The notes under the pieces: generated by a model
Told to the model about the DNA's origin: nothing
The model's database searches: none
What the model saw: only the letters and a program-made list of their open reading frames with translations
NCBI GenBank assembly: GCA_030390025.1
Contig: JASTWF010000110.1
Location: forward strand, 496,001 to 560,000
DNA length: 64,000 nucleotides
Source: Squalus acanthias
Taxonomy: Eukaryota
Direction of reading: 5' to 3'
Made by a program: the position numbers and the translations under genes
Shown: piece after piece, positions 1-64,000 of the stretch
How the letters are laid out: every line of letters starts with the position of its first letter
Numbering within the stretch: the first letter of the stretch is position 1

Positions 1-808
1 GATTCTCGTATGTATGTTTTTTCAATTGTGTAAAATTGGCGGATTGGATCAATTGATTTCTACCAAGTTATTATTTAATGATTATAACATAGAATTACAT
101 ACAATTTACAGCACAGAATAGGCCATTTGGCCAAACTGGTCTAAGCCGGGGTTTATGCTCCTCACGAGCCTGTCCACAATCTATTTACTTCACCTCACCC
201 TAACAACATGTCCTTCTGTTCCTTTCTTCCTCATGTACTTATCTAGTTTCCCCTAAAATGCATCTATACTATTCACCTCAACTACTCCTTGTGGTAGCTC
301 GGTCCACATTCTCACCACTCTCTGGGTAAAAATGTTTCTCCTGGATTCTTTTTTTGGATTTATTATTGACTATTTCATTACTAGCGTCTCAAATACTGTT
401 ATTATGATCTGGAACACATTGTCTGAAAGAGCGGTGGAAGCAGTTTCAACCGTAAGCTTCAAAGGGGAATTGAATAAATACTTGAAAAGTAACATTTTGA
501 AGGGTTATTTGGAACTTGCATGGAATGGGGACTTAAATGGTAGCACTTTCAAAGAGCTAGTACACACACGATGGGCCGAATGACCGCCTTCTGTGCTGTA
601 TCAATCTCTGATTGTATAATTTCATGCTCTCTGACTGGTCCTTATGTATATTTTATCAAATTTATTCTTTGTTGATGCTGCAGGTATTTTGTGATTTCAA
701 ACTCCTGGGATGCTTTACAACCAGACTCCTGAGTAAACCCCTTTCTAAAGAAATCTAAGCTTTTTTATTCCTTTCTGAAACTGATTTATTGTTTTTAATT
801 TGTTGCAG

Positions 809-1558
809 CCTCTGGAAGCAATGTTACTGTGAGTGTCGGTCAGAGAGAAGTGAATGGGACCGTGAACCAGTCTGTCCTTCTCCCCGTCTCCTACTCCACA
901 CCCACTCCCTAGTCCTCTTTAAAGATAGAGTGGAGTTTAATTCCCACAGACACTCCATTAGTGACATTGACCCGATCAAACTGCTCTCCAGACCCTGACA
1001 GACCCGGTTATACCTGTTCAGATTACCAGGTGTTCGCTCCTTCCCACAGGGGGAGAGTCCACATCTACCCAGAGAATGGATCCTTGTTGCTGCGGGATCT
1101 GCAGCCCAGTGACAGCGGCGTGTATGTGATATCTGTTTACAGTGATGGGGACACAACCAGTAAAGGCAATGTGACGTTAACAGTCTATCCCGGGACAGGT
1201 AGGAATTCACAGGCTGATTATTTAACCCATTTAACCCTCAGTGCCCTTTGCTGATAGAGGAACATTATTTAACTGTTACTGTACTTGTCGCTTCGAAACA
1301 AGCTGAATATTGCCAGCAAATTGATAAAGAATGATTAAAGTCTCTTTTTGAATATAATCGGGTTGTTGTAAATGATCACATTTTTGTTGCAGGCACTGAG
1401 AATCCTACCCCGAGCTGCACAGAGCAAGCGGAGACCACCAGACAACCCCCCGACCACCACCACCCGCTCTCCTGCTCCGTGTGGTCATCTTTGGCGCTGT
1501 CACTGTGCTCGGGGCCTGCCTGTACTTGTGTGTGAGGCGGAGATACCGAGCGAAATGA
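809..1558 (+). pseudogene. IgV activating-type receptor family, copy 1 (pseudogene): V exon 809-1198, stalk/TM exon 1393-1558; leader exon lies upstream of the window
   Basis: Canonical ag/gt splice sites and a 390-nt V exon. In-frame TAG at 910-912 (TAC in most paralogues). Also a +2 frameshift in the CAC repeat of exon 3 (166 nt vs 164). Confidence 0.88.
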
Positions 1559-1674
1559 CAGCGGGAGAACTCCACCTACACCCGGAGATCGCGATGTCCA
1601 GGGGTGGGCAACGGTTAGAGAATTCAATCAATCGGAGGTCCTGCTGGACGGCAATAACTTCCTTACAATGTTTC

Positions 1675-2425
1675 AACAACAACAACAATAACTTATTTTT
1701 ATATAGCGCCTTAAACGCTTCACAGGATTGTTATAAAAAAATTGACACCAAGACACATAAGGAGATATTAGGACAGGTGACCAAAAGCTTGGTCAAAGAG
1801 GTGGGTTTTAAGGAGCGTCTTAAAGGAGGAGAGAGAGGTGGAGAAGCGGAGAGGTTTAGGGAAGGAATTCCAGAGCTTAGGGCCCAGGCAGCTGAAGGCA
1901 CAGCCACCAATTGTTGAGTGATTATAATCAGAGCTGCTCAAGAGGGCAGAATTCGAGGAGCGCAGATATCTTGAGGGGTTGTGAGGCTGAAGTCGATTGC
2001 AGTGATATTGAGGGGGAGGCCATGGAGGGATTTGAAAACAAGAATGAGAATTTTAAAATTGAGGTGTTGCTTAATCAGGAGCCAATGTAGGTCAGCGTGC
2101 ACAGGGGAGATGGGCGAACGGGACTTGGTGCGAGTTAGGACACAGATGACCTCAAGTTTACGTAAGGTAGAACATGGAGACCGGCCTGGAGAGCTTTGGA
2201 ACAGTCAAGTCCAGAGGTAACCAAGGCAGATGAGCTGAGACAGGGGCAGAGTCGAGTGATGTTCTGGAGATAGAAATAGGTGGTCTTAGTGATGGCACGG
2301 ATATATGGTCGGAAGCTCATCTCGGGTCAACTATGACACTAACGTTGCAAGCAGTCTTGTTCAGCCTCAGACAGTTGCCAGGGTGAGGGGTGGATTCGGT
2401 GGCTAGGGAACGGCGATTGTTGCGG
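1675..2425 (-). mobile_element. L2-clade LINE 3' fragment (degenerate ORF2 C-terminus plus (TTG)n tail), duplicated with the units
   Basis: Minus-strand peptides SFRPYIRAITKTTYFYLQNITRL... and ...HADLHWLLIKQ.LNFKILILVFKSLHGL are typical of the L2 ORF2 end. Homologues at ~6708-7460, 12055-12780, and shorter tails at 18266-18592, 24955-25282, 35165-35487, 42038-42368, 45288-45598. Confidence 0.8.
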
Positions 2426-3909
2426 GGACCTACATTATAACAGTGACTACACTTCAAAATACTTCCTTGGCTGTAAAACGTGAAAGGCGCTATAGAACTG
2501 CAAGTCTTTCTTTTTTGACCAAACTCAAACATTGCTGGGCCTGTTATTAGGGACAATTTATATAGATGACCAGCCTATGGAATCTGCTGTATTTTGTCCT
2601 CCATTCTGCATTATCTATTCTCATCCATTATTTCAGATCGGGAATAGGAACAGAAACTGCTGGGAATAACCAGCAGGTCGGTCTGTATCTGTAAAGGGAA
2701 ACGACAGGTGACTGGAATTCCCATGTGGATTCTCCCAATCTACTCCCATAACTTCGGCACAAACCCCAGAGAAATGGCGTAAGCAATGTTTTGTGCTGTT
2801 TCTCCGGGGTTTCTGCCGATCTCGCTTCGAAGTTACGGCAGTAGATCGGTATAACCACCTCCCCCCAAAAGAAACTTCTCCCCAGGGTAAACCTTTGAGT
2901 AAAAACCTGCTTCTGAATTGCAAATGGAACTCCAGCGTGCTCGATTCCAGCGTAACTGTGGCGATAGCGCCTCTTTGAATACCTCCGATGTGAATTCCTG
3001 CCTTGTGTCCTGCACACTGCGGTTGTGAGTTGCCTTTCCGACCACTTTGTCTTTTGTCCACAAGCCATTCACTCTGATTTGCACGGCCTGTTCTGTGAAA
3101 TGGGCTTTTCTGCAGCAGATGAGCTGAGACAGGGGCTGAGTCGAGTGATGTTCTGGAGATAGAATCGGTGGTCTCAGTGATGGCACGGATAGATGGTCGG
3201 AAGATCATCTCGGGGTCAAATAGGACACCAAGGTTTAGCCTCCGACAGTTGCCAGGGAGAGGGATGGAGTTGGTGGCTCGGGAATCAGTTATGCAACTCA
3301 CTGCTCATTAACCACACCGACTGTCAGTTGAGACACTGAGCTGCCGATTATACCGGTTACTTGTCCCTGTCTACAAGTGGACTTCAAGTAAAGATAATTA
3401 AAAATGATCTCTGATTTAATGCAGAGTGTGCTGAGCAAATTAAACCCGAGAGGATTGAATTCAGATTGAGTCCCGTCACTGCCAAAGGAACATTGAGACA
3501 CAAACAGCGGGCAAAGTGAGGAGGACAGAAATAATGGCTGGCTGTGGATAAATGTGTAAAGAAACAACTCGGATTTACACCTTTCACAACCTCAGGCCCG
3601 CACAAAGACTTTCACAGCCAATAAAGTGCTTTAAAGTGTAGTCACCGGTTACTGTAAGGAAATGCAGCAGCCAATCTGTGCACAGCAAGATTCCAAGAAT
3701 ACAAATGAGATAAATGACTAAATTGTATTTAGTGATGTTAATTGAGGCGCAATGTACAGAATTGAGATTTGATGTACCGAAATATTATAAAAATAGCAAT
3801 TATTGGACATGGGTAAAGGGCCAATTATTTTCATATAGAAAGAATTTGAAATCTTTAAAAAAAGTCAGTTTCAAACCCAAGTCAGAAGGAGATCAGCCCT
3901 GATGAAAAG

Positions 3910-3945
3910 CCGCGTCTGTCCAATGTAATCCCCGCCCTCAGCATC
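3910..3945 (+). promoter_or_regulatory. CCAAT box plus GC box (ccaatgtaatccccgccc) ~700 nt upstream of the ATG, repeated in each unit
   Basis: Motif pair seen in every spacer (e.g. ~8955, 13411, 16425, 21797, 27855, 32252, 38111, 47785). Conservation may merely reflect recent duplication. Confidence 0.25.
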
Positions 3946-4504
3946 TCTCCTGTCTTTTTGGTCTCTCCCAATAACCAAGCTTGGGGCATGAAATCTTACA
4001 ATAAATTATTGAAACTAAAAAAGGGTCTGTTCGATTTTATTATATGGACGAGATGAGGCCGCTTATTGAAAGCGGTGAAATGATTCATGAGACAGCAGCC
4101 GCCCCGGGGGAAAGGATCTCTCCGGGGCTCATGGAGCTGGGACTGGAGATAGAGATAGATGGGGATGGCGAGAGATGGAGATTGAGATGGAGATGGACCC
4201 AGGCCTGCTCAGGAAGCAATGGGTCAGTGTGCCTGGGGTGGTGGGATCTCTCCGGGGCTCATGGAGCTGGGACTGGAGATAGAGATAGATAGAGATGGCG
4301 AGAGATGGAGATGGACCCGGGCCCAGGCCTCTATCGGTCTGCACACTCTGCCAGTTATTTTACTGATACCTCAAACACACCCACTCGAGCTGCTTTTGAA
4401 GAAACTATGTTGAGTAAAGGAAAAATTCATTATTTTAATTGTATGATTTTTACATTTCTATGTTAATGATCTGATATTTTGTTATTTCGAATTGATTTTG
4501 AAAT

Positions 4505-4637
4505 AATTTCGCCACTTTGTTCTGGTCACTTCCGCTGCAAACCCAAACCCTGCATCACATGAGAAACTCTTCCTCCATTTCATTCAGTCCTGCTCGGTGT
4601 CCCGTTACTGTGATATCGGGGTGACCCGGAGCTCACT
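4505..4637 (+). promoter_or_regulatory. Putative proximal promoter of the receptor genes (copy 2 shown): ETS site CACTTCCG 4527-4534, E-box CACATG 4556-4561, PU.1-like CTTCCTC 4569-4575; no TATA
   Basis: Motifs lie 60-115 nt upstream of the ATG and recur upstream of most leaders. The ETS site and E-box persist even in the diverged terminal copy (~48918-48972). Confidence 0.4.
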
Positions 4638-6591
4638 ATGTGCAGGGAAGTAAATCTCTTTAAATTCACCAACATTTACCCTCTCGTCATTTATTTTATT
4701 TCCCTCTCCGGTAAGTTGTTTTCTTTCACTTCCAGTATAAATGTTATTCTATTTCTGAGTTCCCTTTGACTCTGTGTGACTTCTGCTGACTGTGTTTAAT
4801 CAGGGCTGGGGTTCAATCGCTCACTGATCTAAAGTGAATGAAGCTCAGCTCATTCCCGGAGATCTTCAGTCTCATTCAGTCGGGCTCCTGTGAACAGGTA
4901 GATTCCCGCTCACCATCTGCCCTCCAGTTACTGTCAAACACTGTGAGTCACCTGAACCTCTAACTGTAGCTGGGACTTATTAATGAATGAACTGATCTCT
5001 CACAAGTCTTTAATTATTATTTATTAATGTGTCAGATATTCTCGTGTGTATGTTTTATCAAATGTGTAAAATTGGCGGATTCGATCAATTGGATTTCTAC
5101 CAAGTCTTTATTTAATGATTATAACATAGAATTACATACAATTTACAGCACAGAATAGGCCATTTGGCCAAACTGATCTAAGCCGGGGTTTATGCTTCTC
5201 GCGAGCCTGCCCACAATTTATTTACTTCACCTCATCCTAACAACATATCCTTCTATTCCTTTCTCCCTCATGTACTGATCCAGCTTCCCCTTAAATGAAT
5301 CCAGACTATTCACCTCAACTACTCCTTGTGGTAGCTCGTTCCGCATTCTCACCACTCTCTGGGTAAAAATGTTTCTGCTGAATTATTTTTTGGATTTATT
5401 AGAGACTATTTCATTACTAGCGTCTCAAACACTGTTATTATGATCGGGAACACATTGTCTGAAAGGCCGGTTGAAGCAGATTCAACAGTAAGCTTCAAAG
5501 GGGAATTGAATATAGACTTGAAAAGGAAAATTTGCTGGGCTATTGGGAAAGAGCGCGGGAGGGGGACTGATTGGATCGCTCATTCAAAGAGCTAGTACAC
5601 GCACGATGGGCCGAATGGCCTCCTTCCGTGCTGTATGAATCTCTGATTGTATAATTTCGTGCTCTCTGACTGGGCATTTTGTTTATTCTATCAAATTTAT
5701 TCTTTGTTGATGCTGCAGGTATTTTGTGATTTCAAACTCCTGGGATGCTTTATAACCAGAATTCTGAGTAAAGCCCTTTCTGAGGAATTCTGAGCTGTTT
5801 TTTTCCTTTCTGAAGCTGATTTATTGTTTGTATTTTGTTGCAGCCTCTGGAAGTAATGTTACTGTGAGCGTCGGTCAGAGAGAAGTGAAGGGGACCGTGA
5901 ACCAGTCTGTCCTTCTCCCCGTCTCCTACTCCACACCCACTCCCTACTCCACTTTAAAGATAGAATGGTTTTTATTCCCCGGAGACACTCCATTAGTGAC
6001 ACTGACCCGATCAAACTGCTCTCCAGACCCTGACAGACCCGGTTATACCTGTTCGGATTACCAGGTGTTCGCTCCTTCCCACAGGGGGAGAGTCCACATC
6101 TACCCAGAGAATGGATCCTTGTTGCTGCGGGATCTGGAGCCCAGTGACAGCGGCGTGTATGTGATATCTGTTTACAGTGATGGGGACACAACCAGGAAAG
6201 GCAATGTGACGTTAACAGTCTATCCCGGGACAGGTAGGAATTCACAGCCTGATTATTTAACCCATTTAACCCTCAGTGCCCTTTGCTGATAGAGGAACAT
6301 TATTTAACTGTTACTGTACTTGTCGCTTCGAAACAAGCTGAATATTGCCAGCAAATTGATAAAGAATGATTAAAGTCTCCTTTTGAATCTAATCGGTTTG
6401 TTGTAAATGATCACATTTTTGTTGCAGGCACTGAGAATCCTACCCCGAGCTGCACAGAGCAAGCGGAGACCACCAGACAACCCCCCGACCACCCACCCGC
6501 TCTCCTGCTCCGTGTGGTCATCTTTGGCGCTGTCACTGTGCTCGGGGCCTGCCTGTACTTGTGTGTGAGGCGGAGATACCGAGCGAAATGA
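4638..6591 (+). CDS. Single-IgV type I membrane receptor, copy 2, intact, 208 aa; exons 4638-4710, 5844-6233, 6428-6591
   Basis: Leader MCREVNLFKFTNIYPLVIYFISLS|gtaag. V exon ASGSNVTV...VLLPVSY...KIEWFLF...NCSPDPDRPGYTC...RVHIYPENGSLLLRDLEPSDSGVYVISV...NVTLTVYPGT. Exon 3 GTENPTPSCTEQAETTRQPPDHPPALLLRVVIFGAVTVLGACLYLCVRRRYRAK*. Both introns phase 1; 73+390+164=627 nt. Confidence 0.9.
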
Positions 6592-9103
6592 CAGCGGGAG
6601 AACTCCACCTACACCCGGAGATCGCTATGTCCAGGGGTGGGCAACGGCTACAGAATTCAATCAATCGGAGGTCCTGCTGGACCGGCAATAACTTCCTTAC
6701 AATGTTTCAACAACAACAACAATAACTTATTTTTATATAGCGCGTTAAACGCTTCACAGGATTGTTATAAAAAAATTGACACCAAGGCACATAAGGAGAT
6801 ATTGGGACAGGTGACCAAAAGCTTGGTCAAAGAGGTGGGTTTTAAGGAACGTCTTAAAGGGGGAGAGAGAGGTGGAGAAGCGGAGAGGTTTAGGGAAGGA
6901 ATTCCAGAGCTTAGGGCCCAGGCAGCTGAAGGCACAGCCAACAATTATTGAGTGATTATAATCAGAGCTGCTCAAGAGGGCAGAATTCGAGGAGCGCAGA
7001 TATCTTGAGGGGTTGTGAGTCTGAAGTTGATTTCAGTGATATTGAGGGGGAGGCCATGGAGGGATTTGAAAACAAGAATGAGAATTTTAAAATTGAGTTG
7101 TTGCTTAATCAGGAGCCAATGTAGGTCAGCGTGCACAGGGGAGATGGGCGAACGGGACTTGGTGCGAGTTAGGACACAGATGACCTCAAGTTTACGTAAG
7201 GTAGAACATGGAGACCGGCCTGGAGAGCTTTGGAACAGTCAAGTCCAGAGGTAACCAAGGCAGATGAGCTGAGACAGGGGCAGAGTCGAGTGATGTTCTG
7301 GAGATAGAAATAGGTGGTCTTAGTGATGGCATGGATATATGGTCGGAAGCTCATCTCGGGTCAACTATGACACTAACGTTGCAAACAGTCTTGTTCAGCC
7401 TCAGACAGTTGCCAGGGTGAGGGGTGGATTCGGTGGCTAGGGAACGGCGATTGTTGCGGGGACCTACATTATAACAGTGACTACACTTCAAAATACTTCC
7501 TTGGCTGTAAAACGTGAAAGGCGCTATAGAACTGCAAGTCTTTCTTTTTTGACCAAACTCAAACATTGCTGGGCCTGTTATTAGGGACAATTTATATAGA
7601 TGACCAGCCTATGGAATCTGCTGTATTTTGTCCTCCATTCTGCATTATCTATTCTCATCCATTATTTCAGATCTGGAATAGGAACAGAAACTGCTGGGAA
7701 TAACCAGCAGGTCGGTCTGTATCTGTAAAGGGAAACGACAGGTGACTGGGATTCCCATGTGGATTCTCCCAATCTACTCCCATAACTTCGGCACAACCCC
7801 CAGTGAAATGGCGTAAGCAATGTTTTGTGCTGTTTCTCCGGGGTTTCTGCCGATCTCGCTTCGAAGTTACGGCAGTAGATCGGTATAACCACCTCCCCCC
7901 AAAAGGAATCGTCTCCCCAGGGTAAACCTTTGAGTAAAAACCTGCTTCTGAATTGCAAATCGAACTCCAGCGGGATCCATTCCAGCGTAACTGTGGCGAT
8001 AGCGCCTCTTGGAATAACTCCGCTACGAATTCCTGCCTTGTGTCCTGCACACTGCGGTTGTGAGTTGCCTTTCCGGCCCCTTTGTCTTTTGTCCACAAGC
8101 CATTCACTGTGATTTGCCCGGCCTGTTCTGTGAAATGGGCTTTTCTGCAGCAGATGAGCTGAGACAGGGGCTGAGTCGAGTGATGTTCCGGAGATAGAAA
8201 TCGGTGGTCTCAGTGATGGCACGGATAGATGGTCGGAAGATCATCGCGGGGTCAAATAGGACACCAAGGTTTAGCCTCCGACAGTTGCCAGGGAGAGGGA
8301 TGGAGTTGGTGGCTCGGGAATCAGTTATGCAACTCACTGCTCATTAACCACACCGACTGTTAGTTGAGACACTGAGCTGCCGATTATACCGGTTACTTGT
8401 ACCGGCCTACAAGTGGACTTCAAGTAAAGATAATCAAATGATCTCTGATTTAATGCAGAGTGTGCTGAGCAAATTAAACTCGAGAGGATTGAATTCAGAT
8501 TTAGTCACGTCACTGCCAAAGGAACGTTGAGACACAAACAGCGGGCAAAGTGAGGAGGACAGAAATAGCTGGATGTGGATAAATGTGTAAAGAAACAACT
8601 CGGATTTACACCTTTCACAACCTCAGGCCCGCACAAAGACTTTCACAGCCAATAAAGTGCTTTAAAGTGTAGTCACCGGTTACTGTAAGGAAATGTAGTA
8701 GCCAATCTGTGCACAGCAAGATTCCAGGAATAGCAATGAGAAAAATGATTAAATTGTTTTTGGCGATGTTAATTGAAGCAAATATGTACAGAATTGAGAT
8801 TTGATGTATGGTGATATTAAAAAATAGCAATTATTGGTCATGGTTAACGGGGCAATTATTTTCATATGGAAAGAATTTGAAAGCTTTTTAAAAAAAGTCT
8901 TTTTGCAAACCCAAGTCAGAAGGACATCAACCCTGATGAAAAGCCGCGTCTGTCCAATGTAATCCCCGTCCTCAGCATCTCTTCTGTCTTTTTGGTCTCT
9001 CCCAATAACCCAGCTTGGGGCATGAAATATTAAAATAAACTATTGAAATGAAAAAAATGGTCTGTTGGATTTTATTATATGAATGAGATGAGGCCGCTTA
9101 TTG

Positions 9104-9530
9104 AAACATAGAAACATAGAATCTAGGAGCAGGAGTAGGCCATTCGGCCCGTCGAGCCTGCTCCACCATTCAATAAGATCATGGCTGATCATCCAAATCC
9201 AGTACCCTGTCCCTGCTTTAATCCCCACAGTACACATATCCCACCCTACCCCCGTAACCCCACGTATTTAATTCCCCCTAACATATCCCATCCTATCCCC
9301 ATAACCCCACATATTTAATCCCCCCCTAATACTAAGGATCAATTTATCATAGCCAAATCAACCTAACCCGCACATTTTTGGACTGTGGGAGGAAACCGGA
9401 GCACCCGGAGGAAACCCATGCAGACACGGGGAGAATGTGCAAACTCCACACAGACAGTCACCTGAGGTCAGATTCGAACCCGGGTCCCTGGCGCTGTGAG
9501 GCACCAGTGCTAACCACTATGCCACCGTGT
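9104..9530 (-). mobile_element. HE1-like V-SINE with CR1(HER1)-derived 3' tail, private to the copy-3 upstream region
   Basis: tRNA-derived head (reverse of cacggtggcatagtggttagcac...gggttcgaatc), V-domain gtgtggagtttgcacattctccccgtgtctgc..gggtttcctccgggtgctccggtttcctccca, and tail (atgtttct)n. Absent from the other units. Confidence 0.85.
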
Positions 9531-9988
9531 GAAATGGTTCATGGGACAGCAGCCGCCCCGGGCCCTGCTCAGTGTGCCTGGGGCGGTGGGATCTCTCCGG
9601 AGCACATGGAGTTGGGGCTGGAGATAGGGATAGATGGAGATGGCGAGAGATAGAGATGGAAATGGACCCGGACTCAGGCCTCTGTCGGTCTGCACACTTT
9701 GCCAGTTATTTTACTGATACCTCAAACACACCCACTCGAGCTGCTTTTGAAGAAACTATGTTGAGTAAAGGCAAAATTCATTATTTTAATTGTATGATTT
9801 TTACATTTCTATGTTATTGATCTGATATTTTGTTATTTCGAATTGAATTTGAAATAATTTCGCCACTTTGTTCTGGTCACTTCCGCTGCAAACCCAAACC
9901 CTGCATCACATGAGAAACTCTTCCTCAATTTCATTCAGTCCTGCTCGGTGTCCCGTTACTGTGATATCGGGGTGACCCGGAGCTCACT

Positions 9989-11941
9989 ATGTGCAGGGAA
10001 ATAAATCTCTTTAAATTCACCAACATTTTCCCTCTCATCGGTTATTTTATCACCCTCTCCGGTAAGTTGTTTTCTTTCACTTCCAGTATAAATGTAATTC
10101 TATTTCTGAGTTCCCTTTGACTCTGGGTGACTTCTGCTGACTGTGTTTAATCGGGGCTGGGTTTCAATCGCTCAATGATCTAAAGTGAATGAAGCTCAGC
10201 TCATTCCCGGAGATCTTCAGTCTCATTCAGTCGGGCTCCTGTGAACAGGTAGATTCCCGCTCACCATCTGCCCTCCAGTGACTGTCCCACACTGTGAGTC
10301 ACCTGAACCTCTAACTGTAGCTGGGACTTATTAATGAATGAACTGATCTCTCACAAGTCTTTAATTATTATTTATTAACGTGTCAGATATTCTCGTGTGT
10401 ATGTTTTATCAAATGTGTAAAATTGGCGGATTCGATCAATTGGATTTCTACCAAGTCATTATTTAATGATTATAACATAGAATTACATACAATTTACAGC
10501 ACAGAATAGGCCATTTGGCCAAACTTGTCTAAGCCGGGGTTTATGCTTCTCGCGAGCCTGCCCACAATTTATTTACTTCACCTCATCCTAACAACATATC
10601 CTTCTATTCCTTTCTCCCTCATGTACTGATCCAGCTTCCCCTTAAATGAATCCAGACTATTCACCTCAACTACTCCTTGTGGTAGCTCGTTCCGCATTCT
10701 CACCACTCTCTGGGTAAAAATGTTTCTGCTGAATTATTTTTTGGATTTATTAGAGACTATTTCATTACTAGCGTCTCAAACACTGTTATTATGATCGGGA
10801 ACACATTGTCTGAAAGGCCGGTTGAAGCAGATTCAACAGTAAGCTTCAAAGGGGAATTGAATATAGACTTGAAAAGGAAAATTTGCTGGGCTATTGGGAA
10901 AGAGCGCGGGAGGGGGACTGATTGGATCGCTCATTCAAAGAGCTAGTACACGCACGATGGGCCGAATGGCCTCCTTCCGTGCTGTATGAATCTCTGATTG
11001 TATAATTTCGTGCTCTCTGACTGGGCATTTTGTTTATTCTATCAAATTTATTCTTTGTTGATGCTGCAGGTATTTTGTGATTTCAAACTCCTGGGATGCT
11101 TTATAACCAGACTCCTGAGTAAAGCCCTTTCTGAGGAATTCTGAGCTGTTTTTTTCCTTTCTGAAGCTGATTTATTGTTTTAATTTGTTGCAGCCTCTGG
11201 AAGTAATGTTACTGTGAGCGTCGGTCAGAGAGAAGTGAATGGGACCGTGAACCAGTCTGTCCTTCTCCCCGTCTCCTACTCCACACCCACTCCCTGCTCC
11301 ACTTTAAAGATAGAATGGTTTTTATTCCCCGGAGACACTCCATTAGTGACACTGACCCGATCAAACTGCTCTCCAGACCCTGACAGACCCGGTTATAACT
11401 GTTCAGATTACCAGGTGTTCGCTCCTTCCCACAGGGGGAGAGTCCACATCTACCCAGAGAATGGATCCTTGTTGCTGCGGGATCTGGAGCCCAGTGACAG
11501 CGGCGTGTATGTGATATCTGTTTACAGTGATGGGGACACAACCAGGGAAGGGAATGTGACGTTAACAGTCTATCCCGGGACAGGTAGGAATTCACAGCCT
11601 GATTATTTAACCCATTTAACCCTCAGTGCCCTTTGCTGATAGAGGAACATTATTTAACTGTTACTGTACTTGTCGCTTCGAAACAAGCTGAATATTGCCA
11701 GCAAATTGATAAAGAATGATTAAAGTCTCCTTTTGAATATAATCGGTTTGTTGTCAATTATCACATTTTTGTTGCAGGCACTGAGAATCGTACCCCGAGC
11801 TGCACAGAGCAAGCGGAGACCACCAGACAACCCCACGACCACCCACCCGCTCTCCTGCTCCGTGTGCTCATCTTTGGCGCTGTCACTGTGCTCGGGGCCT
11901 GCCTGTACTTGTGTGTGAGGCGGAGATACCGAGCGAAATGA
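9989..11941 (+). CDS. Single-IgV receptor, copy 3, intact, 208 aa; exons 9989-10061, 11194-11583, 11778-11941
   Basis: Same exon lengths and splice sites; open frame throughout; TM ALLLRVLIFGAVTVLGACLYLCV; extra Cys in the BC loop (TPCST). Confidence 0.9.
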
Positions 11942-14040
11942 CAGCGGGAGAACTCCACCTACACCCGGAGATCGCGATGTCCAGGGTGGGCAACGGCTGG
12001 AGAATTCAATCAATCGGAGGTCCTGCTGGACCGGCAATAACTTCCTTACAATGTTGCAACAACAACAACAATAACTTATTTTATATAGCGCCTTAAACGC
12101 TTCACAGGATTGTTATAAAAAAATTGACACCAAGACACATAAGGTGATATTAGGACAGGTGACCAAAAGCTTGGTCAAAGAGGTGGGTTTTAAGGAGCGT
12201 CTTAAAGGAGGAGAGAGAGGTGGAGAAGCGGAGAGGTTTAGGGAAGGAATTCTAGAGCTTAGGGCCGAGGCAGCTGAAGGCACAGCCACCAATAGTTGAA
12301 TGATTATAATCAGAGATGCTCAAGAGGGCAGAATTCGAGGAGGGCAGATATCTTGAGGGGTTGTGAGGCTGAAGTCGATTGCAGTGATATTGAGGGGGAG
12401 GCCATGGAGGGATTTGAAAACAAGAATGAGAATTTTAAAATTGAGTTGTTGCTTAATCAGGAGCCAATGTAGGTCAGCGTGCACAGGGGAGATGGACGAA
12501 CGGGACTTGGTGCGAGTTAGGACACAGATGACCTCAACTTTACGTAAGGTAGAACATGGAAGGCCGGCCAGGAGAGCTTTGGAACAGTCAAGTCCAGAGG
12601 GAACCAAAGCAGATGAGCTGAGACAGGGGCTGAGTCGAGTGATGTTCTGGAGATAGAAATCGGTGGTCTCAGTGATGGCACGGATAGATGGTCGGAAGAT
12701 CATCTCGGGGTCAAATAGGACACCAAGGTTTAGCCTCCGACAGTTGCCAGGGAGAGGGATGGAGTTGGTGGCTCGGGAATCAGTTATGCAACTCACTGCT
12801 CATTAACCACACCGACTGTTAGTTGAGATACTGAGCTGCCGATTATACCGGTTACTTGTACCGGCCTACAACTGGACTTCAAGTAAAGATAATCAAATGA
12901 TCTCTGATTTAATGCAGAGTGTGCTGAGCAAATTAAACCCGGGAGGATTGAATTCAGATTGAGTCCCGTCACTGCCAAAGGAACATTGAGACACAAACAG
13001 CGGGCAAAGTGAGGAGGACAGAAATGGCTGGATGTGGATAAATGTGTAAAGAAACAACTCGGATTTACACCTTTCACAACCTCAGGCCCGCACAAAGACT
13101 TTCACAGCCAATAAAGTGCTTTAAAGTGTAGTCACCGGTTACTGTAAGGAAATGTAGCCGCCAATCTGTGCACAGCAAGATTCCAGTAATAGCAATGAGA
13201 TAAATGACTAAATTGCATTTAGTGATGTTAATTGAGGTGCAATGTACAGAATTGAGATTTGATGTACCGAAATATTATAAAAATAGCAATTATTGGACAT
13301 GGGTAAAGGGGCAATTATTTTCATATGGAAAGAATTTGAAATCTTTAAAAAAATGTCTGTTTCAAAGCCAAGTCAGAAGGACATCAGCCCTGATGAAAAG
13401 CCGCGTCTGTCCAATGTAATCCCCGCCCTCAGCATCTCTCCTGTCTTTTTTGTCTCTCCCAATAACCACGCTTGGTGCATGAAGTCTTAAAATAAATTAT
13501 TGAAACTAAAAAAGGGTCTGTTCGATTTTATTATATTAACGAGATGAGGCCGCTTATTGAAAGCGGTGAAATGTTTAATGGGACAGTAGCCGCCCCGGGC
13601 CCTGCTCAGGAAGCAATGGGTCAGTGTGCCTGGGGCGGAAGGATCTCTCCGGGGCTCATGGAGCTGGGGCTGGAGATAGAGATAGATGGACATGGCGAGA
13701 GAAGGAGATGGAGATGGACCCGGGCCCAGGCCTCTGTCGGTCTGCACACTCCGCCAGTTATTTTACTGATACCTCAAACACACCCACTCGAGCTGCTTTT
13801 GAAGGAACTATGTTGAGTAAAGGCAAAATTCATTATTTTAATTGTATGATTTTTACATTTCTATGTTATTGATCTGATATTTTGTTATTTCGAATTGATT
13901 TTGAAATAAGTTCGTCACTTTGTTCTGGTCACTTCCGCTGCAAACCCAAACCCTGCATCACATGAGAAACTCTTCCTCCATTTCATTCAGTCCTGCTCGG
14001 TGTCCCGTTACTGTGATATCGGGGTGACCCGGAGCTCACC

Positions 14041-15988
14041 ATGTGCAGGGAAATAAATCTCTTTAAATTCACCAACATTTTCCCTCTCATCAATTATTTA
14101 ATCACCCTCTCCGGTAAGTTGTTTTCTTTCACTTCCAGTATAAATGTAATTCTATTTCTGAGTTCCCCCTGACTCTGTGTGACTTCTGCTGACTGTGTTT
14201 AATCGGGGCTGGGGTTCAATCGCTCACTGATCTAAAGTGAATGAAGCTCAGCTTATTCCCGGAGATCTTCAGTCTCATTCAATCGGGCTCCTGTGAACAG
14301 GTAGATTCCCGCTCACCATCTGCCCTCCAGTTACTGTCCCACACTGTGAGTTACCTGAACCTCTAACTGTAGCTGGGACTTATTAATGAATGAAACGATC
14401 TCCCACACGTCTTTAATTATTATTTATTAACGTGTCAGATATTCTCGTGTGTATGTTTTATCAAATGTGTAAAATTTGCGGATTGGATCAATTGATTTCT
14501 ACCAAGTCTTTATTTAATGATTATAACATAGAATTACATACAATGTACAGCACAGAATAGGCCATTTGGCCAAACTGGTCTAAGCCGGGTTTTATGCTTC
14601 TCGCGAGCCTGCCCACAATCTATTTACTTCACCTCACCCGAACAACATATCCTTCTATTTCTTTCTCCCTCATGTACTTATCCAGCTTCCCCTTAAATGC
14701 ATCTATACTATTCACCTCAACTACTCCTTGTGGTAGCTCGGTCCACATTCTCACCACTCTCTGGGTAAAAATGCTTCACCTGAATTCTTTTTTTGGATTT
14801 AATAGTGACTGTTTCATTACTAGCGTCTCAAATGCTGTTATTATGGTCTGGAACACATTGTCTGGAAGGGTGGTGGAAGCAGTTTCAACAGTGAGCTTCA
14901 AAGGGGAATAGACTTGGAAAGGAACATTTGCAGGGCTATTGGGAAAGAGCGGGGGAGTGGGACTGATTGGATCGCTCATTCACAGAGCTAGTACACGCAC
15001 GATGGGCCGAATGGCCTTCTTCTGTGCTGTATGAATCTCTGATTGTATAATTTCGTGCTCTCTGACTGGTCCTTTTGTTTATTCTGTCAAATTTATTCTT
15101 TGTTGATGCTGCAGGTATTTTGTAATTTGAAACTCCTGGGATGCTTTATAACCAGAATTCTGAGTAAAGCCCTTTCTGAGGAATTCTAAGCTGTTTTTTT
15201 TCCTTTCTGAAGCTGATTTATTGTTTTTATTTTGTTGCAGCCTCTGGAAGCCGTGTTACTGTGAGCGTCGGTCAGACAGAAGTGAAGGGGACCGTGAACC
15301 AGTCTGTCCTTCTCCCCGTCTCCTACTCCACACACACTCCCTACTCCACTTTAAAGATAGAGTGGACTTTATTCCCCGGAAATACTTCATTAGTGAGACT
15401 GACCCGAGCAAACTGCTCTCCAGACCCTGACAGACCCGGTTATAACTGTTCAGATTACCAGCTTGACGGTCCATCCCACACGGGGCGAGTCCACATCTAC
15501 CCAGAGAATGGATCCTTGTTGCTGCGGGATCTGGAGCCCAGTGACAGCGGCGTGTATGTGATATCTGTTTACAGTGATGGGGACACAACCAGGAAAGGCA
15601 ATGTGACGTTAACAGTCTATCCCGGGGCAGGTAGGAATTCACAGTCTGATTATTTAACCCATTTAACCCTCAGTGCCCTTTGCTGATAGAGGAACATTAT
15701 TTAACTGTTACTGTACTTGTCGCTTCGAAACAAGCTGAATATTGCCAGCAAATTGATAAAGAATGATTAAAGTCTCTTTTTGAATCTAATCGGGTTGTTG
15801 TAAATGATCACATTCTTGTTGCAGACACTGAGAATCCTATCCCGAGCTGCACAGTGCAAGCGGAGACCACCAGACAACCCCCCGACCACCCACCCGCTCT
15901 CCTGCTCCGTGTGGTCATCTTTGGCGCTGTCAGTGTGCTCGGGGCCTGCCTGTACTTGTGTGTGAGGCGGAGATACCGAGCGAAATGA
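14041..15988 (+). CDS. Single-IgV receptor, copy 4, intact, 208 aa; exons 14041-14113, 15241-15630, 15825-15988
   Basis: Kozak-like cACCATG, canonical splice sites, open frame; divergent face residues (EWTLFPGNTSLVRL, DYQLDGPSHTGRV). Confidence 0.9.
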
Positions 15989-17283
15989 CAGCGGGAGAAC
16001 TTCACCTACACCCGGAGATCGCGATGTCCAGGGTGGGCAACGGTTGGAGAATTCAATCAATCGGAGGTCCTGCTGGACCGGCAATAACTTCCTTACAATG
16101 TTTCAACAAAAACAACAATAACTTGTCTTTATATAGCGCCTTTAATGTAGTAACTGTACTGTACTTGTTGCTTCGAAAAAAGCTGAATATTGCCAACAAA
16201 TTGATTAAAAATGATTAAAGTTTCCCTTTGAATGTAATCGGGTTGTTGTAAACGTCAAGGGGGCTTCACAGGAGTGTTATAAAACAAAATTTGACACCGA
16301 GCCACATCTTGATCATATAATAAAATCCAACAGACCATTTTTTTAGTTTCAATAGTTTATTTTAAGATTTCATGCCCCAAGCTTGGTTATTGGGAGAGAC
16401 CAAAAAGACAGAAGAGATGCTGAGGGCGGGGATTACATTGGACAGACGCGGCTTTTCATCAGGGTTGATGTCCTTCTGACTTGGGTTTGCAAACAGCCTT
16501 TTTTTTAAAAAGGTTTCAAATTCTTTCTATATGAAAATAATTGCCCCTTTAACCATGAACAATAATTGCTATTTTTATAATATTTCGGTACATCAAATCT
16601 CAATTCTGCACATTTGCCCCTCAATTAACATCACTAAAAACAATTTAGTCATTTATCGCATTGCTATTTCTGGAATCTTGCTGTGCACAGATTGGCTGCT
16701 GCATTTCCTTACAGTAACCGGTGACTACACTTTAAAGCCCTTTATTGGCTGTGAAAGACTTCGTGTCGTCCTGAGGTTGTGAAAGGTGTAAATCCGAGTT
16801 GTTTCTTTACACATTTATCCACAGCCAGCCATTATTTCTGTCCTCCTCACTTTGCCCGCTGTTTGTGTCTCAATGTTCCTTTGGCAGTGACGGGACTCAA
16901 TCTGAATTCCATCCTCTCGGGTTTAATTTGTTCAGCACACTCTGCATTAAATGAGAGTTCATTTGTTCTTTCTGTATTTGAAGTCCAGTTGTAGGCCGGT
17001 ACAAGTAACCGCTATAATCGGCAGCTCAGTGTCTCAACTAACACTCGGTGTGGTTAATGAGCAGTGAGTTGCACAAACTGGAGCAACTGATGGTCAGGGG
17101 TCGGAGGTACAGGAGCATAAACCAATCGGTTAAGTAATATTTAGATTGTATTCATGTCCAGAGTTGTGTACACATTTCACAATTGTCTACACAATTCAGT
17201 GTAAAGTAGATGCAACGAAGCAACAATCAGCACTTAAATCGAATGCTTTGGTGCTGTATTTAGCTGGTTGAAGCCTATGTTAA

Positions 17284-17603
17284 GAAAGACTTGCGTTTAT
17301 TTAGCGCCTTTCACGACCACCAGACGTCTCAAAGCGCTTTGCAACCAATGAAGTACTTTTGAAGAGTAGTCACTGTTGTAATGAGGGAAACGCGGCAGCC
17401 AATTTGCGCACAGCAAGCTCCCACAAACAGCAATGTGATAATGACCAGATAATCTGGATTTGTTATGTTGGTTGAGGGATAAATATTGACCAGGACACCA
17501 GGGATAACTCACCTGCTCTTCTTCGAAATAGTGCCATGGGATCTTTTACATCCACCTGAGACAGCAGAGGGGGCCTCAGTTTAATGTCTCATCAGAAAGA
17601 CGA
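17284..17603 (-). mobile_element. Deu-domain SINE (SacSINE1/AmnSINE-like)
   Basis: Reverse complement contains gtctttctgatgagacattaaactgaggcccc...caggtggatgtaaaagatcccatggcactatttcgaag (Deu domain). More decayed copies sit in each spacer (e.g. 3580-3750) and at ~56840-56930. Confidence 0.75.
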
Positions 17604-18707
17604 TCTCGCCTATATGTGACTCCAGACCCACAGCAATGTGTTTGACTCTTAACTGCCCTCTGCGATTCAAGGAGGTGGGTCACCATCATCTTCTGAAGGG
17701 CAATTCGGGATGGGCAGTAAATGCTGGCCTTACCAGCGACGCCCACATCCTATGGGTGAATAACAAAAAAAAGGCCCCGAAAAGCCCACTTCACAGAACA
17801 GGCCGGGCAAATCACAGTGAAAGACAAAAGACAAAAGGGTCGGAAGGGCGCAGAAGACAGGGCAGGAATTCACATCGGAGGTATTCCAAGAGGCGCTATC
17901 ACCACAGTTACGCTGGGACTGGAATTCCAGTTTGTAAATCAAGAGGGGTTTTACACAAAAGATTAACCTAGGGGGAGAATTTTCCTGCTAGATTCTCCCG
18001 ATCTACTGTCCTAACTTCGGGGCAAGATCGGCAGAAACCCTGGAGAAACAGCACAAACAATTGCTTACGCCATTTCTCTGGGGTTTGCGTCAAAGTTATG
18101 GGAGTGGATTGGGAGAATCCCAATGGAAATTGCAGTCAGCTGTCCTTTCCCTTTACAGATACGAACTGTTTATTACCAGCATTTCTGTTCCTATAATGGA
18201 TGAGAATAGATGATGCAAAATGGAGGGACACAATACAGTAGATTCATCTGGTCATTGAGGCAAACGCCCGAGATATCTGCTGTCCTCTAATTCCGGTCTC
18301 TTGAGCATCCCAGCTTTTAATCTCTCCACCATTGGCGGCCGTGCCTTCAGCTACCAAGGCCCCAAGCTCAGGAATTCCCTCCCTAAACCTTTCCACCTCA
18401 CCACCTCTCTCTCCATCTTTAAGTCGCTCCTTAAAACCTACCTCTTTGACCAAGCTTTTGGTCATCGACCCTAATATCTCCTTATGTGGCTCGGTGTCAA
18501 ATTTTGTCTTATAACACTGCTGTGAAGCGCCTTGGGACGTTTCACTTCGTTAAAGGCGCTATATAAACACAAGTTATTGTTGTTGTTGTTGAAACATTGT
18601 AAGGAAGTTATTGCCGGTCCAGCAGGAATTCCGATTGATTGAATTCTCCAACCGTTGCACACCCCTGGACATCGTGATCTCCGGGTGCAGGTGGAGTTCT
18701 CCCGCTG

Positions 18708-21184
18708 TCATTTCGCTCGGTATCTCCGCCTCACACACAAGTACAGGCAGGCCCCGAGCACAGTGACAGCGCCAAAGATGACCACACGGAGCAGGAGAGC
18801 GGGTGGGTGGTCGGGGGGTTGTCTGGTGGTCTCCGCTTGCTTTGTGCAGCTCGGGGTAGGATTCTCAGAGTCTGCAACAAGCTTCTGATCATTTACAACA
18901 ACCCGATTAGATTCAAAAGGAGACTTTAATCATTCTTTATCAATTTGCTGGCAATATTCAGCTTGTTTTGAAGCGACAAGTACAGTAACAGTTAAATAAT
19001 GTTCCTCTATCAGCCAAGGACACTGAGGGTTAAATGGGTTAAATAATCAGACTGTGAATTCCTACCTGTCCCGGAATAGACTGTTAACGTCACATTGCCT
19101 TTAGTGGTTGAGTCCCCAGCACTGTAAACAGTTATCACATACACGCCGCTGTCACTGGGCTGCAGATCCCGCAGAAACAAGGATCCATTCTCTGGGTAGA
19201 TGTGGACTCTCCCCCTGTGGGAAGGAGTGAACCCCGAGTAATCTGAACAGTTATAACCGGGTCTGTCAGGGTCTGGAGAGCAGTTTGATCGGGTCAGTGT
19301 CACGAATGGAGTGTCTCCGGGGAATAAAAACCACCTTATATTTAAAGTGGAGACGGGGAGAAGGACAGACTGGTTCATGGTCCCCTTCACTTCTCTCTGA
19401 CCGACGCTCACAGTAACACGGCTTCCAGAGGCTGCAACAAAATAAAAACAATAAATCAGCTTCAGAAAGGAATAAAACAGCTTAGATTTCCTCAGAAAGG
19501 GTTTTACTCAGAAGTCTGGTTATAAAGCATCCCAGGAGTTTGAAATCACAAAATACCTGCAGCATCAACAAAGAATAAATTTGATAGAATAAACATAACG
19601 ACCAGTCAGAGAGCTTGAAATTATACAATCAGAGATTCATACAGCACAGAAGGAGGCCATTCGGCCAATCGTGCGTGTACTAGCTCTTTGAAAGAACTAC
19701 CCCATAAGTGCTAATTCCACGCCACTTCACAATAGCCCTCCAAATTTTCCTTTCCAAGTCTATAGTCAATTCCCCTTTGAAGTTACTGTTGAAACTCCTT
19801 CCACCGCCCTTTCAGACAATGTGTTCCAGACCATAATAACAGCATTTGAGACATTAGTAATGAAATAGTCACTAATAAATCCAAAAAATAATTCAGGAGA
19901 AACATTTTTACCCAGAGAGTGGTGAGAATGTGGAACGAGCTACCACAAGGAGTAGTTGAGGTGATTAGTCTGGATGCATTTAAGGGGAAGCTGGATCAGT
20001 ACATGAGGGAGAAAGGAATAGAAGGATATGTTGTTAGGGTGAGGTGAAGTAAATAGATTGTGGGCAGGCTCGCGAGGAACATAAAACCCGGCTTAGACCA
20101 GTTTGGCCAAATGGCCTATTCTGTGCTGTAAATTGTATGTCATTCTATGTTATAATCATTAAATAATGACTTGGTAGAAATCAATTGATCCAATCCGCCA
20201 ATTTTACACAATTGATAAAACATACACACGAGAATATCTGACACATTAATAAATAAATAATAATTAATGACTTGTGGGAGATCGGTTCTTTCATTAATAA
20301 GTCCCAGTCTAGAGTTAGAGGTTCAGGTAACTCACAGTGTGGGACAGTAACTGGAGGGCAGATGGTGAGCGGGAATTTACCTGTTCACAGGAGCCTGAAT
20401 GAATGAGACTGAAGATCTCAGGGAATGAGTTGAGCTTCATTCACTTTAGATCATGATGCGGAGAATACTTCAGCAGTCAAGGACATTCAGCCTCGGATCT
20501 GCGGGTTAGCGTTCTCCAAGGCGGCCTTCGAGACACACAACAATGCAAAATCATCGAGCAGAAACTGATAACCAAGTTCCGCACCCATGAGGATGGCCTC
20601 AATAGGGATATCGGGTTCATGTGATGATATAGAACGTGACTCGACATCGTTGTCTGTCTTTCCAGTTTTTTTTAAAAAACACAAAAAAAACAAACCAAAA
20701 AAACACAAAAAATAAAAGTTAAAAGCTCAACTGTAGACAGCAGGATTTGACACGTTGGACCCCCAGTGTCCCATCTCATTATCTTGGCTGTGCTCTGGTG
20801 TGTCTTTGATGTAAGGCCTCCCTGAAAGATTGTATCTCTGCAGACAAATTGATTTTTGTGTTTATATACAGTGTAATATTGTAGATTCCTTCATTGTACC
20901 TGTACCTGACGAAGGGGCAACAGCTCCGAAAGCTTGTAATTTAAAAAAAATCTGTTGGACTATAACCTGGTATTGTGCGACTTCTCACTTTAGATCAGTG
21001 AGCGATTGAACCCCAGCCCCGATTAAACACAGTCAGCAGAAGTCACACAGAGTCAGGGGGAACTCAGAAATAGAATTACATTTATACTGGAAGTGAAAGA
21101 AAACAACTTACCGGAGAGGAAAATAAAATAACTGATGAGAGGGAAATTGTTGGTGAATTTAAAGAGATTTATTTCCCTGCACAT
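18708..21184 (-). CDS. Single-IgV receptor, copy 5, intact, 200 aa with an 8-aa BC-loop deletion; exons 21184-21112, 19431-19066, 18871-18708
   Basis: Canonical splice sites; V exon 366 nt (in-frame loss of YSTPTPYS); TM Arg retained; Penelope fragment in intron 1. Confidence 0.85.
20454..20984 (+). mobile_element. 5'-truncated Penelope-like element (GIY-YIG endonuclease C-terminus, 3' UTR, hammerhead-bearing terminus) in intron 1 of copy 5
   Basis: Encodes EYFSSQGHSASDLRVSVLQGGLRDTQQCKIIEQKLITKFRTHEDGLNRDIGFM*. Flanked by the direct repeat tcactttagatca (20441-20453, 20985-20997). Confidence 0.82.
20900..20940 (+). ncRNA. Minimal type I hammerhead ribozyme motif of a Penelope-like element
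   Basis: UAC-CUGACGA-A-GGGGC aaca GCUCC-GAAAGCU-U-GUA: core boxes, helix II, palindromic helix III and UAC/GUA helix I. Confidence 0.65.
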
Positions 21185-22390
21185 AGTGAGCTCCAGGCCG
21201 CCCCGATACCATGGTAACGGGACACCGAGCAGGACTGAATGAAATGGAGGAAGAGTTTCTCATGTGATGCAGGGTTTGGGTTTGCAGCTGAAGTGACCAG
21301 AACAAAGTGGCGAAATCATTTCATCATAAAATCGAAATTTTAAACAAATCAGATCATTAACATAGAAATGTAAAAATCATACATTTAAAATGCTGATTTT
21401 TGCCTTTACTCAATATAGCTTCTTCAAAAACATTTCGAGTGGGTGTGTTTGAGGTATCAGTAAAATAACTGGCAGAGTGTGCAGACCAACAGAGGCCTGG
21501 GCCCGGGTCCATCTCCATCTCCATCTCTCGCCATCTCCATCTATCTCTATCTCCAGCCCCAGCTCCATGTGCCCCGGAGAGATTCCACCGCCCCAGGCAC
21601 ACTGACCCATTGCTTCCTGAGCAGGGCCCGGGGCCGCTGCTGTCCCATTAACCATTTCACCGCTTTCAATAAGCGGCCTCATCTCGTTCAGATAATAAAA
21701 TCAATAGACATTTTTTCATTTCAATAGTTTATTTTAAGATCTCATGCCCCAAGCTTGGTTATTGGGAGAGACCAAAAAGACAGAAGAGATGCTGAGGGCG
21801 GGGATTACATTGGACAGACGTGGCTTTTCATCAGGGTTGATGTCCTTCTGACTTGGGTTTGCAAACAGATTTTTTTTTTTTTTAAAAAGGTTTCAAATTC
21901 TTTCTATATGAAAATAATTGCCCCTTTAACCATGACCAATAATTGATATTTTTATACTATTTTCATAAATCAAATCTCTATTTTGTACATTTACCCCTCA
22001 ATTAACATCACTAAAAACAATTTAGTCATTTATCTCATTGCTATTCCTGGAATCTTGCTGTGCACAGATTGGCGGCTGCATTTCCTTACAGTAACCGGTG
22101 ACTACACTTTATAATACATTATTGGCGGTGAAAGTCTTCGTGCCGTCCTGAGGTTGTGTAAGGTGTAAATCCGAGTTGTTTCTTTACACATTTATCCACA
22201 GCCAGCCATTCTTTCTGTCCTCCTCACTTTGCCCGCTGTTTGTGTCTCAATGTTCCTTTGGCAGTGACGGGACTCAATCTGAATTCAATCCTCTTGGGTT
22301 TAATTTGTTCAGCGCAATCTGCATTAAATGAGTGTTCAATTGTTCCTTCTGTATTTAAAGTCCAGTTGTAGGCCGGTACAAGTAACCGCT

Positions 22391-23949
22391 GTAAAATATC
22401 ACTTAGAAAATATCAACGGGATTAGACAAAGTCAACATGGATTTATGAAACGAAAATCGTGTTGGACAAACCTACTGGAGTATTTTGAGGATGTTACTGG
22501 TAGAATAGATAAGGGCGAACCAGTTGCTGTGGTGTATTTGGATTTTCAGAAGGCCTTTGATAAAGTCCCACATAAGAGTTTAGTGTGAAAAATTAAAGCA
22601 CATGGGATTGGTTGTAATATACTGGCATGGATTGAAAATTGGTTAACAGGCAGGAAACAGAGAGTAGGAATAAATGGGTCTTTTTCGGGGTGGCAGGTGG
22701 TGACTAGTGGGGTACCGCAGGGATCAGTGCTTGGGCCCCAGCTATTCACAGTATATATCAATGATTTGGATGAGGGAACCAAATGTAATATTTCCAAGTT
22801 TGCTGACAACACGAAACTAGGTGGGATTGTGAGTTGTGAGGAGGATGCAAAGAGGCTTCAAGGCGATTTAGACAAGTTGAGTGAGTGGGCAAATACAGGG
22901 CAGATGCAGTATAACGTGGATAAATGTGAAGTTATCCACTTCGGTAAGAAAAACAGAAAGGCAGAGTATTATTTAAATGGTGATATATTGGGAAATGTTG
23001 ATGTACAAAGGGACCTGGGTGTCCTTGTACACCATTCACTGAAAGCAAACATGCAAGTGCAGCAAGCAGTTAGGAAAGGCAAATGGCATGTTGGCCTTCA
23101 TTGCAAGAGGATTTGAGTACAGGAGCAAGGATGTCTTACTACAGTTATGATGCGGAGATGCCGGTGTTGGACTGGGGTGGACAAAATTGAGAGGTCGCAC
23201 AACACCAGGTTATAGTCCAACAGTTTTATTTGAAATCACAAGCTTTCGGAGCTATCACTCACCTGAGGAAGGAGTGATAGCTCCGAAAGCTTGTGATTTC
23301 AAATAAAACTGTTGGACTATAACCTGGTGTTGTGCGACCTCTCAATTTTACTACAGTTATACATGGCCTTGGTGAGACCACACCTGGAGTACTGTGTGCA
23401 GTTTTGATCTCCTTACCTAAGAAAGGATATACTTGCCATGGAGGGAGTGCAGCGAAGGTTCACCAGACTGATTCCTGGGATGGCAGGACTGTTGTATGAG
23501 GAGAGACTAGGTCGACTAGGCCTGTATTCACTAGAGTTTAGAAGAATGAGAGGGAAGCTCATTGTAACGTGTAAAATTCTGACAGTGCTAGACAGACTGG
23601 ATGCCGGGAGGATGTTTCCCCTTTTTGGGGGGTCTAGAACGAGGGGTCACAGTCTCAGGATACGGGGTAGGACATTTAGGACTGAGATGAGGAGAAATTT
23701 CTTCACTCAGAGGGTGGTGAACCTGTGGAAATTCTCTACCACAGACGGCTGTGGAGGCCAAGTCACTAAATTTATTTAAGAAGGAGATAGATAGATTTCT
23801 ACACACAAAAGGCATCAAAGGGTATGGGGAGAGAGCGGGAATATGTTATTGAGATAGAGGATCAGCCATGATCATATTGAATGGCGGAGCAGGCTCGAAG
23901 GGCCGAAAAACCTACTGCTGCTCCTATTTTTCTATATGTCTATGTTTCT
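22391..23949 (+). mobile_element. CR1 (HER1-like) LINE, 5'-truncated, decayed RT
   Basis: QHGFMK, YLDFQKAFDKVPH, GVPQGSVLGP, KFADNTKL, LEFRRMRG motifs; (atgtttct)-like tail. Confidence 0.92.
23149..23347. mobile_element. Palindromic Penelope-terminus insertion nested in CR1: perfect 78-bp arms (23183-23260 / 23272-23349) with a hammerhead core at the centre
   Basis: TSD ttactacagttat at 23136-23148 and 23348-23360; arms match the termini of the elements at 20.9 kb and 55.5 kb. Confidence 0.85.
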
Positions 23950-24044
23950 ATAATCGGCAGGTCAGTGTCTCAACTAACACTCGGTGTGGTTAATGAGCAG
24001 TGAGTTGCACAACCTAGAACAACTGATGGTCGAGGGTCAGAGGT

Positions 24045-24440
24045 ACGGTAGCATAGTGGTTATGTGACTGGAGGTTAGGCCTAGACTGATGATCCAGAGA
24101 TGTGAGTTCAAATCCCACCACGGCAGCTGGGGAATTTAAATTCAGTTAAATATAATAATTATAAAGCTGGAATTATAAAAGGTAGTATCAGTAATGACGA
24201 CTATTAATCTGTCAGATATTTGTAAAAACTCATCTGGTTCCTTCAGGGAAGGAAACCTGCCGTCCTTACCTGGTCTGGCCTATATGAGACTCCAGACCCA
24301 CAGCAATGTGGTTGACTCTTAACTGCCCTCTGCGATTCAAGAAGGCAGCTCACCACAATCTTCTGAAAGGCAATTCGGGAAGGTCAATAAATGCTGGCCT
24401 TGCCAGCAACGACCACATCCTATGGACGAATAACAAAAAA
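24045..24440 (+). mobile_element. tRNA-derived SINE with a LINE-derived tail (gggcaataaatgctggccttgccagc...); copies also at 34270-34663, 41143-41535, 46100-46449(-), partial 17607-17770
   Basis: A box ggtagcatagtgg, B box gagttcaaatccc; 3' end matches the LINE at 39274-40085. Confidence 0.75.
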
Positions 24441-24669
24441 AGGACCCGAAAAGCCCACTTCACAGAACAGGCCGGGCAAATCACAGTGAAAGATAAAAGG
24501 GTCGGAAGGGCAACTCACAACCGCAGTGCGCAGAAGACAGGGAAGGAATTCACATCGGAGATATTCCAAGAGGCGCTATCGCCACTGTTACGCTGGGACT
24601 GGAGTTCCAGTTTGTAAATCAAGAAGGGTTTTACTCAAAAGGTTACCCTGGAGGAGAATTTTCCTGCCA

Positions 24670-24798
24670 GATTCTCCCGATCTACTGCACTAACTTCGGG
24701 GCAAGATCGGCAGAAACCCTGGAGAAACAGCACAAACCATTGCTTACGCCATTTCTCTGGGGTTTGCGTCAAAGTTATGGGAGTGGATTGGGAGAATC
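24670..24798. repeat. ~130-bp imperfect hairpin (MITE-like), present in most spacers (e.g. 2727-2856, ~7761-7890, ~17991-18120, ~34879-35008, ~41754-41883)
   Basis: Outer arms gattctcccgatctact...taactt / aagttatgggagtggattgggagaatc; inner arms aaaccctggagaaa / tttctctggggttt. Confidence 0.6.
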
Positions 24799-25397
24799 CC
24801 CATGGGAATTCCAGTCACCTGTCCTTTTCCTTAACAGATACGAACTGTTTATTCCCAGCATTCTCTGTTCCTATAATGGATGAGAATAGATAATGCAAAA
24901 TGGAGGGACAAAATACAGTAGATTCCATAGGCTGGTCATCTGGTCATTGAGGCAACCGCCCGAGATATCTGCACTCCTCTAATTCCGGTCTCTTGAGCAT
25001 CCCAGATTTTAATCTCTCCACCATTGGCGGCCGTGCCTTCAGCTGCCGAAGGCCCCAAGCTCAGGAATTCCCTCCCTAAACCTCTCCACCTCACCACCTC
25101 TCTCTCCATCTTTAAGTCGCTCCTTAAAACCTACCTCTTTGACCAAGCTTTCGGTCATCAGCCCTAATATCTCCTGATGTGGCTCGGTGTCAAATTTTGT
25201 TTTATAAAACTCCTGTGAAGCGCCTTGGTACGTTTCACTACGTTAAGGGCGCTGTATAAACACAAGTTATTGTTGTTGTTGAAACATTGTAAGGAAGTTA
25301 TTGCCGGTCCAGCAGGGATTCCGATTGATTGAATTCTCCAACCGTTGCCCACTCCTGGACATCGCGATCTCCGGGTGTAGGTGGAGTTCTCCCGCTG

Positions 25398-27346
25398 TCA
25401 TTTCGCTCGGTATCTCCGCCTCACACACAAGTACAGGCAAGCCCCGAGCACAGTGACAGCGCCAAAGATGACCACACGGAGCAGGAGAGCGGGTGGGTGG
25501 TCGGGGGGTCTCTGGTGGTCTCCGCTCGCTCTGTGCAGCTCGGGGTAGGATTCTCAGTGTCTGCAACAAGAATGTGATCATTTACAACAACCCGATTACA
25601 TTCAAAAGGAGACTGTTAATCATTCTTTATCAATTTGTTGGCAATATTCAGCTTGTTTCGAAGCGACAAGTACAGTAATAGTTAAATAATGTTCCTCTAA
25701 CAGAAAGAGCACTGAGAGTTAAATGGGTTAAATTATCAATCTGTGAATTCCTACCTGTCCCGGGATAGACTGTTAACGTCACATTGCCTTTACTGGTTGT
25801 GTCCCCAGCACTGTAAACAGATATCACATACACGCCGCTGTCACTGGGCTGCAGATCCCGCAGCAACAAGGATCCATTCTCTGGGTAGATGTGGACTCGC
25901 CCCGTGTGGGAAGTAGTGTCCCGCTGGATACTGAACAGTTATAACCGGGTGTGTCAGGGTCTGGAGAGCAGTTTGATCGGGTCAGTGTCACTAATGAAAT
26001 GTCTCCGGGGAATAAAACCCACTCTATCTTTAAAGTGGAGTAGGGAGTGAGTGTGGAGTAGGAGACGGGGAGAAGGACAGACTGGTTCACGGTCCCCTTC
26101 ACTTCTCTCTGACCGACGCTCACAGTAACACGGCTTCCAGAGGCTGCAACAAATTAAAACAATAAATCAATTTCAGAAAGGACAATAAAAAGCTTCGAAT
26201 TCCTTAGAAATTGTTTTACTCAGGAGTCTGGTTATAAAGCAGCCCAGGAGTTTGGTGGAATAAATATAAGGACCAGTCAGAGAGCATGAAATTATACAAT
26301 CAGAGATTCATACATCACAGAAGGAGGCCATTCGGCCCATTGCGCTTGTGCCGGCACTTTGAATGAGTGATCCAATCAGTCCCACTCCCCCACACTTTCC
26401 CAATAGCCCTGCAAATAATTTCCTTTCCAAGTATATATTCAATTCCCCTTTGAAGTTTACTGTTGAATCTGCTTCCACCGCCCATTCAGACAATGTGTTT
26501 CAGACCATAATAACAGTATTTGAGACGTTAGTAAATAAATAGTGAGTAATAAATCCAAAAAAATAGAATTCAGGAGAAACATTTTTACCCAGAGAGTGGT
26601 GAGAATGTGGAACTCACTGTCACAAGGAATAGTTGAGGTGAATAGTATAGATGCATTTAAGGGGAAACTAGAGGGAGAAAAAAGTAGAAGGATATGTTGT
26701 TAGGGTGAGGTGAAGTACATAGATTGTGGGGAGGCTCGCGAGGAGCATAAACACAGGCTAAGACCAGTTTGGCCAAATGGCCTATTCTGTGCTGTAAATT
26801 GTATGTAATTCTATGTCTTAATCATTAAATAAAGACTTGGTAGAAATCAATTGATCCAATCCGCCAATTTTACACATTTGATAAAACATACACGCGAGAA
26901 TATCTGACACATAAATAAGTAAATAATAATTAAAGACTTGTGAGAGGTCAGTTCGTTCATTAATAAGTCCCAGCTACAGTTAGAGGTTCAGGTAACTCAC
27001 AGTGTAAGTCCCAGCTACAGTTAGAGGTTCAGGTAACTCACAGTGTCGAACAGTCACTGGAGGGCAGATGGTGAGCGGGAATCTACCTGTTCACAGGAGC
27101 CCGACTGAATGAGACTGAAGATCTCAGGGAATGAGCTGAGCTTCATTCACTTTAGATCAGTGAGCGATTGAACCCCAGTCCCGATTAAACACAGTCAGCA
27201 GAAGTCACACAGAGTCAAAGGGAACTCAGAAATAGAATCACATTTATACTGGCAGTGAAAGAAAACAACTTACCGGAGAGGGAAATAAAATAATTGATGA
27301 GAGGGAAAATTTTGATGAATTTAAAGAGATTTATTTCCCTGCACAT
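25398..27346 (-). pseudogene. IgV receptor copy 6 (pseudogene); exons 27346-27274, 26143-25755, 25560-25398
   Basis: V exon 389 nt (-1 frameshift near 25930, just after the second Cys); exon 3 163 nt (-1 frameshift in the stalk). Confidence 0.87.
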
Positions 27347-29171
27347 AGTGAGCTCCGGGTCACCCCGATATCACAGTAACGGGACACCGAGCTGAACTGA
27401 ATGAAATGGAGGAAGAGTTTCTCATGTGAGGTAGGGTTTGGGTTTGCAGCGGAAGTGACCAGAATAAAGTGGCGAAATTATTTCAAAAACCACTCGAGTG
27501 GGTGTGTTTCAGGTATCACCGCCCCAGGCACACTGACCCATTGCTTCCTGAGCAGGGCCCGGGTCCATCCCCATCTCCATCTCTCGCCATCTCCATCTAT
27601 CTCTATCTCCAGCCCCAGCTCCATGTGCCCCGGAGAGATCCCACCACCCCAGGCACACTGACCCATTGCTTCCTGAGCAGGGCCCGGGGCGGCTGTTGTC
27701 CCATGAACCATTTCACCGCTTTCAATAAGCGCCCTCATCTCGTTCAGATAATAAAATCCAACAGACCCTTTTTTCATTTCAATAGTTTATTTTAAGATGT
27801 CATGCCCCAAGCTTGGTTATTTGGAGAGACCAAAAAGACAGAAGAGATGCTGAGGGCGGGGATTACATTGGACAGACGCAGCTTTTCATCAGGCTGATGT
27901 CCTTCTGACTTGGGTTTGTAAACAGATTTTTAAAAAATGTTTCAAATTCTTTCTATATTTAACCATGACTAATAATTGCTATTTTTATATCATTTCCATA
28001 CATCAAATCTCAATTCTGTACATTACCCTTAATTAACATCACTAAATACAATTTAGTCATTTATCTCATTGCTATTCCTGGAATCTTGCTGTGCACAGAT
28101 TGGCGGCTGCATTTCCTTACAGTAACCGGTGACTACACTTTAAAGCTGTGAAATACTTTGTGCCGTCCTGAGGTTGTGAAAGGTGTAAATCCGAGTTGCT
28201 TCTTTACACATTTATCCACATCCAGCCATTATTTCTGTCCTCACTTTGCCCGCGGTTTGTGTCTCAATGTTCCTTTGCAGCGACGGGACTAAACCTGAAT
28301 TCAATCCTCTCGGGTTTAATTTGTTCAGCACGCTCTGCATTAAATGAGAGTTCATTTCTTCTTTCTGTATTTGAAGTCCACTTGTAGACAGGGACAAGTA
28401 ACCGCTATAATCGGCAGCTCAGTGTCTCAACTAACACTCGGTGTGGTTAATGAGCAGTGAGTTGCACAAACTGGAGCAACTGATGGTCCGGAGTAAGGCC
28501 CCGAAAACCCCACTTCTCAGACAATGCTAGGCTAATCACAATGAACGGCTTGTGGACCAAAGACAGAAGGGTCGGACGGGCAACTCACAACTGTAGTGCG
28601 CAGAACACAGGGCAGGAATTCGTAGGGGAGTTATTCCAAGAGGCGCTATCGTCACAGTTACGCTGGAATCGAGCCCGCTGGAGTGCTATTTGCAATTCTG
28701 AGGAAGGGTTTTACTGAAAAAGTTAACCGGGGGAAGAATTTTCCTGGGGGTGGGGGGGGGGGGGGCCTTCATGAACTACTGCCGTAAATTCGGGACAAGT
28801 TCAGCAGAAATCCTGGAGAAACAGCACAAATCTTTGCTTACGCCATTTCTCTGGTGTTTCAGCCGGAATGATGGGAGTAATTCGGGAGAATTCCATTCAC
28901 CTGTCCTTTTCTTTTAAAGATACGGCTGACCTGCAGGTTATTCCCAACAGTTTCTGTTCATGTTCCAGAATCTGAAATAATGGACGAGAATAGATAATGC
29001 AAAATGGAGAGAAAAAATACAGCAGATTCCACAGGCATCTGTATAAATTCTCCCTAAGAACGGGCCCAGCAATGTTTGAGTTTGGTGAAAAAAGAAAGAA
29101 TTGCATTTCTATAGCGCCTTTCACGCTTTACAGCCGGTGAAGTATTTTGAAATGTAGTCACTGTTGTACTG

Positions 29172-29945
29172 TAGTTCCCAGCCACAAACTTCATTCCATA
29201 GCCACCGACTCCATCCCTCTCCTTGGCAACTGTCTCAGGCTGAACAAGACTGAATGCAACCTTGGTGTTATATTTAACCCTGGATGAACTTCCAAGCACA
29301 TATCCGTTCCATCACTAAGACCACCTATTTTCATCTCTGGAACGTCGCTCGACTCTGTCCCTCCCTCATAGTTCATCTGCTGCTGAAACCCTCATCCATG
29401 CCTTTGTTAGCTCTATACTTGACTATTGCTACGCACTCCTGAATGGCCTCCCACTTTCTATCCTCTGTAAACTTGAGTTCATCCAAAATACTGCTGCCCG
29501 TTCCTGACTCTCACCAAGTCCCCTTCACCCATCAGCCCGGTGCTCGTTGACCTACATTGGCTACTGGTTAAACAATGCCTCAATTTTGAAATTCCCATTC
29601 TTGTTTTCAAATCCATCCATGGCCTCGCACCCCCCCCCCCCCCCCCCCCTATCTCTGTAATTTCCTCCAGCCCCACAACCGCCCGAGATATCTGCGCTCT
29701 TCTAATTCTGGTCTCTTGAGCATCCCCGATTTTAATCGCTCAACCATTGGTGGCCGTGCATTCAACTGCCAAGGCCCTAAGCTCTGGAATTCCCTCTCTG
29801 AACCTCTCTACCTCGCCACCTCCCTTTCCTTCATTAAGACTCTTCTTAAAACCTACCTCTTTGAGCAAGCCTTTGTCATCTGCCCTAATATCTCCTTATG
29901 TGGCTCGGTGTCAAATTTTGTTTTATAACACTCCTGTGAAGTCCC
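29172..29945 (+). mobile_element. L2-clade LINE 3' fragment
   Basis: Degenerate SSAAETLIHAFVSS.LDY...LHWLLVKQCLNFEIPILVFKSIHGLAPP region; same element as 1675-2425, in an inverted unit. Confidence 0.8.
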
Positions 29946-30127
29946 TTTGTCGATTACAACAACGCGATTAAATTCAAAAGGAGACTGTTAATCATTCTTT
30001 ATCAATTTGCTGGCAATATTCAGCTTGTTTTGAAGCGACAAGTACAGTAATAGTTAAATAATGTTCCTCTATCAGCAGAGATCACTGAGGGTTAAATGGG
30101 TTAAATAATCAGCCTGTGAATTCCTAC

Positions 30128-31683
30128 CTGTCCCGGGATAGACTGTTAACGTCACATTGCCTTTCCTGGTTGTGTTCCCATCACTGTAAACAGATATCAC
30201 ATACACGCCGCTGTCACTGGGCTGCAGATCCCGCAGCAACAAGGATCCATTCTCTGGGTAGATGTGGACTCTCTCACTGTGGGAAGGAGCGAACCCCCGG
30301 TAATCTGAACAGTTATAACCGGGTCTGTCAGGGTCTGGAGAGCAGTTTGATCGGGTCAGTATCACTAATGGACTGTCTCCGGCGATTAAACCCCAGTCTA
30401 TCTTTAAAATCGAGTAGGGAGTGGGTGTGGAATAGGAGACAGTGAGAAGGACAGACTGGTTCACGGTCCCCTTCACTGCTCTCTGACCGACGCTCACAGT
30501 AACACGGCTTCCAGAGGCTGCAATAAAATAAAAACAATAAATCAGCTTCAGAAAGGAAAAAAAAAACACCTTAGAATTGCTTAGAAAGGGTTTTACTCAG
30601 GAGTCTGGTTACGAAGCATTCGAGGTGTTTGAAATCACAAAATACCTGCAGCATCTACAAAGAACAAAATTATAAAGAATAAACATAACGACGAGTCAGA
30701 GAGCATGAAATTATACAATCAGAGATTGATACAGCATAGAAGGAGGCCATTCGGCCCATTCTGCGTGTACTAGCTCTTTGAAAGATCGATCCAATCTCCC
30801 TCTTTCCCAATAGCCTTTCAAATCTTTCCGTTTGAAGTCTGTATTCAATTCCCCTTTGAAGCTCACTGTTGAAACTGCTTCCATTGCCATTTTAGACAAT
30901 GTGTTCCAGACCATAATAACAGCATTTGAGACGGTAGTAATTAAATAGTCTCTAATAAATACAAAAAAATAGAAATCAGGAGTAACATTTTTACCCAGAG
31001 AGTGGTGAGAAGGTGGAAGGAGCTACCACAAGGAATAGTTGAGGTGAATAGTATAGATGCATTTAAGGGGAAGCTGGATAAATACATGAGGGAGAAAGGA
31101 ATAGAAGGATATGTTGTTCGGGTGAGGTGAAGTAAATAGATTGTGGGCAGGCTCGTGAGGAGCATAAACCCCGGTTTAGACCAGTTTGGTCAAATGGCCT
31201 ATTCTGTGCTGTAAATTCTATGGTAGAGATCAATTGTACAATCCGCCAATTTTACACATTTGATAAAACATACACACGAGAATATCTGACACATTAATAA
31301 ATAATAAATAAAGACTTGTGAGAGATCAGTTCATTCATTAATAAGTCCCAGTTACAGTTAGAGGTTCAGGTAACTCACAGTGTCGGACAGTAACTGGAGG
31401 GCAGATGGTGAGCGGGAATCTACCTGTTCACAGGAGCCCGACTGAATGAGACTGAAGGTCTGAGGGAATGAGCCGAGCTTCATTCACTTTAGATCAGTGA
31501 GCGATTGAACCCCAGCCCCGATTAAACACAGTCAGCAGAAGTCACACAGAGTCAAGGGGAACTCAGAAATAGAATTACATTTATACTAGAAGTGAAAGAA
31601 AACAACTTAACGGAGAGGGAAATAAAATAACTGCTGAGAGGGAAATTGTTGGAGAATTTAAAGAGATTTATTTCCCTGCACAT
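30128..31683 (-). pseudogene. IgV receptor copy 7 (probable pseudogene): leader 31683-31611 with donor GT>TT, open V exon 30517-30128, TM exon deleted
   Basis: Leader is followed by ttaag instead of gtaag. Intron 2 joins directly to the L2 tail at ~29950, so exon 3 is absent. Confidence 0.83.
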
Positions 31684-32839
31684 AATTATCTCCGGGCCGC
31701 CCCGATATCACAGTAACGGAACACCGAGCAGAACTGAATGAAATGGAGCTGAAGTGACCAGAACAAAGTGGCGAAATTATTTCAAAATAAACTCGAAATT
31801 TAAAAAAATCAGATCATTAACATAGAAATGTAAAAATCATACATTTAAAATGATGATTTTTGCCTTTACTCAATATAGCTTCTTCAAAAACAGCTCGAGT
31901 GGGTGTGTTTGAGGTATCAGTAAAATAACTGGCAGAGTGTGCAGACCGACAGAGGCCTGGGCCCGGGTCCATCTCCATCTCCATCTCTCGCCATCTCCAT
32001 CTATCTCTATCTCCAGCCCCAGCTCCATGTGCCCCGGAGAGATCCCACCGCCCCAGGCACACTGACCCATTGCTTCCTAAGCAGGGCCCAGGCTGCTGTC
32101 CCATGAACCATTTCACCGCTTTCAATAAGCGGCCTCATCTCGTCCATATAATAAAATCAACAGACATTTTTTCATTTCAATAGTTTATTTTAAGATCTCC
32201 TGCCCCAATCATGGTTATTGGGAGAGACTAAAAAGACAGAAGAGATGCTGAGGGCGGGGATTACATTGGACAGACGCGGCTTTTCATCAGGGTTGATGTC
32301 CTTCTGACTTGGATTTGCAAACAGATTTTTTTTTTAAATGTTTCAAATTCTTTCTATATGAAAATAATTGCCCCTTTAACCATGACCAATAATTGCTATT
32401 TTTATATTATTTTCATAAATCAAATCTCAATTTTATACATTTACCCCTCAATTAACATCACTAAAAACAATTTAGTCACTTATCTCATTGCTATTCCTGG
32501 AATCTTGCTGTGCAGAGATTGGCGGCTGCATTTCCTTACAGTAACCGGTGACTACACTGTGAAGTACTTTATTGGCTGTGAAAGACTTCGTGCCATCCTG
32601 AGGTTGTGAAAGGTGTAAATCCAAGTTGTTTCATTACACATTTATCCACAGCCAGCCATTATTTCTGTCCTCCTCACTTTGCCCGCTGTTTGTGTCTCAA
32701 TGTTCCTTTGGCAGTGACGGGACTCAATCTGAATTCAATCCTCTCGGGTTTAATTTGTTCAGCACACTCTGCATTAAATGAGAGTTCATTTGTTCTTTCT
32801 GTATTTGAGATCCACTTGTAGGCCGGTACAAGTAACCGC

Positions 32840-34175
32840 TGTAAAATATCATTTAGTAAATATCAACGGGATTAGACAAAGTCAACATGGATTTATGAAA
32901 CAGAAATCGTGTTTGACAAACCTACTGGAGTTTTTTGAGAATGTAACTGGTAGAATAGATAAGGGAGAACCAGAGGATATGGTGTATTTGGATTTTCAGA
33001 AGGCCTTTAATAAAGTCCCACATAAGAGGTTAGTGTGCAAAATTAAAGCACATGGGATTGGGGTAATATACTGGCATGGATTTAAATTTGGTTAACAGGC
33101 AGGAAACAGAGAGTAGGAATAAATGGGTCTTTTCAGGGTGGCAGGCGGTGACTGGTGGGGTACCACAGGGATCAGTGCTTGAGCCCCAGCTACTCACAAT
33201 ATATATATCAATGATTTGGATGAGGGAACCAAATGTAATATTTCCAAGTTTGCTGACAACACGAAACTAGATGGGATTGTGAGTTGTGAAGAGGATGCAA
33301 AGAGGCTTCAAGGCGATTTAGACAAGTTGAGTGAATGGGCAAATACATGGCAGATGCAGTATAGCGTGGATAAATGTGAAGTTATCCACTTCGATAGGAA
33401 AAACAGAAAGGCAGAGTATTATTTAAATGGTGATTGATTGGGAAATGTTGATGTATAAAGGGACCTGGTTGTCTTTGTACACCAGTCACTGAAAGCAAAC
33501 ATGCAGGTGCAGCAAGCAGTTAGGAAGGCAAATGGTATGTTGGCCTTCATTGCAAGAGGATTTGAGTACAGGAGCAATGATGTCTTACTACAGTTATACA
33601 GGGCCTTGGTGAGACCACACCTGGAGTACTGTGAGCAGTTTTGGTCTCCTTACCTAAGAAAGGGTATACTTGCATAGAGGGGGTGCAGCAAAGGTTCACC
33701 AGACTGATTCCTGGGATGGCAAGTCTATTGTATGAGCAGAGATTGGGTCGACTAGGCCTGTATTCACTAGAGTTTAGAAGAATGAGAGGGGATCTCATTG
33801 AAACGTATGGAATTCTGACAGGGCTAGACAGACTGATGCAGGGAAGATGTTTCCTCTGGCTGTGGGGTCTAGATTGAGGGGTCACAGTCTCAGGATACGG
33901 GGTAGGATATCTGGGACTGAGATGAGGAGAAATTCTTCACTCAGAGGCTGGTGAACCTGTGGGATTCTCTACCACAGAAGGCTGTGGAGGCCAAGTCACT
34001 GACTATATTTAAGAAGGAGATTGATGGATTTCTAGACACAAAAGGCATCAAGGGGTATGGGGAGAGAGCGGGAATATGGTATTGAGACAGAGGATCAGCT
34101 ATGATCATATTGAATGGCTGAGCAGGCTCGAAGGGCCGAATGGCCTACTCCTGTTCCTATTTTTCTATGTTTCTA
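32840..34175 (+). mobile_element. CR1 (HER1-like) LINE, paralogous copy of the 22.4-kb insertion
   Basis: Same 5' truncation (aagtaaccgct|gtaaaatatc) and same 3' junction (tatgtttct|ataatcggcag); lacks the nested Penelope hairpin. Confidence 0.92.
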
Positions 34176-35602
34176 TAATCGGCAGGTCAGTGTCTCAAGC
34201 TAACACTCGGTGTGGTTAATGAGCAGTGAGTTGCACAAACTGGAGCAACTGATGGTCGGGGGTCGGAGGTACAGTAGCATAGTGGTTATGTTACTGGAGG
34301 TAGGCCTGGACTAATGATCCGGAGACGTGAGTTCAAATCCCAACACAGCAGCTGAGGAATTTAAATTCAGTTAATTAAATAATTATAAAGCTGGAATTAT
34401 AAAAGGTAGTATCAGTAATGATGACCATTAAACTGTCGGATTGTTGTAAATGCCCATCTAGTTCATTCAGGGAAGGAAATCTGCCATCCTTACCCAGTCT
34501 GGCCTATATGTGACGCCAGACTCAAAGCAATGTGATTGACTCTTAACTGCCCTCTGCGGTTCTAGGAGGCGGGTCACCCTCATCTTCTGAATGGCTATTC
34601 AGGATTGGCAATAAATGCTGGCCTTACCAGCGATGCCCACATGATATGGATGAATAACAAATAAAAGCCCCAAAAAGCCCACTTTACAGAACAGGCCGAG
34701 CAAATCACAGTAAAAGACAAAAGGTTCGGAAGAGCAACTCACAACCGCAATGCACAGAACAGAGGGCAGGAATTCACATCGGAGATATTCCAAGAGGCGC
34801 TATCACCACAATTACGCTGGGACTGGAGTTCCAGTTTGTAAATCAAGAGGTTACCCTGGGGAGAGAATTTTCTTGCCAGATTCTCCCGATCTACTGCCCT
34901 AACTTCGGGGCAAGATCGGCAGAAACCCTGGAGAAACAGCACAAAACATTGCTTACGCCATTTCTCTGGGGTTTGCATCAAAGTTATGGGAGTGGATTGG
35001 GAGAATCCCCATGGGAATTCCAGTCACCTGTCCTTTTCCTTTACAGATACGAACTGTTTATTCCCAGCATTTCTGTTCCTATAATGGATGAGAAAAGATA
35101 ATGCAAAATGGAGGGACAAAATACAGTAGATTCCATAGGCTGGTCATCTGGTCATTGAGGCAACCGCCCGAGATATCTGCTCTCCTCTAATTCCGGTCTC
35201 TTGAGCATCCCAGATTCTAATCAGTCCACCATTGGTGGCCGTGCCTTCAGCTGCCAAGGCCCCAAGCTCAGGATTTCCCTCCTTAAACCTCTCCCCATCA
35301 CCACCTCGCTCTCTCCATCTTTAAGTCGCTCCTTAAACCCTACTCTTTGACCAAGCTTTTGGTCATCAGCCCTAATATCTCCTGATGTGGCTCGGTGTCA
35401 AATTTTGTTTTATAACACTCGGCAACGCCTTGGGACGTTTAACTACGTTAAAGGCGCTATATAAACACAAGTTATTGTTGTTGTTGAAACATTGTAAGGA
35501 AGTTATTGCCGGTCCAGCAGGAATTCCGATTGATTGAATTCTCCAGCCGTTGCCCATCCCTGGATATCGCGATCTTTGGGTGTAGGTGGAGTTCCCCCGC
35601 TG

Positions 35603-37500
35603 TCATTTCGCTCGGTATCTCCGCCTCACACACAAGTACAGGCAGGTCCCGAGCACAGTGGCAGCGCCAAAGATGACCACACGGAGCAGGGGAGCGGCTG
35701 GTGGGTGTTCGGGGGGTTGTCTGGTGGTCTCCGCTTGCTCTGTGCAGCTCGGGGTAGGATTCTCAGTGCCTGCAACAAGAATGTGATCATTTACAACAAC
35801 CCGATTAGATTCAAAAGGAGACTGTTAATCATTCTTTGTCAATTTGCTGGCAATATTCAATTTGTTTCGAAGCGACAAGTACAGTAACAGTTAAATAATG
35901 ATCCTCTAACAGAAAGAGCACTGAGGGTTAAATGGTTTAAATAATCAGCCTGTGAATTCCTACCTGTCCCGGAATAGACTGCTAACGTAACATTGCCTTT
36001 ACTGGTTGTGTCCCCATCACTGTAAACAGATATCACATACACGCCGCTGTCACTGGGCTGCAGATCCCGCAGCAACAAGGATCCATTCTCTGGGTAGATG
36101 TGGACTCTCCCCCTGTGGGAAGGATTGTCCCGCTGGTAATCTGAACAGGTATAACCGGGTCTGTCAGGGTCTGGAGAGCAGTTTGATCGGGTCAGTATCA
36201 CTAATGGAGTGTCTCCGGGGAATAAAACCCAGTCTATCTTTAAAGTGGAGTAGGGAGTGAGTGTGGAGTAGGAGACGGGGAGAAGGACAAACTGGTTCAC
36301 GGTCCCCTTCACTTCTCTCTGACATCCGATCACAGTAACATTGCTTCCAGAGGCTGCAACAAATTAAAACAATAAATCAGTTTCAGAAAGGACAAAAAAA
36401 AGCTTCGAATTCCTTAGAAAGGGTTTTACTCAGGAGTCTGGTTATAAAGCAGCCCAGGAGTTTGGTGGAATAAATATAAGGACCAGTCAGAGAGCATGAA
36501 ATTATACAATCAGAGATTCATACAGCACAGAAGGAGGCCATTCGGCCCATTGTGCCTGTGCCGGCTCTTTGAATGAGCAATCCAATCAGTCCCACTCCCC
36601 CGCTCTTTCCCAATAGCCCTGCAAATACTTTCCTTTCCAAGTCTATATTCAATTCCCCATTGAAGTTTACTGTTGAATCTGCTTCCACCGCCCTTTCAGA
36701 CAATGTGTTCCAGATCATAATAACAGTATTTGAGACGTTAGTAATTAAATAGTGAGTAATAAATCCAAAAAATAATTCAGGAGAAACATTTTTACCCAGA
36801 GACTGGTGAGAATGTGGAACTCACTGTCACAAGGAGTAGTTGAGGTGAATAGTATAGATGCATTTAAGGGGAAACTAGATAAATACATGAGGGAGAAAAA
36901 AGTAGAAGGATATGTTGTTAGGGTGAGGTGAAGTACATAGATTGTGGGGAGGCTAAGACCAGTTTGGCCAAATGGCATCTTCTGTAATGTAAATTGTATG
37001 TAATTCTATGTCTTAATCATTAAGTAAAGAGTTCATAGAGATCAATTGATCCAATCTGCCAATTTTACACATTTAATAAAACATACACGCGAGAATATCT
37101 GACACATAAATAAAAAAATAATAATTAAAGACTTGTGAGAGATGACTTCATTCATTAATAAGTCCCAGCTACAGTCAGAGGTTCAGGTAACTCACAGTGT
37201 GGGGCAGTAACTGGAGTGCAGATGGTGAGCGGGAATCAACCTGTTCACAGGAGCCCGACTGAATGAGACTGAAGATCTCAGGGAACGAGTTGAGCTTCAT
37301 TCACTTTAGATCAGTGAGCGATTGAACCCCAGCCCCGATTAAAGACAGTCTGCAGAAGTCACACAGAGTCAAGGGGAACTCAGAAATAGAATTACATTTA
37401 TACTGGAAGTGAAAGAAAACAACTTACCGGAGAGGAAAATAAAATAATTGATGAAAGGGAAAATTTTGATGAATTTAAAGAGATTTATTTCCCTGCACAT
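35603..37500 (-). CDS. Single-IgV receptor, copy 8, intact, 209 aa; exons 37500-37428, 36353-35964, 35769-35603
   Basis: Canonical splice sites; exons of 73, 390 and 167 nt; TM APLLRVVIFGAATVLGTCLYLCV, tail RRRYRAK*. Confidence 0.9.
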
Positions 37501-38701
37501 AGTGAGCTCCGGGCCGCCCCGATATCACAGTAACGGGACACCGAGCTGAACTGAATGAAATGGAGGAAGAGTTTCTCATGTGAGGCAGGGTTTGGGTTTG
37601 CAGCGGAAGTGACCAGAACAAAGTGGCAACATTATTTCAAAATAAATTCGAACTAACAAAATATCAAATTATTAACATAGAAATGTAAAAATCACACTTT
37701 AAAAATAATAAATTCGGTCTTTAGTCAACATAGTTCCTTCAAAAACAGCTCAAGTGGGTATGTTTTAGGTATCATTAAAATAACTGGCAGAGTGTGCAGA
37801 CCGACAGAGGCCTGGGCCCGGGTCCATCTCCATCTCCATCTCTCGCCATCTCCATCTATCTCTATCTCCAGCCCCAGCTCCATGAGCCCCGGAGAGATTC
37901 CACCGCCCCAGGCACACTGACCCATTGCTTCCTGAGCAGGGCCCGGGGCGGCTGCTGTCCCATTAACCATTTCACCGCTTTCAATAAGCGGCCTCATCTC
38001 ATTCCGATAATAAAATGAACAGACATTTTTTAGTTTCAATAGTTTATTTTAAGATCTCATGACCCAAGCTTGGTTATTGGGAGAGACCAAAAAGACAGGA
38101 GAGATGCTGAGGGCGGGGATTACATTGGACAGACGCGGCTTTTCATCAGGGTTGATGTCCTTCTGACTTGGGTTTGCAAACAGATTTTTTTTTAAAAAAA
38201 GGTTTCAAATTCTTTCTATATGAAAATAATTGCCCCTTTAACCATGAACAATAAATGCTATTTTTATAATATCTCCGTACATCAAATCTCAATTCTGCAC
38301 AATTACGCCTCAATTAACATCACTAAAAACAATGTAGTCATTTATCTCATTGCTATTCCTGGAATCTTGCTGTGCACAGAATGGCTGCTGCATTTCCTTA
38401 CAGTAACCGGTGACTACACTTTAAAGCACTTTATTGGTTGTGAAAGTCTTCGTGCCGTCCTGAGGTTGTGAAAGGCGTAAATCCGACTTGTTTCTTTACA
38501 CATTTATCCACATCCAGCCATTATTTCTGTCCTCCTCACTTTGTCCGCTGTTTGTGTCTCAATGTTCCTTTGGCAGTGACGGGGCTAAATCTGAATTCAA
38601 TCCTCTCGGGTTTAATTTGTTCAGCACACTCTGCATTAAATGAGAGTTCATTTGTTCTTTCTTTGTTTGAAGTCCACTTGTAGAAAGGGACAAGTAACCG
38701 G

Positions 38702-41048
38702 TTAATAGAAGTAGCTGCAGAGATAGTGGATGCGTTGGTTGTAATCTACCAAAATTCCCTGGATTCTGGAGAAGTCCCAGCGGATTGGAAAACCGCAAAT
38801 GTAACGCTACTATTCAAGAAAGGAGGGAGGCAGAAAGCAGGAAGCTATAGGCCAGTTAGCATAACATCTGTCATTGGGAAAATACTGGAATCCATTATTA
38901 AGGAGGTAATAGCAGGACATTTAGAAAATCATAAGACAATCAAGCAGAGTCAACATGGTTTTATGAAGGGGAAATAGTGTTTGACAAATTTGCTAGAGTT
39001 CTTTGAGGATGTAACAAACAGGGTGGATAAAGGGGAATCAGTAGATGTAGTGTATTTGGATTTCCAGAAGGCATTCGATAAGGTGCCACATAAAAGGTTA
39101 CTGCACAAGATAAGAGCGCACGGGGTTGGGGGTAATATATTGGCATGGATCGGGGATTGGCTAACTAACAGAAAACAGAGAGTCAGGATAAATGGGTCAT
39201 TTTCCGAGTGGCAATCAGTAACTGGTGGGGTGCCACAGGGATCAGTGCTTGGGCCTCAACTATTTACAATCTATATTTTTTTTTTTATTCGTTCATGGGA
39301 TCTGGGTGTCGCTGGCAAGGCCAGCATTTATTGCCCATCCCTAGTTGCCCTTGAGAAGGTGGTGGTGAGCTGCCTTCTTGAACTGCTGCAGTCCGTGTGG
39401 TGAAGGTACTCCCACAGGGCTGTTAGGTAGGGAGTTCCAGGATTTTGACCCAGCGATGATGAAGGATCGGTGATATATTTCTAAGTCAGGATGGTGTGTG
39501 ACTTGGAGGGGAACTTGGAGGTGGTGGTGTTTCCATGTGCCTGCTGCCCTTGTCCTTCTAGGTGGAAGAGTTCCCGGGTTTGGGAGGTGCTGCCGAAGAA
39601 GCCTTGGCGAGTTGTTGCAGTGCATCTTGTAGAGGGTACCCACTGCAGCCACAGTATGCCGGTGGTGGAGGGAGTGAATGTTTAAGGTGGTGGATGGGGT
39701 GTTAATCAAGCTGGCTGCTATGTCCTGGATGGTGTCGAGCTTCTTGAGTGTTGTTGCAGCTGCACTCATCCAGGCAAGTGGAGAGTATTCCATCACACTC
39801 CTTACTTGTGCCTTGTAGATAGTGGAAAGGCTTTCGGGAGTCAGGAGGTGAGACACTCGCCGCAGAATACCTAGCCTCTGACCTGCTCTTGTTGCCACAG
39901 TATTTATGTGGCTGGTCCAGTTAAGTTTCTGGTCAATGGTGACCCCGAGGATGTTGATGGTGGGGGATTCAGCAATGGTAATGCCGTTGAATGTCATGGG
40001 GAGGTGGTTAGACTCTCGCTTGTTGGAGATAGTCATTGCCTGGCACTTCTGTGGCGTGAATGTTACCTGCCACTTATCAGCCCATACTAATGACTTGGAT
40101 GACGGGACCAAGTGTACTGTAGCCAAATTTGCTGATGATATAAAGATAGCTGGGATAGCAAGTTGTGAGGAGGGCACAACGGGTCTGCAAAGGGATAAAG
40201 ATAGGTTAAGTGATTGGGCAAAAGTTTGGCAGATCTAGTATAATGTAGGAAAATGTGAGATTATTCACTTTGGAAGTAAGAATAAAAAAGCAAATTATTA
40301 TTTAAATGAAGTGAGACTACAAAATGCTGCAGTAAAAAGGGATCTGGGGGTCCCAGTACATGAAACAGAAAACGTTAGCATGCAGGTACAGCAGGTAATT
40401 AGGAAGCCTACTGGAATGTTAGACGTTATTGCAAGGGGAATAGAGTATAAAAGTAGGGAAGGTTTGAAGCAACTTTACAGGGTGCTGGTGAAATCACACC
40501 TGGTCTCCATATTTAAGGAAGGATATACTTGCATTGGAGGCAGTGCAGAGAAGGTTCACTCGGTTGATTCCTGGGATGAAGGTGTTGATGTATGACGAAT
40601 AGTTGAGCAGGTTGAGCCTATACTCATTGGAGTTTAGAAGAATGAGAGGTGATCTTATTGAAACATATAAGATTCTGAGGGGGATTGACCGGGTGGATGC
40701 TGAGAGGATGTTTCCCCTAGTGGGGATATCTAGAGCAAGGGGGCATAGTTTCAGAATAAGGGGTCGTCCATTTAAGATGGAGATGAGAAGGAATTTCTTC
40801 TCTCAGAAGGTCGTGAATCTTTGGAATTCTCTACCCCAGAGAGCTGTGGAGGCGGAGTCATTGAATATATTCATGGCGGAGATTGACAGACATTTGAACT
40901 ACAAGGGAGTCAAGGGGTATGGTGAGAGAGCGGGAAAGTGGTATTGAGGCCAAGATTGGATCAGCCATGATCTTATTGAATGGCAGAGCAGGCTCGAGGG
41001 GCCGATTGGCCTATTCCTGCTCCTGTTTCTTATATTCATATGTTCTTA
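38702..41048 (+). mobile_element. CR1 LINE of a different subfamily, longer 5' extent, same insertion site
   Basis: VPADWKTANVTLLFKKGGRQKAGSYRPVSITS, YLDFQKAFDKVPH, KFADDIKI, LEFRRMRGDLIETYKI; tail atgttctt. Confidence 0.92.
39274..40085 (-). mobile_element. Second LINE family (CR1/L2 group) 3' fragment nested in the CR1
   Basis: WADKWQVTF...ILGVTIDQKLNWTSHI...YKAQVRSVMEYSPLAW; A-rich tail; interrupts the host RT between ...LFTIYI and NDLDDG. Confidence 0.88.
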
Positions 41049-42484
41049 TAATCGAAGGTCACTGTCTCAACTAACACTCGGTGTGGTAAATGAGCAGTGA
41101 GTTGCACAAACTGGAGCAACTGATGATCGCGGGTCGGAGGTACGGTAGCATAGTGGTTATGTTACTGGAGGTAGGCCTGGACTAATGATCTGGTGACGTG
41201 AGTTCAAATCCCAACACTGCAGCTGGGGAATTTAAATTCAGTTAATTAAATAATTATAAAGCTGGAATTATGAAAGGTAGTATCAGTAATGATGACGATT
41301 AAACTGTCGGATTGTTGTAAATGCCCATCTGGTTCCTTCAGGGAAGGAAATCTGCCGTCCTTACCCAGTCTGGCCTATATGTGACTCCAGACCCACAGCA
41401 ATGTGGTTGACTCTTAACTGCCCTCTGCGGTTCTAGGAGGCGGGTCACCATCATCTTCTGAATCGCAATTCGGGATGGGCAATAAATGCTGGCCTTACCA
41501 GCGATGCCCACATGATATGGACGAATAACAAATAAAAGGCCCCAAAAAGCCCACTTTACAGAACAGGCCGAGCAAATCACAGTGAAAGACAAAAGGGTCG
41601 GAAGGGCAACTCAGAACCGCAGTGCGCAGAACACAGGGCAGGAATTCACATCGGAGGTATTCCAAGAGGCGCTATCGCCACTGTTACGCTGGGACTGGAG
41701 TTCCAGTTTGTAAATCAAGAAGGGTTTTACCCTGGGGGAGAATTTTCTTGCCAGATTCTCCCGATCTACTGCACTAACTTCAGGGCAAGATCGGCAGAAA
41801 CCCTGGAGAAACAGTACAAACCATTGCTTGCGCCATTTCTCTGGGGTTTGTGTCAAAGTTATTGGAGTGGATAGGGAGAATCCCCATGGAAATTCAAGTC
41901 ACCTGTCCTTTCACTTTACAGATTTTACTGTTTATTACCAGCATTTCTGTTCCTATAATGGATGAGAATAGATAATGCTAAATGGAGCGACAAAATACAG
42001 TAGATTCCATAGGCTGGTCATCTGGTCATTGAGGCAACCGCCCGAGATATCTGCTCTCCTCTAATTCCGGTCTCTTGAGCATCCCAGATTCTAATCGCTC
42101 CACCATTGGTGGCCGTGCCTTCAGCTGCCAAGGCTCCAAGCTCAGGAATTCCCTCCCTAAACCTCTCCACCTCACCACCTCTCTCTCTCTCCATCTTTAA
42201 GTCGCTCCTTAAAACCTACCTCTTTGACCAAGCTTTCGGTCATCAGCCCTAATATCTCCTGATGTGGCTCGGTGTCAAATTTGTTTTATAAAACTCCAGT
42301 AAAGCACCATGGGACATTTAACTATGTTAAAAGCGCTGTATAAACACAAGTTATTGTTGTTGTTGTTGAAACATTGTAAGGAAGTTATTGCCGGTCCAGC
42401 AGGACTCCCGATTGATTGAATTCTCTAACCGTTGCCCACCCCTGGACATCGCGATCTCTGGTTGTAGGTGGAGTTCTCCCGCTG

Positions 42485-42648
42485 TCATTTCGCTCGGTAT
42501 CTCCGCCTCACACACAAGTACAGGCAGGTCCCGAGCACAGTGACAGCGCCAAAGATGACCACACAGAGCAGGAGAGCGGGTGGGTGGTCGGGGAGTTGTC
42601 TGGTGGTCTCCGCTCGCTCTGTGCAGCTCGGGGTAGGATTCTCAGTGT
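42485..42648 (-). pseudogene. Orphan stalk/TM exon (copy 9); acceptor, V exon and leader lost at an inversion breakpoint; TM Arg>Cys
   Basis: 164-nt exon-3 homologue. Its 5' edge joins directly to plus-strand intron-1 sequence (gtgtaaaattgg). CGT>TGT at the TM Arg codon. Confidence 0.85.
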
Positions 42649-43233
42649 AAAATTGGTGGATTGGATCAATTGATTTCTACCAAGTCATTATTTAATGATT
42701 ATAACATAGAATTACATAGAATTTACAGCACAGAATAGGCCATTTGGCCAAACTGGTCTAAGCCGGGGTTTATGCTCCTCACGACCCTGTCCACAATCTA
42801 TTTACTTCACCTCACCCTAACAACATATCCTTCTATTCCTTTCTCCCTCATGTACTTAACTAGTTTCCCCTAAAATGCATCTATACTATTCACCTCAACT
42901 ACTCCTTGTGGTAGCTCGTTCCACATTCTCACCACTCTCTGGGTAAAAATGTTTCTCCTGGATTCTTTTTTTGGATTTATTAGTGACTATTTCATTACTA
43001 GCATCTCAAATGCTGTTATTATGGTCTGGAATGCACTGCCTGAAAGAGTGGTGGAAGCAGTTTCAACAGAAAGCTTCAAAGGGGAATTGAATAAATACTT
43101 CAAACGGAAAGATTTGCAGGGCTATTGGTAAAGAGCGGGGGAGTGGGACTTATAGGGTTGATCTTTCAAAGGGCTAGTACACACACGATGGGCCGAATGG
43201 TTTCCTTCTGTGCTGTATGAATCTCTGATTGTA

Positions 43234-44226
43234 TGAACATACATACGAACATACGAATTAGGAGCCGGAGTAGGCCACTCGGCCCTTCGAGCCTGCTCCG
43301 CCATTCAATAAGATCATGGCTGATCCAATTACTCCACATTCCCGCCTACTCCTGATAACTTTTCACCCTCTTGCTTACCAAGAATCTATCTACCTCTGCT
43401 TTAAAAATATTCAAAGACTCTGCTTTCACCGCCCTCTGAGGAAGAGAGTTCCAAAGACTCACGACCCTCTGTGAGAAAATATTTCTCCTCATCTCTATCT
43501 TAAATGGGCGACCTCTTATTTTTAAACAGTGACCCCTAGTTCTAGATTCTCCCACAAGAAGAAACATCCTCTCCACATCCACCCTGTCCAGACCCCTCAG
43601 GATCTTATATGTTTCAATCAAGTCACCTCTTACTCTTCTAAACTCCAGCGGATACAAGCCTAGCCTGTCCAACCTTTCCTCATAAGACAACCCGCCTATT
43701 CCAGGTATTAGGCTAGTAAACCTTCTCTGAACTGCTTCCAACGCATTTACATCCTTCCTTAAATAAGGAGACCAATACTGTACACAGTACTCCAGATGTG
43801 GTCTCACCAATGCCCTGTATAACTGAAGCATAAACTCCCTACTTTGTTATTCAATTCCCCTCGCAATAAACGATAACATTCTATTAGCTTTCCTAATTAC
43901 TTGCTGTACCTGCATACTAACCTTTTGTGATTCATGCACTAGGACACCCAGATCCCTCTGCATCTCAGAGCTCTGCAATCTCTCACCATTTAGATAATAT
44001 GCTTCTTTTTTATTCTTCCTGCCAAAATGGACAACTTCACATTTTCCCCACATTATACTCCATTTGCCAATTTTTTGCCCATTCACTTAACCTATCCATA
44101 TCCCTTTGTAGCCTCCTTATGTCCTCTTCACAATTTACTTTCCTACCTATCTTTGTGGCATCAGCAAATTTAGCAACCATACCTTCGGTCCCTTCATCCA
44201 AGTAATTTATATAAATTGTAAAAAGT
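43234..44226 (-). mobile_element. CR1 LINE 3' fragment in intron 1 of copy 10
   Basis: LYRALVRPHLEYCVQYW...LEFRRVRGDLIETYKI; tail (cgtatgt)-type repeat. Confidence 0.9.
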
Positions 44227-44426
44227 TCATTGTATAAATTAATGCTGTCTGACTGGTCGTTATATTTATTCTATCAAATGTTTTCTTTGTTGATGCTGCA
44301 GGTATTTCGTGATTTCAAACTCCTGGGCTGCTTTATAAACAGACTCCTGAGTAAAACCCTTTCTGAGGAAATCTAAGCTTTTTTTTGTCCTTTCTGAAGC
44401 TGATTTATTGTTTTATTTTGTTGCAG

Positions 44427-45172
44427 CCTCTGGAAGCCGTGTTACTGTGAGTGTCGGTCAGAGAGAAGTGAAGGGGACCGTGAACCAGTCTGTCCTTCTC
44501 CCCGTCTCCTACTCCACACCCACTCCCTACTCCACTTTAAGGATAGAGTGGGGTTTAATCCCCACAGACACTCCATTAGTGACACTGACCCGATCAAACT
44601 GCTCTCCAGACCCTGACAGACCCGGTTATAACTGTTCGGATTACCGGGGGTTCGCTCCTTCCCACACGGGGAGAGTCCACATCTACCCAGAGAATGGATC
44701 CTTGTTGCTGCGGGATCTGGAGCCCAGTGACAGCGGCGTGTATGTGATATCTGCTTACAGTGCTGGGGCACAACCAGTAAAGGCAATGTGACGTTAACAG
44801 TCTATCCCGGGACAGGTAGGAATTCACAGGCTGATTATTTAAACCATTTAACCCTCAGTGCTCTTTCTGTTAGAGGAACATTATTTAACTGTTACTGTAC
44901 TTGTCGCTTCGAAACAAGCTGAATATTGCAAATTGATAAAGAATGATTAACAGTCTCCTTTTGAATCTAATCGGGCTGATGTAAATGATCAGATTCTTGT
45001 TGCAGGCACTGAGAATCCTACCCCGAGCTGCACAGAGCAAGCGGAGACCACCAGACAACCCCCCGACCACCACCCACCCGCTCTCCTGCTCCGCGTGGTC
45101 CTCTTTGGCGCTGTCAGTGTGCTCGGGGCCTGCCTGTACTTGGGTGTGAGGCGGAGATACCGAGCGAAATGA
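44427..45172 (+). pseudogene. IgV receptor copy 10 (pseudogene inside an inverted segment): V exon 44427-44815, TM exon 45006-45172
   Basis: V exon 389 nt (-1 at ~44769, GCTGGGGCACAA). No in-orientation leader upstream because intron 1 is truncated at ~42645. Confidence 0.86.
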
Positions 45173-46450
45173 CAGCGGGAGAACTCCACCTACACCCGGA
45201 GATCGCGATGTCCAGGGTGGGCAACGGTTGGAGAATTCAATCAATCGGAATTCCTGCTGGACCGGCAATAACTTCCTTACAATGTTTCAACAACAACAAC
45301 AACTTGTGTTTATATAGCGCTTTTAATGTAGTTAAACGTCCCAAGGCGCTTCACAGAAGAGTTATAAAACAAAATTTGACTCCGAGCCACATAAGGAGAT
45401 AAAAGCTTGGTCAAAGAGGTAGGGTTTTACGGAGCGATTTAAAGATGGAGAGAGAGGTAGAGAGGCAGAGAGGTTTAGGGAGGGAATTCCTGAGCTTGGG
45501 GCTTTGGTAGCTGAAGGCACGGCCACCAATGGTGGACTGATTAGAATCTGGGATGCTCAGGAGACCGGAATTAGAGGAATGCAGATATCTCGGGCGGTTG
45601 CCTCAATGACCAGATGACCAGCCGATGGAATCTACTGTATGTTGGCCCTCCCTTTTGTATTATCTATTCTCACCCATTTTAGGAACAGAAAATGCTGGTA
45701 ATAAACAGTTCGTATCTGTAAAGGCAAAGGACAGGTAACTGGAATTCCCATGGGGATTCCCCCAATCCACTCCCATAACTTTGACACAATCCCAGAGAAA
45801 TGGCGTAAGCAATGTTTTGTGCTGTTTCTCCAGGGTTTCTGCCGATCTTGCCCCGAAGTTACGGCAGTAGATCGGGAGAATCTGGCAGGAAAATTCTCCC
45901 CCCAGGGTAACCTTTTGAGTAAAACCCTTCTTGATTTACAAACTGGAACTCCAGTCCCAGCATAACTGTGACGATAGCGCCTCTTGGAATATTTCCGATG
46001 TGAATTCCTTCCCTATGTTCTGCGCACTGCGGTTGTGAGTTGCCCCATCTGACCCTTTCATTATGATTTGCCCGGCCTGAAGTGGGCTTTTTGGGGTATT
46101 TTTTTTGTTATTCCTCCATAGGATGTGGGCATCGTTGGTAAGGCCAGCATTTATTGCCCATCCTGAATTGCCATTCAGAAGATGATGGTGAGCTGCCTCC
46201 TTGAACTGCAGAGGGCAGTTAAGAGTCAACCACATTGCTGTGGGTCTGGAGTCACATATAGGCCAGACTGGGTAAGAATGGCAGATTTCCTTCCCTGAAG
46301 GAACCAGAGGGGTTTTTACAATAATCCGACAGCTTAATGGTCATCATTACTGATACTACCTTTTATAATTCCAGCTTTATAATTATTTAATTAACTGAAT
46401 TTAAATTCCCCAGCTGCCGTGGTGGGATTTGAACTCATGTCTCCAGATCT

Positions 46451-47216
46451 AGGCCCTGTATAACTGTAGTACGACATCCTTGCTCCTGTACTCAAATACT
46501 CTTGCAATGAAGGCCAACATACCATTTGCCTTCCTAACTGTTTGCTGCACCTGCATGTTTGCTTTCAGTGACTGGTGTACAAGGACATCCAGGTCCCTCT
46601 GTACATCAACATTTCCCAATCTATCACCATTTAAATAATACTCTGCCTTTCTGTTTTTCCTACCGAAGTGGATAACTTCATATTTATCCACATTATACTG
46701 CATCTGCCATGTATTTGCCCACTCACTCAACTTGTCTAAATTGCCTTGAAGCCTCTTTGCATCCTCTTCACAACTCACAATCCCACCTAGTTTCGTGTCA
46801 TCAGCAAACTTGGAAATATTACATTTGATTCCCTCATCCAAATCATTGATATATATTGTAAATACATGGGACCCAAGCACTGATCCCTGCGGTACCCCAC
46901 TAGCCACCGCCTGCCACCCCAAAAAAGACCCATTTATTCCTACTCTCTGTTTCCTGTCTGTTAACCAATTTTCAATCCATGCCAGTATATTACCCCCAAT
47001 CCCATGTGCTTCAATTTTGCACACTAACCTCTTATGTGGGACTTTATCCAAGGCCTTTTGAAAATCCAAATACACCACTTCCACTGGTTCTCCCTTATCT
47101 ATTCTACCAGTTACATCCTCAAAAAACTCCATTCGGTTTGTCAAACACGATTTCCCTTTCATAAATCCATGTTGACTTTGTCTAATCCCGTTGATATTTA
47201 CCAAGTGATATTTTAT
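46451..47216 (-). mobile_element. CR1 LINE, third paralogous copy of the 22.4/32.8-kb insertion, 3' part deleted
   Basis: Same 5' junction; the 276-aa ORF contains YLDFQKALDKVPH, GVPQGSVLG, KFADDTKL. Confidence 0.9.
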
Positions 47217-48770
47217 AGCGGTTACTTGTCCCTGTCTACAAGTCGACTTTAAATACAGAAAGAACAAATGAACTCTCATTTAATGCCGAGTGTGCTGAAC
47301 AAATTAAACCCGAGAGGATTGAATTCAGATTGAGTCCCGTCACTGCCATAGGAACATTGAGACACAAACAGCGGGCAAAGTGAGGAGGACAGAAATAATG
47401 GCTGGCTGTGGATAAATGTGTAAAGAAACAATTCGGATTTACACCTTTCACAACCTCAGGACGGCACGAAGTCTTTCACAGCCAATAAAGTACTTTAAAG
47501 TGTAGTCACCGGTTAGTGTAAGGAAATGCAGCCGCCAATCTGTGCACAGCAAGATTCCAGGAATAGCAATGAGATAAATGACTACATTGTTTTTAGTGAT
47601 GTTAATTGAGGCGTAAATGTGCAGAATTGAGATTTGATGTACGGAGATATTATAAAAATAGCAATTATTGGACATGGGTAAAGGGGCAATTATTTTTATA
47701 TCGAAAGAATTTGAAACCTTAAAAAAAAATCTGTTTGTAAACCCAAGTCAGAAGGACATCAACCTGATGAAAAGCCGCGTCTGTCCAATGTAATCCCCGC
47801 CCTCAGCATCTCTTCTGTCTTTTTGGTCTCTCCCGATAACCAAGCTTGGGGCAGGAGATCTTAAAATAAACTATTGAAATGAATAAAGGGTCTGTTCGAT
47901 GTTATTATCTGAACCAGATGAAATGGTTCATGGGACAACAGCCCTGCTCAGGAAGTAATGGGTCAGTGTGCCCGGGGCGGTGGGATCTCCCCGGGGCACA
48001 TGGAGCGGGGACTGGAGAAATAAATAGATGGAAATAGATGGGGATGGCGAGAGAAGGAGATGGCGATGGACCCGGGCCCAGGCCTCTGTCGGTCTGCACA
48101 CTCTGCCAGTTATTTTACTGATATCTCAAACATACCCACTCGAACTTTTTTTGAAGAAACTACAGTGAGTAAAGGCAAAATTCATCATTTTAAATGTATG
48201 ATTTTTACATTTCTATGTTAATGATCTGATTTTGGGCTTTTTTCGATTTGATTTTGAAATGATTTCGCCACTTTGTTCTGGTCACTTCCACTGCAAACTC
48301 AAACCCTGCCTCACATGAGAAACTCTTCCTCCAGTTCATTCAGTCCTGCTCGGTGTCCCGTTACTGTGATATCATACACACGTGTAAAACATACACACGC
48401 GAATATCTGACACATTAATAAATAATAATTAAAGACTTGTGAGAGATCAATGAATTGATTAATAAGTCCCAGCTACAGTTAGAGGTTCAGGTAACTCACA
48501 GTGTAAGTCCCAGCTACAGTTAGAGGTTCAGGTAACTCACAGTGTGGGACAGTAACTGGAGGGCAGATGGTGAGCGGGAATCTACCTGTTCACAGGAGCC
48601 CGACTGAATGAGACTGAAGATCTCAGGGAATGAGCTGAGCTTCATTCACTTTAGATCAGTGAGCGATTGAACTCCAGCCCCGATTAAACAGTCAGCAGAA
48701 GTCACACAGAGTCAGGGGGAACTCAGAAACAGAGTAACATTTATGCTAGAAGTGAAAGAAAAAATCTTAC

Positions 48771-48842
48771 CGGAGAGGGTTTAAAATAACTGATGAAACG
48801 CAAAATGTTGGTGAATTTAAAGAGATTTATTTCTCTGCACAT
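48771..48842 (-). pseudogene. Orphan leader exon (probably belonging originally to copy 10), 72 nt, 1-nt deletion
   Basis: ATGTGCAGAGAAATAAATCTC...CCCTCTCCG|gtaag. Its intron breaks at ~48385, almost exactly where the inverted intron-1 piece at 42645 begins. Confidence 0.8.
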
Positions 48843-49364
48843 AGTGAGCTCCGGGCCGCCCCGACACCACAGTAACGGGACACCGAGCAGGACTGAATGA
48901 GACGGAGGGACAGTTGCTCATGTGATGCAGGATAGCAAGCTGCGATCGTGAGCAGACAGCAGCGGAAGTGACCCATGGCAAAAGTGTATTTTCAACATCG
49001 CACCGAATTAATAGTATTTTATAGATCGGCTCCATAATGTTCATTGCGCTTTAAGTCTGCTTAAAATGGTGTGAGCAAAAATGACAGATGTTTTTACAAA
49101 TGATACAATCGTTGTTAAAAATATAAATGTGCAGATTAATCCAACATCACCTCTCCCCCCAAACCACAGGCTGAGCTGGTTCACGAGTTCGACTATTAGA
49201 TCATCAGCCAGTTCGCTGCTGAATCGCTCTCAGTTTATCAGTGACCATTTGGTTTCTGAAGATACCAGTAATGTAACAGTGTTACATTTCAATAGCAGCA
49301 CTGACTTCAAAACCATTCCAAGAAACAGCGATGATATCAACTGTCCTTTCTCTATTATAAACTT

Positions 49365-49412
49365 AGTAAATAAATCTGTTGGACTATAACCTGGTGTTGT
49401 GCGACTTCTCAT
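49365..49412 (+). mobile_element. Ultra-short Penelope terminus insertion
   Basis: aaataaatctgttggactataacctggtgttgtgcgacttctc between direct repeats tattataaactt (49353-49364, 49413-49424). Confidence 0.7.
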
Positions 49413-49669
49413 TATTATAAACTTGACTTTGTTTTGATGCCGAGGCTGCTCCAAGGAGTTTCCGCTCTCCCTGGGTCATGCACATTTCAAAGTTTTCAGC
49501 TCCTTACCAATAAGAATATTTCAGCATAAATCTAATGAAAGCATAGACAGCTTTGCCCAATCTAGTTTAGTGTACATCTCTTCACCAGCTAGCACAGGGT
49601 TAGGAGTTTGTCCGAGTGACACCACTGGGGGGCAGTGTCAAGAACAACTGGAATTTTTAAGAGCATTGA

Positions 49670-52600
49670 GTGAAATGTGTATTGATGTTAATCCAGCTCC
49701 CCCACACTGTCACTCAGAACTCCTTGCTCCGCACCGTGTTACTGACAGTATCTGTACTGATGTTAATCCATCTCCAACATGCTGTCACTCAGTAAACCCT
49801 CCTCAAGTCTCCTGTGTTACTGACTGTATCTGTAATGAGGTTAGTCCAGCTCCCTCACACTGCCACTCAGTAACCCCTTCCTCAGCACACTGTGTCACTG
49901 ACTGTATCTGTACTGATGTTAATCCAGCTCCCTCACACTGTCACTCAGTAACCCCTCCCCCAGAACCCTGTGTCACTGACTGTATCTGTACTAATGTTAA
50001 TCCAGCTCCCTCACACTGTCACTCAGTAACCCCTCCCCCAGCACCCTATATTACTGACTGTATCTGTACTAATGTTAATCCAGCTCCCTCACACTGTCAC
50101 TCAGTAACCACTCCCCCAGCACCCTGTATCACTGACTGTATCTGTACTGATGTTAATCCAGCTCCCTCACACTGTCACTCGGTAACCCTTCCGCCCAGCC
50201 CCCTGTGTTACTGACTGTATCTGTACTGATGTTAATCCAGCTCCAACACACTGTCACTCAGTAACCCTTCCGACCAGCCCCCTGTGTTACTGACTGTAGC
50301 TGTACTGACATTAAACCAACTCCCTCACACTGAACTAAGTATCCACACACCCCAGCCTCCTGTGTCACTGATTTTATCTGTACTGATGTTAATCCAGCTC
50401 CCCCACACTGTCACTCATTAACCCCTCTCCCCCCAGCACCCTGTTTCGCTGACTGTATCTGTAATGATATTAATCCAGCTCCCTCACACTGTCACTCAGT
50501 AACACATCTCCCAGTCCCCTTTTTCGCTGACTTTATCTGTACTGATGTTAATCCAGCTTCCTCACACTGTCACTCAGTAACCCCTCTCACCCAGCTCCAT
50601 GTATTACTGACTGTATCTGTACTGATGTTATTCCAGCTCCCTCAGACTGTCACTCAGAAACCCCTCCCCCAGCACCGTATCACTGACTGTATCTGTACTG
50701 ATGTTAATCCAGCTCCCTCACACTGTCACTCAGTAACCCCTCTCCCCCAGCCCCCTGTGCTACTGACTGTATCTGTACTGATGTTAATCCAGCTCTCTCA
50801 CATTGTCACTCAGTAACCCCTCCCCCCAGTCCCCTGTGTCACTGACTGTATCTCTACTGATGTTAATCCAGCTCCCTCACGCTGTCACTTAGTAACTCCT
50901 CCCCCAGCACCCTGTGTCACTGACTGTATCTGCACTGACATTCAACCAGCTCCTTCACACTGTCACACAGTAACCCATCCACCCAGCCCCCTGTGTTACA
51001 GACTGTATCTGTACTGATGTTAATCCAGCTTCCTCACACGGTCACTCAGTAACCCCTCTCCCCCAGCTCCCTGTATTACTGACTGTATCTGTACTGATGT
51101 TATTCCAGCTCCCTCACACTGTCACTCAGAAACCCCTCCCCCAGCACCGTGTCACTGACTGTATCTTTACTGATGTTAATCCAGCTCCCTCACACTGTCA
51201 CTCAGTAATCCCTCTCCCCCAGCACCCTGTGCTACTGACTGTATCTGTACTGATGTTAATCCAGCTCTCTCATATTGTCACTCAGTAACCCCTCCCCCAG
51301 CACCCTGTGTCACTGACTGTATCTGTACTGATGTTAATCCAGCTCCCTCACACTGTCACTTAGTCACCCCTCCCCCCAGCTCCCTCTGTCACTGACTGTA
51401 TCTTTACTGATGTTAGTCCAGCTCCCTCACACTGCCACTCAGTAACCCCTCTCCCCCCAGCACCCTCTGTCACTGACTGTATCTGTACTGATGTTAATCC
51501 AGCTCCCTCACACTGTCACTCAGTAACCCCTCCCCCCAGCACCCTGTGTCACTGACTGTATCTGTACTGATGTTAAACCAGCTCCCTCATACTGTCACTC
51601 AGTAACCCAACCCCCCAGCACCCTGTGTTACTGACTGTATCTGTACTAATGTTAATCCAGCTCCCTCACAGAGTCACTCAGTAACTCCTCCCCAGCTCCC
51701 ATTGACACTGACTGTATCTTTACTGATGTTAATCCAGCTCCCTCACTCTGTCACTCAGTAACCTCTCCCCCCAGCACCCTGTGTCACTGACTGTATCTGT
51801 ACTGATGTTAATCCAGCTCCCTCACAGAGTCACTCAGTAACTCCTCCCCCAGCTCCCATTGACACTGACTGTATCTTTACTGATGTTAATCCAGCTCCCT
51901 CACTCTGTCACTCAGTAACCTCTCCCCCCAGCTCCCTTTGACACTGACTGTATCTTTACTGATGTTAATCTAGCTCCCTCACACTGTCACTCAGTAACCA
52001 CTCCCCCAGCACCCTGTGTTACTGACTGTATCTTTACTGATGTTAATCCAGCTCCCTCACACTGCCACTCAGTAAATCCTCTCCCCCCAGCACCCTCTGT
52101 CACTGACTGTATCTGTACTGATGTTAATCCAGCTCCCTCACACTGTCACTCAGTAACCCCTCCCCAGCACCCTGTGTCACTGACTGTACCTGTACTGATG
52201 TTAATCCTGCTCCCTCACACTTTCACTCAGTAACCCCTCTCACAGTCCACTTTGTCACTGACTGTATCTGTAATGATGTTAATCCAGCTCCCTCACACAT
52301 TCGCTCAGTAACACCACCCCAGCACTCTGTGCTACTGACTATATCTGTACTGATGTAAATCCTGCTCTCTCAAACTGTCACTCAGTAACTCTTCCACCCA
52401 GCCCCCTGTGTTACTGACTGTATCTGTACTGATTTTAATCCAGCTCCCTCACACTGTTACTCAATAATCCCTCCCCAACACCCTGTGTCACTGACTTTAT
52501 CTGTACTAATATTAATCCAGCTCCCTCACACTGTCACTCAGTAACCCCTCTCTCAGTCCCCTTTGTCACTGACTGTATCTGTATTGAAGTTAATCCAGCT

Positions 52601-53630
52601 CCCTCACACTTTCACTCAGTAACCCCTCTCCCCCAGCACCCCGTGTTACTGACTGTATCTGTACTGATGTTAATCCAGCTCCCTCACACTTTCACTCAGT
52701 AACCCCTCCTCCAGCACCCTGTGTCACTGACTGTATCTGTACTGATGTTAATCCAGCTCCCTCACACTATCACTCATTAACCTCTCCCTCCAATGTCCTG
52801 TGTCACTGACTGTATCTGTACTGCTGTTAATCCAACTCCCTCACACTGTCACTCAGTAAACCCTCCCCACAGCCCCCTGTGTTACTGACTGTATCTGTAC
52901 TGACATTAAATCAGCTCCTTCACACTGTCACTCAGTAACCCCATCCCCAGCGCCCTGTGTTACTGACTGAATCTGTACTGATGTTAATCCAGCTCCCTCA
53001 CACTGTCACTCAATAACCCCTTGCCCCAGCGCCCTGTGTCACTGACTGAATCTGTACTGATGTTAATCCAGCTCCCTCACACTGTCACTCAATAACCCCT
53101 TGCCCCAGCGCCCTGTGTCACTGACTGTATCTGTACTGATGTTAATCCAGCTCCCTCACACTGTCACTCAGTAACACCTCTCCGAGTGCCCTGTGTTACT
53201 GACTGTATCTGTACTGATCCTAATTCAGCTCCCTCACCCTGTCACTCAGTAACAGCTCTACCAGTCCCCTGTGTTACTGTCTGTATCTGTACTGATGTTA
53301 ATTCAGCTCCCCCACACTGTCACTCAGTAACACCTCTCCGAGTGCCCTGTGTTACTGACTGTATCTGTACTGATGTTAATTCAGCTCCCCCACACTGTCA
53401 CTCAGTAACACCTCTCCCAGTCACCTGTGTTACTGACTATCTGTACTGATGTTAATCCAAGTCCCTCACACTGTCACTTAGTAACCCCTCACCCTCCAGC
53501 CCCCTGTGTCACTGACTGTATCTGTACTGACATTAAACCAGCTGCCTCTCACTTTTACTCAGTAACCCCTCCCCCAGCACCCTGTGCTACTCACTGTATC
53601 TTTAGTTATTTTAATCCAGCTCTTTTCCAG
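49670..53630. repeat. Tandem satellite, ~78-80-bp unit, about 50 copies
   Basis: Consensus actgactgtatctgtactgatgttaatccagctccctcacactgtcactcagtaacccctcccccagcaccctgtgtc. Confidence 0.95.
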
Positions 53631-53989
53631 CCCTGCCCCCACCTTCCCCCTCCAGTGTTATGCTGTTTTCCCAATCTAATTCCAGTGGAAACTGTTCCGA
53701 ACTATTTTTAAATATTAGCATCACAATCTTCCTCGGCGCTGGAAATACTCTTTGTTATGTGTGGTTTTGGGAGCGGGCGTCAGGTAGGAATCAACAGCAA
53801 AATGGAATTGCTACTCTCGCGGTCCCCATGGCCCTATACTACTTGTTGAATTGATGTGTAACTGCAGTGAATGGTGTGTTTATATTTATTGATTGTAGTG
53901 AGGAGCTGTCTTACATCAGGGAGCCACACCACTGAAATAAAGATTCGTCAGTGCCACCAGATCACAAGATCACTTTCGGATGGAAATCC

Positions 53990-54560
53990 TTTGTCCCATT
54001 GATCTAATCCTTCGAGACCCCAACCCAACCATTTCCTCATTGCAGTCACTGTTCCTTCAATAAACCCAAAGTCCTGCCCTCGCCCACCCTCCCTTGTAGC
54101 CCATTCCAACTGTTGACCACTCCCTGTGTAAAGAAATACTTCCTCATGTCTGTCCCTCTTGTTCCTCACATCCCTGACCCTGCGCCTTCCTGTTCTGCTG
54201 CCTTGGTGTCTTTGAAAGTTTGATTGCAGCTATATTTTCTTTGTCTTTTTAAGTATGTTATATACCTCCATAGGTTTCCCTCTGGGAGGTTCATCAGACT
54301 GAAGAGCCACAGCTTAACTCGGCATTCCTCATAGATCTTTCCTCTAAAGCCAAGGTCCAAGCATCTCCATCCTCTGCCACAACCTGGAATGTCCCCATAG
54401 TTCACAGTGACCAAACCTGACTGCAGTACTCCAGGTGAGGCCTGACCTGTGACCTCTGGGCATTGACACTGTACTGGCTTGACATCATAACCCAGCATCC
54501 TTTTCACTTTGTTTTAGCCTCACACTGTTAGACATAGTGAATGTCAAATCAAGTAATACC
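53990..54560 (-). mobile_element. Old, highly decayed CR1 3' remnant
   Basis: Reverse complement retains a ggtcaggcctcacctggagtactgcagtc (VRPHLEYC) segment and an aggaagtatttctttacacagggagtggtcaac segment. Confidence 0.55.
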
Positions 54561-54624
54561 TTAGATGTCTTTCAACTCCACCCCCCCCCCCCCCCCGCTC
54601 ACCCCCTTGGCAAGTTATATCCCA

Positions 54625-55545
54625 AAATTGAGAGGTCACACAACACCAGGTTATAGTCCAACAGTTTTATTTGAAATCACAAGCTTTTGGAGCTATCGAT
54701 TGCCCCTTCCTCAGGTGAAGTAAATAGATACAGAATCGCCAAAGCATATATAGATAGACAACAAAGCATGTGTACCTTACAATTGCAGACAACTAAATTA
54801 AATCATCCTGACTATCTGCCGAGGTGTGATAAAGTTAATCAGGTCAGCCAGGAAGGTACCACATCAAAGACATAGCAAGATACAACTGAGACAATGAGGT
54901 GTAGTCGCAGGGGTTCTAACATGTCAAAAGCTGCCGTCTGTATGTAAAACGAAAAGCTTTAAAAATTTTACTTTTTTACTGGGAAAATCTTTACTTTTTT
55001 ACTGGGAATCACATCTGTGAATAAGCCAACGACGACTCGAGTCCGGATCACGTCATGTATCGTGACATAAACCCAAGATCCCGGTTGAGACCGTCTTCAT
55101 GAGTGCGGAACTTGGCTATCAGTTTCTGCTCGATGATTTTGCGTTGTCGTGTGTTTCTAAGGTTATCTAAAGTAAAAATTTTCCCAGTAAAAAAGTTAAA
55201 ATTTTAAAGCTTTTCGTTTTACATACAGACGGCAGCTTTTGACACGTTAGATCCCCTGCGACTACACCTCATTGTCTCAGTTGTATCTTGCTATGTCTTT
55301 GATGTGGTACCTTCCTGGCTGACCTGATTAACTTTATCACACCTCGGCAATTGTAAGGTACATATGCTTTGTTGTCTATCTATATATGCTTTGGCGATTC
55401 TGTATCTATTTACTTCACCTGAGGAAGGGGCAATCGATAGCTCCGAAAGCTTGTGATTTCAAATAAAACTGTTGGACTATAACCTGGTGTTGTGCGACCT
55501 CTCAATTTTGTCCACCCCAGTCCAACACCGGCATCTCCGCATCAT
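54625..55545. mobile_element. Penelope-like element with long inverted arms (~54624-54990 / ~55170-55509), a central GIY-YIG C-terminal remnant and hammerhead motifs
   Basis: TSD aagttatatccca (54612-54624, 55546-55558). Minus-strand LRNTRQRKIIEQKLIAKFRTHEDGLNRDLGFMSRY at ~55055-55160. Confidence 0.85.
55413..55456 (+). ncRNA. Minimal hammerhead ribozyme motif
   Basis: UCAC-CUGAGGA-A-GGGGC aaucgaua GCUCC-GAAAGCU-U-GUGA. The mirror copy at ~54677-54720 has GAAA>AAAA. Confidence 0.65.
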
Positions 55546-55844
55546 AAGTTATATCCCACCCATGAAGCCTTCCATTGACCCTACCTTGTAGTTGCAATTT
55601 AGTTAGGTGGTCATGTATTACTGTACACATGGAGCTGGTGAATACCTCCATAGTCACCCAGGCCTTGCAGAGTACTTGGCAGACACTCAAATGGCTGTGT
55701 GAAACGCTGACACTCAGTAAGTTTCCTTTGTACTGAGTGAGCTCCCAGTCCCTGAGCTCAGTAGTCGAATCAGGACTTGATCTTTCTGCTCCTTGACCGT
55801 CAGCTCCACTTGTTCTTCCTCATGGACATGCAGTGTGTACTAGC

Positions 55845-56070
55845 TACAGGATACACTGCAGCAACTCGCCAAGGCTTCTTCGGCAGCCCCTCCCAAACCC
55901 GCGACCTCTACCACCTAGAAGGACAAGGGCAGCAGGTGCATGGGAACACCACCACCTCCAAGTACCCCTCCAAGTCACACACCATCCTGACTTGGAAATA
56001 TATCGACTTGAACCCAAACCTTCTGAATCAGAGGCGAGGGTGCTACCCACAGAGCCAGTGCTGACACAAC
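55845..56070. mobile_element. LINE fragment (same family as 39.3-40.1 kb, + strand) fused to an antisense tRNA-SINE head
   Basis: HCSNSPRLLRQPLPNPRPLPPRRTRAAGAWEH; then gacttgaacccaaaccttctgaatcagaggcgag (B-box complement). Confidence 0.65.
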
Positions 56071-56099
56071 ATAGAGTAAAGATATGGGGGGGGGGGGGG

Positions 56100-56300
56100 T
56101 GGACTCGCTGCTAATCCGCTCCTGCGACTCAAGGAGACAGTGTTGACTTGCTCTGCCACTTCTATCCAGGCATTTGCTTTGAAGAGAGCAGCATCTTTTT
56201 TGCTGCACCACTTGGATGAAGGGCTCAAGGGCGCCTCCTGCTCCTGTTCGTCCCGTTCTCCAATCTGCCAGGGCGCCAAAATGAGCTTGGCACTTCTCCC
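56100..56300 (-). mobile_element. Possible PIF/Harbinger Myb/SANT-like gene remnant
   Basis: Minus-strand AWIEVAEQVNTVSLSRR resembles the W..vA..vN...S...R helix of Harbinger-associated Myb/SANT proteins. Confidence 0.4.
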
Positions 56301-57139
56301 GACTGTAAGAGTTGCCGCTCCCCAGTTATCATGGCCGGTTCCTTACTCCTGGCGCAATGTAGGTAGGCAGTGTGTGTGTGTTATTATAACAGGCTCGGTT
56401 TTTATCAAGTCACGGTTGTGGTGGGCAGCCTCACCCGCGGGAGCAAAGATTGGGAAATTGTGGGCGCTTCCTCCCGAATCTTCCAACAGGCGGTCCCGGC
56501 AGACAAGACTCCCCACCAGCAGCCCAGGTGTGTAAAATCGGCCGTCGCCTTGCAAACTGATGTGAGGTCAGCTGTGCTGGCACTGTTTACATCGTACGTG
56601 TGCAATAATCTGGTCCTCCCAACACTTCCACAATATACAGAAGGCCTGATTCACTCCTCCGACAATGCGAATGAATGGGGCAATGCTCGCCAACCGTTGT
56701 TTTCACCGCATGCCGGCAATAACCAGAACAAGCTAACTCGTGACCAGCAGCAACAGTTTCAGCCAGACTCCTCCTCCCTTCTCCATTTCTAGTTTAAATG
56801 AATCCCAACTGCTGTCCGTTTAAAGAAAAGGAAAGAGAGAGAGTTGCATTTATATAGCGCCTTTCACGACCTCAGGACGTCCCAAGCGCTTCACAGCCAA
56901 TGAAGCACTTCTGAAGTGCAGTCACTGTTGTTATTTTCTGCACTTTATTCTATTAACTTCAAACATGTCAACACATCCCTCCATTAGATGGCGAGCAAGA
57001 GCAATTATTTCTGAAGAGCTTTCTCACAGTATCATTGATTTAAAGGGAAGGGTACATATATTTTATTGATTTAAAGGGAATGATGCAAATGTAAATGATA
57101 TAAATGGTGTGGAATGAGGGGAATGATACAGAGGGAGGG

Positions 57140-60100
57140 TGCAGTTTGTGTTATGGAGTGAGGGGACAGTTTGTGTTATGGAGTGAGGGGACAGTTTGTG
57201 TTATGGAGTGAGGGGACAGTTTGTGTTATGGAGTGAGGGATCAGTTTGTGTTATGGACTGAGGGATCAGTTTGTGTTATGGAGTGAGGGATCAGTTTGTG
57301 TTATGGAGTGAGGGATCAGTTTGTGTTATGGTGTGAGGGGACAGTTTGTGTTATGGAGTGAGGGGACAGTTTGTGTTATGGACTGAGGGATCAGTTTGTG
57401 TTACGGAGTGAGGGGACAGTTTGTGTTATGGAGTGAGGGGACAGTTTCTGTTATGGAGTGAGGGATCAGTTTGTGTTATGGAGTGAGGGATCAGTTTGTG
57501 TTATAGAGTGAGGGATCAGTTTGTGTTATAGAGTGAGGGATCAGTTTGTGTTATGGAGTGAGGGATCAGTTTGTGTTATGGAGTGAGGGATCAGTTTGTG
57601 CAATGGAGTGAGGGATCAGTTTGTGTTATGGAGCGAGGGATCAGTTTGTGTTATGGAGCGAGCGATCAGTTTGTGTTACAGCGTGAGGGAGCAGTTTGTG
57701 TGATGGAATGATGGGACAGTTTGTGTTGTGGAGTGAGGGGACAGTTTGTGTTATGGAGTGAGGGGACAGTTTGTGTTGTGGAGTGAGGGGACAGTTTGTG
57801 TTATGGAGTGAGGGGACAGTTTGTGTTGTGGAGTGAGGGATCAGTTTGTGTTATGGAGTGAGGGATCAGTTTGTGTTATGGAGTGAGGGCGCAGTTTGTT
57901 TTATGGAGTGAGGGATCAGTTTGTGTTATGGAGTGAGGGATCAGTTTGTGTTATGGAGTAAGGGTGCAGTTTGTTTTATGAAGTGAGGGGATCAGTTTGT
58001 GTTATGGAGTGAAGGATCAGTTTGTGTTATGGAGTGAGGGATCAGTTTGTGTTATGGAGTGAGGGGACAGTTTGTGTTATGGAGTGAGGGATCAGTTTGT
58101 GTTATGGAGTGAGGGATCAGTTTGTGTTATGGAGTGAGGGATCAGTTTGTGTTATGGAGTGAGGGCGCAGTTTGTTTTATGGAGTGAGGGGATCAGTTTG
58201 TGTTATGGAGTGAGGGGACAGTTTGTGTTATGGAGTGAGGGGACAGTTTTTGTTGTGGAGTGAGTGGACAGTTTGTGTTGTGGAGTGAGGGGACAGTTTG
58301 TGTTGTGGAGTGAGGGGACAGTTTGTGTTGTGGAGTGAGGGGACAGTTTGTGTTGTGGAGTGAGGGGATAGTTTGTTTATGGAGTGAGGGGATAGTTGGT
58401 GTTATGGAGTGAGGGGACAGTTTGTGTTATGGAGTGAGGGATCAGTTTGTGTTATGGAGTGAGGTGAAAGTTTGTGTTATGGAGTGAGGGGACAGTTTGT
58501 GTTGTGGAGTGAGGGGACAGTTTGTGTTATGGAGTGAGGGGAGTGTTTGTGTTATGGAGTGAAGGGGATAGTTTGTGTTATGGAGAGAGGGGACAGTTTG
58601 TGTCATGGAGTGAGGGGGTAGTTTGTGTCATGGAGTGAGGGGACAGTTTGTGTCATGGAGTGAGGAGACAGATAGTGTTGTGGAGTGAGGGGGCAGTTTC
58701 TGTTGTGGAGTGAGGGGACAGTTTGTGTTATGGAGTGAGGGGTTTGTTTGTTTTATGGAGTGAGGGGATCAGTTTGTGTTATGGAGTGAAGGGGCTAGTT
58801 GGTGTAATGGAGTGAGGGGACAGTTTGTGTTATGGAGTGAGGGGACAGTTTGTGTTATGGAGTGAGGGGACAGTTTGTGTTATGGAGTGAGGGATCAGTT
58901 TGTGTTATGGAGTGAGGGATCAGTTTGTGTTATGGAGTGTGGGGACAGTTTGTGTTATGGAGTGAGGGATCAGTTTGTGTTATGGAGTGAGGGATCAGTT
59001 TGTGTTATGGAGTGAAGGGGCTAGTTGGTGTAATGGAGTGAGGGGACAGTTTGTGTTATGGAGTGAGGGGACAGTTTGTGTTATGGAGTGAGGGGACAGT
59101 TTGTGTTATGGAGTGAGGGATCAGTTTGTGTTATGGAGTGAGGGATCAGTTTGTGTTATGGAGTGAGGGGACAGTTTGTGTTATGGAGTGAGGGGACAGT
59201 TTGTGTTATGGAGTGAGGGGATCAGTTTGTGTTATGGAGTGAGGGAACAGTTCGTGTTGTGGAGTGAGGGGACTGTTTGTGTTGTGGAGTGAGGGGACAG
59301 TTTGTGTTATGCAGTGAGAGGATAGTTTCTGTTGTGGTGTGAGGGATCAGTTTGTGTTATGGAGTGAGGTGAAAGTTTGTGTTATGGAGTGAGGGGACAG
59401 TTTGTGTTGTGGAGTGAGGGGACAGTTTGTGTTATGGAGTGAGGGGACAGTTTGTGTTATGGAGAGAGGGGACAGCTTGTGTCATGGAGTGAGGGGGTAG
59501 TTTGTGTCATGGAGTGAGGGGACAGTTTGTGTCATGGAGTGAGGAGACAGATAGTGTTGTGGAGTGAGGGGGCAGTTTCTGTTGTGGAGTGAGGGGACAG
59601 TTTGTGTTATGGAGAGAGGGGACAGTTTGTGTTATGGAGTGAGGGGACAGTTTGTGTTGTGGAGTGAGGGATCAGTTTGTGTTGTGGAGTGAGGGATCAG
59701 TTTGTGTTATGGAGTGAGGGGACAGTTTGTGTTATGGAGTGAAGGGGATAGTTGGTGTTATGGAGTGAGGGGACAGTTTGTGTTGTGGAGTGAGGGGAGT
59801 GTTTGTGTTATGGAGTGAGGGCTCAGTTTGTGTTATGGAGTGAGGGGAGTGTTGGTGTTATGGAGTGAGGGGATCAGTTTGTGTTATGGAGTGAGGGGAC
59901 AGTTCGTTTTGTGGAGTGAGGGGACTGTTTGTGTTGTGGAGTGAGGGGACAGTTTGTGTTATGCAGTGAGAGGATAGTTTCTGTCGTGGTGTGAGGGATC
60001 AGTTTGTGTTATGGAGTGAGGTGAAAGTTTGTGTTATGGAGCGAGGGGACAGTTTGTGTTATGGAGTGAGGGGACTGTATGTGTTATGGAGTGAGGGATC

Positions 60101-63100
60101 AGTTTGTGTTATGGAGTGAGGGGACAGTTTGTGTTATGGAGTGAGGGGACAGTTTGTGTTATGGAGTGAGGGGACAGTTTGTGTTGTGGAGTGAGGGGAC
60201 AGTTTGTGTTATGGAGTGAGGGGACTGTATGTGTTATGGAGTGAGGGATCAGTTTGTGTTATGGAGTGAGGGGACAGTTTGTGTTATGGAGTGAGGGGAC
60301 AGTTTGTGTTGTGGAGTGAGGGGACAGTTTGTGTTATGGAGTGAGGGGACTGTATGTGTTATGGAGTGAGGGATCAGTTTGTGTTATGGAGTGAGGGGAC
60401 AGTTTGTGTTATGGAGTGAGGGGACAGGTTGTGCTATGGAGTGAGGGGACAGTTTGTGTTGTGGAGTGAGGGGACAGTTTGTGTTATGGAGTGAGGGGAC
60501 AGTTTGTGTTATGGAGTGAGGGGACAGTTTGTGTTGAGGAGTGAGGGGACAGTTTGTGTTATGGAGTGAGGGGACAGTTTGTGTTATGGAGTGAGGGGAG
60601 TGTTTGTGTTATAGAGTGAGGGCTCAGTTTGTGTTATGGAGTGAGGGGAGTGTTTGTGTTATGGAGTGAGGGATCAGTTTGTGTTATGGAGTGAAGGGGA
60701 TAGTTGGTGTTATGGAGTGAGGGGACAGTTTGTGTTGTGGAGTGAGGGGAGTGTTTGTGTTATGGAGTGAGGGCTCAGTTTGTGTTATGGAGTGAGGGGA
60801 GTGTTGGTGTTATGGAGTGAGGGGATAGTTTGTGTTATGGAGTGAGGGGACAGTTTGTGTTATGGAGTGAGGGGACAGTATGTGTTATGGAGTGAGGGGA
60901 GTGTTTGTGTTATGGAGTGAGGGGACAGTTTGTGTTGTGGAGTGAGGGATCAGTTTGTGTTATGGAGTGAAGGGGCTAGTTGGTGTTATGGAGTGATGGG
61001 ACAGTTTGTTTTATGGAGTGAGGGGACAGTTTGTGTTATGGAGTGAGGGGACAGTTTGTGTTATGGAGTGAGGGGAGTGTTTGTGTTATGGAGTGAGGGA
61101 TCAGTTTGTGTTATGGAGTGAAGGGGCTAGTTGGTGTAATGGAGTGAGGCGACAGTTTGTGTTATGGAGTGAGGGGACAGTTTGTGTTATGGAGTGAGGG
61201 GACAGTTTGTGTTATGGAGTGAGGGATCAGTTTGTGTTATGGAGTGAAGGATCAGTTTGTGTTATGGAGTGAGGGGACAGTTTGTGTTATGGAGTGAGGG
61301 ATCAGTTTGTGTTATGGAGTGAGGGATCAGTTTGTGTTATGGAGTGAGGGGACAGTTTGTGTTGTGGAGTGAGGGGACAGTTTGTTTTATGGAGTGAGGG
61401 GACAGTTTGTGTTATGGAGTGAGGGGATAGTTTGTGTTATGGAGTGAGGGATCAGTTTGTGTTGTGGAGTGAGGGGACAGTTTGTCTTATGGAGTGAGGG
61501 ATCCGTTTGTGTTATGGAGTGAGGGATCAGTTTGTGTTATGGAGTGAGGGGACAGTTTGTGTTATGGAGTAAGAGGACAGTTTGTGTTATGGAGTGAGGG
61601 ATCAGTTTGTGTTATGGAGTGAGGTGACAGTTTGTGTTATGGAGTGAGGGATCAGTTTGTGTTATGGAGTGAGGGGACAGTTTGTGTTATGGAGTGAGGG
61701 GACAGTTGGTGTTATGGAGTGAGGGGACTGTATGTGTTATGGAGTGAGGGGACAGTTTGTGTTATGGAGTGAGGGGACTGTATGTGTTATGGAGTGAGGG
61801 ATCAGTTTGTGTTATGGAGTGAGGGGACAGTTTGTGTTATGGAGTGAGGGGACAGTTTGTGTTGTGGAGTGAGGGGACAGTTTGTGTTATGGAGTGAGGG
61901 GACAGTTTGTGTTATGGAGTGAGGGGAGTGTTTGTGTTATGGAGTGAGGGGACAGTTTGTGTTATGGAGTGAGGGGAGTGTTTGTGTTATGGAGTGAGGG
62001 CTCAGTTTGTGTTATGGAGTGAGGGGAGTGTTTGTGTTATGGAGTGAGGGATCAGTTTGTGTTATGGAGTGAAGGGGATAGTTGGTGTTATGGAGTGAGG
62101 GGACAGTTTGTGTTGTGGAGTGAGGGGAGTGTTTGTGTTATGGAGTGAGGGCTCAGTTTGTGTTATGGAGTGAGGGGAGTGTTGGTGTTATGGAGTGAGG
62201 AGATAGTTTGTGTTATGGAGTGAGGGGACAGTTTGTGTTATGGAGTGAGGGGACAGTTTGTGTTATGGAGTGAGGGGAGTGTTTGTGTTATGGAGTGAGG
62301 GGACAGTTTGTGTTGTGGAGTGAGGGATCAGTTTGTGTTATGGAGTGAAGGGGCTAGTTGGTGTTCTGGAGTGAGGGGACAGTTTGTTTTATGGAGTGAG
62401 GGGACAGTTTGTGTTATGGAGTGAGGGGACAGTTTGTGTTATGGAGTGAGGGGAGTGTTTGTGTTATGGAGTGAGGGATCAGTTTGTGTTATGGAGTGAA
62501 GGGGCTAGTTGGTGTAATGGAGTGAGGGGACAGTTTGTGTTATGGAGTGAGGGGACAGTTTGTGTTATGGAGTGAGGGGATGGTTTGTGTTATGGAGTGA
62601 GGGATCAGTTTGTGTTATGGAGTGAAGGATCAGTTTGTGTTATGGAGTGAGGGGACAGTTTGTGTTATGGAGTGAGGGATCAGTTTGTGTTATGGAGTGA
62701 GGGATCAGTTTGTGTTATGGAGTGAGGGGACAGTTTGTGTTGTGGAGTGAGGGGACAGTTTGTTTTATGGAGTGAGGGGACAGTTTGTGTTATGGAGTGA
62801 GGGGATAGTTTGTGTTATGGAGTGAGGGATCAGTTTGTGTTGTGGAGTGAGGGGACAGTTTGTCTTATGGAGTGAGGGATCAGTTTGTGTTATGGAGTGA
62901 GGGATCAGTTTGTGTTATGGAGTGAGGGGAGTGTTTGTGTTATGGAGTGAGGGCTCAGTTTGTGTTATGGAGTGAGGGGAGTGTTTGTGTTATGGAGTGA
63001 GGGATCAGTTTGTGTTATGGAGTGAAGGGGATAGTTGGTGTTATGGAGTGAGGGGACAGTTTGTGTTGTGGAGTGAGGGGAGTGTTTGTGTTATGGAGTG

Positions 63101-64000
63101 AGGGCTCAGTTTGTGTTATGGAGTGAGGGGAGTGTTGGTGTTATGGAGTGAGGAGATAGTTTGTGTTATGGAGTGAGGGGACAGTTTGTGTTATGGAGTG
63201 AGGGGACAGTTTGTGTTATGGAGTGAGGGGAGTGTTTGTGTTATGGAGTGAGGGGACAGTTTGTGTTGTGGAGTGAGGGATCAGTTTGTGTTATGGAGTG
63301 AAGGGGCTAGTTGGTGTTCTGGAGTGAGGGGACAGTTTGTTTTATGGAGTGAGGGGACAGTTTGTGTTATGGAGTGAGGGGACAGTTTGTGTTATGGAGT
63401 GAGGGGAGTGTTTGTGTTATGGAGTGAGGGATCAGTTTGTGTTATGGAGTGAAGGGGCTAGTTGGTGTAATGGAGTGAGGGGACAGTTTGTGTTATGGAG
63501 TGAGGGGACAGTTTGTGTTATGGAGTGAGGGGATGGTTTGTGTTATGGAGTGAGGGATCAGTTTGTGTTATGGAGTGAAGGATCAGTTTGTGTTATGGAG
63601 TGAGGGGACAGTTTGTGTTATGGAGTGAGGGATCAGTTTGTGTTATGGAGTGAGGGATCAGTTTGTGTTATGGAGTGAGGGGACAGTTTGTGTTGTGGAG
63701 TGAGGGGACAGTTTGTTTTATGGAGTGAGGGGACAGTTTGTGTTATGGAGTGAGGGGATAGTTTGTGTTATGGAGTGAGGGATCAGTTTGTGTTGTGGAG
63801 TGAGGGGACAGTTTGTCTTATGGAGTGAGGGATCAGTTTGTGTTATGGAGTGAGGGATCAGTTTGTGTTATGGAGTGAGGGGACAGTTTGTGTTATGGAG
63901 TAAGAGGACAGTTTGTGTTATGGAGTGAGGGATCAGTTTGTGTTATGGAGTGAGGGGACAGTTTGTGTTATGGAGTGAGGGATCAGTTTGTGTTATGGAG
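57140..64000. repeat. G-rich minisatellite, 25-bp unit ggagtgaggggacagtttgtgttat, roughly 270 copies, runs off the window end
   Basis: Direct reading; variant units (gggatc, ggggagt, aaggggct) recur in higher-order blocks. Confidence 0.97.

What the first reader, a model, noticed from the sequence alone, without database searches (positions are those of the whole stretch)
809..48842. Expanded cluster of an apparently undescribed shark activating immune-receptor family (single disulfide-less IgV + TM arginine + motif-less tail)
Seen: nine V exons in ~48 kb; five splice into intact ~208-aa leader-V-stalk-TM-RRRYRAK* proteins via phase-1 introns, and the rest are pseudogenes or fragments. The ORF track misses this because leader and TM exons must be spliced. 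Known: a basic TM residue plus a short tail defines adaptor-coupled activating receptors (NKp30, NKp46, LILRA, FcalphaRI, OSCAR), and V domains lacking the B-F disulfide typify CD2/SLAM/CEACAM N domains. NKp30, CD300/TREM-type receptors and NITRs keep the canonical cysteines, so this combination fits none that I can name. Inference: a lineage-specific, germline-diversified leukocyte receptor cluster under birth-and-death evolution, probably auto-annotated at best as HEPACAM/CEACAM/SLAM-like.
Basis: partly seen in the sequence, partly recalled or inferred. Interest (0 to 1): 0.92.

Follow-up and report, generated by a model that had tools for sequence, protein, structure and literature searches.

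The report
Shark activating-type paired Ig receptor cluster
This stretch of shark DNA holds a cluster of small one-domain immune-receptor genes that look like the "on-switch" partners of an "off-switch" receptor found from sharks to birds, a family that databases list but nobody seems to have named or studied.

Summary
Nine V-set exons lie in 48 kb. Five copies read as intact leader / V / stalk-TM genes of 200-209 aa, with a TM arginine and the tail RRRYRAK. Four copies and two orphan exons are broken.

This is neither a shark-only nor a purely activating family.
- Close relatives are RefSeq "uncharacterized proteins" in at least 15 elasmobranch species.
- More distant relatives occur in amphibians, turtles, alligator and birds, including chicken LOC771657.
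- Most relatives carry an uncharged TM and a long tail with ITIM/ITSM-like tyrosines. A few share the window's Arg-TM exon.
- In three species the Arg-TM and ITIM forms have 91-98% identical V domains, against 52-84% between species. An AU test rejects a single Arg-TM clade at p = 1e-69.

So the window holds an expanded activating arm of an old paired-receptor family. The family is distinct from bona fide CEACAM1, HEPACAM and SLAM.

Expression and splicing were not shown. The reads call found no junctions and no depth on the TM exon. Adaptor coupling is inferred. Seven of eight literature searches bore on the family and none found a description. The scan has no look-alike on other DNA.

The parts
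809..1198 (+). Copy 1 V exon, pseudogene (in-frame stop); its leader lies before the window start
1393..1558 (+). Copy 1 stalk-TM exon, frameshifted
4638..4710 (+). Copy 2 leader exon (ATG, 73 nt, GT donor)
5844..6233 (+). Copy 2 V exon, intact, phase 1 at both ends
   Evidence: three contigs end exactly at 6233
6428..6591 (+). Copy 2 stalk-TM-tail exon (..ALLLRVVIFGAVTVLGACLYLCVRRRYRAK, stop 6589-6591). GTGAGG at 6565-6570 is a possible internal donor.
9989..10061 (+). Copy 3 leader exon
11194..11583 (+). Copy 3 V exon, intact
11778..11941 (+). Copy 3 stalk-TM exon, intact
14041..14113 (+). Copy 4 leader exon
15241..15630 (+). Copy 4 V exon, intact
15825..15988 (+). Copy 4 stalk-TM exon, intact
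21112..21184 (-). Copy 5 leader exon
19066..19431 (-). Copy 5 V exon, open, with an in-frame 24-nt deletion
18708..18871 (-). Copy 5 stalk-TM exon, intact
27274..27346 (-). Copy 6 leader exon
25755..26143 (-). Copy 6 V exon, frameshifted (389 nt)
25398..25560 (-). Copy 6 stalk-TM exon, frameshifted
31611..31683 (-). Copy 7 leader exon; donor is TT instead of GT
30128..30517 (-). Copy 7 V exon, open, but its TM exon is deleted (intron-2 homology ends at 29954, downstream homology resumes at 29941)
37428..37500 (-). Copy 8 leader exon
35964..36353 (-). Copy 8 V exon, intact
35603..35769 (-). Copy 8 stalk-TM exon, intact, with a 3-nt insertion
42485..42647 (-). Orphan stalk-TM exon: no AG acceptor, Arg replaced by Cys
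44427..44815 (+). Copy 9 V exon, frameshifted; no leader upstream
45006..45172 (+). Copy 9 stalk-TM exon, open
48771..48842 (-). Orphan leader exon, 72 nt (frameshift)

Best explanation
The window holds a tandem, partly inverted array of about 5-kb units. The array is the expanded activating arm of an old paired-receptor family.

Each intact gene (copies 2, 3, 4, 5 and 8) has three exons and encodes:
- a signal peptide;
- one glycosylated IgV domain that lacks the B-F disulfide but has an invariant CX10C pair on the neighbouring C' and C'' strands;
- a short stalk;
- a TM helix with an arginine five residues from its outer end;
- a 7-residue basic tail.

The partner is an ITIM/ITSM-tail gene with the same leader and V domain. 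It lies outside this window. In other elasmobranchs its V domain is kept almost identical to that of the Arg-TM form, most likely by gene conversion.

Inferred mechanism: both forms bind the same ligand through the V domain. The ITIM form recruits SH2 phosphatases. The Arg-TM form has no signalling tail of its own, so it pairs through the arginine with an acidic residue of an ITAM adaptor dimer (CD3-zeta/FcR-gamma type or DAP12 type) and activates the leukocyte.

What is shown and what is inferred:
- Shown: exon anatomy, homology, and co-evolution of the V domains in other species.
- Inferred: expression, splicing in this species, adaptor coupling, ligand and cell type.
For: Anatomy and splice signals.

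Fold: V-set by Pfam. AlphaFold pLDDT 89.8. Generic IgV neighbours by Foldseek and VIA-align (best VCBP3 V domain, Z 16.9).

Same architecture elsewhere: RefSeq models P0001 and P0002 (Hemiscyllium, Chiloscyllium; tail SRRCREKCQ(Q/R)EL) and P0059 (Leucoraja).

The Arg-TM exon is an old, separate exon lineage:
- tblastn of P0055 (S. canicula) hits the window TM exons at 62-68% identity over the 7 of 11 HSPs that span 45-47 aa, E 1e-10 to 4e-14.
- P0002 hits at 43-53%, and P0059 at 31-32% (E 0.002-0.004).
- ITIM-type stalk, TM and tail parts give no comparable hit for 13 of the 14 ITIM-type queries.
- The pattern LR..G.(V/L)(T/A)V(L/F)G..L is shared from shark to skate.

Paired evolution:
- V identity between the Arg-TM and ITIM forms of one species is 92.3% (Hemiscyllium), 97.7% (C. 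punctatum) and 91.3% (S. canicula).
- Between species the identity is 52-84%.
- The tree pairs them by species (support 100/96 and 99/93).
- The AU test rejects one clade of the 9 Arg-TM rows (p = 1e-69).

The leader of the window copies resembles the leaders of the ITIM genes of Heterodontus, Carcharodon and Heptranchias.

Selection:
- Between copy 2 and copies 3, 4, 5 and 8, introns carry 19 indels, none a multiple of 3. Exons carry 2 indels, both in frame.
- V-exon dN/dS is 0.66-1.84, above 1 in 7 of 10 pairs.
- The TM core and tail are nearly invariant.

Three contigs end exactly at the V donor 6233.
Against: - No junction 4710^5844 or 6233^6428 was seen. There was no depth on 6428-6591 in any of the 4 runs laid. 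All four runs are only guessed to be RNA.
- The three contigs that stop at 6233 run on for 31, 151 and 249 letters that do not lie on the TM exon.
- The indel comparison is biased, because the copies were chosen for being intact.
- dN/dS near 1 also fits relaxed constraint.
- The S. canicula model P0055 leaves the shared sequence right after YLC and adds 85 unrelated residues. The window has GTGAGG at that spot (6565-6570), so a longer isoform cannot be excluded.
- The arginine is close to the outer boundary and could be interfacial.
- A 2014 survey found no FcR-gamma homologue in sharks (PMC4016189, passages).
- The ITIM partner of this species was not seen. It is not in the window.
Confidence: 0.62

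Rival explanations
1. Non-signalling decoys. The short-tail copies reach the surface on their own, bind the ligand of the ITIM receptor (or a pathogen adhesin) and compete with it without coupling to an adaptor. The arginine would then be only an interfacial stop-transfer residue.
For: The arginine sits five residues from the outer end of a 23-residue hydrophobic run. FcR-gamma was reported absent from sharks (PMC4016189). Terrapin CEACAM1-derived N-TM genes without ITIM are read as decoys in PMC13278318 (passages).
Against: The arginine and the surrounding TM pattern are conserved between sharks and a skate in a dedicated exon lineage, whereas the ITIM forms use an uncharged TM. A decoy needs no special TM. 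The only TM exon that lost the arginine is an orphan without an acceptor.
Confidence: 0.15
2. A mostly dead, recently amplified segmental array. The open copies are young duplicates not yet hit by disabling mutations, and they are not expressed.
For: 4 of 9 copies plus two orphan exons are broken. Exon and intron divergence are similar: 0.026-0.056 against 0.014-0.084. dN/dS is about 1. There is no read depth on the TM exon. The array lies beside LINE fragments and satellites.
Against: From intron indel rates, about 0.5-4 frameshifting indels would be expected per 627-nt coding sequence on the paths from copy 2 to copies 3, 4, 5 and 8. None is seen, and both exon indels are in frame. Splice sites, the ATG, the arginine and the tail are kept in five copies. 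Orthologous Arg-TM genes are modelled in four other species.
Confidence: 0.12
3. Bona fide members of the CEACAM family: cartilaginous-fish CEACAM1/CEACAM3-type paired receptors. On this reading it is a known family under another label.
For: The N-type IgV lacks the canonical disulfide. CEACAM N domains recur among PDB sequence hits (E 6e-4 to 0.06; 2.6e-7 for CEACAM6 with the profile). One ray relative is named 'CEACAM3-like' (P0029). CEACAM homologues were reported from little-skate ESTs (PMC3628338 and PMC4079198, passages). I could not compare those ESTs.
Against: - CEACAM is not the best hit by profile: CD276 scores 1.6e-8 and JAML 7.1e-8.
- It is not the best by fold either: no CEACAM chain is among the 50 VIA rows or the Foldseek rows listed.
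- The family is intact in chicken (LOC771657) and pigeons. PMC13278318 reports there a pseudogenised or absent CEACAM1, and bird CEACAM1 carrying IgC domains.
- Shark proteins labelled PSG22-like or CEACAM3-like are a different multi-V family that shares only the E-F motif.
- Activation would go through a TM arginine, not an ITAM-like tail.
Confidence: 0.08
4. One reading: a stand-alone, shark-lineage-specific family made only of activating receptors.
For: Within the 64-kb window only Arg-TM type exons occur.
Against: ITIM-tail members with the same leader and V domain exist in 15 or more elasmobranch species and in tetrapods.
Confidence: 0.03

Closest known systems
RefSeq 'uncharacterized protein' models with the Arg-TM exon: Scyliorhinus canicula LOC119976513 (XP_038672986), Hemiscyllium ocellatum LOC132832679 isoform X2, a Chiloscyllium punctatum model (P0002), Leucoraja erinacea LOC129716097
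   Same: Leader, cysteine-less V domain with CX10C, stalk, and TM with the LR..G..V.G pattern. The tail is short in three of the four. V identity to copy 2 is 59-73%.
   Different: Each appears as a single annotated model, not an array of nine. Tails are 12-27 aa instead of 7. The S. canicula model continues for 85 unrelated residues.
ITIM/ITSM-tail members of the same unnamed family (for example Mustelus asterias XP_078073544, S. canicula LOC119975690, Heterodontus, Carcharodon, Pristis, Mobula; chicken LOC771657; turtle, alligator, caecilian and bullfrog models)
   Same: The same V domain signature: invariant W41, C58, C69 and SLLLRD..DSGVY in 28 of 28 rows of A1. In sharks the leader is the same too.
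   Different: Uncharged TM and a 70-115 aa tail with (L/I)TY(S/C/T)LL and a C-terminal (T/I/V)(I/V)Y motif. These exons are absent from the window.
CEACAM1 / CEACAM3-type paired receptors
   Same: N-type IgV without the canonical disulfide. An inhibitory ITIM/ITSM partner. N-domain exons kept alike between paired members. Single-N-domain members exist (PMC5112662 abstract; PMC13278318 passages).
   Different: The activating members signal through their own ITAM-like tail, not a TM arginine. CEACAM1 has IgC domains. Sequence and fold similarity are only generic. The taxon distribution differs.
Adaptor-coupled activating receptors with a TM arginine (NKp46, LILRA, Fc-alpha-RI, OSCAR, GPVI, chicken CHIR-A). 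Features are recalled, except that PMC4016189 mentions the charged TM residue of Fc-alpha-RI and CHIR-AB1.
   Same: Arginine in the outer part of the TM, a short tail without motifs, paired with ITIM relatives, and clustered birth-and-death genes.
   Different: Those ectodomains are C2-type Ig domains with canonical disulfides. There is no sequence relationship.
V-type paired receptors SIRP-alpha/beta, PILR-alpha/beta, CD300A/C, TREM, and teleost NITR and NILT (recalled; NILT from the PMC3022915 abstract)
   Same: A single or leading V domain, with ITIM forms set against forms that have a charged TM.
   Different: They keep the canonical B-F cysteines. Most use a lysine and DAP12. PILR (Z 13.4-13.8) is no closer in fold than other IgV domains.
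CD2/SLAM family and HEPACAM/HEPACAM2
   Same: CD2/SLAM N-terminal V domains lack the disulfide (CD48 Z 14.2; weak SLAMF5/6 and CD48 hits). Tetrapod members carry TxYxxI motifs. Auto-annotation sometimes uses HEPACAM names.
   Different: Those families have V plus C2 ectodomains. No C2 exon is present here.

Membership tests
Unnamed V-set family (elasmobranch 'uncharacterized' / chicken LOC771657 / 'HEPACAM2-like') | V domain with Val/Ile in place of the B and F cysteines; invariant W41, C58...C69 (CX10C) and S-L-L-L-R-D..D-S-G-V-Y | tested here: met
   Alignment A1: these columns are invariant in 28 of 28 rows. Profile hits reach E 1e-50 to 1e-145.
Unnamed V-set family (elasmobranch 'uncharacterized' / chicken LOC771657 / 'HEPACAM2-like') | Single V, then stalk-TM, with no C-type Ig domain | tested here: met
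   Only leader, V and TM exons are present in each roughly 2-kb gene. Relatives of 200-330 aa have one V domain.
Paired activating/inhibitory receptors (functional kind) | Activating and inhibitory forms share near-identical ectodomains within a species | tested here: inconclusive
   Met in Hemiscyllium (92.3%), C. punctatum (97.7%) and S. canicula (91.3%). The ITIM partner of the window's own species was not seen.
Adaptor-coupled activating receptors (functional kind) | Basic residue inside the TM segment | tested here: met
   Arg is the 5th residue of a 23-residue hydrophobic run in 8 of 9 TM exons. It is conserved in four orthologous models.
Adaptor-coupled activating receptors (functional kind) | Short cytoplasmic tail without ITIM, ITSM or ITAM | tested here: met
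   The tail RRRYRAK then a stop occurs in 9 of 9 TM exons. A possible internal donor at 6565-6570 leaves a longer isoform open.
Adaptor-coupled activating receptors (functional kind) | Physical association with an ITAM adaptor (FcR-gamma, CD3-zeta or DAP12) | not testable with these tools
   Needs co-expression and co-precipitation. PMC4016189 reports no FcR-gamma homologue in sharks.
Adaptor-coupled activating receptors (functional kind) | Expression as a spliced mRNA in leukocytes | tested here: inconclusive
   4 runs of uncertain type, no junctions, zero depth on the TM exon, and three contigs ending at the V donor.
CEACAM | N-terminal IgV-like domain without the canonical disulfide | tested here: met
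CEACAM | Specific sequence or fold kinship to CEACAM N domains above other V-set families | tested here: not met
   Profile against PDB: CD276 1.6e-8 and JAML 7.1e-8 rank ahead of CEACAM6 at 2.6e-7. No CEACAM chain is in the 50 VIA rows or in the Foldseek rows listed.
CEACAM | Orthology to CEACAM1 (same taxon distribution; IgC A/B domains) | tested here: not met
   The family is intact in chicken and pigeons. PMC13278318 reports a CEACAM1 pseudogene or loss there, and 4-6 IgC domains in bird CEACAM1. No IgC exon is in the window.
CEACAM | Location at the conserved CEACAM locus (LIPE, CNFN, PAFAH1B3 ...) | not testable with these tools
CD2/SLAM | V + C2 ectodomain | tested here: not met
   No second Ig exon.
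HEPACAM/HEPACAM2 | V + C2 ectodomain and a long cytoplasmic tail | tested here: not met
   Single V and a 7-aa tail. The HEPACAM names are auto-annotation only.
NKp30 / CD300 / TREM / NITR | Canonical B-F cysteine pair in the V domain | tested here: not met
   Val and Ile stand at these positions in all open V exons.

The most novel reading that the evidence does not exclude
This is the activating arm of the oldest paired-receptor system recognised so far. It would be an unnamed single-V family whose inhibitory and Arg-TM genes have been kept alike by gene conversion since before sharks and skates split. The family survives in amphibians and sauropsids and is not seen in mammals or teleosts in these searches. 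Its arginine would signal through an ITAM adaptor in animals reported to lack FcR-gamma. That would mean either CD3-zeta used outside the TCR or a shark adaptor not yet described.
Probability: 0.3. Interest if true: 0.72.

Novelty: new member of a known kind. Interest (0 to 1): 0.52.

Why it matters
Paired activating and inhibitory receptors (KIR, LILR, SIRP, CD300, PILR, CEACAM1/3, NITR, CHIR) are central to innate recognition. Almost nothing of the kind has been described in cartilaginous fish.

Here a whole family is sitting in RefSeq as 'uncharacterized protein', from sharks to chicken. It has an unusual V domain (no core disulfide, a C'-C'' staple). In sharks and skates it also has a clear split between ITIM-tail genes and Arg-TM genes whose ligand-binding domains co-evolve.

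If the family is expressed, it gives a concrete handle on three open points:
- how old the paired-receptor logic is;
- which ITAM adaptors sharks use;
- what ligand or pathogen drives the expansion seen in this genome (five open and four broken copies in 48 kb).

Tried and rejected
RNA evidence. One sequencing-run run found only 7 low-share runs, none on record as RNA. The single read-laying run gave no junctions and no depth on the TM exon, so the splice model stays untested. The letters that follow 6233 in three contigs could not be seen.

A search for more Arg-TM exon relatives with P0055 residues 150-205 found only P0055 itself.

Family naming led nowhere specific:
- Pfam gives only V-set, and nothing for the TM exon.
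- PDB sequence, PDB profile, Foldseek, VIA-align and the ESM Atlas give generic IgV neighbours.

Rejected classifications, with reasons in Membership tests: CEACAM1 orthology, the shark 'PSG22-like/CEACAM3-like' family, SLAM/CD2, HEPACAM, and NKp30/CD300/TREM/NITR.

Literature. Eight searches were run.
- Seven bore on the family and found no description of it.
- The eighth (adaptor gene names with 'shark') returned only unrelated papers.
- Only open PMC papers and bioRxiv were searched. Subscription papers are not covered, among them the skate MDIR and shark NKp30 work that I only recall.
- I did not open any supplements. Table S3 and File S1 of PMC3628338 (skate ESTs FF598979.1, EE990618.1, FF601895.1) could show whether part of this family has already been filed under CEACAM. 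So could the supplementary tables and figures of PMC13278318.

Earlier scan notes gave no look-alike sequence. One note of an ITIM+ITSM V receptor elsewhere in this genome (s1-887988) is an untested lead.

The test for selection on the reading frame is weakened because the copies were picked for being intact. dN/dS rests on 2-7.5 synonymous differences per pair.

Full report
**What is in the window**

This finds nine V exons, nine stalk-TM exons and eight leader exons between 809 and 48842. Copies 1-4 and 9 lie on the + strand and copies 5-8 on the - strand.
- All nine V exons have the same acceptor and donor context (..gcag| and |gtagga) and are phase 1 at both ends.
- All eight leaders begin with ATG. 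Seven are 73 nt and seven have a GT donor.
- All nine TM exons end in RRRYRAK and a stop. Eight keep an arginine five residues into a 23-residue hydrophobic run.

The five open copies and the four broken copies with two orphan exons are listed exon by exon under the observation check and parts. Introns and flanks are as similar between copies as the exons, so the unit of duplication is the whole gene of about 5 kb plus its spacer.

**What the domain is**

The V exon is a V-set domain (PF07686, E 1.7e-10). The TM exon has no Pfam match.

With an alignment of 28 relatives, AlphaFold gives a confident model (pLDDT 89.8, pTM 0.83). Its neighbours are generic IgV domains:
- Foldseek: CAR D1, VSIG4, VCBP3, TIGIT, PD-L1, SCN4B.
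- VIA-align: VCBP3 V domain at Z 16.9 over 124 residues, then a plateau of Z 13-15. That plateau includes CD48 but no CEACAM chain among the 50 rows shown.

In the HMMER alignment to sodium-channel beta-4, Val and Ile stand where the B- and F-strand cysteines would be. Two cysteines, C58 and C69, are invariant in all 28 aligned sequences. In the model they lie opposite each other on the neighbouring strands 49-60 and 67-75. A C'-C'' disulfide is a reasonable inference, but I could not measure it.

**Relatives: not a shark-only, activating-only family**

I did not make or search the joined 208-aa model.

The V exon alone finds 23 proteins among 41 candidates in the 71-226 aa length range:
- three elasmobranch 'uncharacterized proteins' at 58-64% identity;
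- bird proteins of about 190-224 aa, some labelled 'HEPACAM family member 2-like'.

A profile search without a length limit finds 1772 proteins at E <= 1e-3 and 67 at E <= 1e-30. The closest to copy 2 are longer proteins:
- S. canicula XP_038672986 (72%) has the same Arg-TM.
- Mustelus asterias XP_078073544 (71%) has an uncharged TM and an 82-residue tail with LTYSFL and ETIYAL.
- The same ITIM/ITSM-like tail recurs in many other species: Hemiscyllium, Chiloscyllium, Stegostoma, Heterodontus, Carcharodon, Cetorhinus, Heptranchias, S. torazame, Pristis, Narcine, Mobula and Amblyraja.

A second profile search gave 147 hits among 8000 scored candidates, of which 120 are listed. It adds chicken LOC771657 and many other birds including fowl and pigeons, turtles, alligator, a caecilian and a bullfrog. 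None of the named rows is a mammal or a teleost. That is not proof of absence, because the candidates were capped. Tetrapod long forms carry TIYARI followed by (V/T)VYTSI or TEYASI. Nearly all names are 'uncharacterized protein'.

**The paired-receptor pattern**

The ITIM-type TM and tail exons are not in the window. The Arg-type stalk-TM exon of S. canicula, C. punctatum and, weakly, Leucoraja does match the window's TM exons. The TM pattern around the arginine is shared. The Arg-TM exon is therefore an old, separate exon lineage.

The V domains tell a different story. Arg-TM and ITIM forms of the same species share near-identical V domains, far closer than the same type compared between species (figures under Best explanation). 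In an IQ-TREE of 31 V domains the Arg-TM forms sit beside the ITIM form of their own species or genus, and the AU test rejects a single clade for the nine Arg-TM rows. I had seen the pairwise identities before running that test.

The window's leader also resembles the leaders of the ITIM genes of Heterodontus, Carcharodon and Heptranchias.

An old activating TM exon combined with V exons that track the inhibitory partner is the signature of paired receptors homogenised by gene conversion. That signature is described for CEACAM1 and its partners (PMC5112662 abstract; PMC13278318 passages).

**Is the array alive?**

- Comparing copy 2 with copies 3, 4, 5 and 8, introns carry 19 indel events, none a multiple of three. 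Exons carry two, of 24 and 3 nt.
- By intron rates, roughly 0.5 to 4 frameshifts per coding sequence would be expected on these paths. This argues for selection on the reading frame. The test is biased, because I chose the copies for being open.
- Substitutions are not constrained. V-exon dN/dS is 0.66-1.84, above 1 in 7 of 10 pairs, and dN is often at or above intron distance.
- 35 of 129 V positions vary among five copies. They concentrate in the A strand, the BC and CC' loops and the C''-D region. Strands D to F are almost invariant, with 1 of 29 positions varying.
- The TM core and tail are nearly identical in all copies.

This fits a diversifying receptor, but relaxed constraint cannot be excluded.

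**RNA evidence is weak and partly awkward**

The run search found seven runs with 5-9% of the sampled words, none on record as RNA. I laid four of them on 4500-6700.
- No junction 4710^5844 or 6233^6428 appears.
- Depth is zero on 5684-5905 and on 6276-6700, which includes the whole TM exon, in all four runs.
- Three contigs (X1 record 8, X2 record 16, X3 record 24) stop matching exactly at 6233, the V donor. They run on for 31, 151 and 249 letters that were not placed on the stretch.
- One contig (X4 record 32) reads through the donor to 6259.
- The 107 letters of X1 record 8 are identical only to copy 2 among the window copies. The X2 and X3 contigs carry a variant (6106G) that none of the nine copies has.

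My reading is that a paralogue outside the window, plausibly the ITIM gene, is expressed and uses the same donor. This is a guess.

Contigs that match 4500-4674 and 4784-5016 at about 93-95% do not respect the exon borders and remain unexplained.

The S. canicula RefSeq model departs from the shared TM sequence right after YLC, where the window has GTGAGG (6565-6570). An alternative donor inside the TM exon is therefore possible. Its 85 extra residues carry no ITIM-like motif.

**Mechanism**

Most likely (about 0.6) the open copies are activating counterparts of the ITIM receptor.
- They would bind the same ligand through the V domain.
- They have no signalling tail.
- They would couple through the TM arginine to an acidic residue in an ITAM adaptor dimer.

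That arginines near the outer end of the TM pair with FcR-gamma or CD3-zeta, and mid-membrane lysines with DAP12, is established knowledge that I recall. PMC4016189 mentions the charged TM residue of Fc-alpha-RI and CHIR-AB1. The same paper reports that no FcR-gamma homologue was found in sharks (passages), so the adaptor is open.

The rivals are a non-signalling decoy (0.15), a largely dead array (0.12) and true CEACAM membership (0.08, a matter of classification rather than function).

**Comparison with known families**

By kind, this is a paired activating/inhibitory Ig-like receptor system, as KIR, LILR, SIRP, PILR, CD300, NITR, CHIR and CEACAM1/3 are. By descent, it belongs to none of them on the tests I could run.
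- CEACAM N domains are not the best sequence or fold match.
- The family is intact in chicken and pigeons. There CEACAM1 is reported dead or missing, and bird CEACAM1 has IgC domains.
- The shark proteins labelled PSG22-like or CEACAM3-like are a different tandem-V family that shares only the E-F strand motif.
- SLAM/CD2 and HEPACAM have a C2 domain.
- NKp30, CD300, TREM and NITR keep the canonical cysteines.

Whether the little-skate ESTs called CEACAM homologues in PMC3628338 and PMC4079198 belong to this family I could not check.

**Novelty and verdict**

Seven searches of open PMC papers and bioRxiv bore on the family and found no description of it or of LOC771657. An eighth search was uninformative. 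Gene models exist in RefSeq, so the genes are not hidden in other species, but they are unnamed.

I rate this a new member of a known kind. It is of moderate interest because:
- it documents paired receptors with concerted V-domain evolution in cartilaginous fish;
- the family reaches as far as birds;
- this genome has an unusual expansion of the activating arm.

The main gap is expression.

Noticed in passing
window 49678-53622: 78-bp minisatellite, about 50 copies, 85% matches. It reads as a Cys/Pro-rich ORF (49570-50214) but has no Pfam match.
   Followed up: partly
window 57131-64000: 25-bp satellite, about 274 copies, running to the end of the window. The receptor array therefore abuts satellite DNA.
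   Followed up: no
window 46452-47279 (-), also 22697-23116 (+) and 38981-39403 (+): LINE reverse-transcriptase fragments between the receptor copies (RVT_1, E 2.7e-22, for the first). The others are RT-like by their translations only.
   Followed up: partly
window 5240-5680 and the same place in intron 1 of every copy: An interspersed repeat with contig depth of 10^4 in all four runs laid. It has no Rfam match.
   Followed up: no
window 4500-4674 and 4784-5016: Contigs from three or four runs match these stretches at about 93-95%. One covers the 5' flank plus the first 37 nt of the leader ORF; the other is part of intron 1. Both leave the window sequence away from exon borders. Unexplained.
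   Followed up: no
window 6565-6570 (and the same place in the other TM exons): GTGAGG inside the TM exon, at the point where the S. canicula RefSeq model P0055 departs from the shared sequence. It is a possible alternative donor.
   Followed up: partly
proteins P0240, P0247, P0249 (S. canicula, Chiloscyllium): RefSeq isoforms of the ITIM gene in which the V exon is joined straight to the cytoplasmic exons, skipping the stalk-TM exon.
   Followed up: no
proteins P0078, P0093, P0077 (S. torazame, Heterodontus, Pristiophorus): Shark proteins labelled 'PSG22-like' or 'CEACAM3-like' consist of three to five tandem cysteine-less V-like domains with tyrosine-motif tails. They are a separate family sharing only the E-F strand motif with the one studied here.
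   Followed up: partly
window 6451-6453 and the same place in other TM exons: An unpaired cysteine in the stalk (..PTPSCTEQ..) is kept in all nine window TM exons. It is Ser in S. canicula and Tyr in Hemiscyllium. It could make disulfide-linked dimers.
   Followed up: no

Follow-up and report, generated by a model that had tools for sequence, protein, structure and literature searches.

A gene-converting array of single-IgV receptor genes in Squalus acanthias with diversity concentrated on the predicted CC'C'' edge

The stretch of Squalus acanthias DNA that was analysed (64,000 nucleotides, referred to as the window; assembly GCA_030390025.1, contig JASTWF010000110.1, positions 496,001–560,000 of the forward strand) contains an array of related genes which extends from position 809 to position 48842 in both orientations and comprises nine V exons, nine exon-3 copies and eight leader exons (Table 1). 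The nine V exons are 88–98% identical to copy 2. Four of the nine V-bearing copies are intact (copies 2, 3, 4, and 8; copy 2 codes for 208 amino acids) and the other five (copies 1, 5, 6, 7, and 10) carry lesions. These lesions were called from the assembled sequence; the deletion in copy 10 adjoins a G run, yet this copy is also severed from its leader exon. Within the 64-kb window no neighbouring genes were identified, and a search with eight query proteins found no ITIM exons.

Table 1. Features of the array in the window. Codons of the V exon are numbered as in copy 2, where codon n begins at position 5846+3(n−1).
Feature	Position	Strand	Remarks
Copy 1, exons 2–3	809..1567	+	leader beyond the window; TAG at V codon 34; frameshift in exon 3
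Copy 2, exon 1, leader peptide	4638..4710	+	24 codons; phase-1 donor GTAAGT; resembles the N-termini of annotated shark relatives
Copy 2, exon 2, IgV without B–F cysteines	5844..6233	+	Pfam V-set E=1.7e-10; AlphaFold2 pLDDT 90.1; splice sites
Variable patch 1: C strand, CC' loop, C' strand	5954..6013	+	codons 37–56; includes E40, F42, T52
Predicted Cys58–Cys69 pair closing the extended C'–C'' hairpin	6017..6052	+	pi 0.025 at the tip; nearly invariant among copies
Variable patch 2: C'' strand and C''–D turn	6059..6088	+	codons 72–81; Q73, V74, A76, R80; pi 0.19; posterior above 0.9 in most fits
Conserved scaffold: D, E, start of F	6089..6166	+	codons 82–107; pi 0.015; includes R82, D101
End of F, FG loop, start of G	6167..6202	+	codons 108–119; neutral-level diversity only
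Copy 2, exon 3, stalk, TM helix, tail and stop	6428..6591	+	TM Arg codon 6511–6513
Copy 3	9989..11941	+	intact, 208 aa
Copy 4	14041..15988	+	intact, 208 aa
Copy 5	18708..21184	−	open frame of 200 aa; 24-nt deletion takes out most of strand B
Copy 6	25389..27346	−	two 1-nt deletions, one each in exon 2 and exon 3
Copy 7	30128..31683	−	V exon open; exon-1 donor TTAAGT (GT>TT); no TM exon
Copy 8	35603..37500	−	intact, 209 aa
Copy 9, exon 3 alone	42485..42648	−	no acceptor; TM Arg replaced by Cys
Copy 10, exons 2–3	44427..45172	+	1-nt deletion at V codon 114; no in-line leader exon
Orphan leader exon	48771..48842	−	1-nt deletion; orientation opposite to that of copy 10

Copy 2 has three exons with canonical phase-1 splice sites, coding for the leader, the IgV domain, and the stalk with transmembrane (TM) segment and tail. 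Intron 2 has 194 nt and is followed by the stalk/TM exon; there is neither a C2 domain exon nor a second Ig exon. The cytoplasmic tail consists of the seven residues RRRYRAK before the stop codon and contains neither an ITIM nor an ITAM. The TM segment reads ALLLR and thus has the Arg of the NxxR motif and lacks its Asn. This Arg is found in 6 of the 7 in-frame exon-3 copies, with Cys in copy 9. Exon 3 of copy 2 shares 67% identity with the corresponding part of the catshark protein P0008 (E=4e-14), and the nearest proteins are from sharks, namely Scyliorhinus torazame (80%) and Heterodontus (74%).

Several further features of the array were observed. In the leader exon, the 3' half (4668–4710 and equivalents) is unusually variable among the copies (pi 0.138, surpassed by 7 of 94 non-coding windows). 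Intron 1 contains at 5108–5715 high-copy repeat fragments with very deep read cover in four runs, and this is also the site of the most diverse non-coding windows. Among the listed matches of these four runs there was no splice joint, which is neutral with regard to expression. For copy 7 (30128–31683) a secreted form is conceivable only via another donor. The intact copies 3 and 8 each have an extra unpaired Cys, at V codon 34 (11295–11297) and V codon 10 (36322–36324), respectively, which could lead to dimerisation or to misfolding. Copy 9, copy 10 and the orphan leader lie between 42485 and 48931 as fragments that do not all point the same way, which would fit inversions that broke two genes. 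A tandem array of a 78-bp unit (49678–53622, 50 copies, 85% matches) lies directly past the cluster's last leader exon, and a 25-bp satellite of at least 274 copies (57131–64000) runs off the end of the window.

From an alignment of 65 sequences AlphaFold2 predicts a V-set domain (pLDDT 90.1), in which the strands are C (37–44), C' (49–60), C'' (67–75), F (103–111), and G (115–126). Strands B and F have no Cys, so that the B–F pair is missing; R82 is present in at least 90% of the sequences aligned for the family and D101 is invariant. Two other cysteines are conserved, C69 in 65 of 65 sequences and C58 in 90% or more. In the model they face each other across the C'C'' hairpin and probably form a disulfide bond. 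Two further positions of the A1 alignment show a different pattern of cysteines: at position 53, on C', most bird relatives have an additional conserved Cys where sharks have Leu, and position 73 is often Cys in the bird relatives and a variable residue in sharks.

Database searches gave 80, 23, and 172 proteins (the best 120 of the 172 were listed) from sharks, rays, a salamander, turtles, and many birds. The listed relatives are almost all annotated as "uncharacterized" or "HEPACAM-like", and among the single-domain matches listed there is no mammal. Among 1.84 billion representatives, a profile search found 89 matches with E no higher than 1e-30; it also brought out a broader group of unnamed proteins with a single V domain. 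In the openly accessible literature that was searched we found no description of the family, which may go by a different name elsewhere. Of 20 elasmobranch relatives, 15 have an ITIM-like motif in the tail, four have a TM segment of the Arg type and one has no tyrosine motif. In birds, long forms that have motifs of the ITSM and ITIM types (TIYARI, VVYTTI) occur together with short forms at adjacent locus numbers; an Arg near the start of the TM segment is also present in some bird ITIM forms. Long and short forms of the same species have matched V domains, which differ at 2, 9, and 10 positions in three sharks and at 4–19 positions in six birds (∼129 columns); these nine pairs come from the species of the relatives and not from the Squalus acanthias window. 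For paired receptors it is described in parts of PMC3210942 and PMC5112662 that the ligand-binding domains of the opposing forms are homogenised. As the ITIM forms have counterparts with a short tail and a TM Arg whose V domains match theirs, the array looks like the activating arm of a paired-receptor family. Apart from these relatives, the proteins P0035, P0077, P0139, and P0172–P0268 have one or two V domains without B–F cysteines and several of them NxxR-like TM segments; they point to additional related receptor families.

Several known receptor systems resemble the array in part. The CEACAM1/CEACAM3-type receptors of mammals, Xenopus, and reptiles share the V domain without a B–F disulfide, the Arg–Asp pair (here R82 and D101), an ITIM partner with matched V domain, gene conversion and nonsynonymous changes on the CC'C''FG sheet. 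The absence of the B–F cysteines and the Arg–Asp salt bridge in the CEACAM N domain are set out in a passage of PMC4079198. The best sequence matches to solved structures are also CEACAMs (profile E=7e-8, single sequence E 6e-4 or weaker), with the match confined to residues 66–127, that is about strands D–G. On the contrary, activating CEACAMs signal through a cytoplasmic ITAM-like motif, whereas here the tail RRRYRAK is followed by a stop codon and an Arg is present in the TM segment instead. The array further differs from the CEACAMs by the additional predicted C58–C69 hairpin, the lack of IgC domains and a conserved F/G half. Section 11 of PMC13278318 states that chicken and duck have no complete CEACAM gene, and full-length relatives of our family were found in chicken, ducks, geese, and pheasant. 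Membership in the CEACAM family was rejected on three grounds: the missing ITAM-like tail, the similarity only about strands D–G and the intact relatives in chicken and duck. The initial annotation had likened the copies to pathogen-sensing decoys such as CEACAM3. This comparison holds for the way of working, as an activating partner of an ITIM receptor, and not for membership in the family.

The NxxR-TM receptors (LILRA2, PIR-A, NKp46, GPVI, OSCAR, Fc-alpha-R, ggFcR, and the Xenopus XFL and SLAM members) likewise have a short tail without tyrosine motifs and an Arg close to the outer end of their TM segment. These receptors have an Asn three residues before the Arg, which is absent here, and C2-type domains in place of the single V domain; some of the more distant unnamed relatives do have NxxR. 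An Arg at the start of the TM segment is named as a mark of FcR-gamma-associated receptors in parts of PMC2413239 and PMC4536121. By predicted structure VSTM5 and HEPACAM are the nearest named clusters (TM 0.77), "HEPACAM-like" being an automated label on some of the relatives. However, HEPACAM has a second Ig domain, for which no exon is present here, the VSTM5 clusters have a VSTM5_C region, which is absent from the precomputed domain annotations of the relatives listed, and in contrast to both our genes are multi-copy, paired and fast-evolving. A feature search in the ESM Atlas gave generic V-set clusters only.

The CD2/SLAM receptors have a V domain which lacks the canonical disulfide, and their ectodomain consists of this V domain plus a C2 domain. 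They resemble the array in this V domain and in the GFCC'C'' binding face, with CD48 and CD58 as fold matches (Z 13–14), and the bird long forms share the TxYxxI motif. Nevertheless, in the array there is no C2 exon, the predicted disulfide hairpin is long and the sequence similarity is weak (CD48, E=0.055). The best fold match is the V1 domain of amphioxus VCBP3 (Z 17.0, rmsd 2.4 over 124 residues, 21% identity; Foldseek TM 0.81), the next unrelated match having Z 15.5. This match is probably due to the long C'C'' extension, and on the basis of the model both domains would have only the shape in common. VCBPs are polymorphic V-type immune genes with two V domains together with a chitin-binding domain, unlike the single V domain and TM segment encoded here. 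Multiplication of activating paralogues, their conversion and the diversification of the ligand face are already known from CEACAM, LILR/PIR, KIR, and NKG2. What appears to be new is the family itself, in which the canonical disulfide has been lost and a long pinned C'C'' hairpin is predicted.

The initial annotation stated that the diversity of the copies concentrates on the predicted GFCC'C'' ligand face. The segments it quoted (nine for C/C', six following the Cys, and those of FG) agree with the sequence copy by copy, except that QRDT, although present in the sequence, had been read out of frame; the segments it called invariant, RVHIYPENGSL (codons 82–92) and DSGVYVI (codons 101–107), have no amino acid change in nine of nine copies. 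For a quantitative comparison the codons were divided into four classes, which were defined after the alignment had been seen and in which outward and inward facing residues were assigned by the strand register (W41, Y105, and I107 inward) and not by computed accessibility. With this division 15 of 17 codons of the CC'C'' face, 5 of 12 codons of the F/G face including the FG loop, 23 of 67 codons of the other surface, and 3 of 33 core codons vary in their amino acid, the difference between the CC'C'' face and the other surface being significant (Fisher p=7e-5). None of 1,415 neutral simulations had 29 or more nonsynonymous changes on the 17 CC'C'' codons. The non-coding sequence has a mean pi of 0.075 (94 windows), and windows of 30 nt reach 0.13–0.17 in C/C' and 0.18–0.19 in C'', i.e. 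∼2–2.5 times this value, and are surpassed by 1–7 of the 94 non-coding windows. Codon 42 (5969–5971) encodes five different residues (S, F, T, V, G) with T as third base in nine of nine copies. The FG region has 0.42 nonsynonymous changes per codon, compared with 0.45 on the other surface, and a pi of 0.06–0.07. Thus, the claim stands for C, CC', C', and C'' and fails for F/G: together with the per-segment trees described below, these values rule out the whole GFCC'C'' face as the variable surface. Switching of N-glycan sequons was likewise rejected as a target of selection, as 5 of 62 residue variants alter a sequon where 9.5% are expected (p=0.72).

Selection on the V exons was assessed with GY94 site models in our own implementation, with branch lengths scaled from M0 and NEB posteriors. 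Omega was 1.9 under M0. Comparison of M1a and M2a gave a LRT of 45.3 with 15% of the sites at omega 9.3; the values for M7/M8 and M8a/M8 were 45.3 and 45.2. When double and triple hits were allowed, the LRT was 33.4 and the double-hit rate was estimated above zero. Testing omega above 1 against a class with faster mutation at both synonymous and nonsynonymous sites gave 18.6 and 16.6.

Gene conversion among the copies is real and has to be taken into account here. The copies are mosaics, for example copy 1 groups with copy 10 in C/C' and with copies 2 and 3 in C''. In addition, 180 of 351 informative site pairs are incompatible, and PHI is significant on alignments of 1.1–1.8 kb with or without exon 2 (0–39 of 2,000 permutations); on exon 2 alone it is not significant (p 0.18–0.75). 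In simulations of neutral or nearly neutral recombining copies the threshold of 5.99 was exceeded in 8/20, 5/22, 14/17, 9/17, and 12/13 runs (48 of 89 in total), and we therefore do not trust the nominal chi-square p-values of the site tests. In the same pipeline the observed LRT is 39.7, a value which was attained in 0/20, 0/22, 1/17, 0/17, and 1/13 runs (2 of 89). With a separate tree for each segment the LRT was 39.5/30.7 for two parts, 16.3/12.0 for four and 11.7/10.6 for six parts, significant in six of six fits. In these fits F42, A76, and R80 have a posterior above 0.9 six times out of six and V74 five times, and D112 and R117, which had been flagged on the single tree, were mostly dropped. 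Flagged sites off the face are N4, P31, T68, and E98; by the strand register V74 points away from the side of Q73 and F75.

Tests which do not use a tree lead in the same direction. The 21 codons with at least two changes hold 42 nonsynonymous and 8 synonymous changes (42 N:8 S), a count which is class-free and hence independent of the post-hoc definition of the face. This fraction was attained in 21/415, 4/328, 0/364, 4/352, and 0/372 neutral runs (null p 0–0.05), the last two nulls having fourfold mutation patches placed on the observed patches. By class, the tree-free counts are 29 N:4 S for the CC'C'' face (p=0.054), 3 N:6 S for the core, and 30 N:6 S for the other surface. The surface outside the face is hence about neutral or above, and constraint is weak overall. 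Most of the signal comes from the five broken copies (LRT 22.9; face 23 N:1 S, p=0.008; core 2 N:4 S). As their cores are still conserved, their diversity presumably arose while the genes were alive. The four intact copies on their own are not significant: their LRT of 10.7 falls to 5.2 with double hits (p=0.07), and their counts for the face are 13 N:3 S (p=0.39). Among relatives, the variability per site correlates with the entropy in 14 other elasmobranch sequences (Spearman 0.43; 0.40 for the surface only) and in 39 bird relatives (0.32 and 0.26, respectively), and in both sets the variability of the CC'C'' class exceeds that of the other surface (p=0.004 and p=0.0001). As exposed sites vary anyway, this correlation is supportive and no proof. 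Taken together, positive selection at a subset of the face residues, in CC'C'' and the C''–D turn, is likely but not airtight. The positive selection proposed in the initial annotation withstands the controls for double hits, mutation hotspots and per-segment trees and the tree-free test, with the reservations that conversion inflates the site test and that the intact copies alone do not reach significance, and its extent is reduced from the entire GFCC'C'' face to this region.

Thus, we suggest, with a probability of about 0.6, that the locus is a young converting array of likely activating single-IgV receptors whose CC'C'' edge was diversified by selection on binding, most likely of microbial ligands. 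According to the model the V domain would bind via its CC'C'' edge. By analogy with the NxxR receptors, and although the Asn is absent, the TM Arg would recruit an ITAM adaptor of the FcR-gamma type. Duplication and conversion would reshuffle the C/C' and C'' patches between the copies, selection would retain new combinations, and copies no longer useful would die in a process of birth and death. The conserved F/G half might have a fixed job, either as core ligand contact or in packing, while the CC'C'' edge would tune the specificity. As in other paired systems, the ligands could be microbial and also engage the ITIM-bearing partner. A turnover of specificities by duplication, conversion and loss is reported for paired receptors in parts of PMC3210942 and PMC5112662. 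A broader proposal, which we put forward tentatively, is that of a paired family with the age of the jawed vertebrates which uses a VCBP-like pinned C'C'' hairpin as a pathogen sensor, and from which this shark would build a germline repertoire of activating sensors by conversion of C/C'–C'' cassettes.

The copies might instead track a polymorphic host ligand (MHC-like, stress-induced, or a glycan) or serve homo- or heterophilic cell recognition in the manner of KIR/Ly49 or CD2/SLAM, and not detect microbes directly. The equivalent face of the CEACAMs binds endogenous ligands (section 13 of PMC13278318 and parts of PMC4079198), the nearest named folds are V domains of the adhesion type (VSTM5, HEPACAM, CD48), and a conserved F/G half would suit a conserved host contact. 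However, the rapid gain and loss of activating copies usually marks pathogen pressure, as parts of PMC5112662 have it, and no candidate host ligand was found; we consider host recognition rather unlikely.

It is also unlikely, in our judgement, that the omega above 1 is an artefact of a decaying array, produced by relaxed or neutral evolution together with patchwork conversion and multi-base mutations. Such an origin would be in line with five broken copies out of nine and a tenth that is a fragment, with the site incompatibilities and the significant PHI, with the two neutral runs out of 89 that attained the observed LRT, with the lack of significance in the intact copies and with the double-hit rate above zero. 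On the other hand, the core is under purifying selection even in the broken copies, the changes in the hot codons lie at positions 1–2 rather than 3 (37 versus 12 extra letters) with the third base of F42 constant, and the equivalent sites are variable in other sharks and in birds. Moreover, heterogeneity and the excess of nonsynonymous changes occurred together in just 4 of 1,831 neutral runs. Least probable to us is that selection acted on an ITIM partner elsewhere in the genome and that the array is a passive archive of its V-exon alleles acquired by conversion: V domains are near-identical in long and short forms of the same species, exon-restricted conversion between such partners is documented in a part of PMC5112662, motifs of single copies recur in ITIM forms of other sharks (copy 4 and P0011, for instance, both have DGP following C''), and, as a weak point, 6085–6233 is matched with three differences by a contig from another organism's run, possibly of RNA, which beyond this goes over into other sequence, but the ITIM partner is absent from the window and the flanking introns are as alike among the copies as the V exon, so that whole-gene duplication accounts for the likeness without a donor.

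If selection for binding via the CC'C'' edge is the correct reading, a paired innate receptor system would be added to those of cartilaginous fish and birds, and E40, F42, T52, Q73, V74, A76, and R80 would be the residues to mutate. The chicken and duck genes would then offer a tractable route to the ligand, and chicken LOC771657, for which the literature search returned 0 papers, would make the family directly testable. In duck and chicken, the gene models P0001, P0002, and P0032, one of which is labelled CEACAM5-like, contain two or more V domains in tandem; they may stem from a comparable tandem array whose genes were merged in the models, and may reflect an independent expansion in waterfowl.

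Follow-up and report, generated by a model that had tools for sequence, protein, structure and literature searches.

The first 49 kb of the window, by which we mean the whole 64,000-nucleotide stretch of Squalus acanthias DNA that was analysed, is filled by about ten repeats of one three-exon gene, whose product is predicted to be a type I membrane protein with a single IgV domain and a short, motif-less tail. We place at roughly 0.7 the probability that this protein is an activating receptor coupled to an ITAM-bearing dimer of the FcR-γ/CD3-ζ type. The elements on which this reading is built are properties of the sequences themselves, as predicted and aligned here: the gene structure, an arginine in the transmembrane (TM) segment, an empty tail, retention of this arginine in orthologous exons, and siblings with tyrosine motifs elsewhere. 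The cluster gene is likely to represent the activating type in an ancient receptor family, apparently without a name so far, that is paired in sharks and rays and has comparable pairs in birds. A sequence-only reading of the same DNA had proposed this type of coupling and is probably right, on grounds other than its own; it overlooked both the paired nature of the family to which the gene belongs and a survey, judged here from its accessible part, that reports no FcR-γ in shark genomes.

Joining the three predicted exons of copy 2 (Table 1) yields an open frame of 208 codons. The assignment of 6499-6591 to the hydrophobic segment, tail and stop of exon 3, which had been made from the letters alone, is borne out, as is the statement that the tail lacks signalling motifs: its seven residues include one tyrosine and no YxxL/I/V. 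Two contigs of sequencing runs X2 and X3 (from one study, and RNA by guess) align to the IgV exon, with 3 differences in one and 7 in the other, and the alignments end exactly at the predicted donor at 6233 while the records continue beyond it. This is a weak hint that a relative may splice at the donor equivalent to 6233. Among four sequencing runs of guessed type, each compared over a small share, exon 3 is covered in none.

Table 1. Predicted features of copy 2 and of the other gene copies (window coordinates)
Feature	Position	Strand	Description
Copy 1	809..1558	+	broken: stop in IgV exon, exon 3 +2 nt; CGT retained at 1478
Copy 2	4638..4710, 5844..6233, 6428..6591	+	intact; Arg codon CGT 6511-6513
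Copy 2, exon 1	4638..4710	+	73-nt leader, predicted signal peptide; phase-1 GT donor
Copy 2, exon 2	5844..6233	+	one V-set Ig domain (Pfam V-set, E 1.7e-10); 5 N-glycosylation sequons
Copy 2, exon 3	6428..6591	+	Pro/Thr-rich stalk, TM helix, 7-residue tail, stop
Predicted TM helix	6499..6567	+	23 residues by insertion-energy scan; helix in model
TM Arg codon	6511..6513	+	CGT; helix residue 3-5; first cytosolic Arg 19 residues later
Two Cys, inner helix end	6550..6564	+	possible palmitoylation, by inference
Cytosolic tail	6568..6588	+	7 residues, basic; without ITAM/ITIM/ITSM
Copy 3	9989..11941	+	intact; CGT at 11861
Copy 4	14041..15988	+	intact; CGT at 15908
Copy 5	18708..21184	-	frame open, IgV exon with 24-nt in-frame deletion; CGT at 18788
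Copy 6	25398..27346	-	broken: IgV exon -1 nt, exon 3 -1 nt; CGT retained at 25478
Copy 7	30128..31683	-	broken: leader donor is TT, without exon 3 after it
Copy 8	35603..37500	-	intact; CGT at 35683
Copy 9	42485..42647	-	orphan exon 3 without acceptor; Arg codon is TGT (Cys) at 42565
Copy 10	44427..45172	+	broken: IgV exon -1 nt, inversion separates leader; CGC at 45092
Leader exon, frameshifted	48771..48842	-	assigned to copy 10 by inference

Mapping of exons within the window gives open frames and canonical splice sites in copies 2, 3, 4, 5 and 8; in copies 1, 6, 7, 9 and 10 the gene is disrupted, variously by stop codons, shifts of one or two bases, loss of a donor, absence of an exon or an inversion, and assembly errors could account for some of the one-base shifts. 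The 24-nt deletion of copy 5 maps to the B-C loop of the IgV domain (window 19435-19061). The block 42645-48373 is inverted, splitting copy 10 from its leader (48842-48771) and abutting the orphan exon, which suggests that a single inversion of about 42645-48373, with loss of 1.8 kb, broke copies 9 and 10 alike. The orphan exon had been described as promoterless; its homology does begin at 42647 without a splice acceptor, but a promoter-like relic lies at 47213-48373 inside the inverted block, and its former owner was probably copy 9. Among the IgV exons of the intact copies pN/pS is 1.52, a ratio that carries no significance test and is near what neutrality could give. Variable codons make up 14/44 of IgV residues 37-80 and 20/85 of those elsewhere in these exons, too weak a difference, and localised diversification of this region was dropped as a candidate.

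The depth of the arginine in the membrane was assessed by a position-dependent insertion-energy scan, whose scale gives no adaptor specificity. At each of the ten lengths listed, from 17 to 26, the top-scoring TM segment, placed from 6499 onward, takes in the arginine as residue 3-5; the weight of the arginine inside the membrane is 0.99, and a segment that avoids it scores, at best, about 2.5 kcal/mol less favourably. A model of the exon-3 product (7 alignment rows, pLDDT 76.9) similarly has a continuous helix over residues 22-52 that includes Arg28. The prediction thus agrees with the earlier claim of an arginine at the outer helix end. In the accessible part of a study of receptor-adaptor pairing (PMC1440944), Fc-γ partners have their arginine in the N-terminal TM segment (position 3 in FcαRI), every partner with a basic residue has such an N-terminal Arg while the remaining helix is tolerant, and DAP12 partners have a lysine at TM positions 7-12. 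NKp46 and NKp30 combine a TM Arg with CD3-ζ/FcR-γ, according to the portion seen of PMC6514059. The helix of copy 2 has no lysine and its arginine lies at 3-5, outside the DAP12-type range; an arginine in the outer TM segment together with a tail devoid of its own ITAM or ITIM corresponds, by prediction, to the FcR-γ/CD3-ζ type.

The sequence-only reading had leaned on conservation within the window, and this part of its argument fails. It listed the arginine in copies 2, 3, 4, 5, 8 and 10, with a change to cysteine in the orphan exon only; the nine exon-3 copies indeed have seven CGT, one CGC and one TGT codons, the broken copies 1 and 6 (both CGT) having been omitted from its tally. Confinement of the loss to the orphan exon is no sign of selection, as the arginine is kept in 5/5 intact and 3/4 broken copies (Fisher p=0.44). 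Nor is survival of the mutable CpG in this codon meaningful: 0/10 exon-3 CpG sites show a transition in the five intact copies, and the 3' flank, with 3 transitions in 72 copy-sites, implies by simple arithmetic that a neutral CpG would stay intact across five copies with a probability of about 0.8. Across exon 3 as a whole, 41/53 codons are invariant in the five intact copies, 49/53 are identical in at least 8/9 copies, and each copy is 0-5 substitutions away from the majority. Because background conservation is equally high, retention of the arginine and its CpG within the window carries no weight. Copy 10 had been treated as an intact gene with a synonymous CGC, whereas its IgV exon is one nucleotide short and its leader lies frameshifted on the opposite strand; we reject the CGC as evidence of selection, given that the copy is broken, though the change could be older than the break. 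Copy 10 also lacks the second cysteine of the CLYLC motif. What survives of the docking proposal is its fit to the published position rule (PMC1440944, accessible part) and to the relatives of the gene.

Sequence searches collected 270 proteins, of which 200 passed the domain filter; 57 of these, with no TM segment detected (fragments, skipped exons and a few missed helices), were excluded, and the remaining 143 formed 107 non-redundant groups. The taxonomic range of the family is based on named hits, with 116 representatives (P0155-P0270) outside that tally. The closest named relatives of the IgV domain, at 57-80% identity, are all sharks and rays, one partial hit excepted, and no mammalian member is among the named family hits. 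Criteria for the Arg type were fixed after the sequences had been inspected. An ITIM- or ITSM-like tyrosine motif is absent from 22 and present in 3 of the 25 Arg-type relatives, against 61 with and 21 without in the other 82 (p 3e-8, for rows that are related to each other and criteria that are post hoc). Of the 107 relatives, 39 have a charged residue no more than 21 positions from the TM end: Arg in 27, Glu in 7, Lys in 3 and Asp in 2. The stalk and TM region of short-tailed proteins from Hemiscyllium, Chiloscyllium, Scyliorhinus and Leucoraja is 38-60% identical to that of the window gene, whereas in seven tyrosine-motif forms the value is only 20-30%. When three window exons are aligned with four elasmobranch proteins (three sharks and a skate), five columns are invariant and R28 is among them; the four protein rows had been chosen as Arg-type after being seen.

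The long-tailed shark forms carry an LTYSLL-like motif, and those of birds, turtles and a salamander TIYARI/VVYTSI-like motifs. The short-tailed bird forms place their arginine 22-26 residues from the TM end, which is on the predicted boundary or beyond it (in 3/3 tested, the weight inside the membrane is 0.12-0.40), so the TM position rule does not fit the whole family. P0005, P0012, P0013, P0014 and other short-tailed bird proteins have the arginine just before the helix, several cysteines, and a conserved histidine near the inner end, while bird P0024 and P0030 have a second arginine within the helix. Given the arginine at the boundary and the inner histidine, the short-tailed bird forms may have a different working mode. 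P0121, P0122, P0143 and P0155 (duck, chicken and unnamed models) contain 2-7 tandem copies of the domain, which could reflect either genuine multi-domain receptors or the fusion of gene models. Palmitoylation of the CLYLC cysteines, as had been suggested, is possible but generic: both cysteines are absent in 2/4 Arg-type orthologues, and membrane-end cysteines occur in 67/83 tyrosine-motif relatives. If real, the modification would therefore not be special to the Arg type.

To place the two types relative to each other, a tree was built from 81 IgV domains over 122 columns, comprising all TM-bearing unnamed representatives and hand-picked named rows, and including some long branches. Arg and Tyr types are interleaved in it, with 14 label changes, of which 12 are forced by strong branches, compared with 20.6 for shuffled labels. 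Short and long forms of the same species are strongly supported sisters in Chiloscyllium punctatum, Scyliorhinus canicula and seven bird species. In 13/13 hand-picked species pairs, the two members are more alike in IgV (84-98% identity) than they are to any of 24 other rows; the identity is 90-98% in the three shark species and 84-97% in the ten bird species. The stalk and TM region, by comparison, is 91% identical between two Arg-type carpet sharks versus 20-23% across types within species. An IgV domain that groups by species, joined to a stalk and TM region that groups by type, is a hallmark of paired receptors. The same pattern has been ascribed to gene conversion between paired CEACAM genes (PMC5112662, in the part accessible). 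In the relatives, near-identical IgV domains are, on these alignments, found on Arg-type and inhibitory-type genes of the same species, while within the 64-kb window no tyrosine-motif sibling was seen among the matches listed. A second clade (P0094, P0151, P0194, P0195, P0199 and P0249, including stingray and sawfish) has its own Arg-type and Tyr-motif forms. P0199 (Arg) and P0195 (Tyr motif) have almost the same IgV domain, and the arginine of the former aligns with a proline in the latter, suggesting a separate origin of the arginine in this clade.

The IgV domain itself is unusual in having no cysteines on strands B and F; in the predicted model (pLDDT 91.9) a Cys58-Cys69 pair lies on a long C'-C'' hairpin, and both cysteines are invariant in 24/24 rows from sharks to birds. 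The skate forms have an 11-residue insertion with an extra cysteine in the region of this hairpin. In 11 of the 12 relatives scanned V-set is the sole Pfam family that can pass its cut-off, the twelfth reaching I-set as well, and database names of relatives are mostly 'uncharacterized' or an automatic HEPACAM-like. Sequence matches in the PDB are weak (48, best E 2.6e-4) and fold searches with the IgV model return generic V domains only. NKp30 and CEACAM are not among the fold matches listed, from which their exclusion cannot be read. The best fold match is the V domain of amphioxus VCBP3 (Z 16.9, rmsd 2.4 over 124 residues), at 21% identity and only 1.5 Z above the next unrelated V domain; the VCBPs are secreted proteins with a chitin-binding domain. 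A lack of the B-strand cysteine is shared with the V-set domains of CD2/SLAM, HEPACAM and VSTM5, and the bird and turtle long forms resemble CD2/SLAM in their ITSM-like motifs. SLAM and HEPACAM have a C2 domain after the V domain, whereas each window copy has one Ig exon followed by the stalk exon. VSTM5 clusters score 0.93 by features, and exon 3 has no match in a Pfam copy that may predate the VSTM5_C membrane/tail model.

Among receptors with known adaptors, LILRA, GPVI, OSCAR and PIR-A are type I receptors coupled to FcR-γ/CD3-ζ, and LILRA and PIR-A have ITIM siblings. The likeness proposed between such receptors and the window gene is one of function; sequence homology is not claimed. FcαRI and NKp46 resemble it in the arginine of the outer TM segment and a short tail without ITAM, but this class has C2-type Ig domains (for NKp46, see the accessible part of PMC6514059), as opposed to one V-set domain without the B-F disulfide. 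NKp30 (NCR3) has one IgV, a TM Arg and CD3-ζ/FcR-γ coupling (PMC6514059, same portion), the arrangement predicted for the window gene. It is absent from the 48 PDB sequence matches, and the window family, unlike NKp30, has ITIM siblings of near-identical IgV. The IgV domain of NKp30 also has the canonical B-F cysteines, whereas the sole pair in the window gene is C58-C69. The N domains of CEACAMs give weak sequence matches (E 6e-4 and weaker) and have a V-like domain in common with the window gene, and CEACAM1/CEACAM3 and Xenopus ceacam genes form activating/inhibitory pairs homogenised by gene conversion (PMC5112662, in part). Their activating forms, however, use a cytoplasmic ITAM, in contrast to a TM Arg and a motif-less tail. 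The CEACAM locus is recognised by its neighbours LIPE, BCL3 and TOMM40. No intact CEACAM genes remain in fowl (PMC13278318), although full-length members of the window family occur there.

Under the coupling favoured here, the arginine side chain would pair with two aspartates that lie towards the outer end of the adaptor helices. A ligand bound to the IgV domain would cluster the adaptor ITAMs and recruit Syk/ZAP70, activating the leukocyte, while the inhibitory sibling would bind the same ligand and recruit SHP phosphatases; exon exchange may keep the activating and inhibitory IgV domains alike within a species. The adaptor would be CD3-ζ, which is evidenced in a shark, or alternatively FcR-γ, should it be present in sharks. 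Expression of cd247 is reported in bamboo shark T cells in a paper whose main text makes no mention of fcer1 or tyrobp (PMC11372145). FcεRI-γ was not found in shark genomes in a 2014 survey (PMC4016189, accessible part), and our literature search found no later statement on it in sharks. The failure of that survey to find FcR-γ would suit a different acidic partner, be it DAP10, DAP12 or an unknown shark adaptor, as would the arginines by which NKG2D recruits DAP10 and Ly49 recruits rodent DAP12 (PMC1440944, as far as accessible). We consider this quite improbable: according to the same text NKG2D and Ly49 are both type II proteins, while in the type I FcαRI the arginine at position 3 is mismatched with the DAP12 aspartate at position 9, and cd247 exists in sharks (PMC11372145, main text).

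An interfacial anchor appears unlikely, though slightly less so. On this alternative the protein would reach the surface unaided and, without signalling itself, sequester the ligand of its inhibitory sibling, serving as a decoy or an adhesion molecule; residue 3-5 is near enough to the headgroups for an arginine to snorkel, the arginine of the short-tailed bird forms lies at the boundary, and 21 of the 107 relatives show neither an arginine at this geometry nor a tyrosine motif. Yet positive charges usually sit on the cytosolic side of the membrane, and an anchor would not predict a 27:3 preference for Arg over Lys at the same geometry, or an arginine nearly confined to motif-less forms. Known Fc-γ partners, moreover, have their arginine at equal depth (PMC1440944, accessible part). 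It is also conceivable, with a very low probability in our estimate, that the cluster is a recent and mostly decaying expansion in which the arginine is an ancestral inheritance with no present role in the window copies. The five copies broken out of ten would be expected on such a view, and the 0-5 exon-3 substitutions between copies are too few to reveal selection; the five copies with open frames and canonical splice sites speak against it, as does the IgV pN/pS noted above, for what a possibly near-neutral value is worth.

Docking of an ITAM adaptor by a TM arginine is well established and ordinary by itself; the value of the adaptor-coupled reading comes from the family. Tentatively, and with rather less than even confidence, we propose an undescribed paired-receptor locus that predates the split of sharks and bony fish and persists in sharks, rays, a salamander, turtles and birds. 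Its IgV exon would have been repeatedly re-homogenised in each lineage, and the Arg docking site invented more than once; in this shark, a roughly ten-fold activating expansion with diversifying IgV faces might act as a pathogen decoy. The family would be a new case of concerted evolution in ligand-binding exons, which points to a pathogen or stress ligand. It also allows a direct test of whether CD3-ζ or FcR-γ was the Arg-type adaptor of early jawed vertebrates; if sharks truly lack FcR-γ, an innate receptor on CD3-ζ could represent the ancestral state of Arg-type coupling. To our knowledge very few germline activating/inhibitory Ig receptor pairs have been described in cartilaginous fish. 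We found no description of this shark-to-bird receptor family in a literature search at the level of titles and abstract openings, largely outside subscription journals. The family is apparently traceable to the chicken, where it may be tested with existing tools.

Besides the gene copies, the window contains several repetitive elements. A 78-bp minisatellite of about 50 copies with 85% matches occupies 49678-53622, and a 25-bp satellite of at least 274 copies extends from 57131 to 64000 and continues past the window end. Between them lies a foldback element (54623-55510) with nested inverted arms of 167 and 181 nt that are 97-98% complementary around a 171-nt centre. The reading frames between the gene copies, at 22589-23116, 39341-40234, 43346-43846 and 46449-47279, resemble what we take to be LINE reverse-transcriptase fragments.
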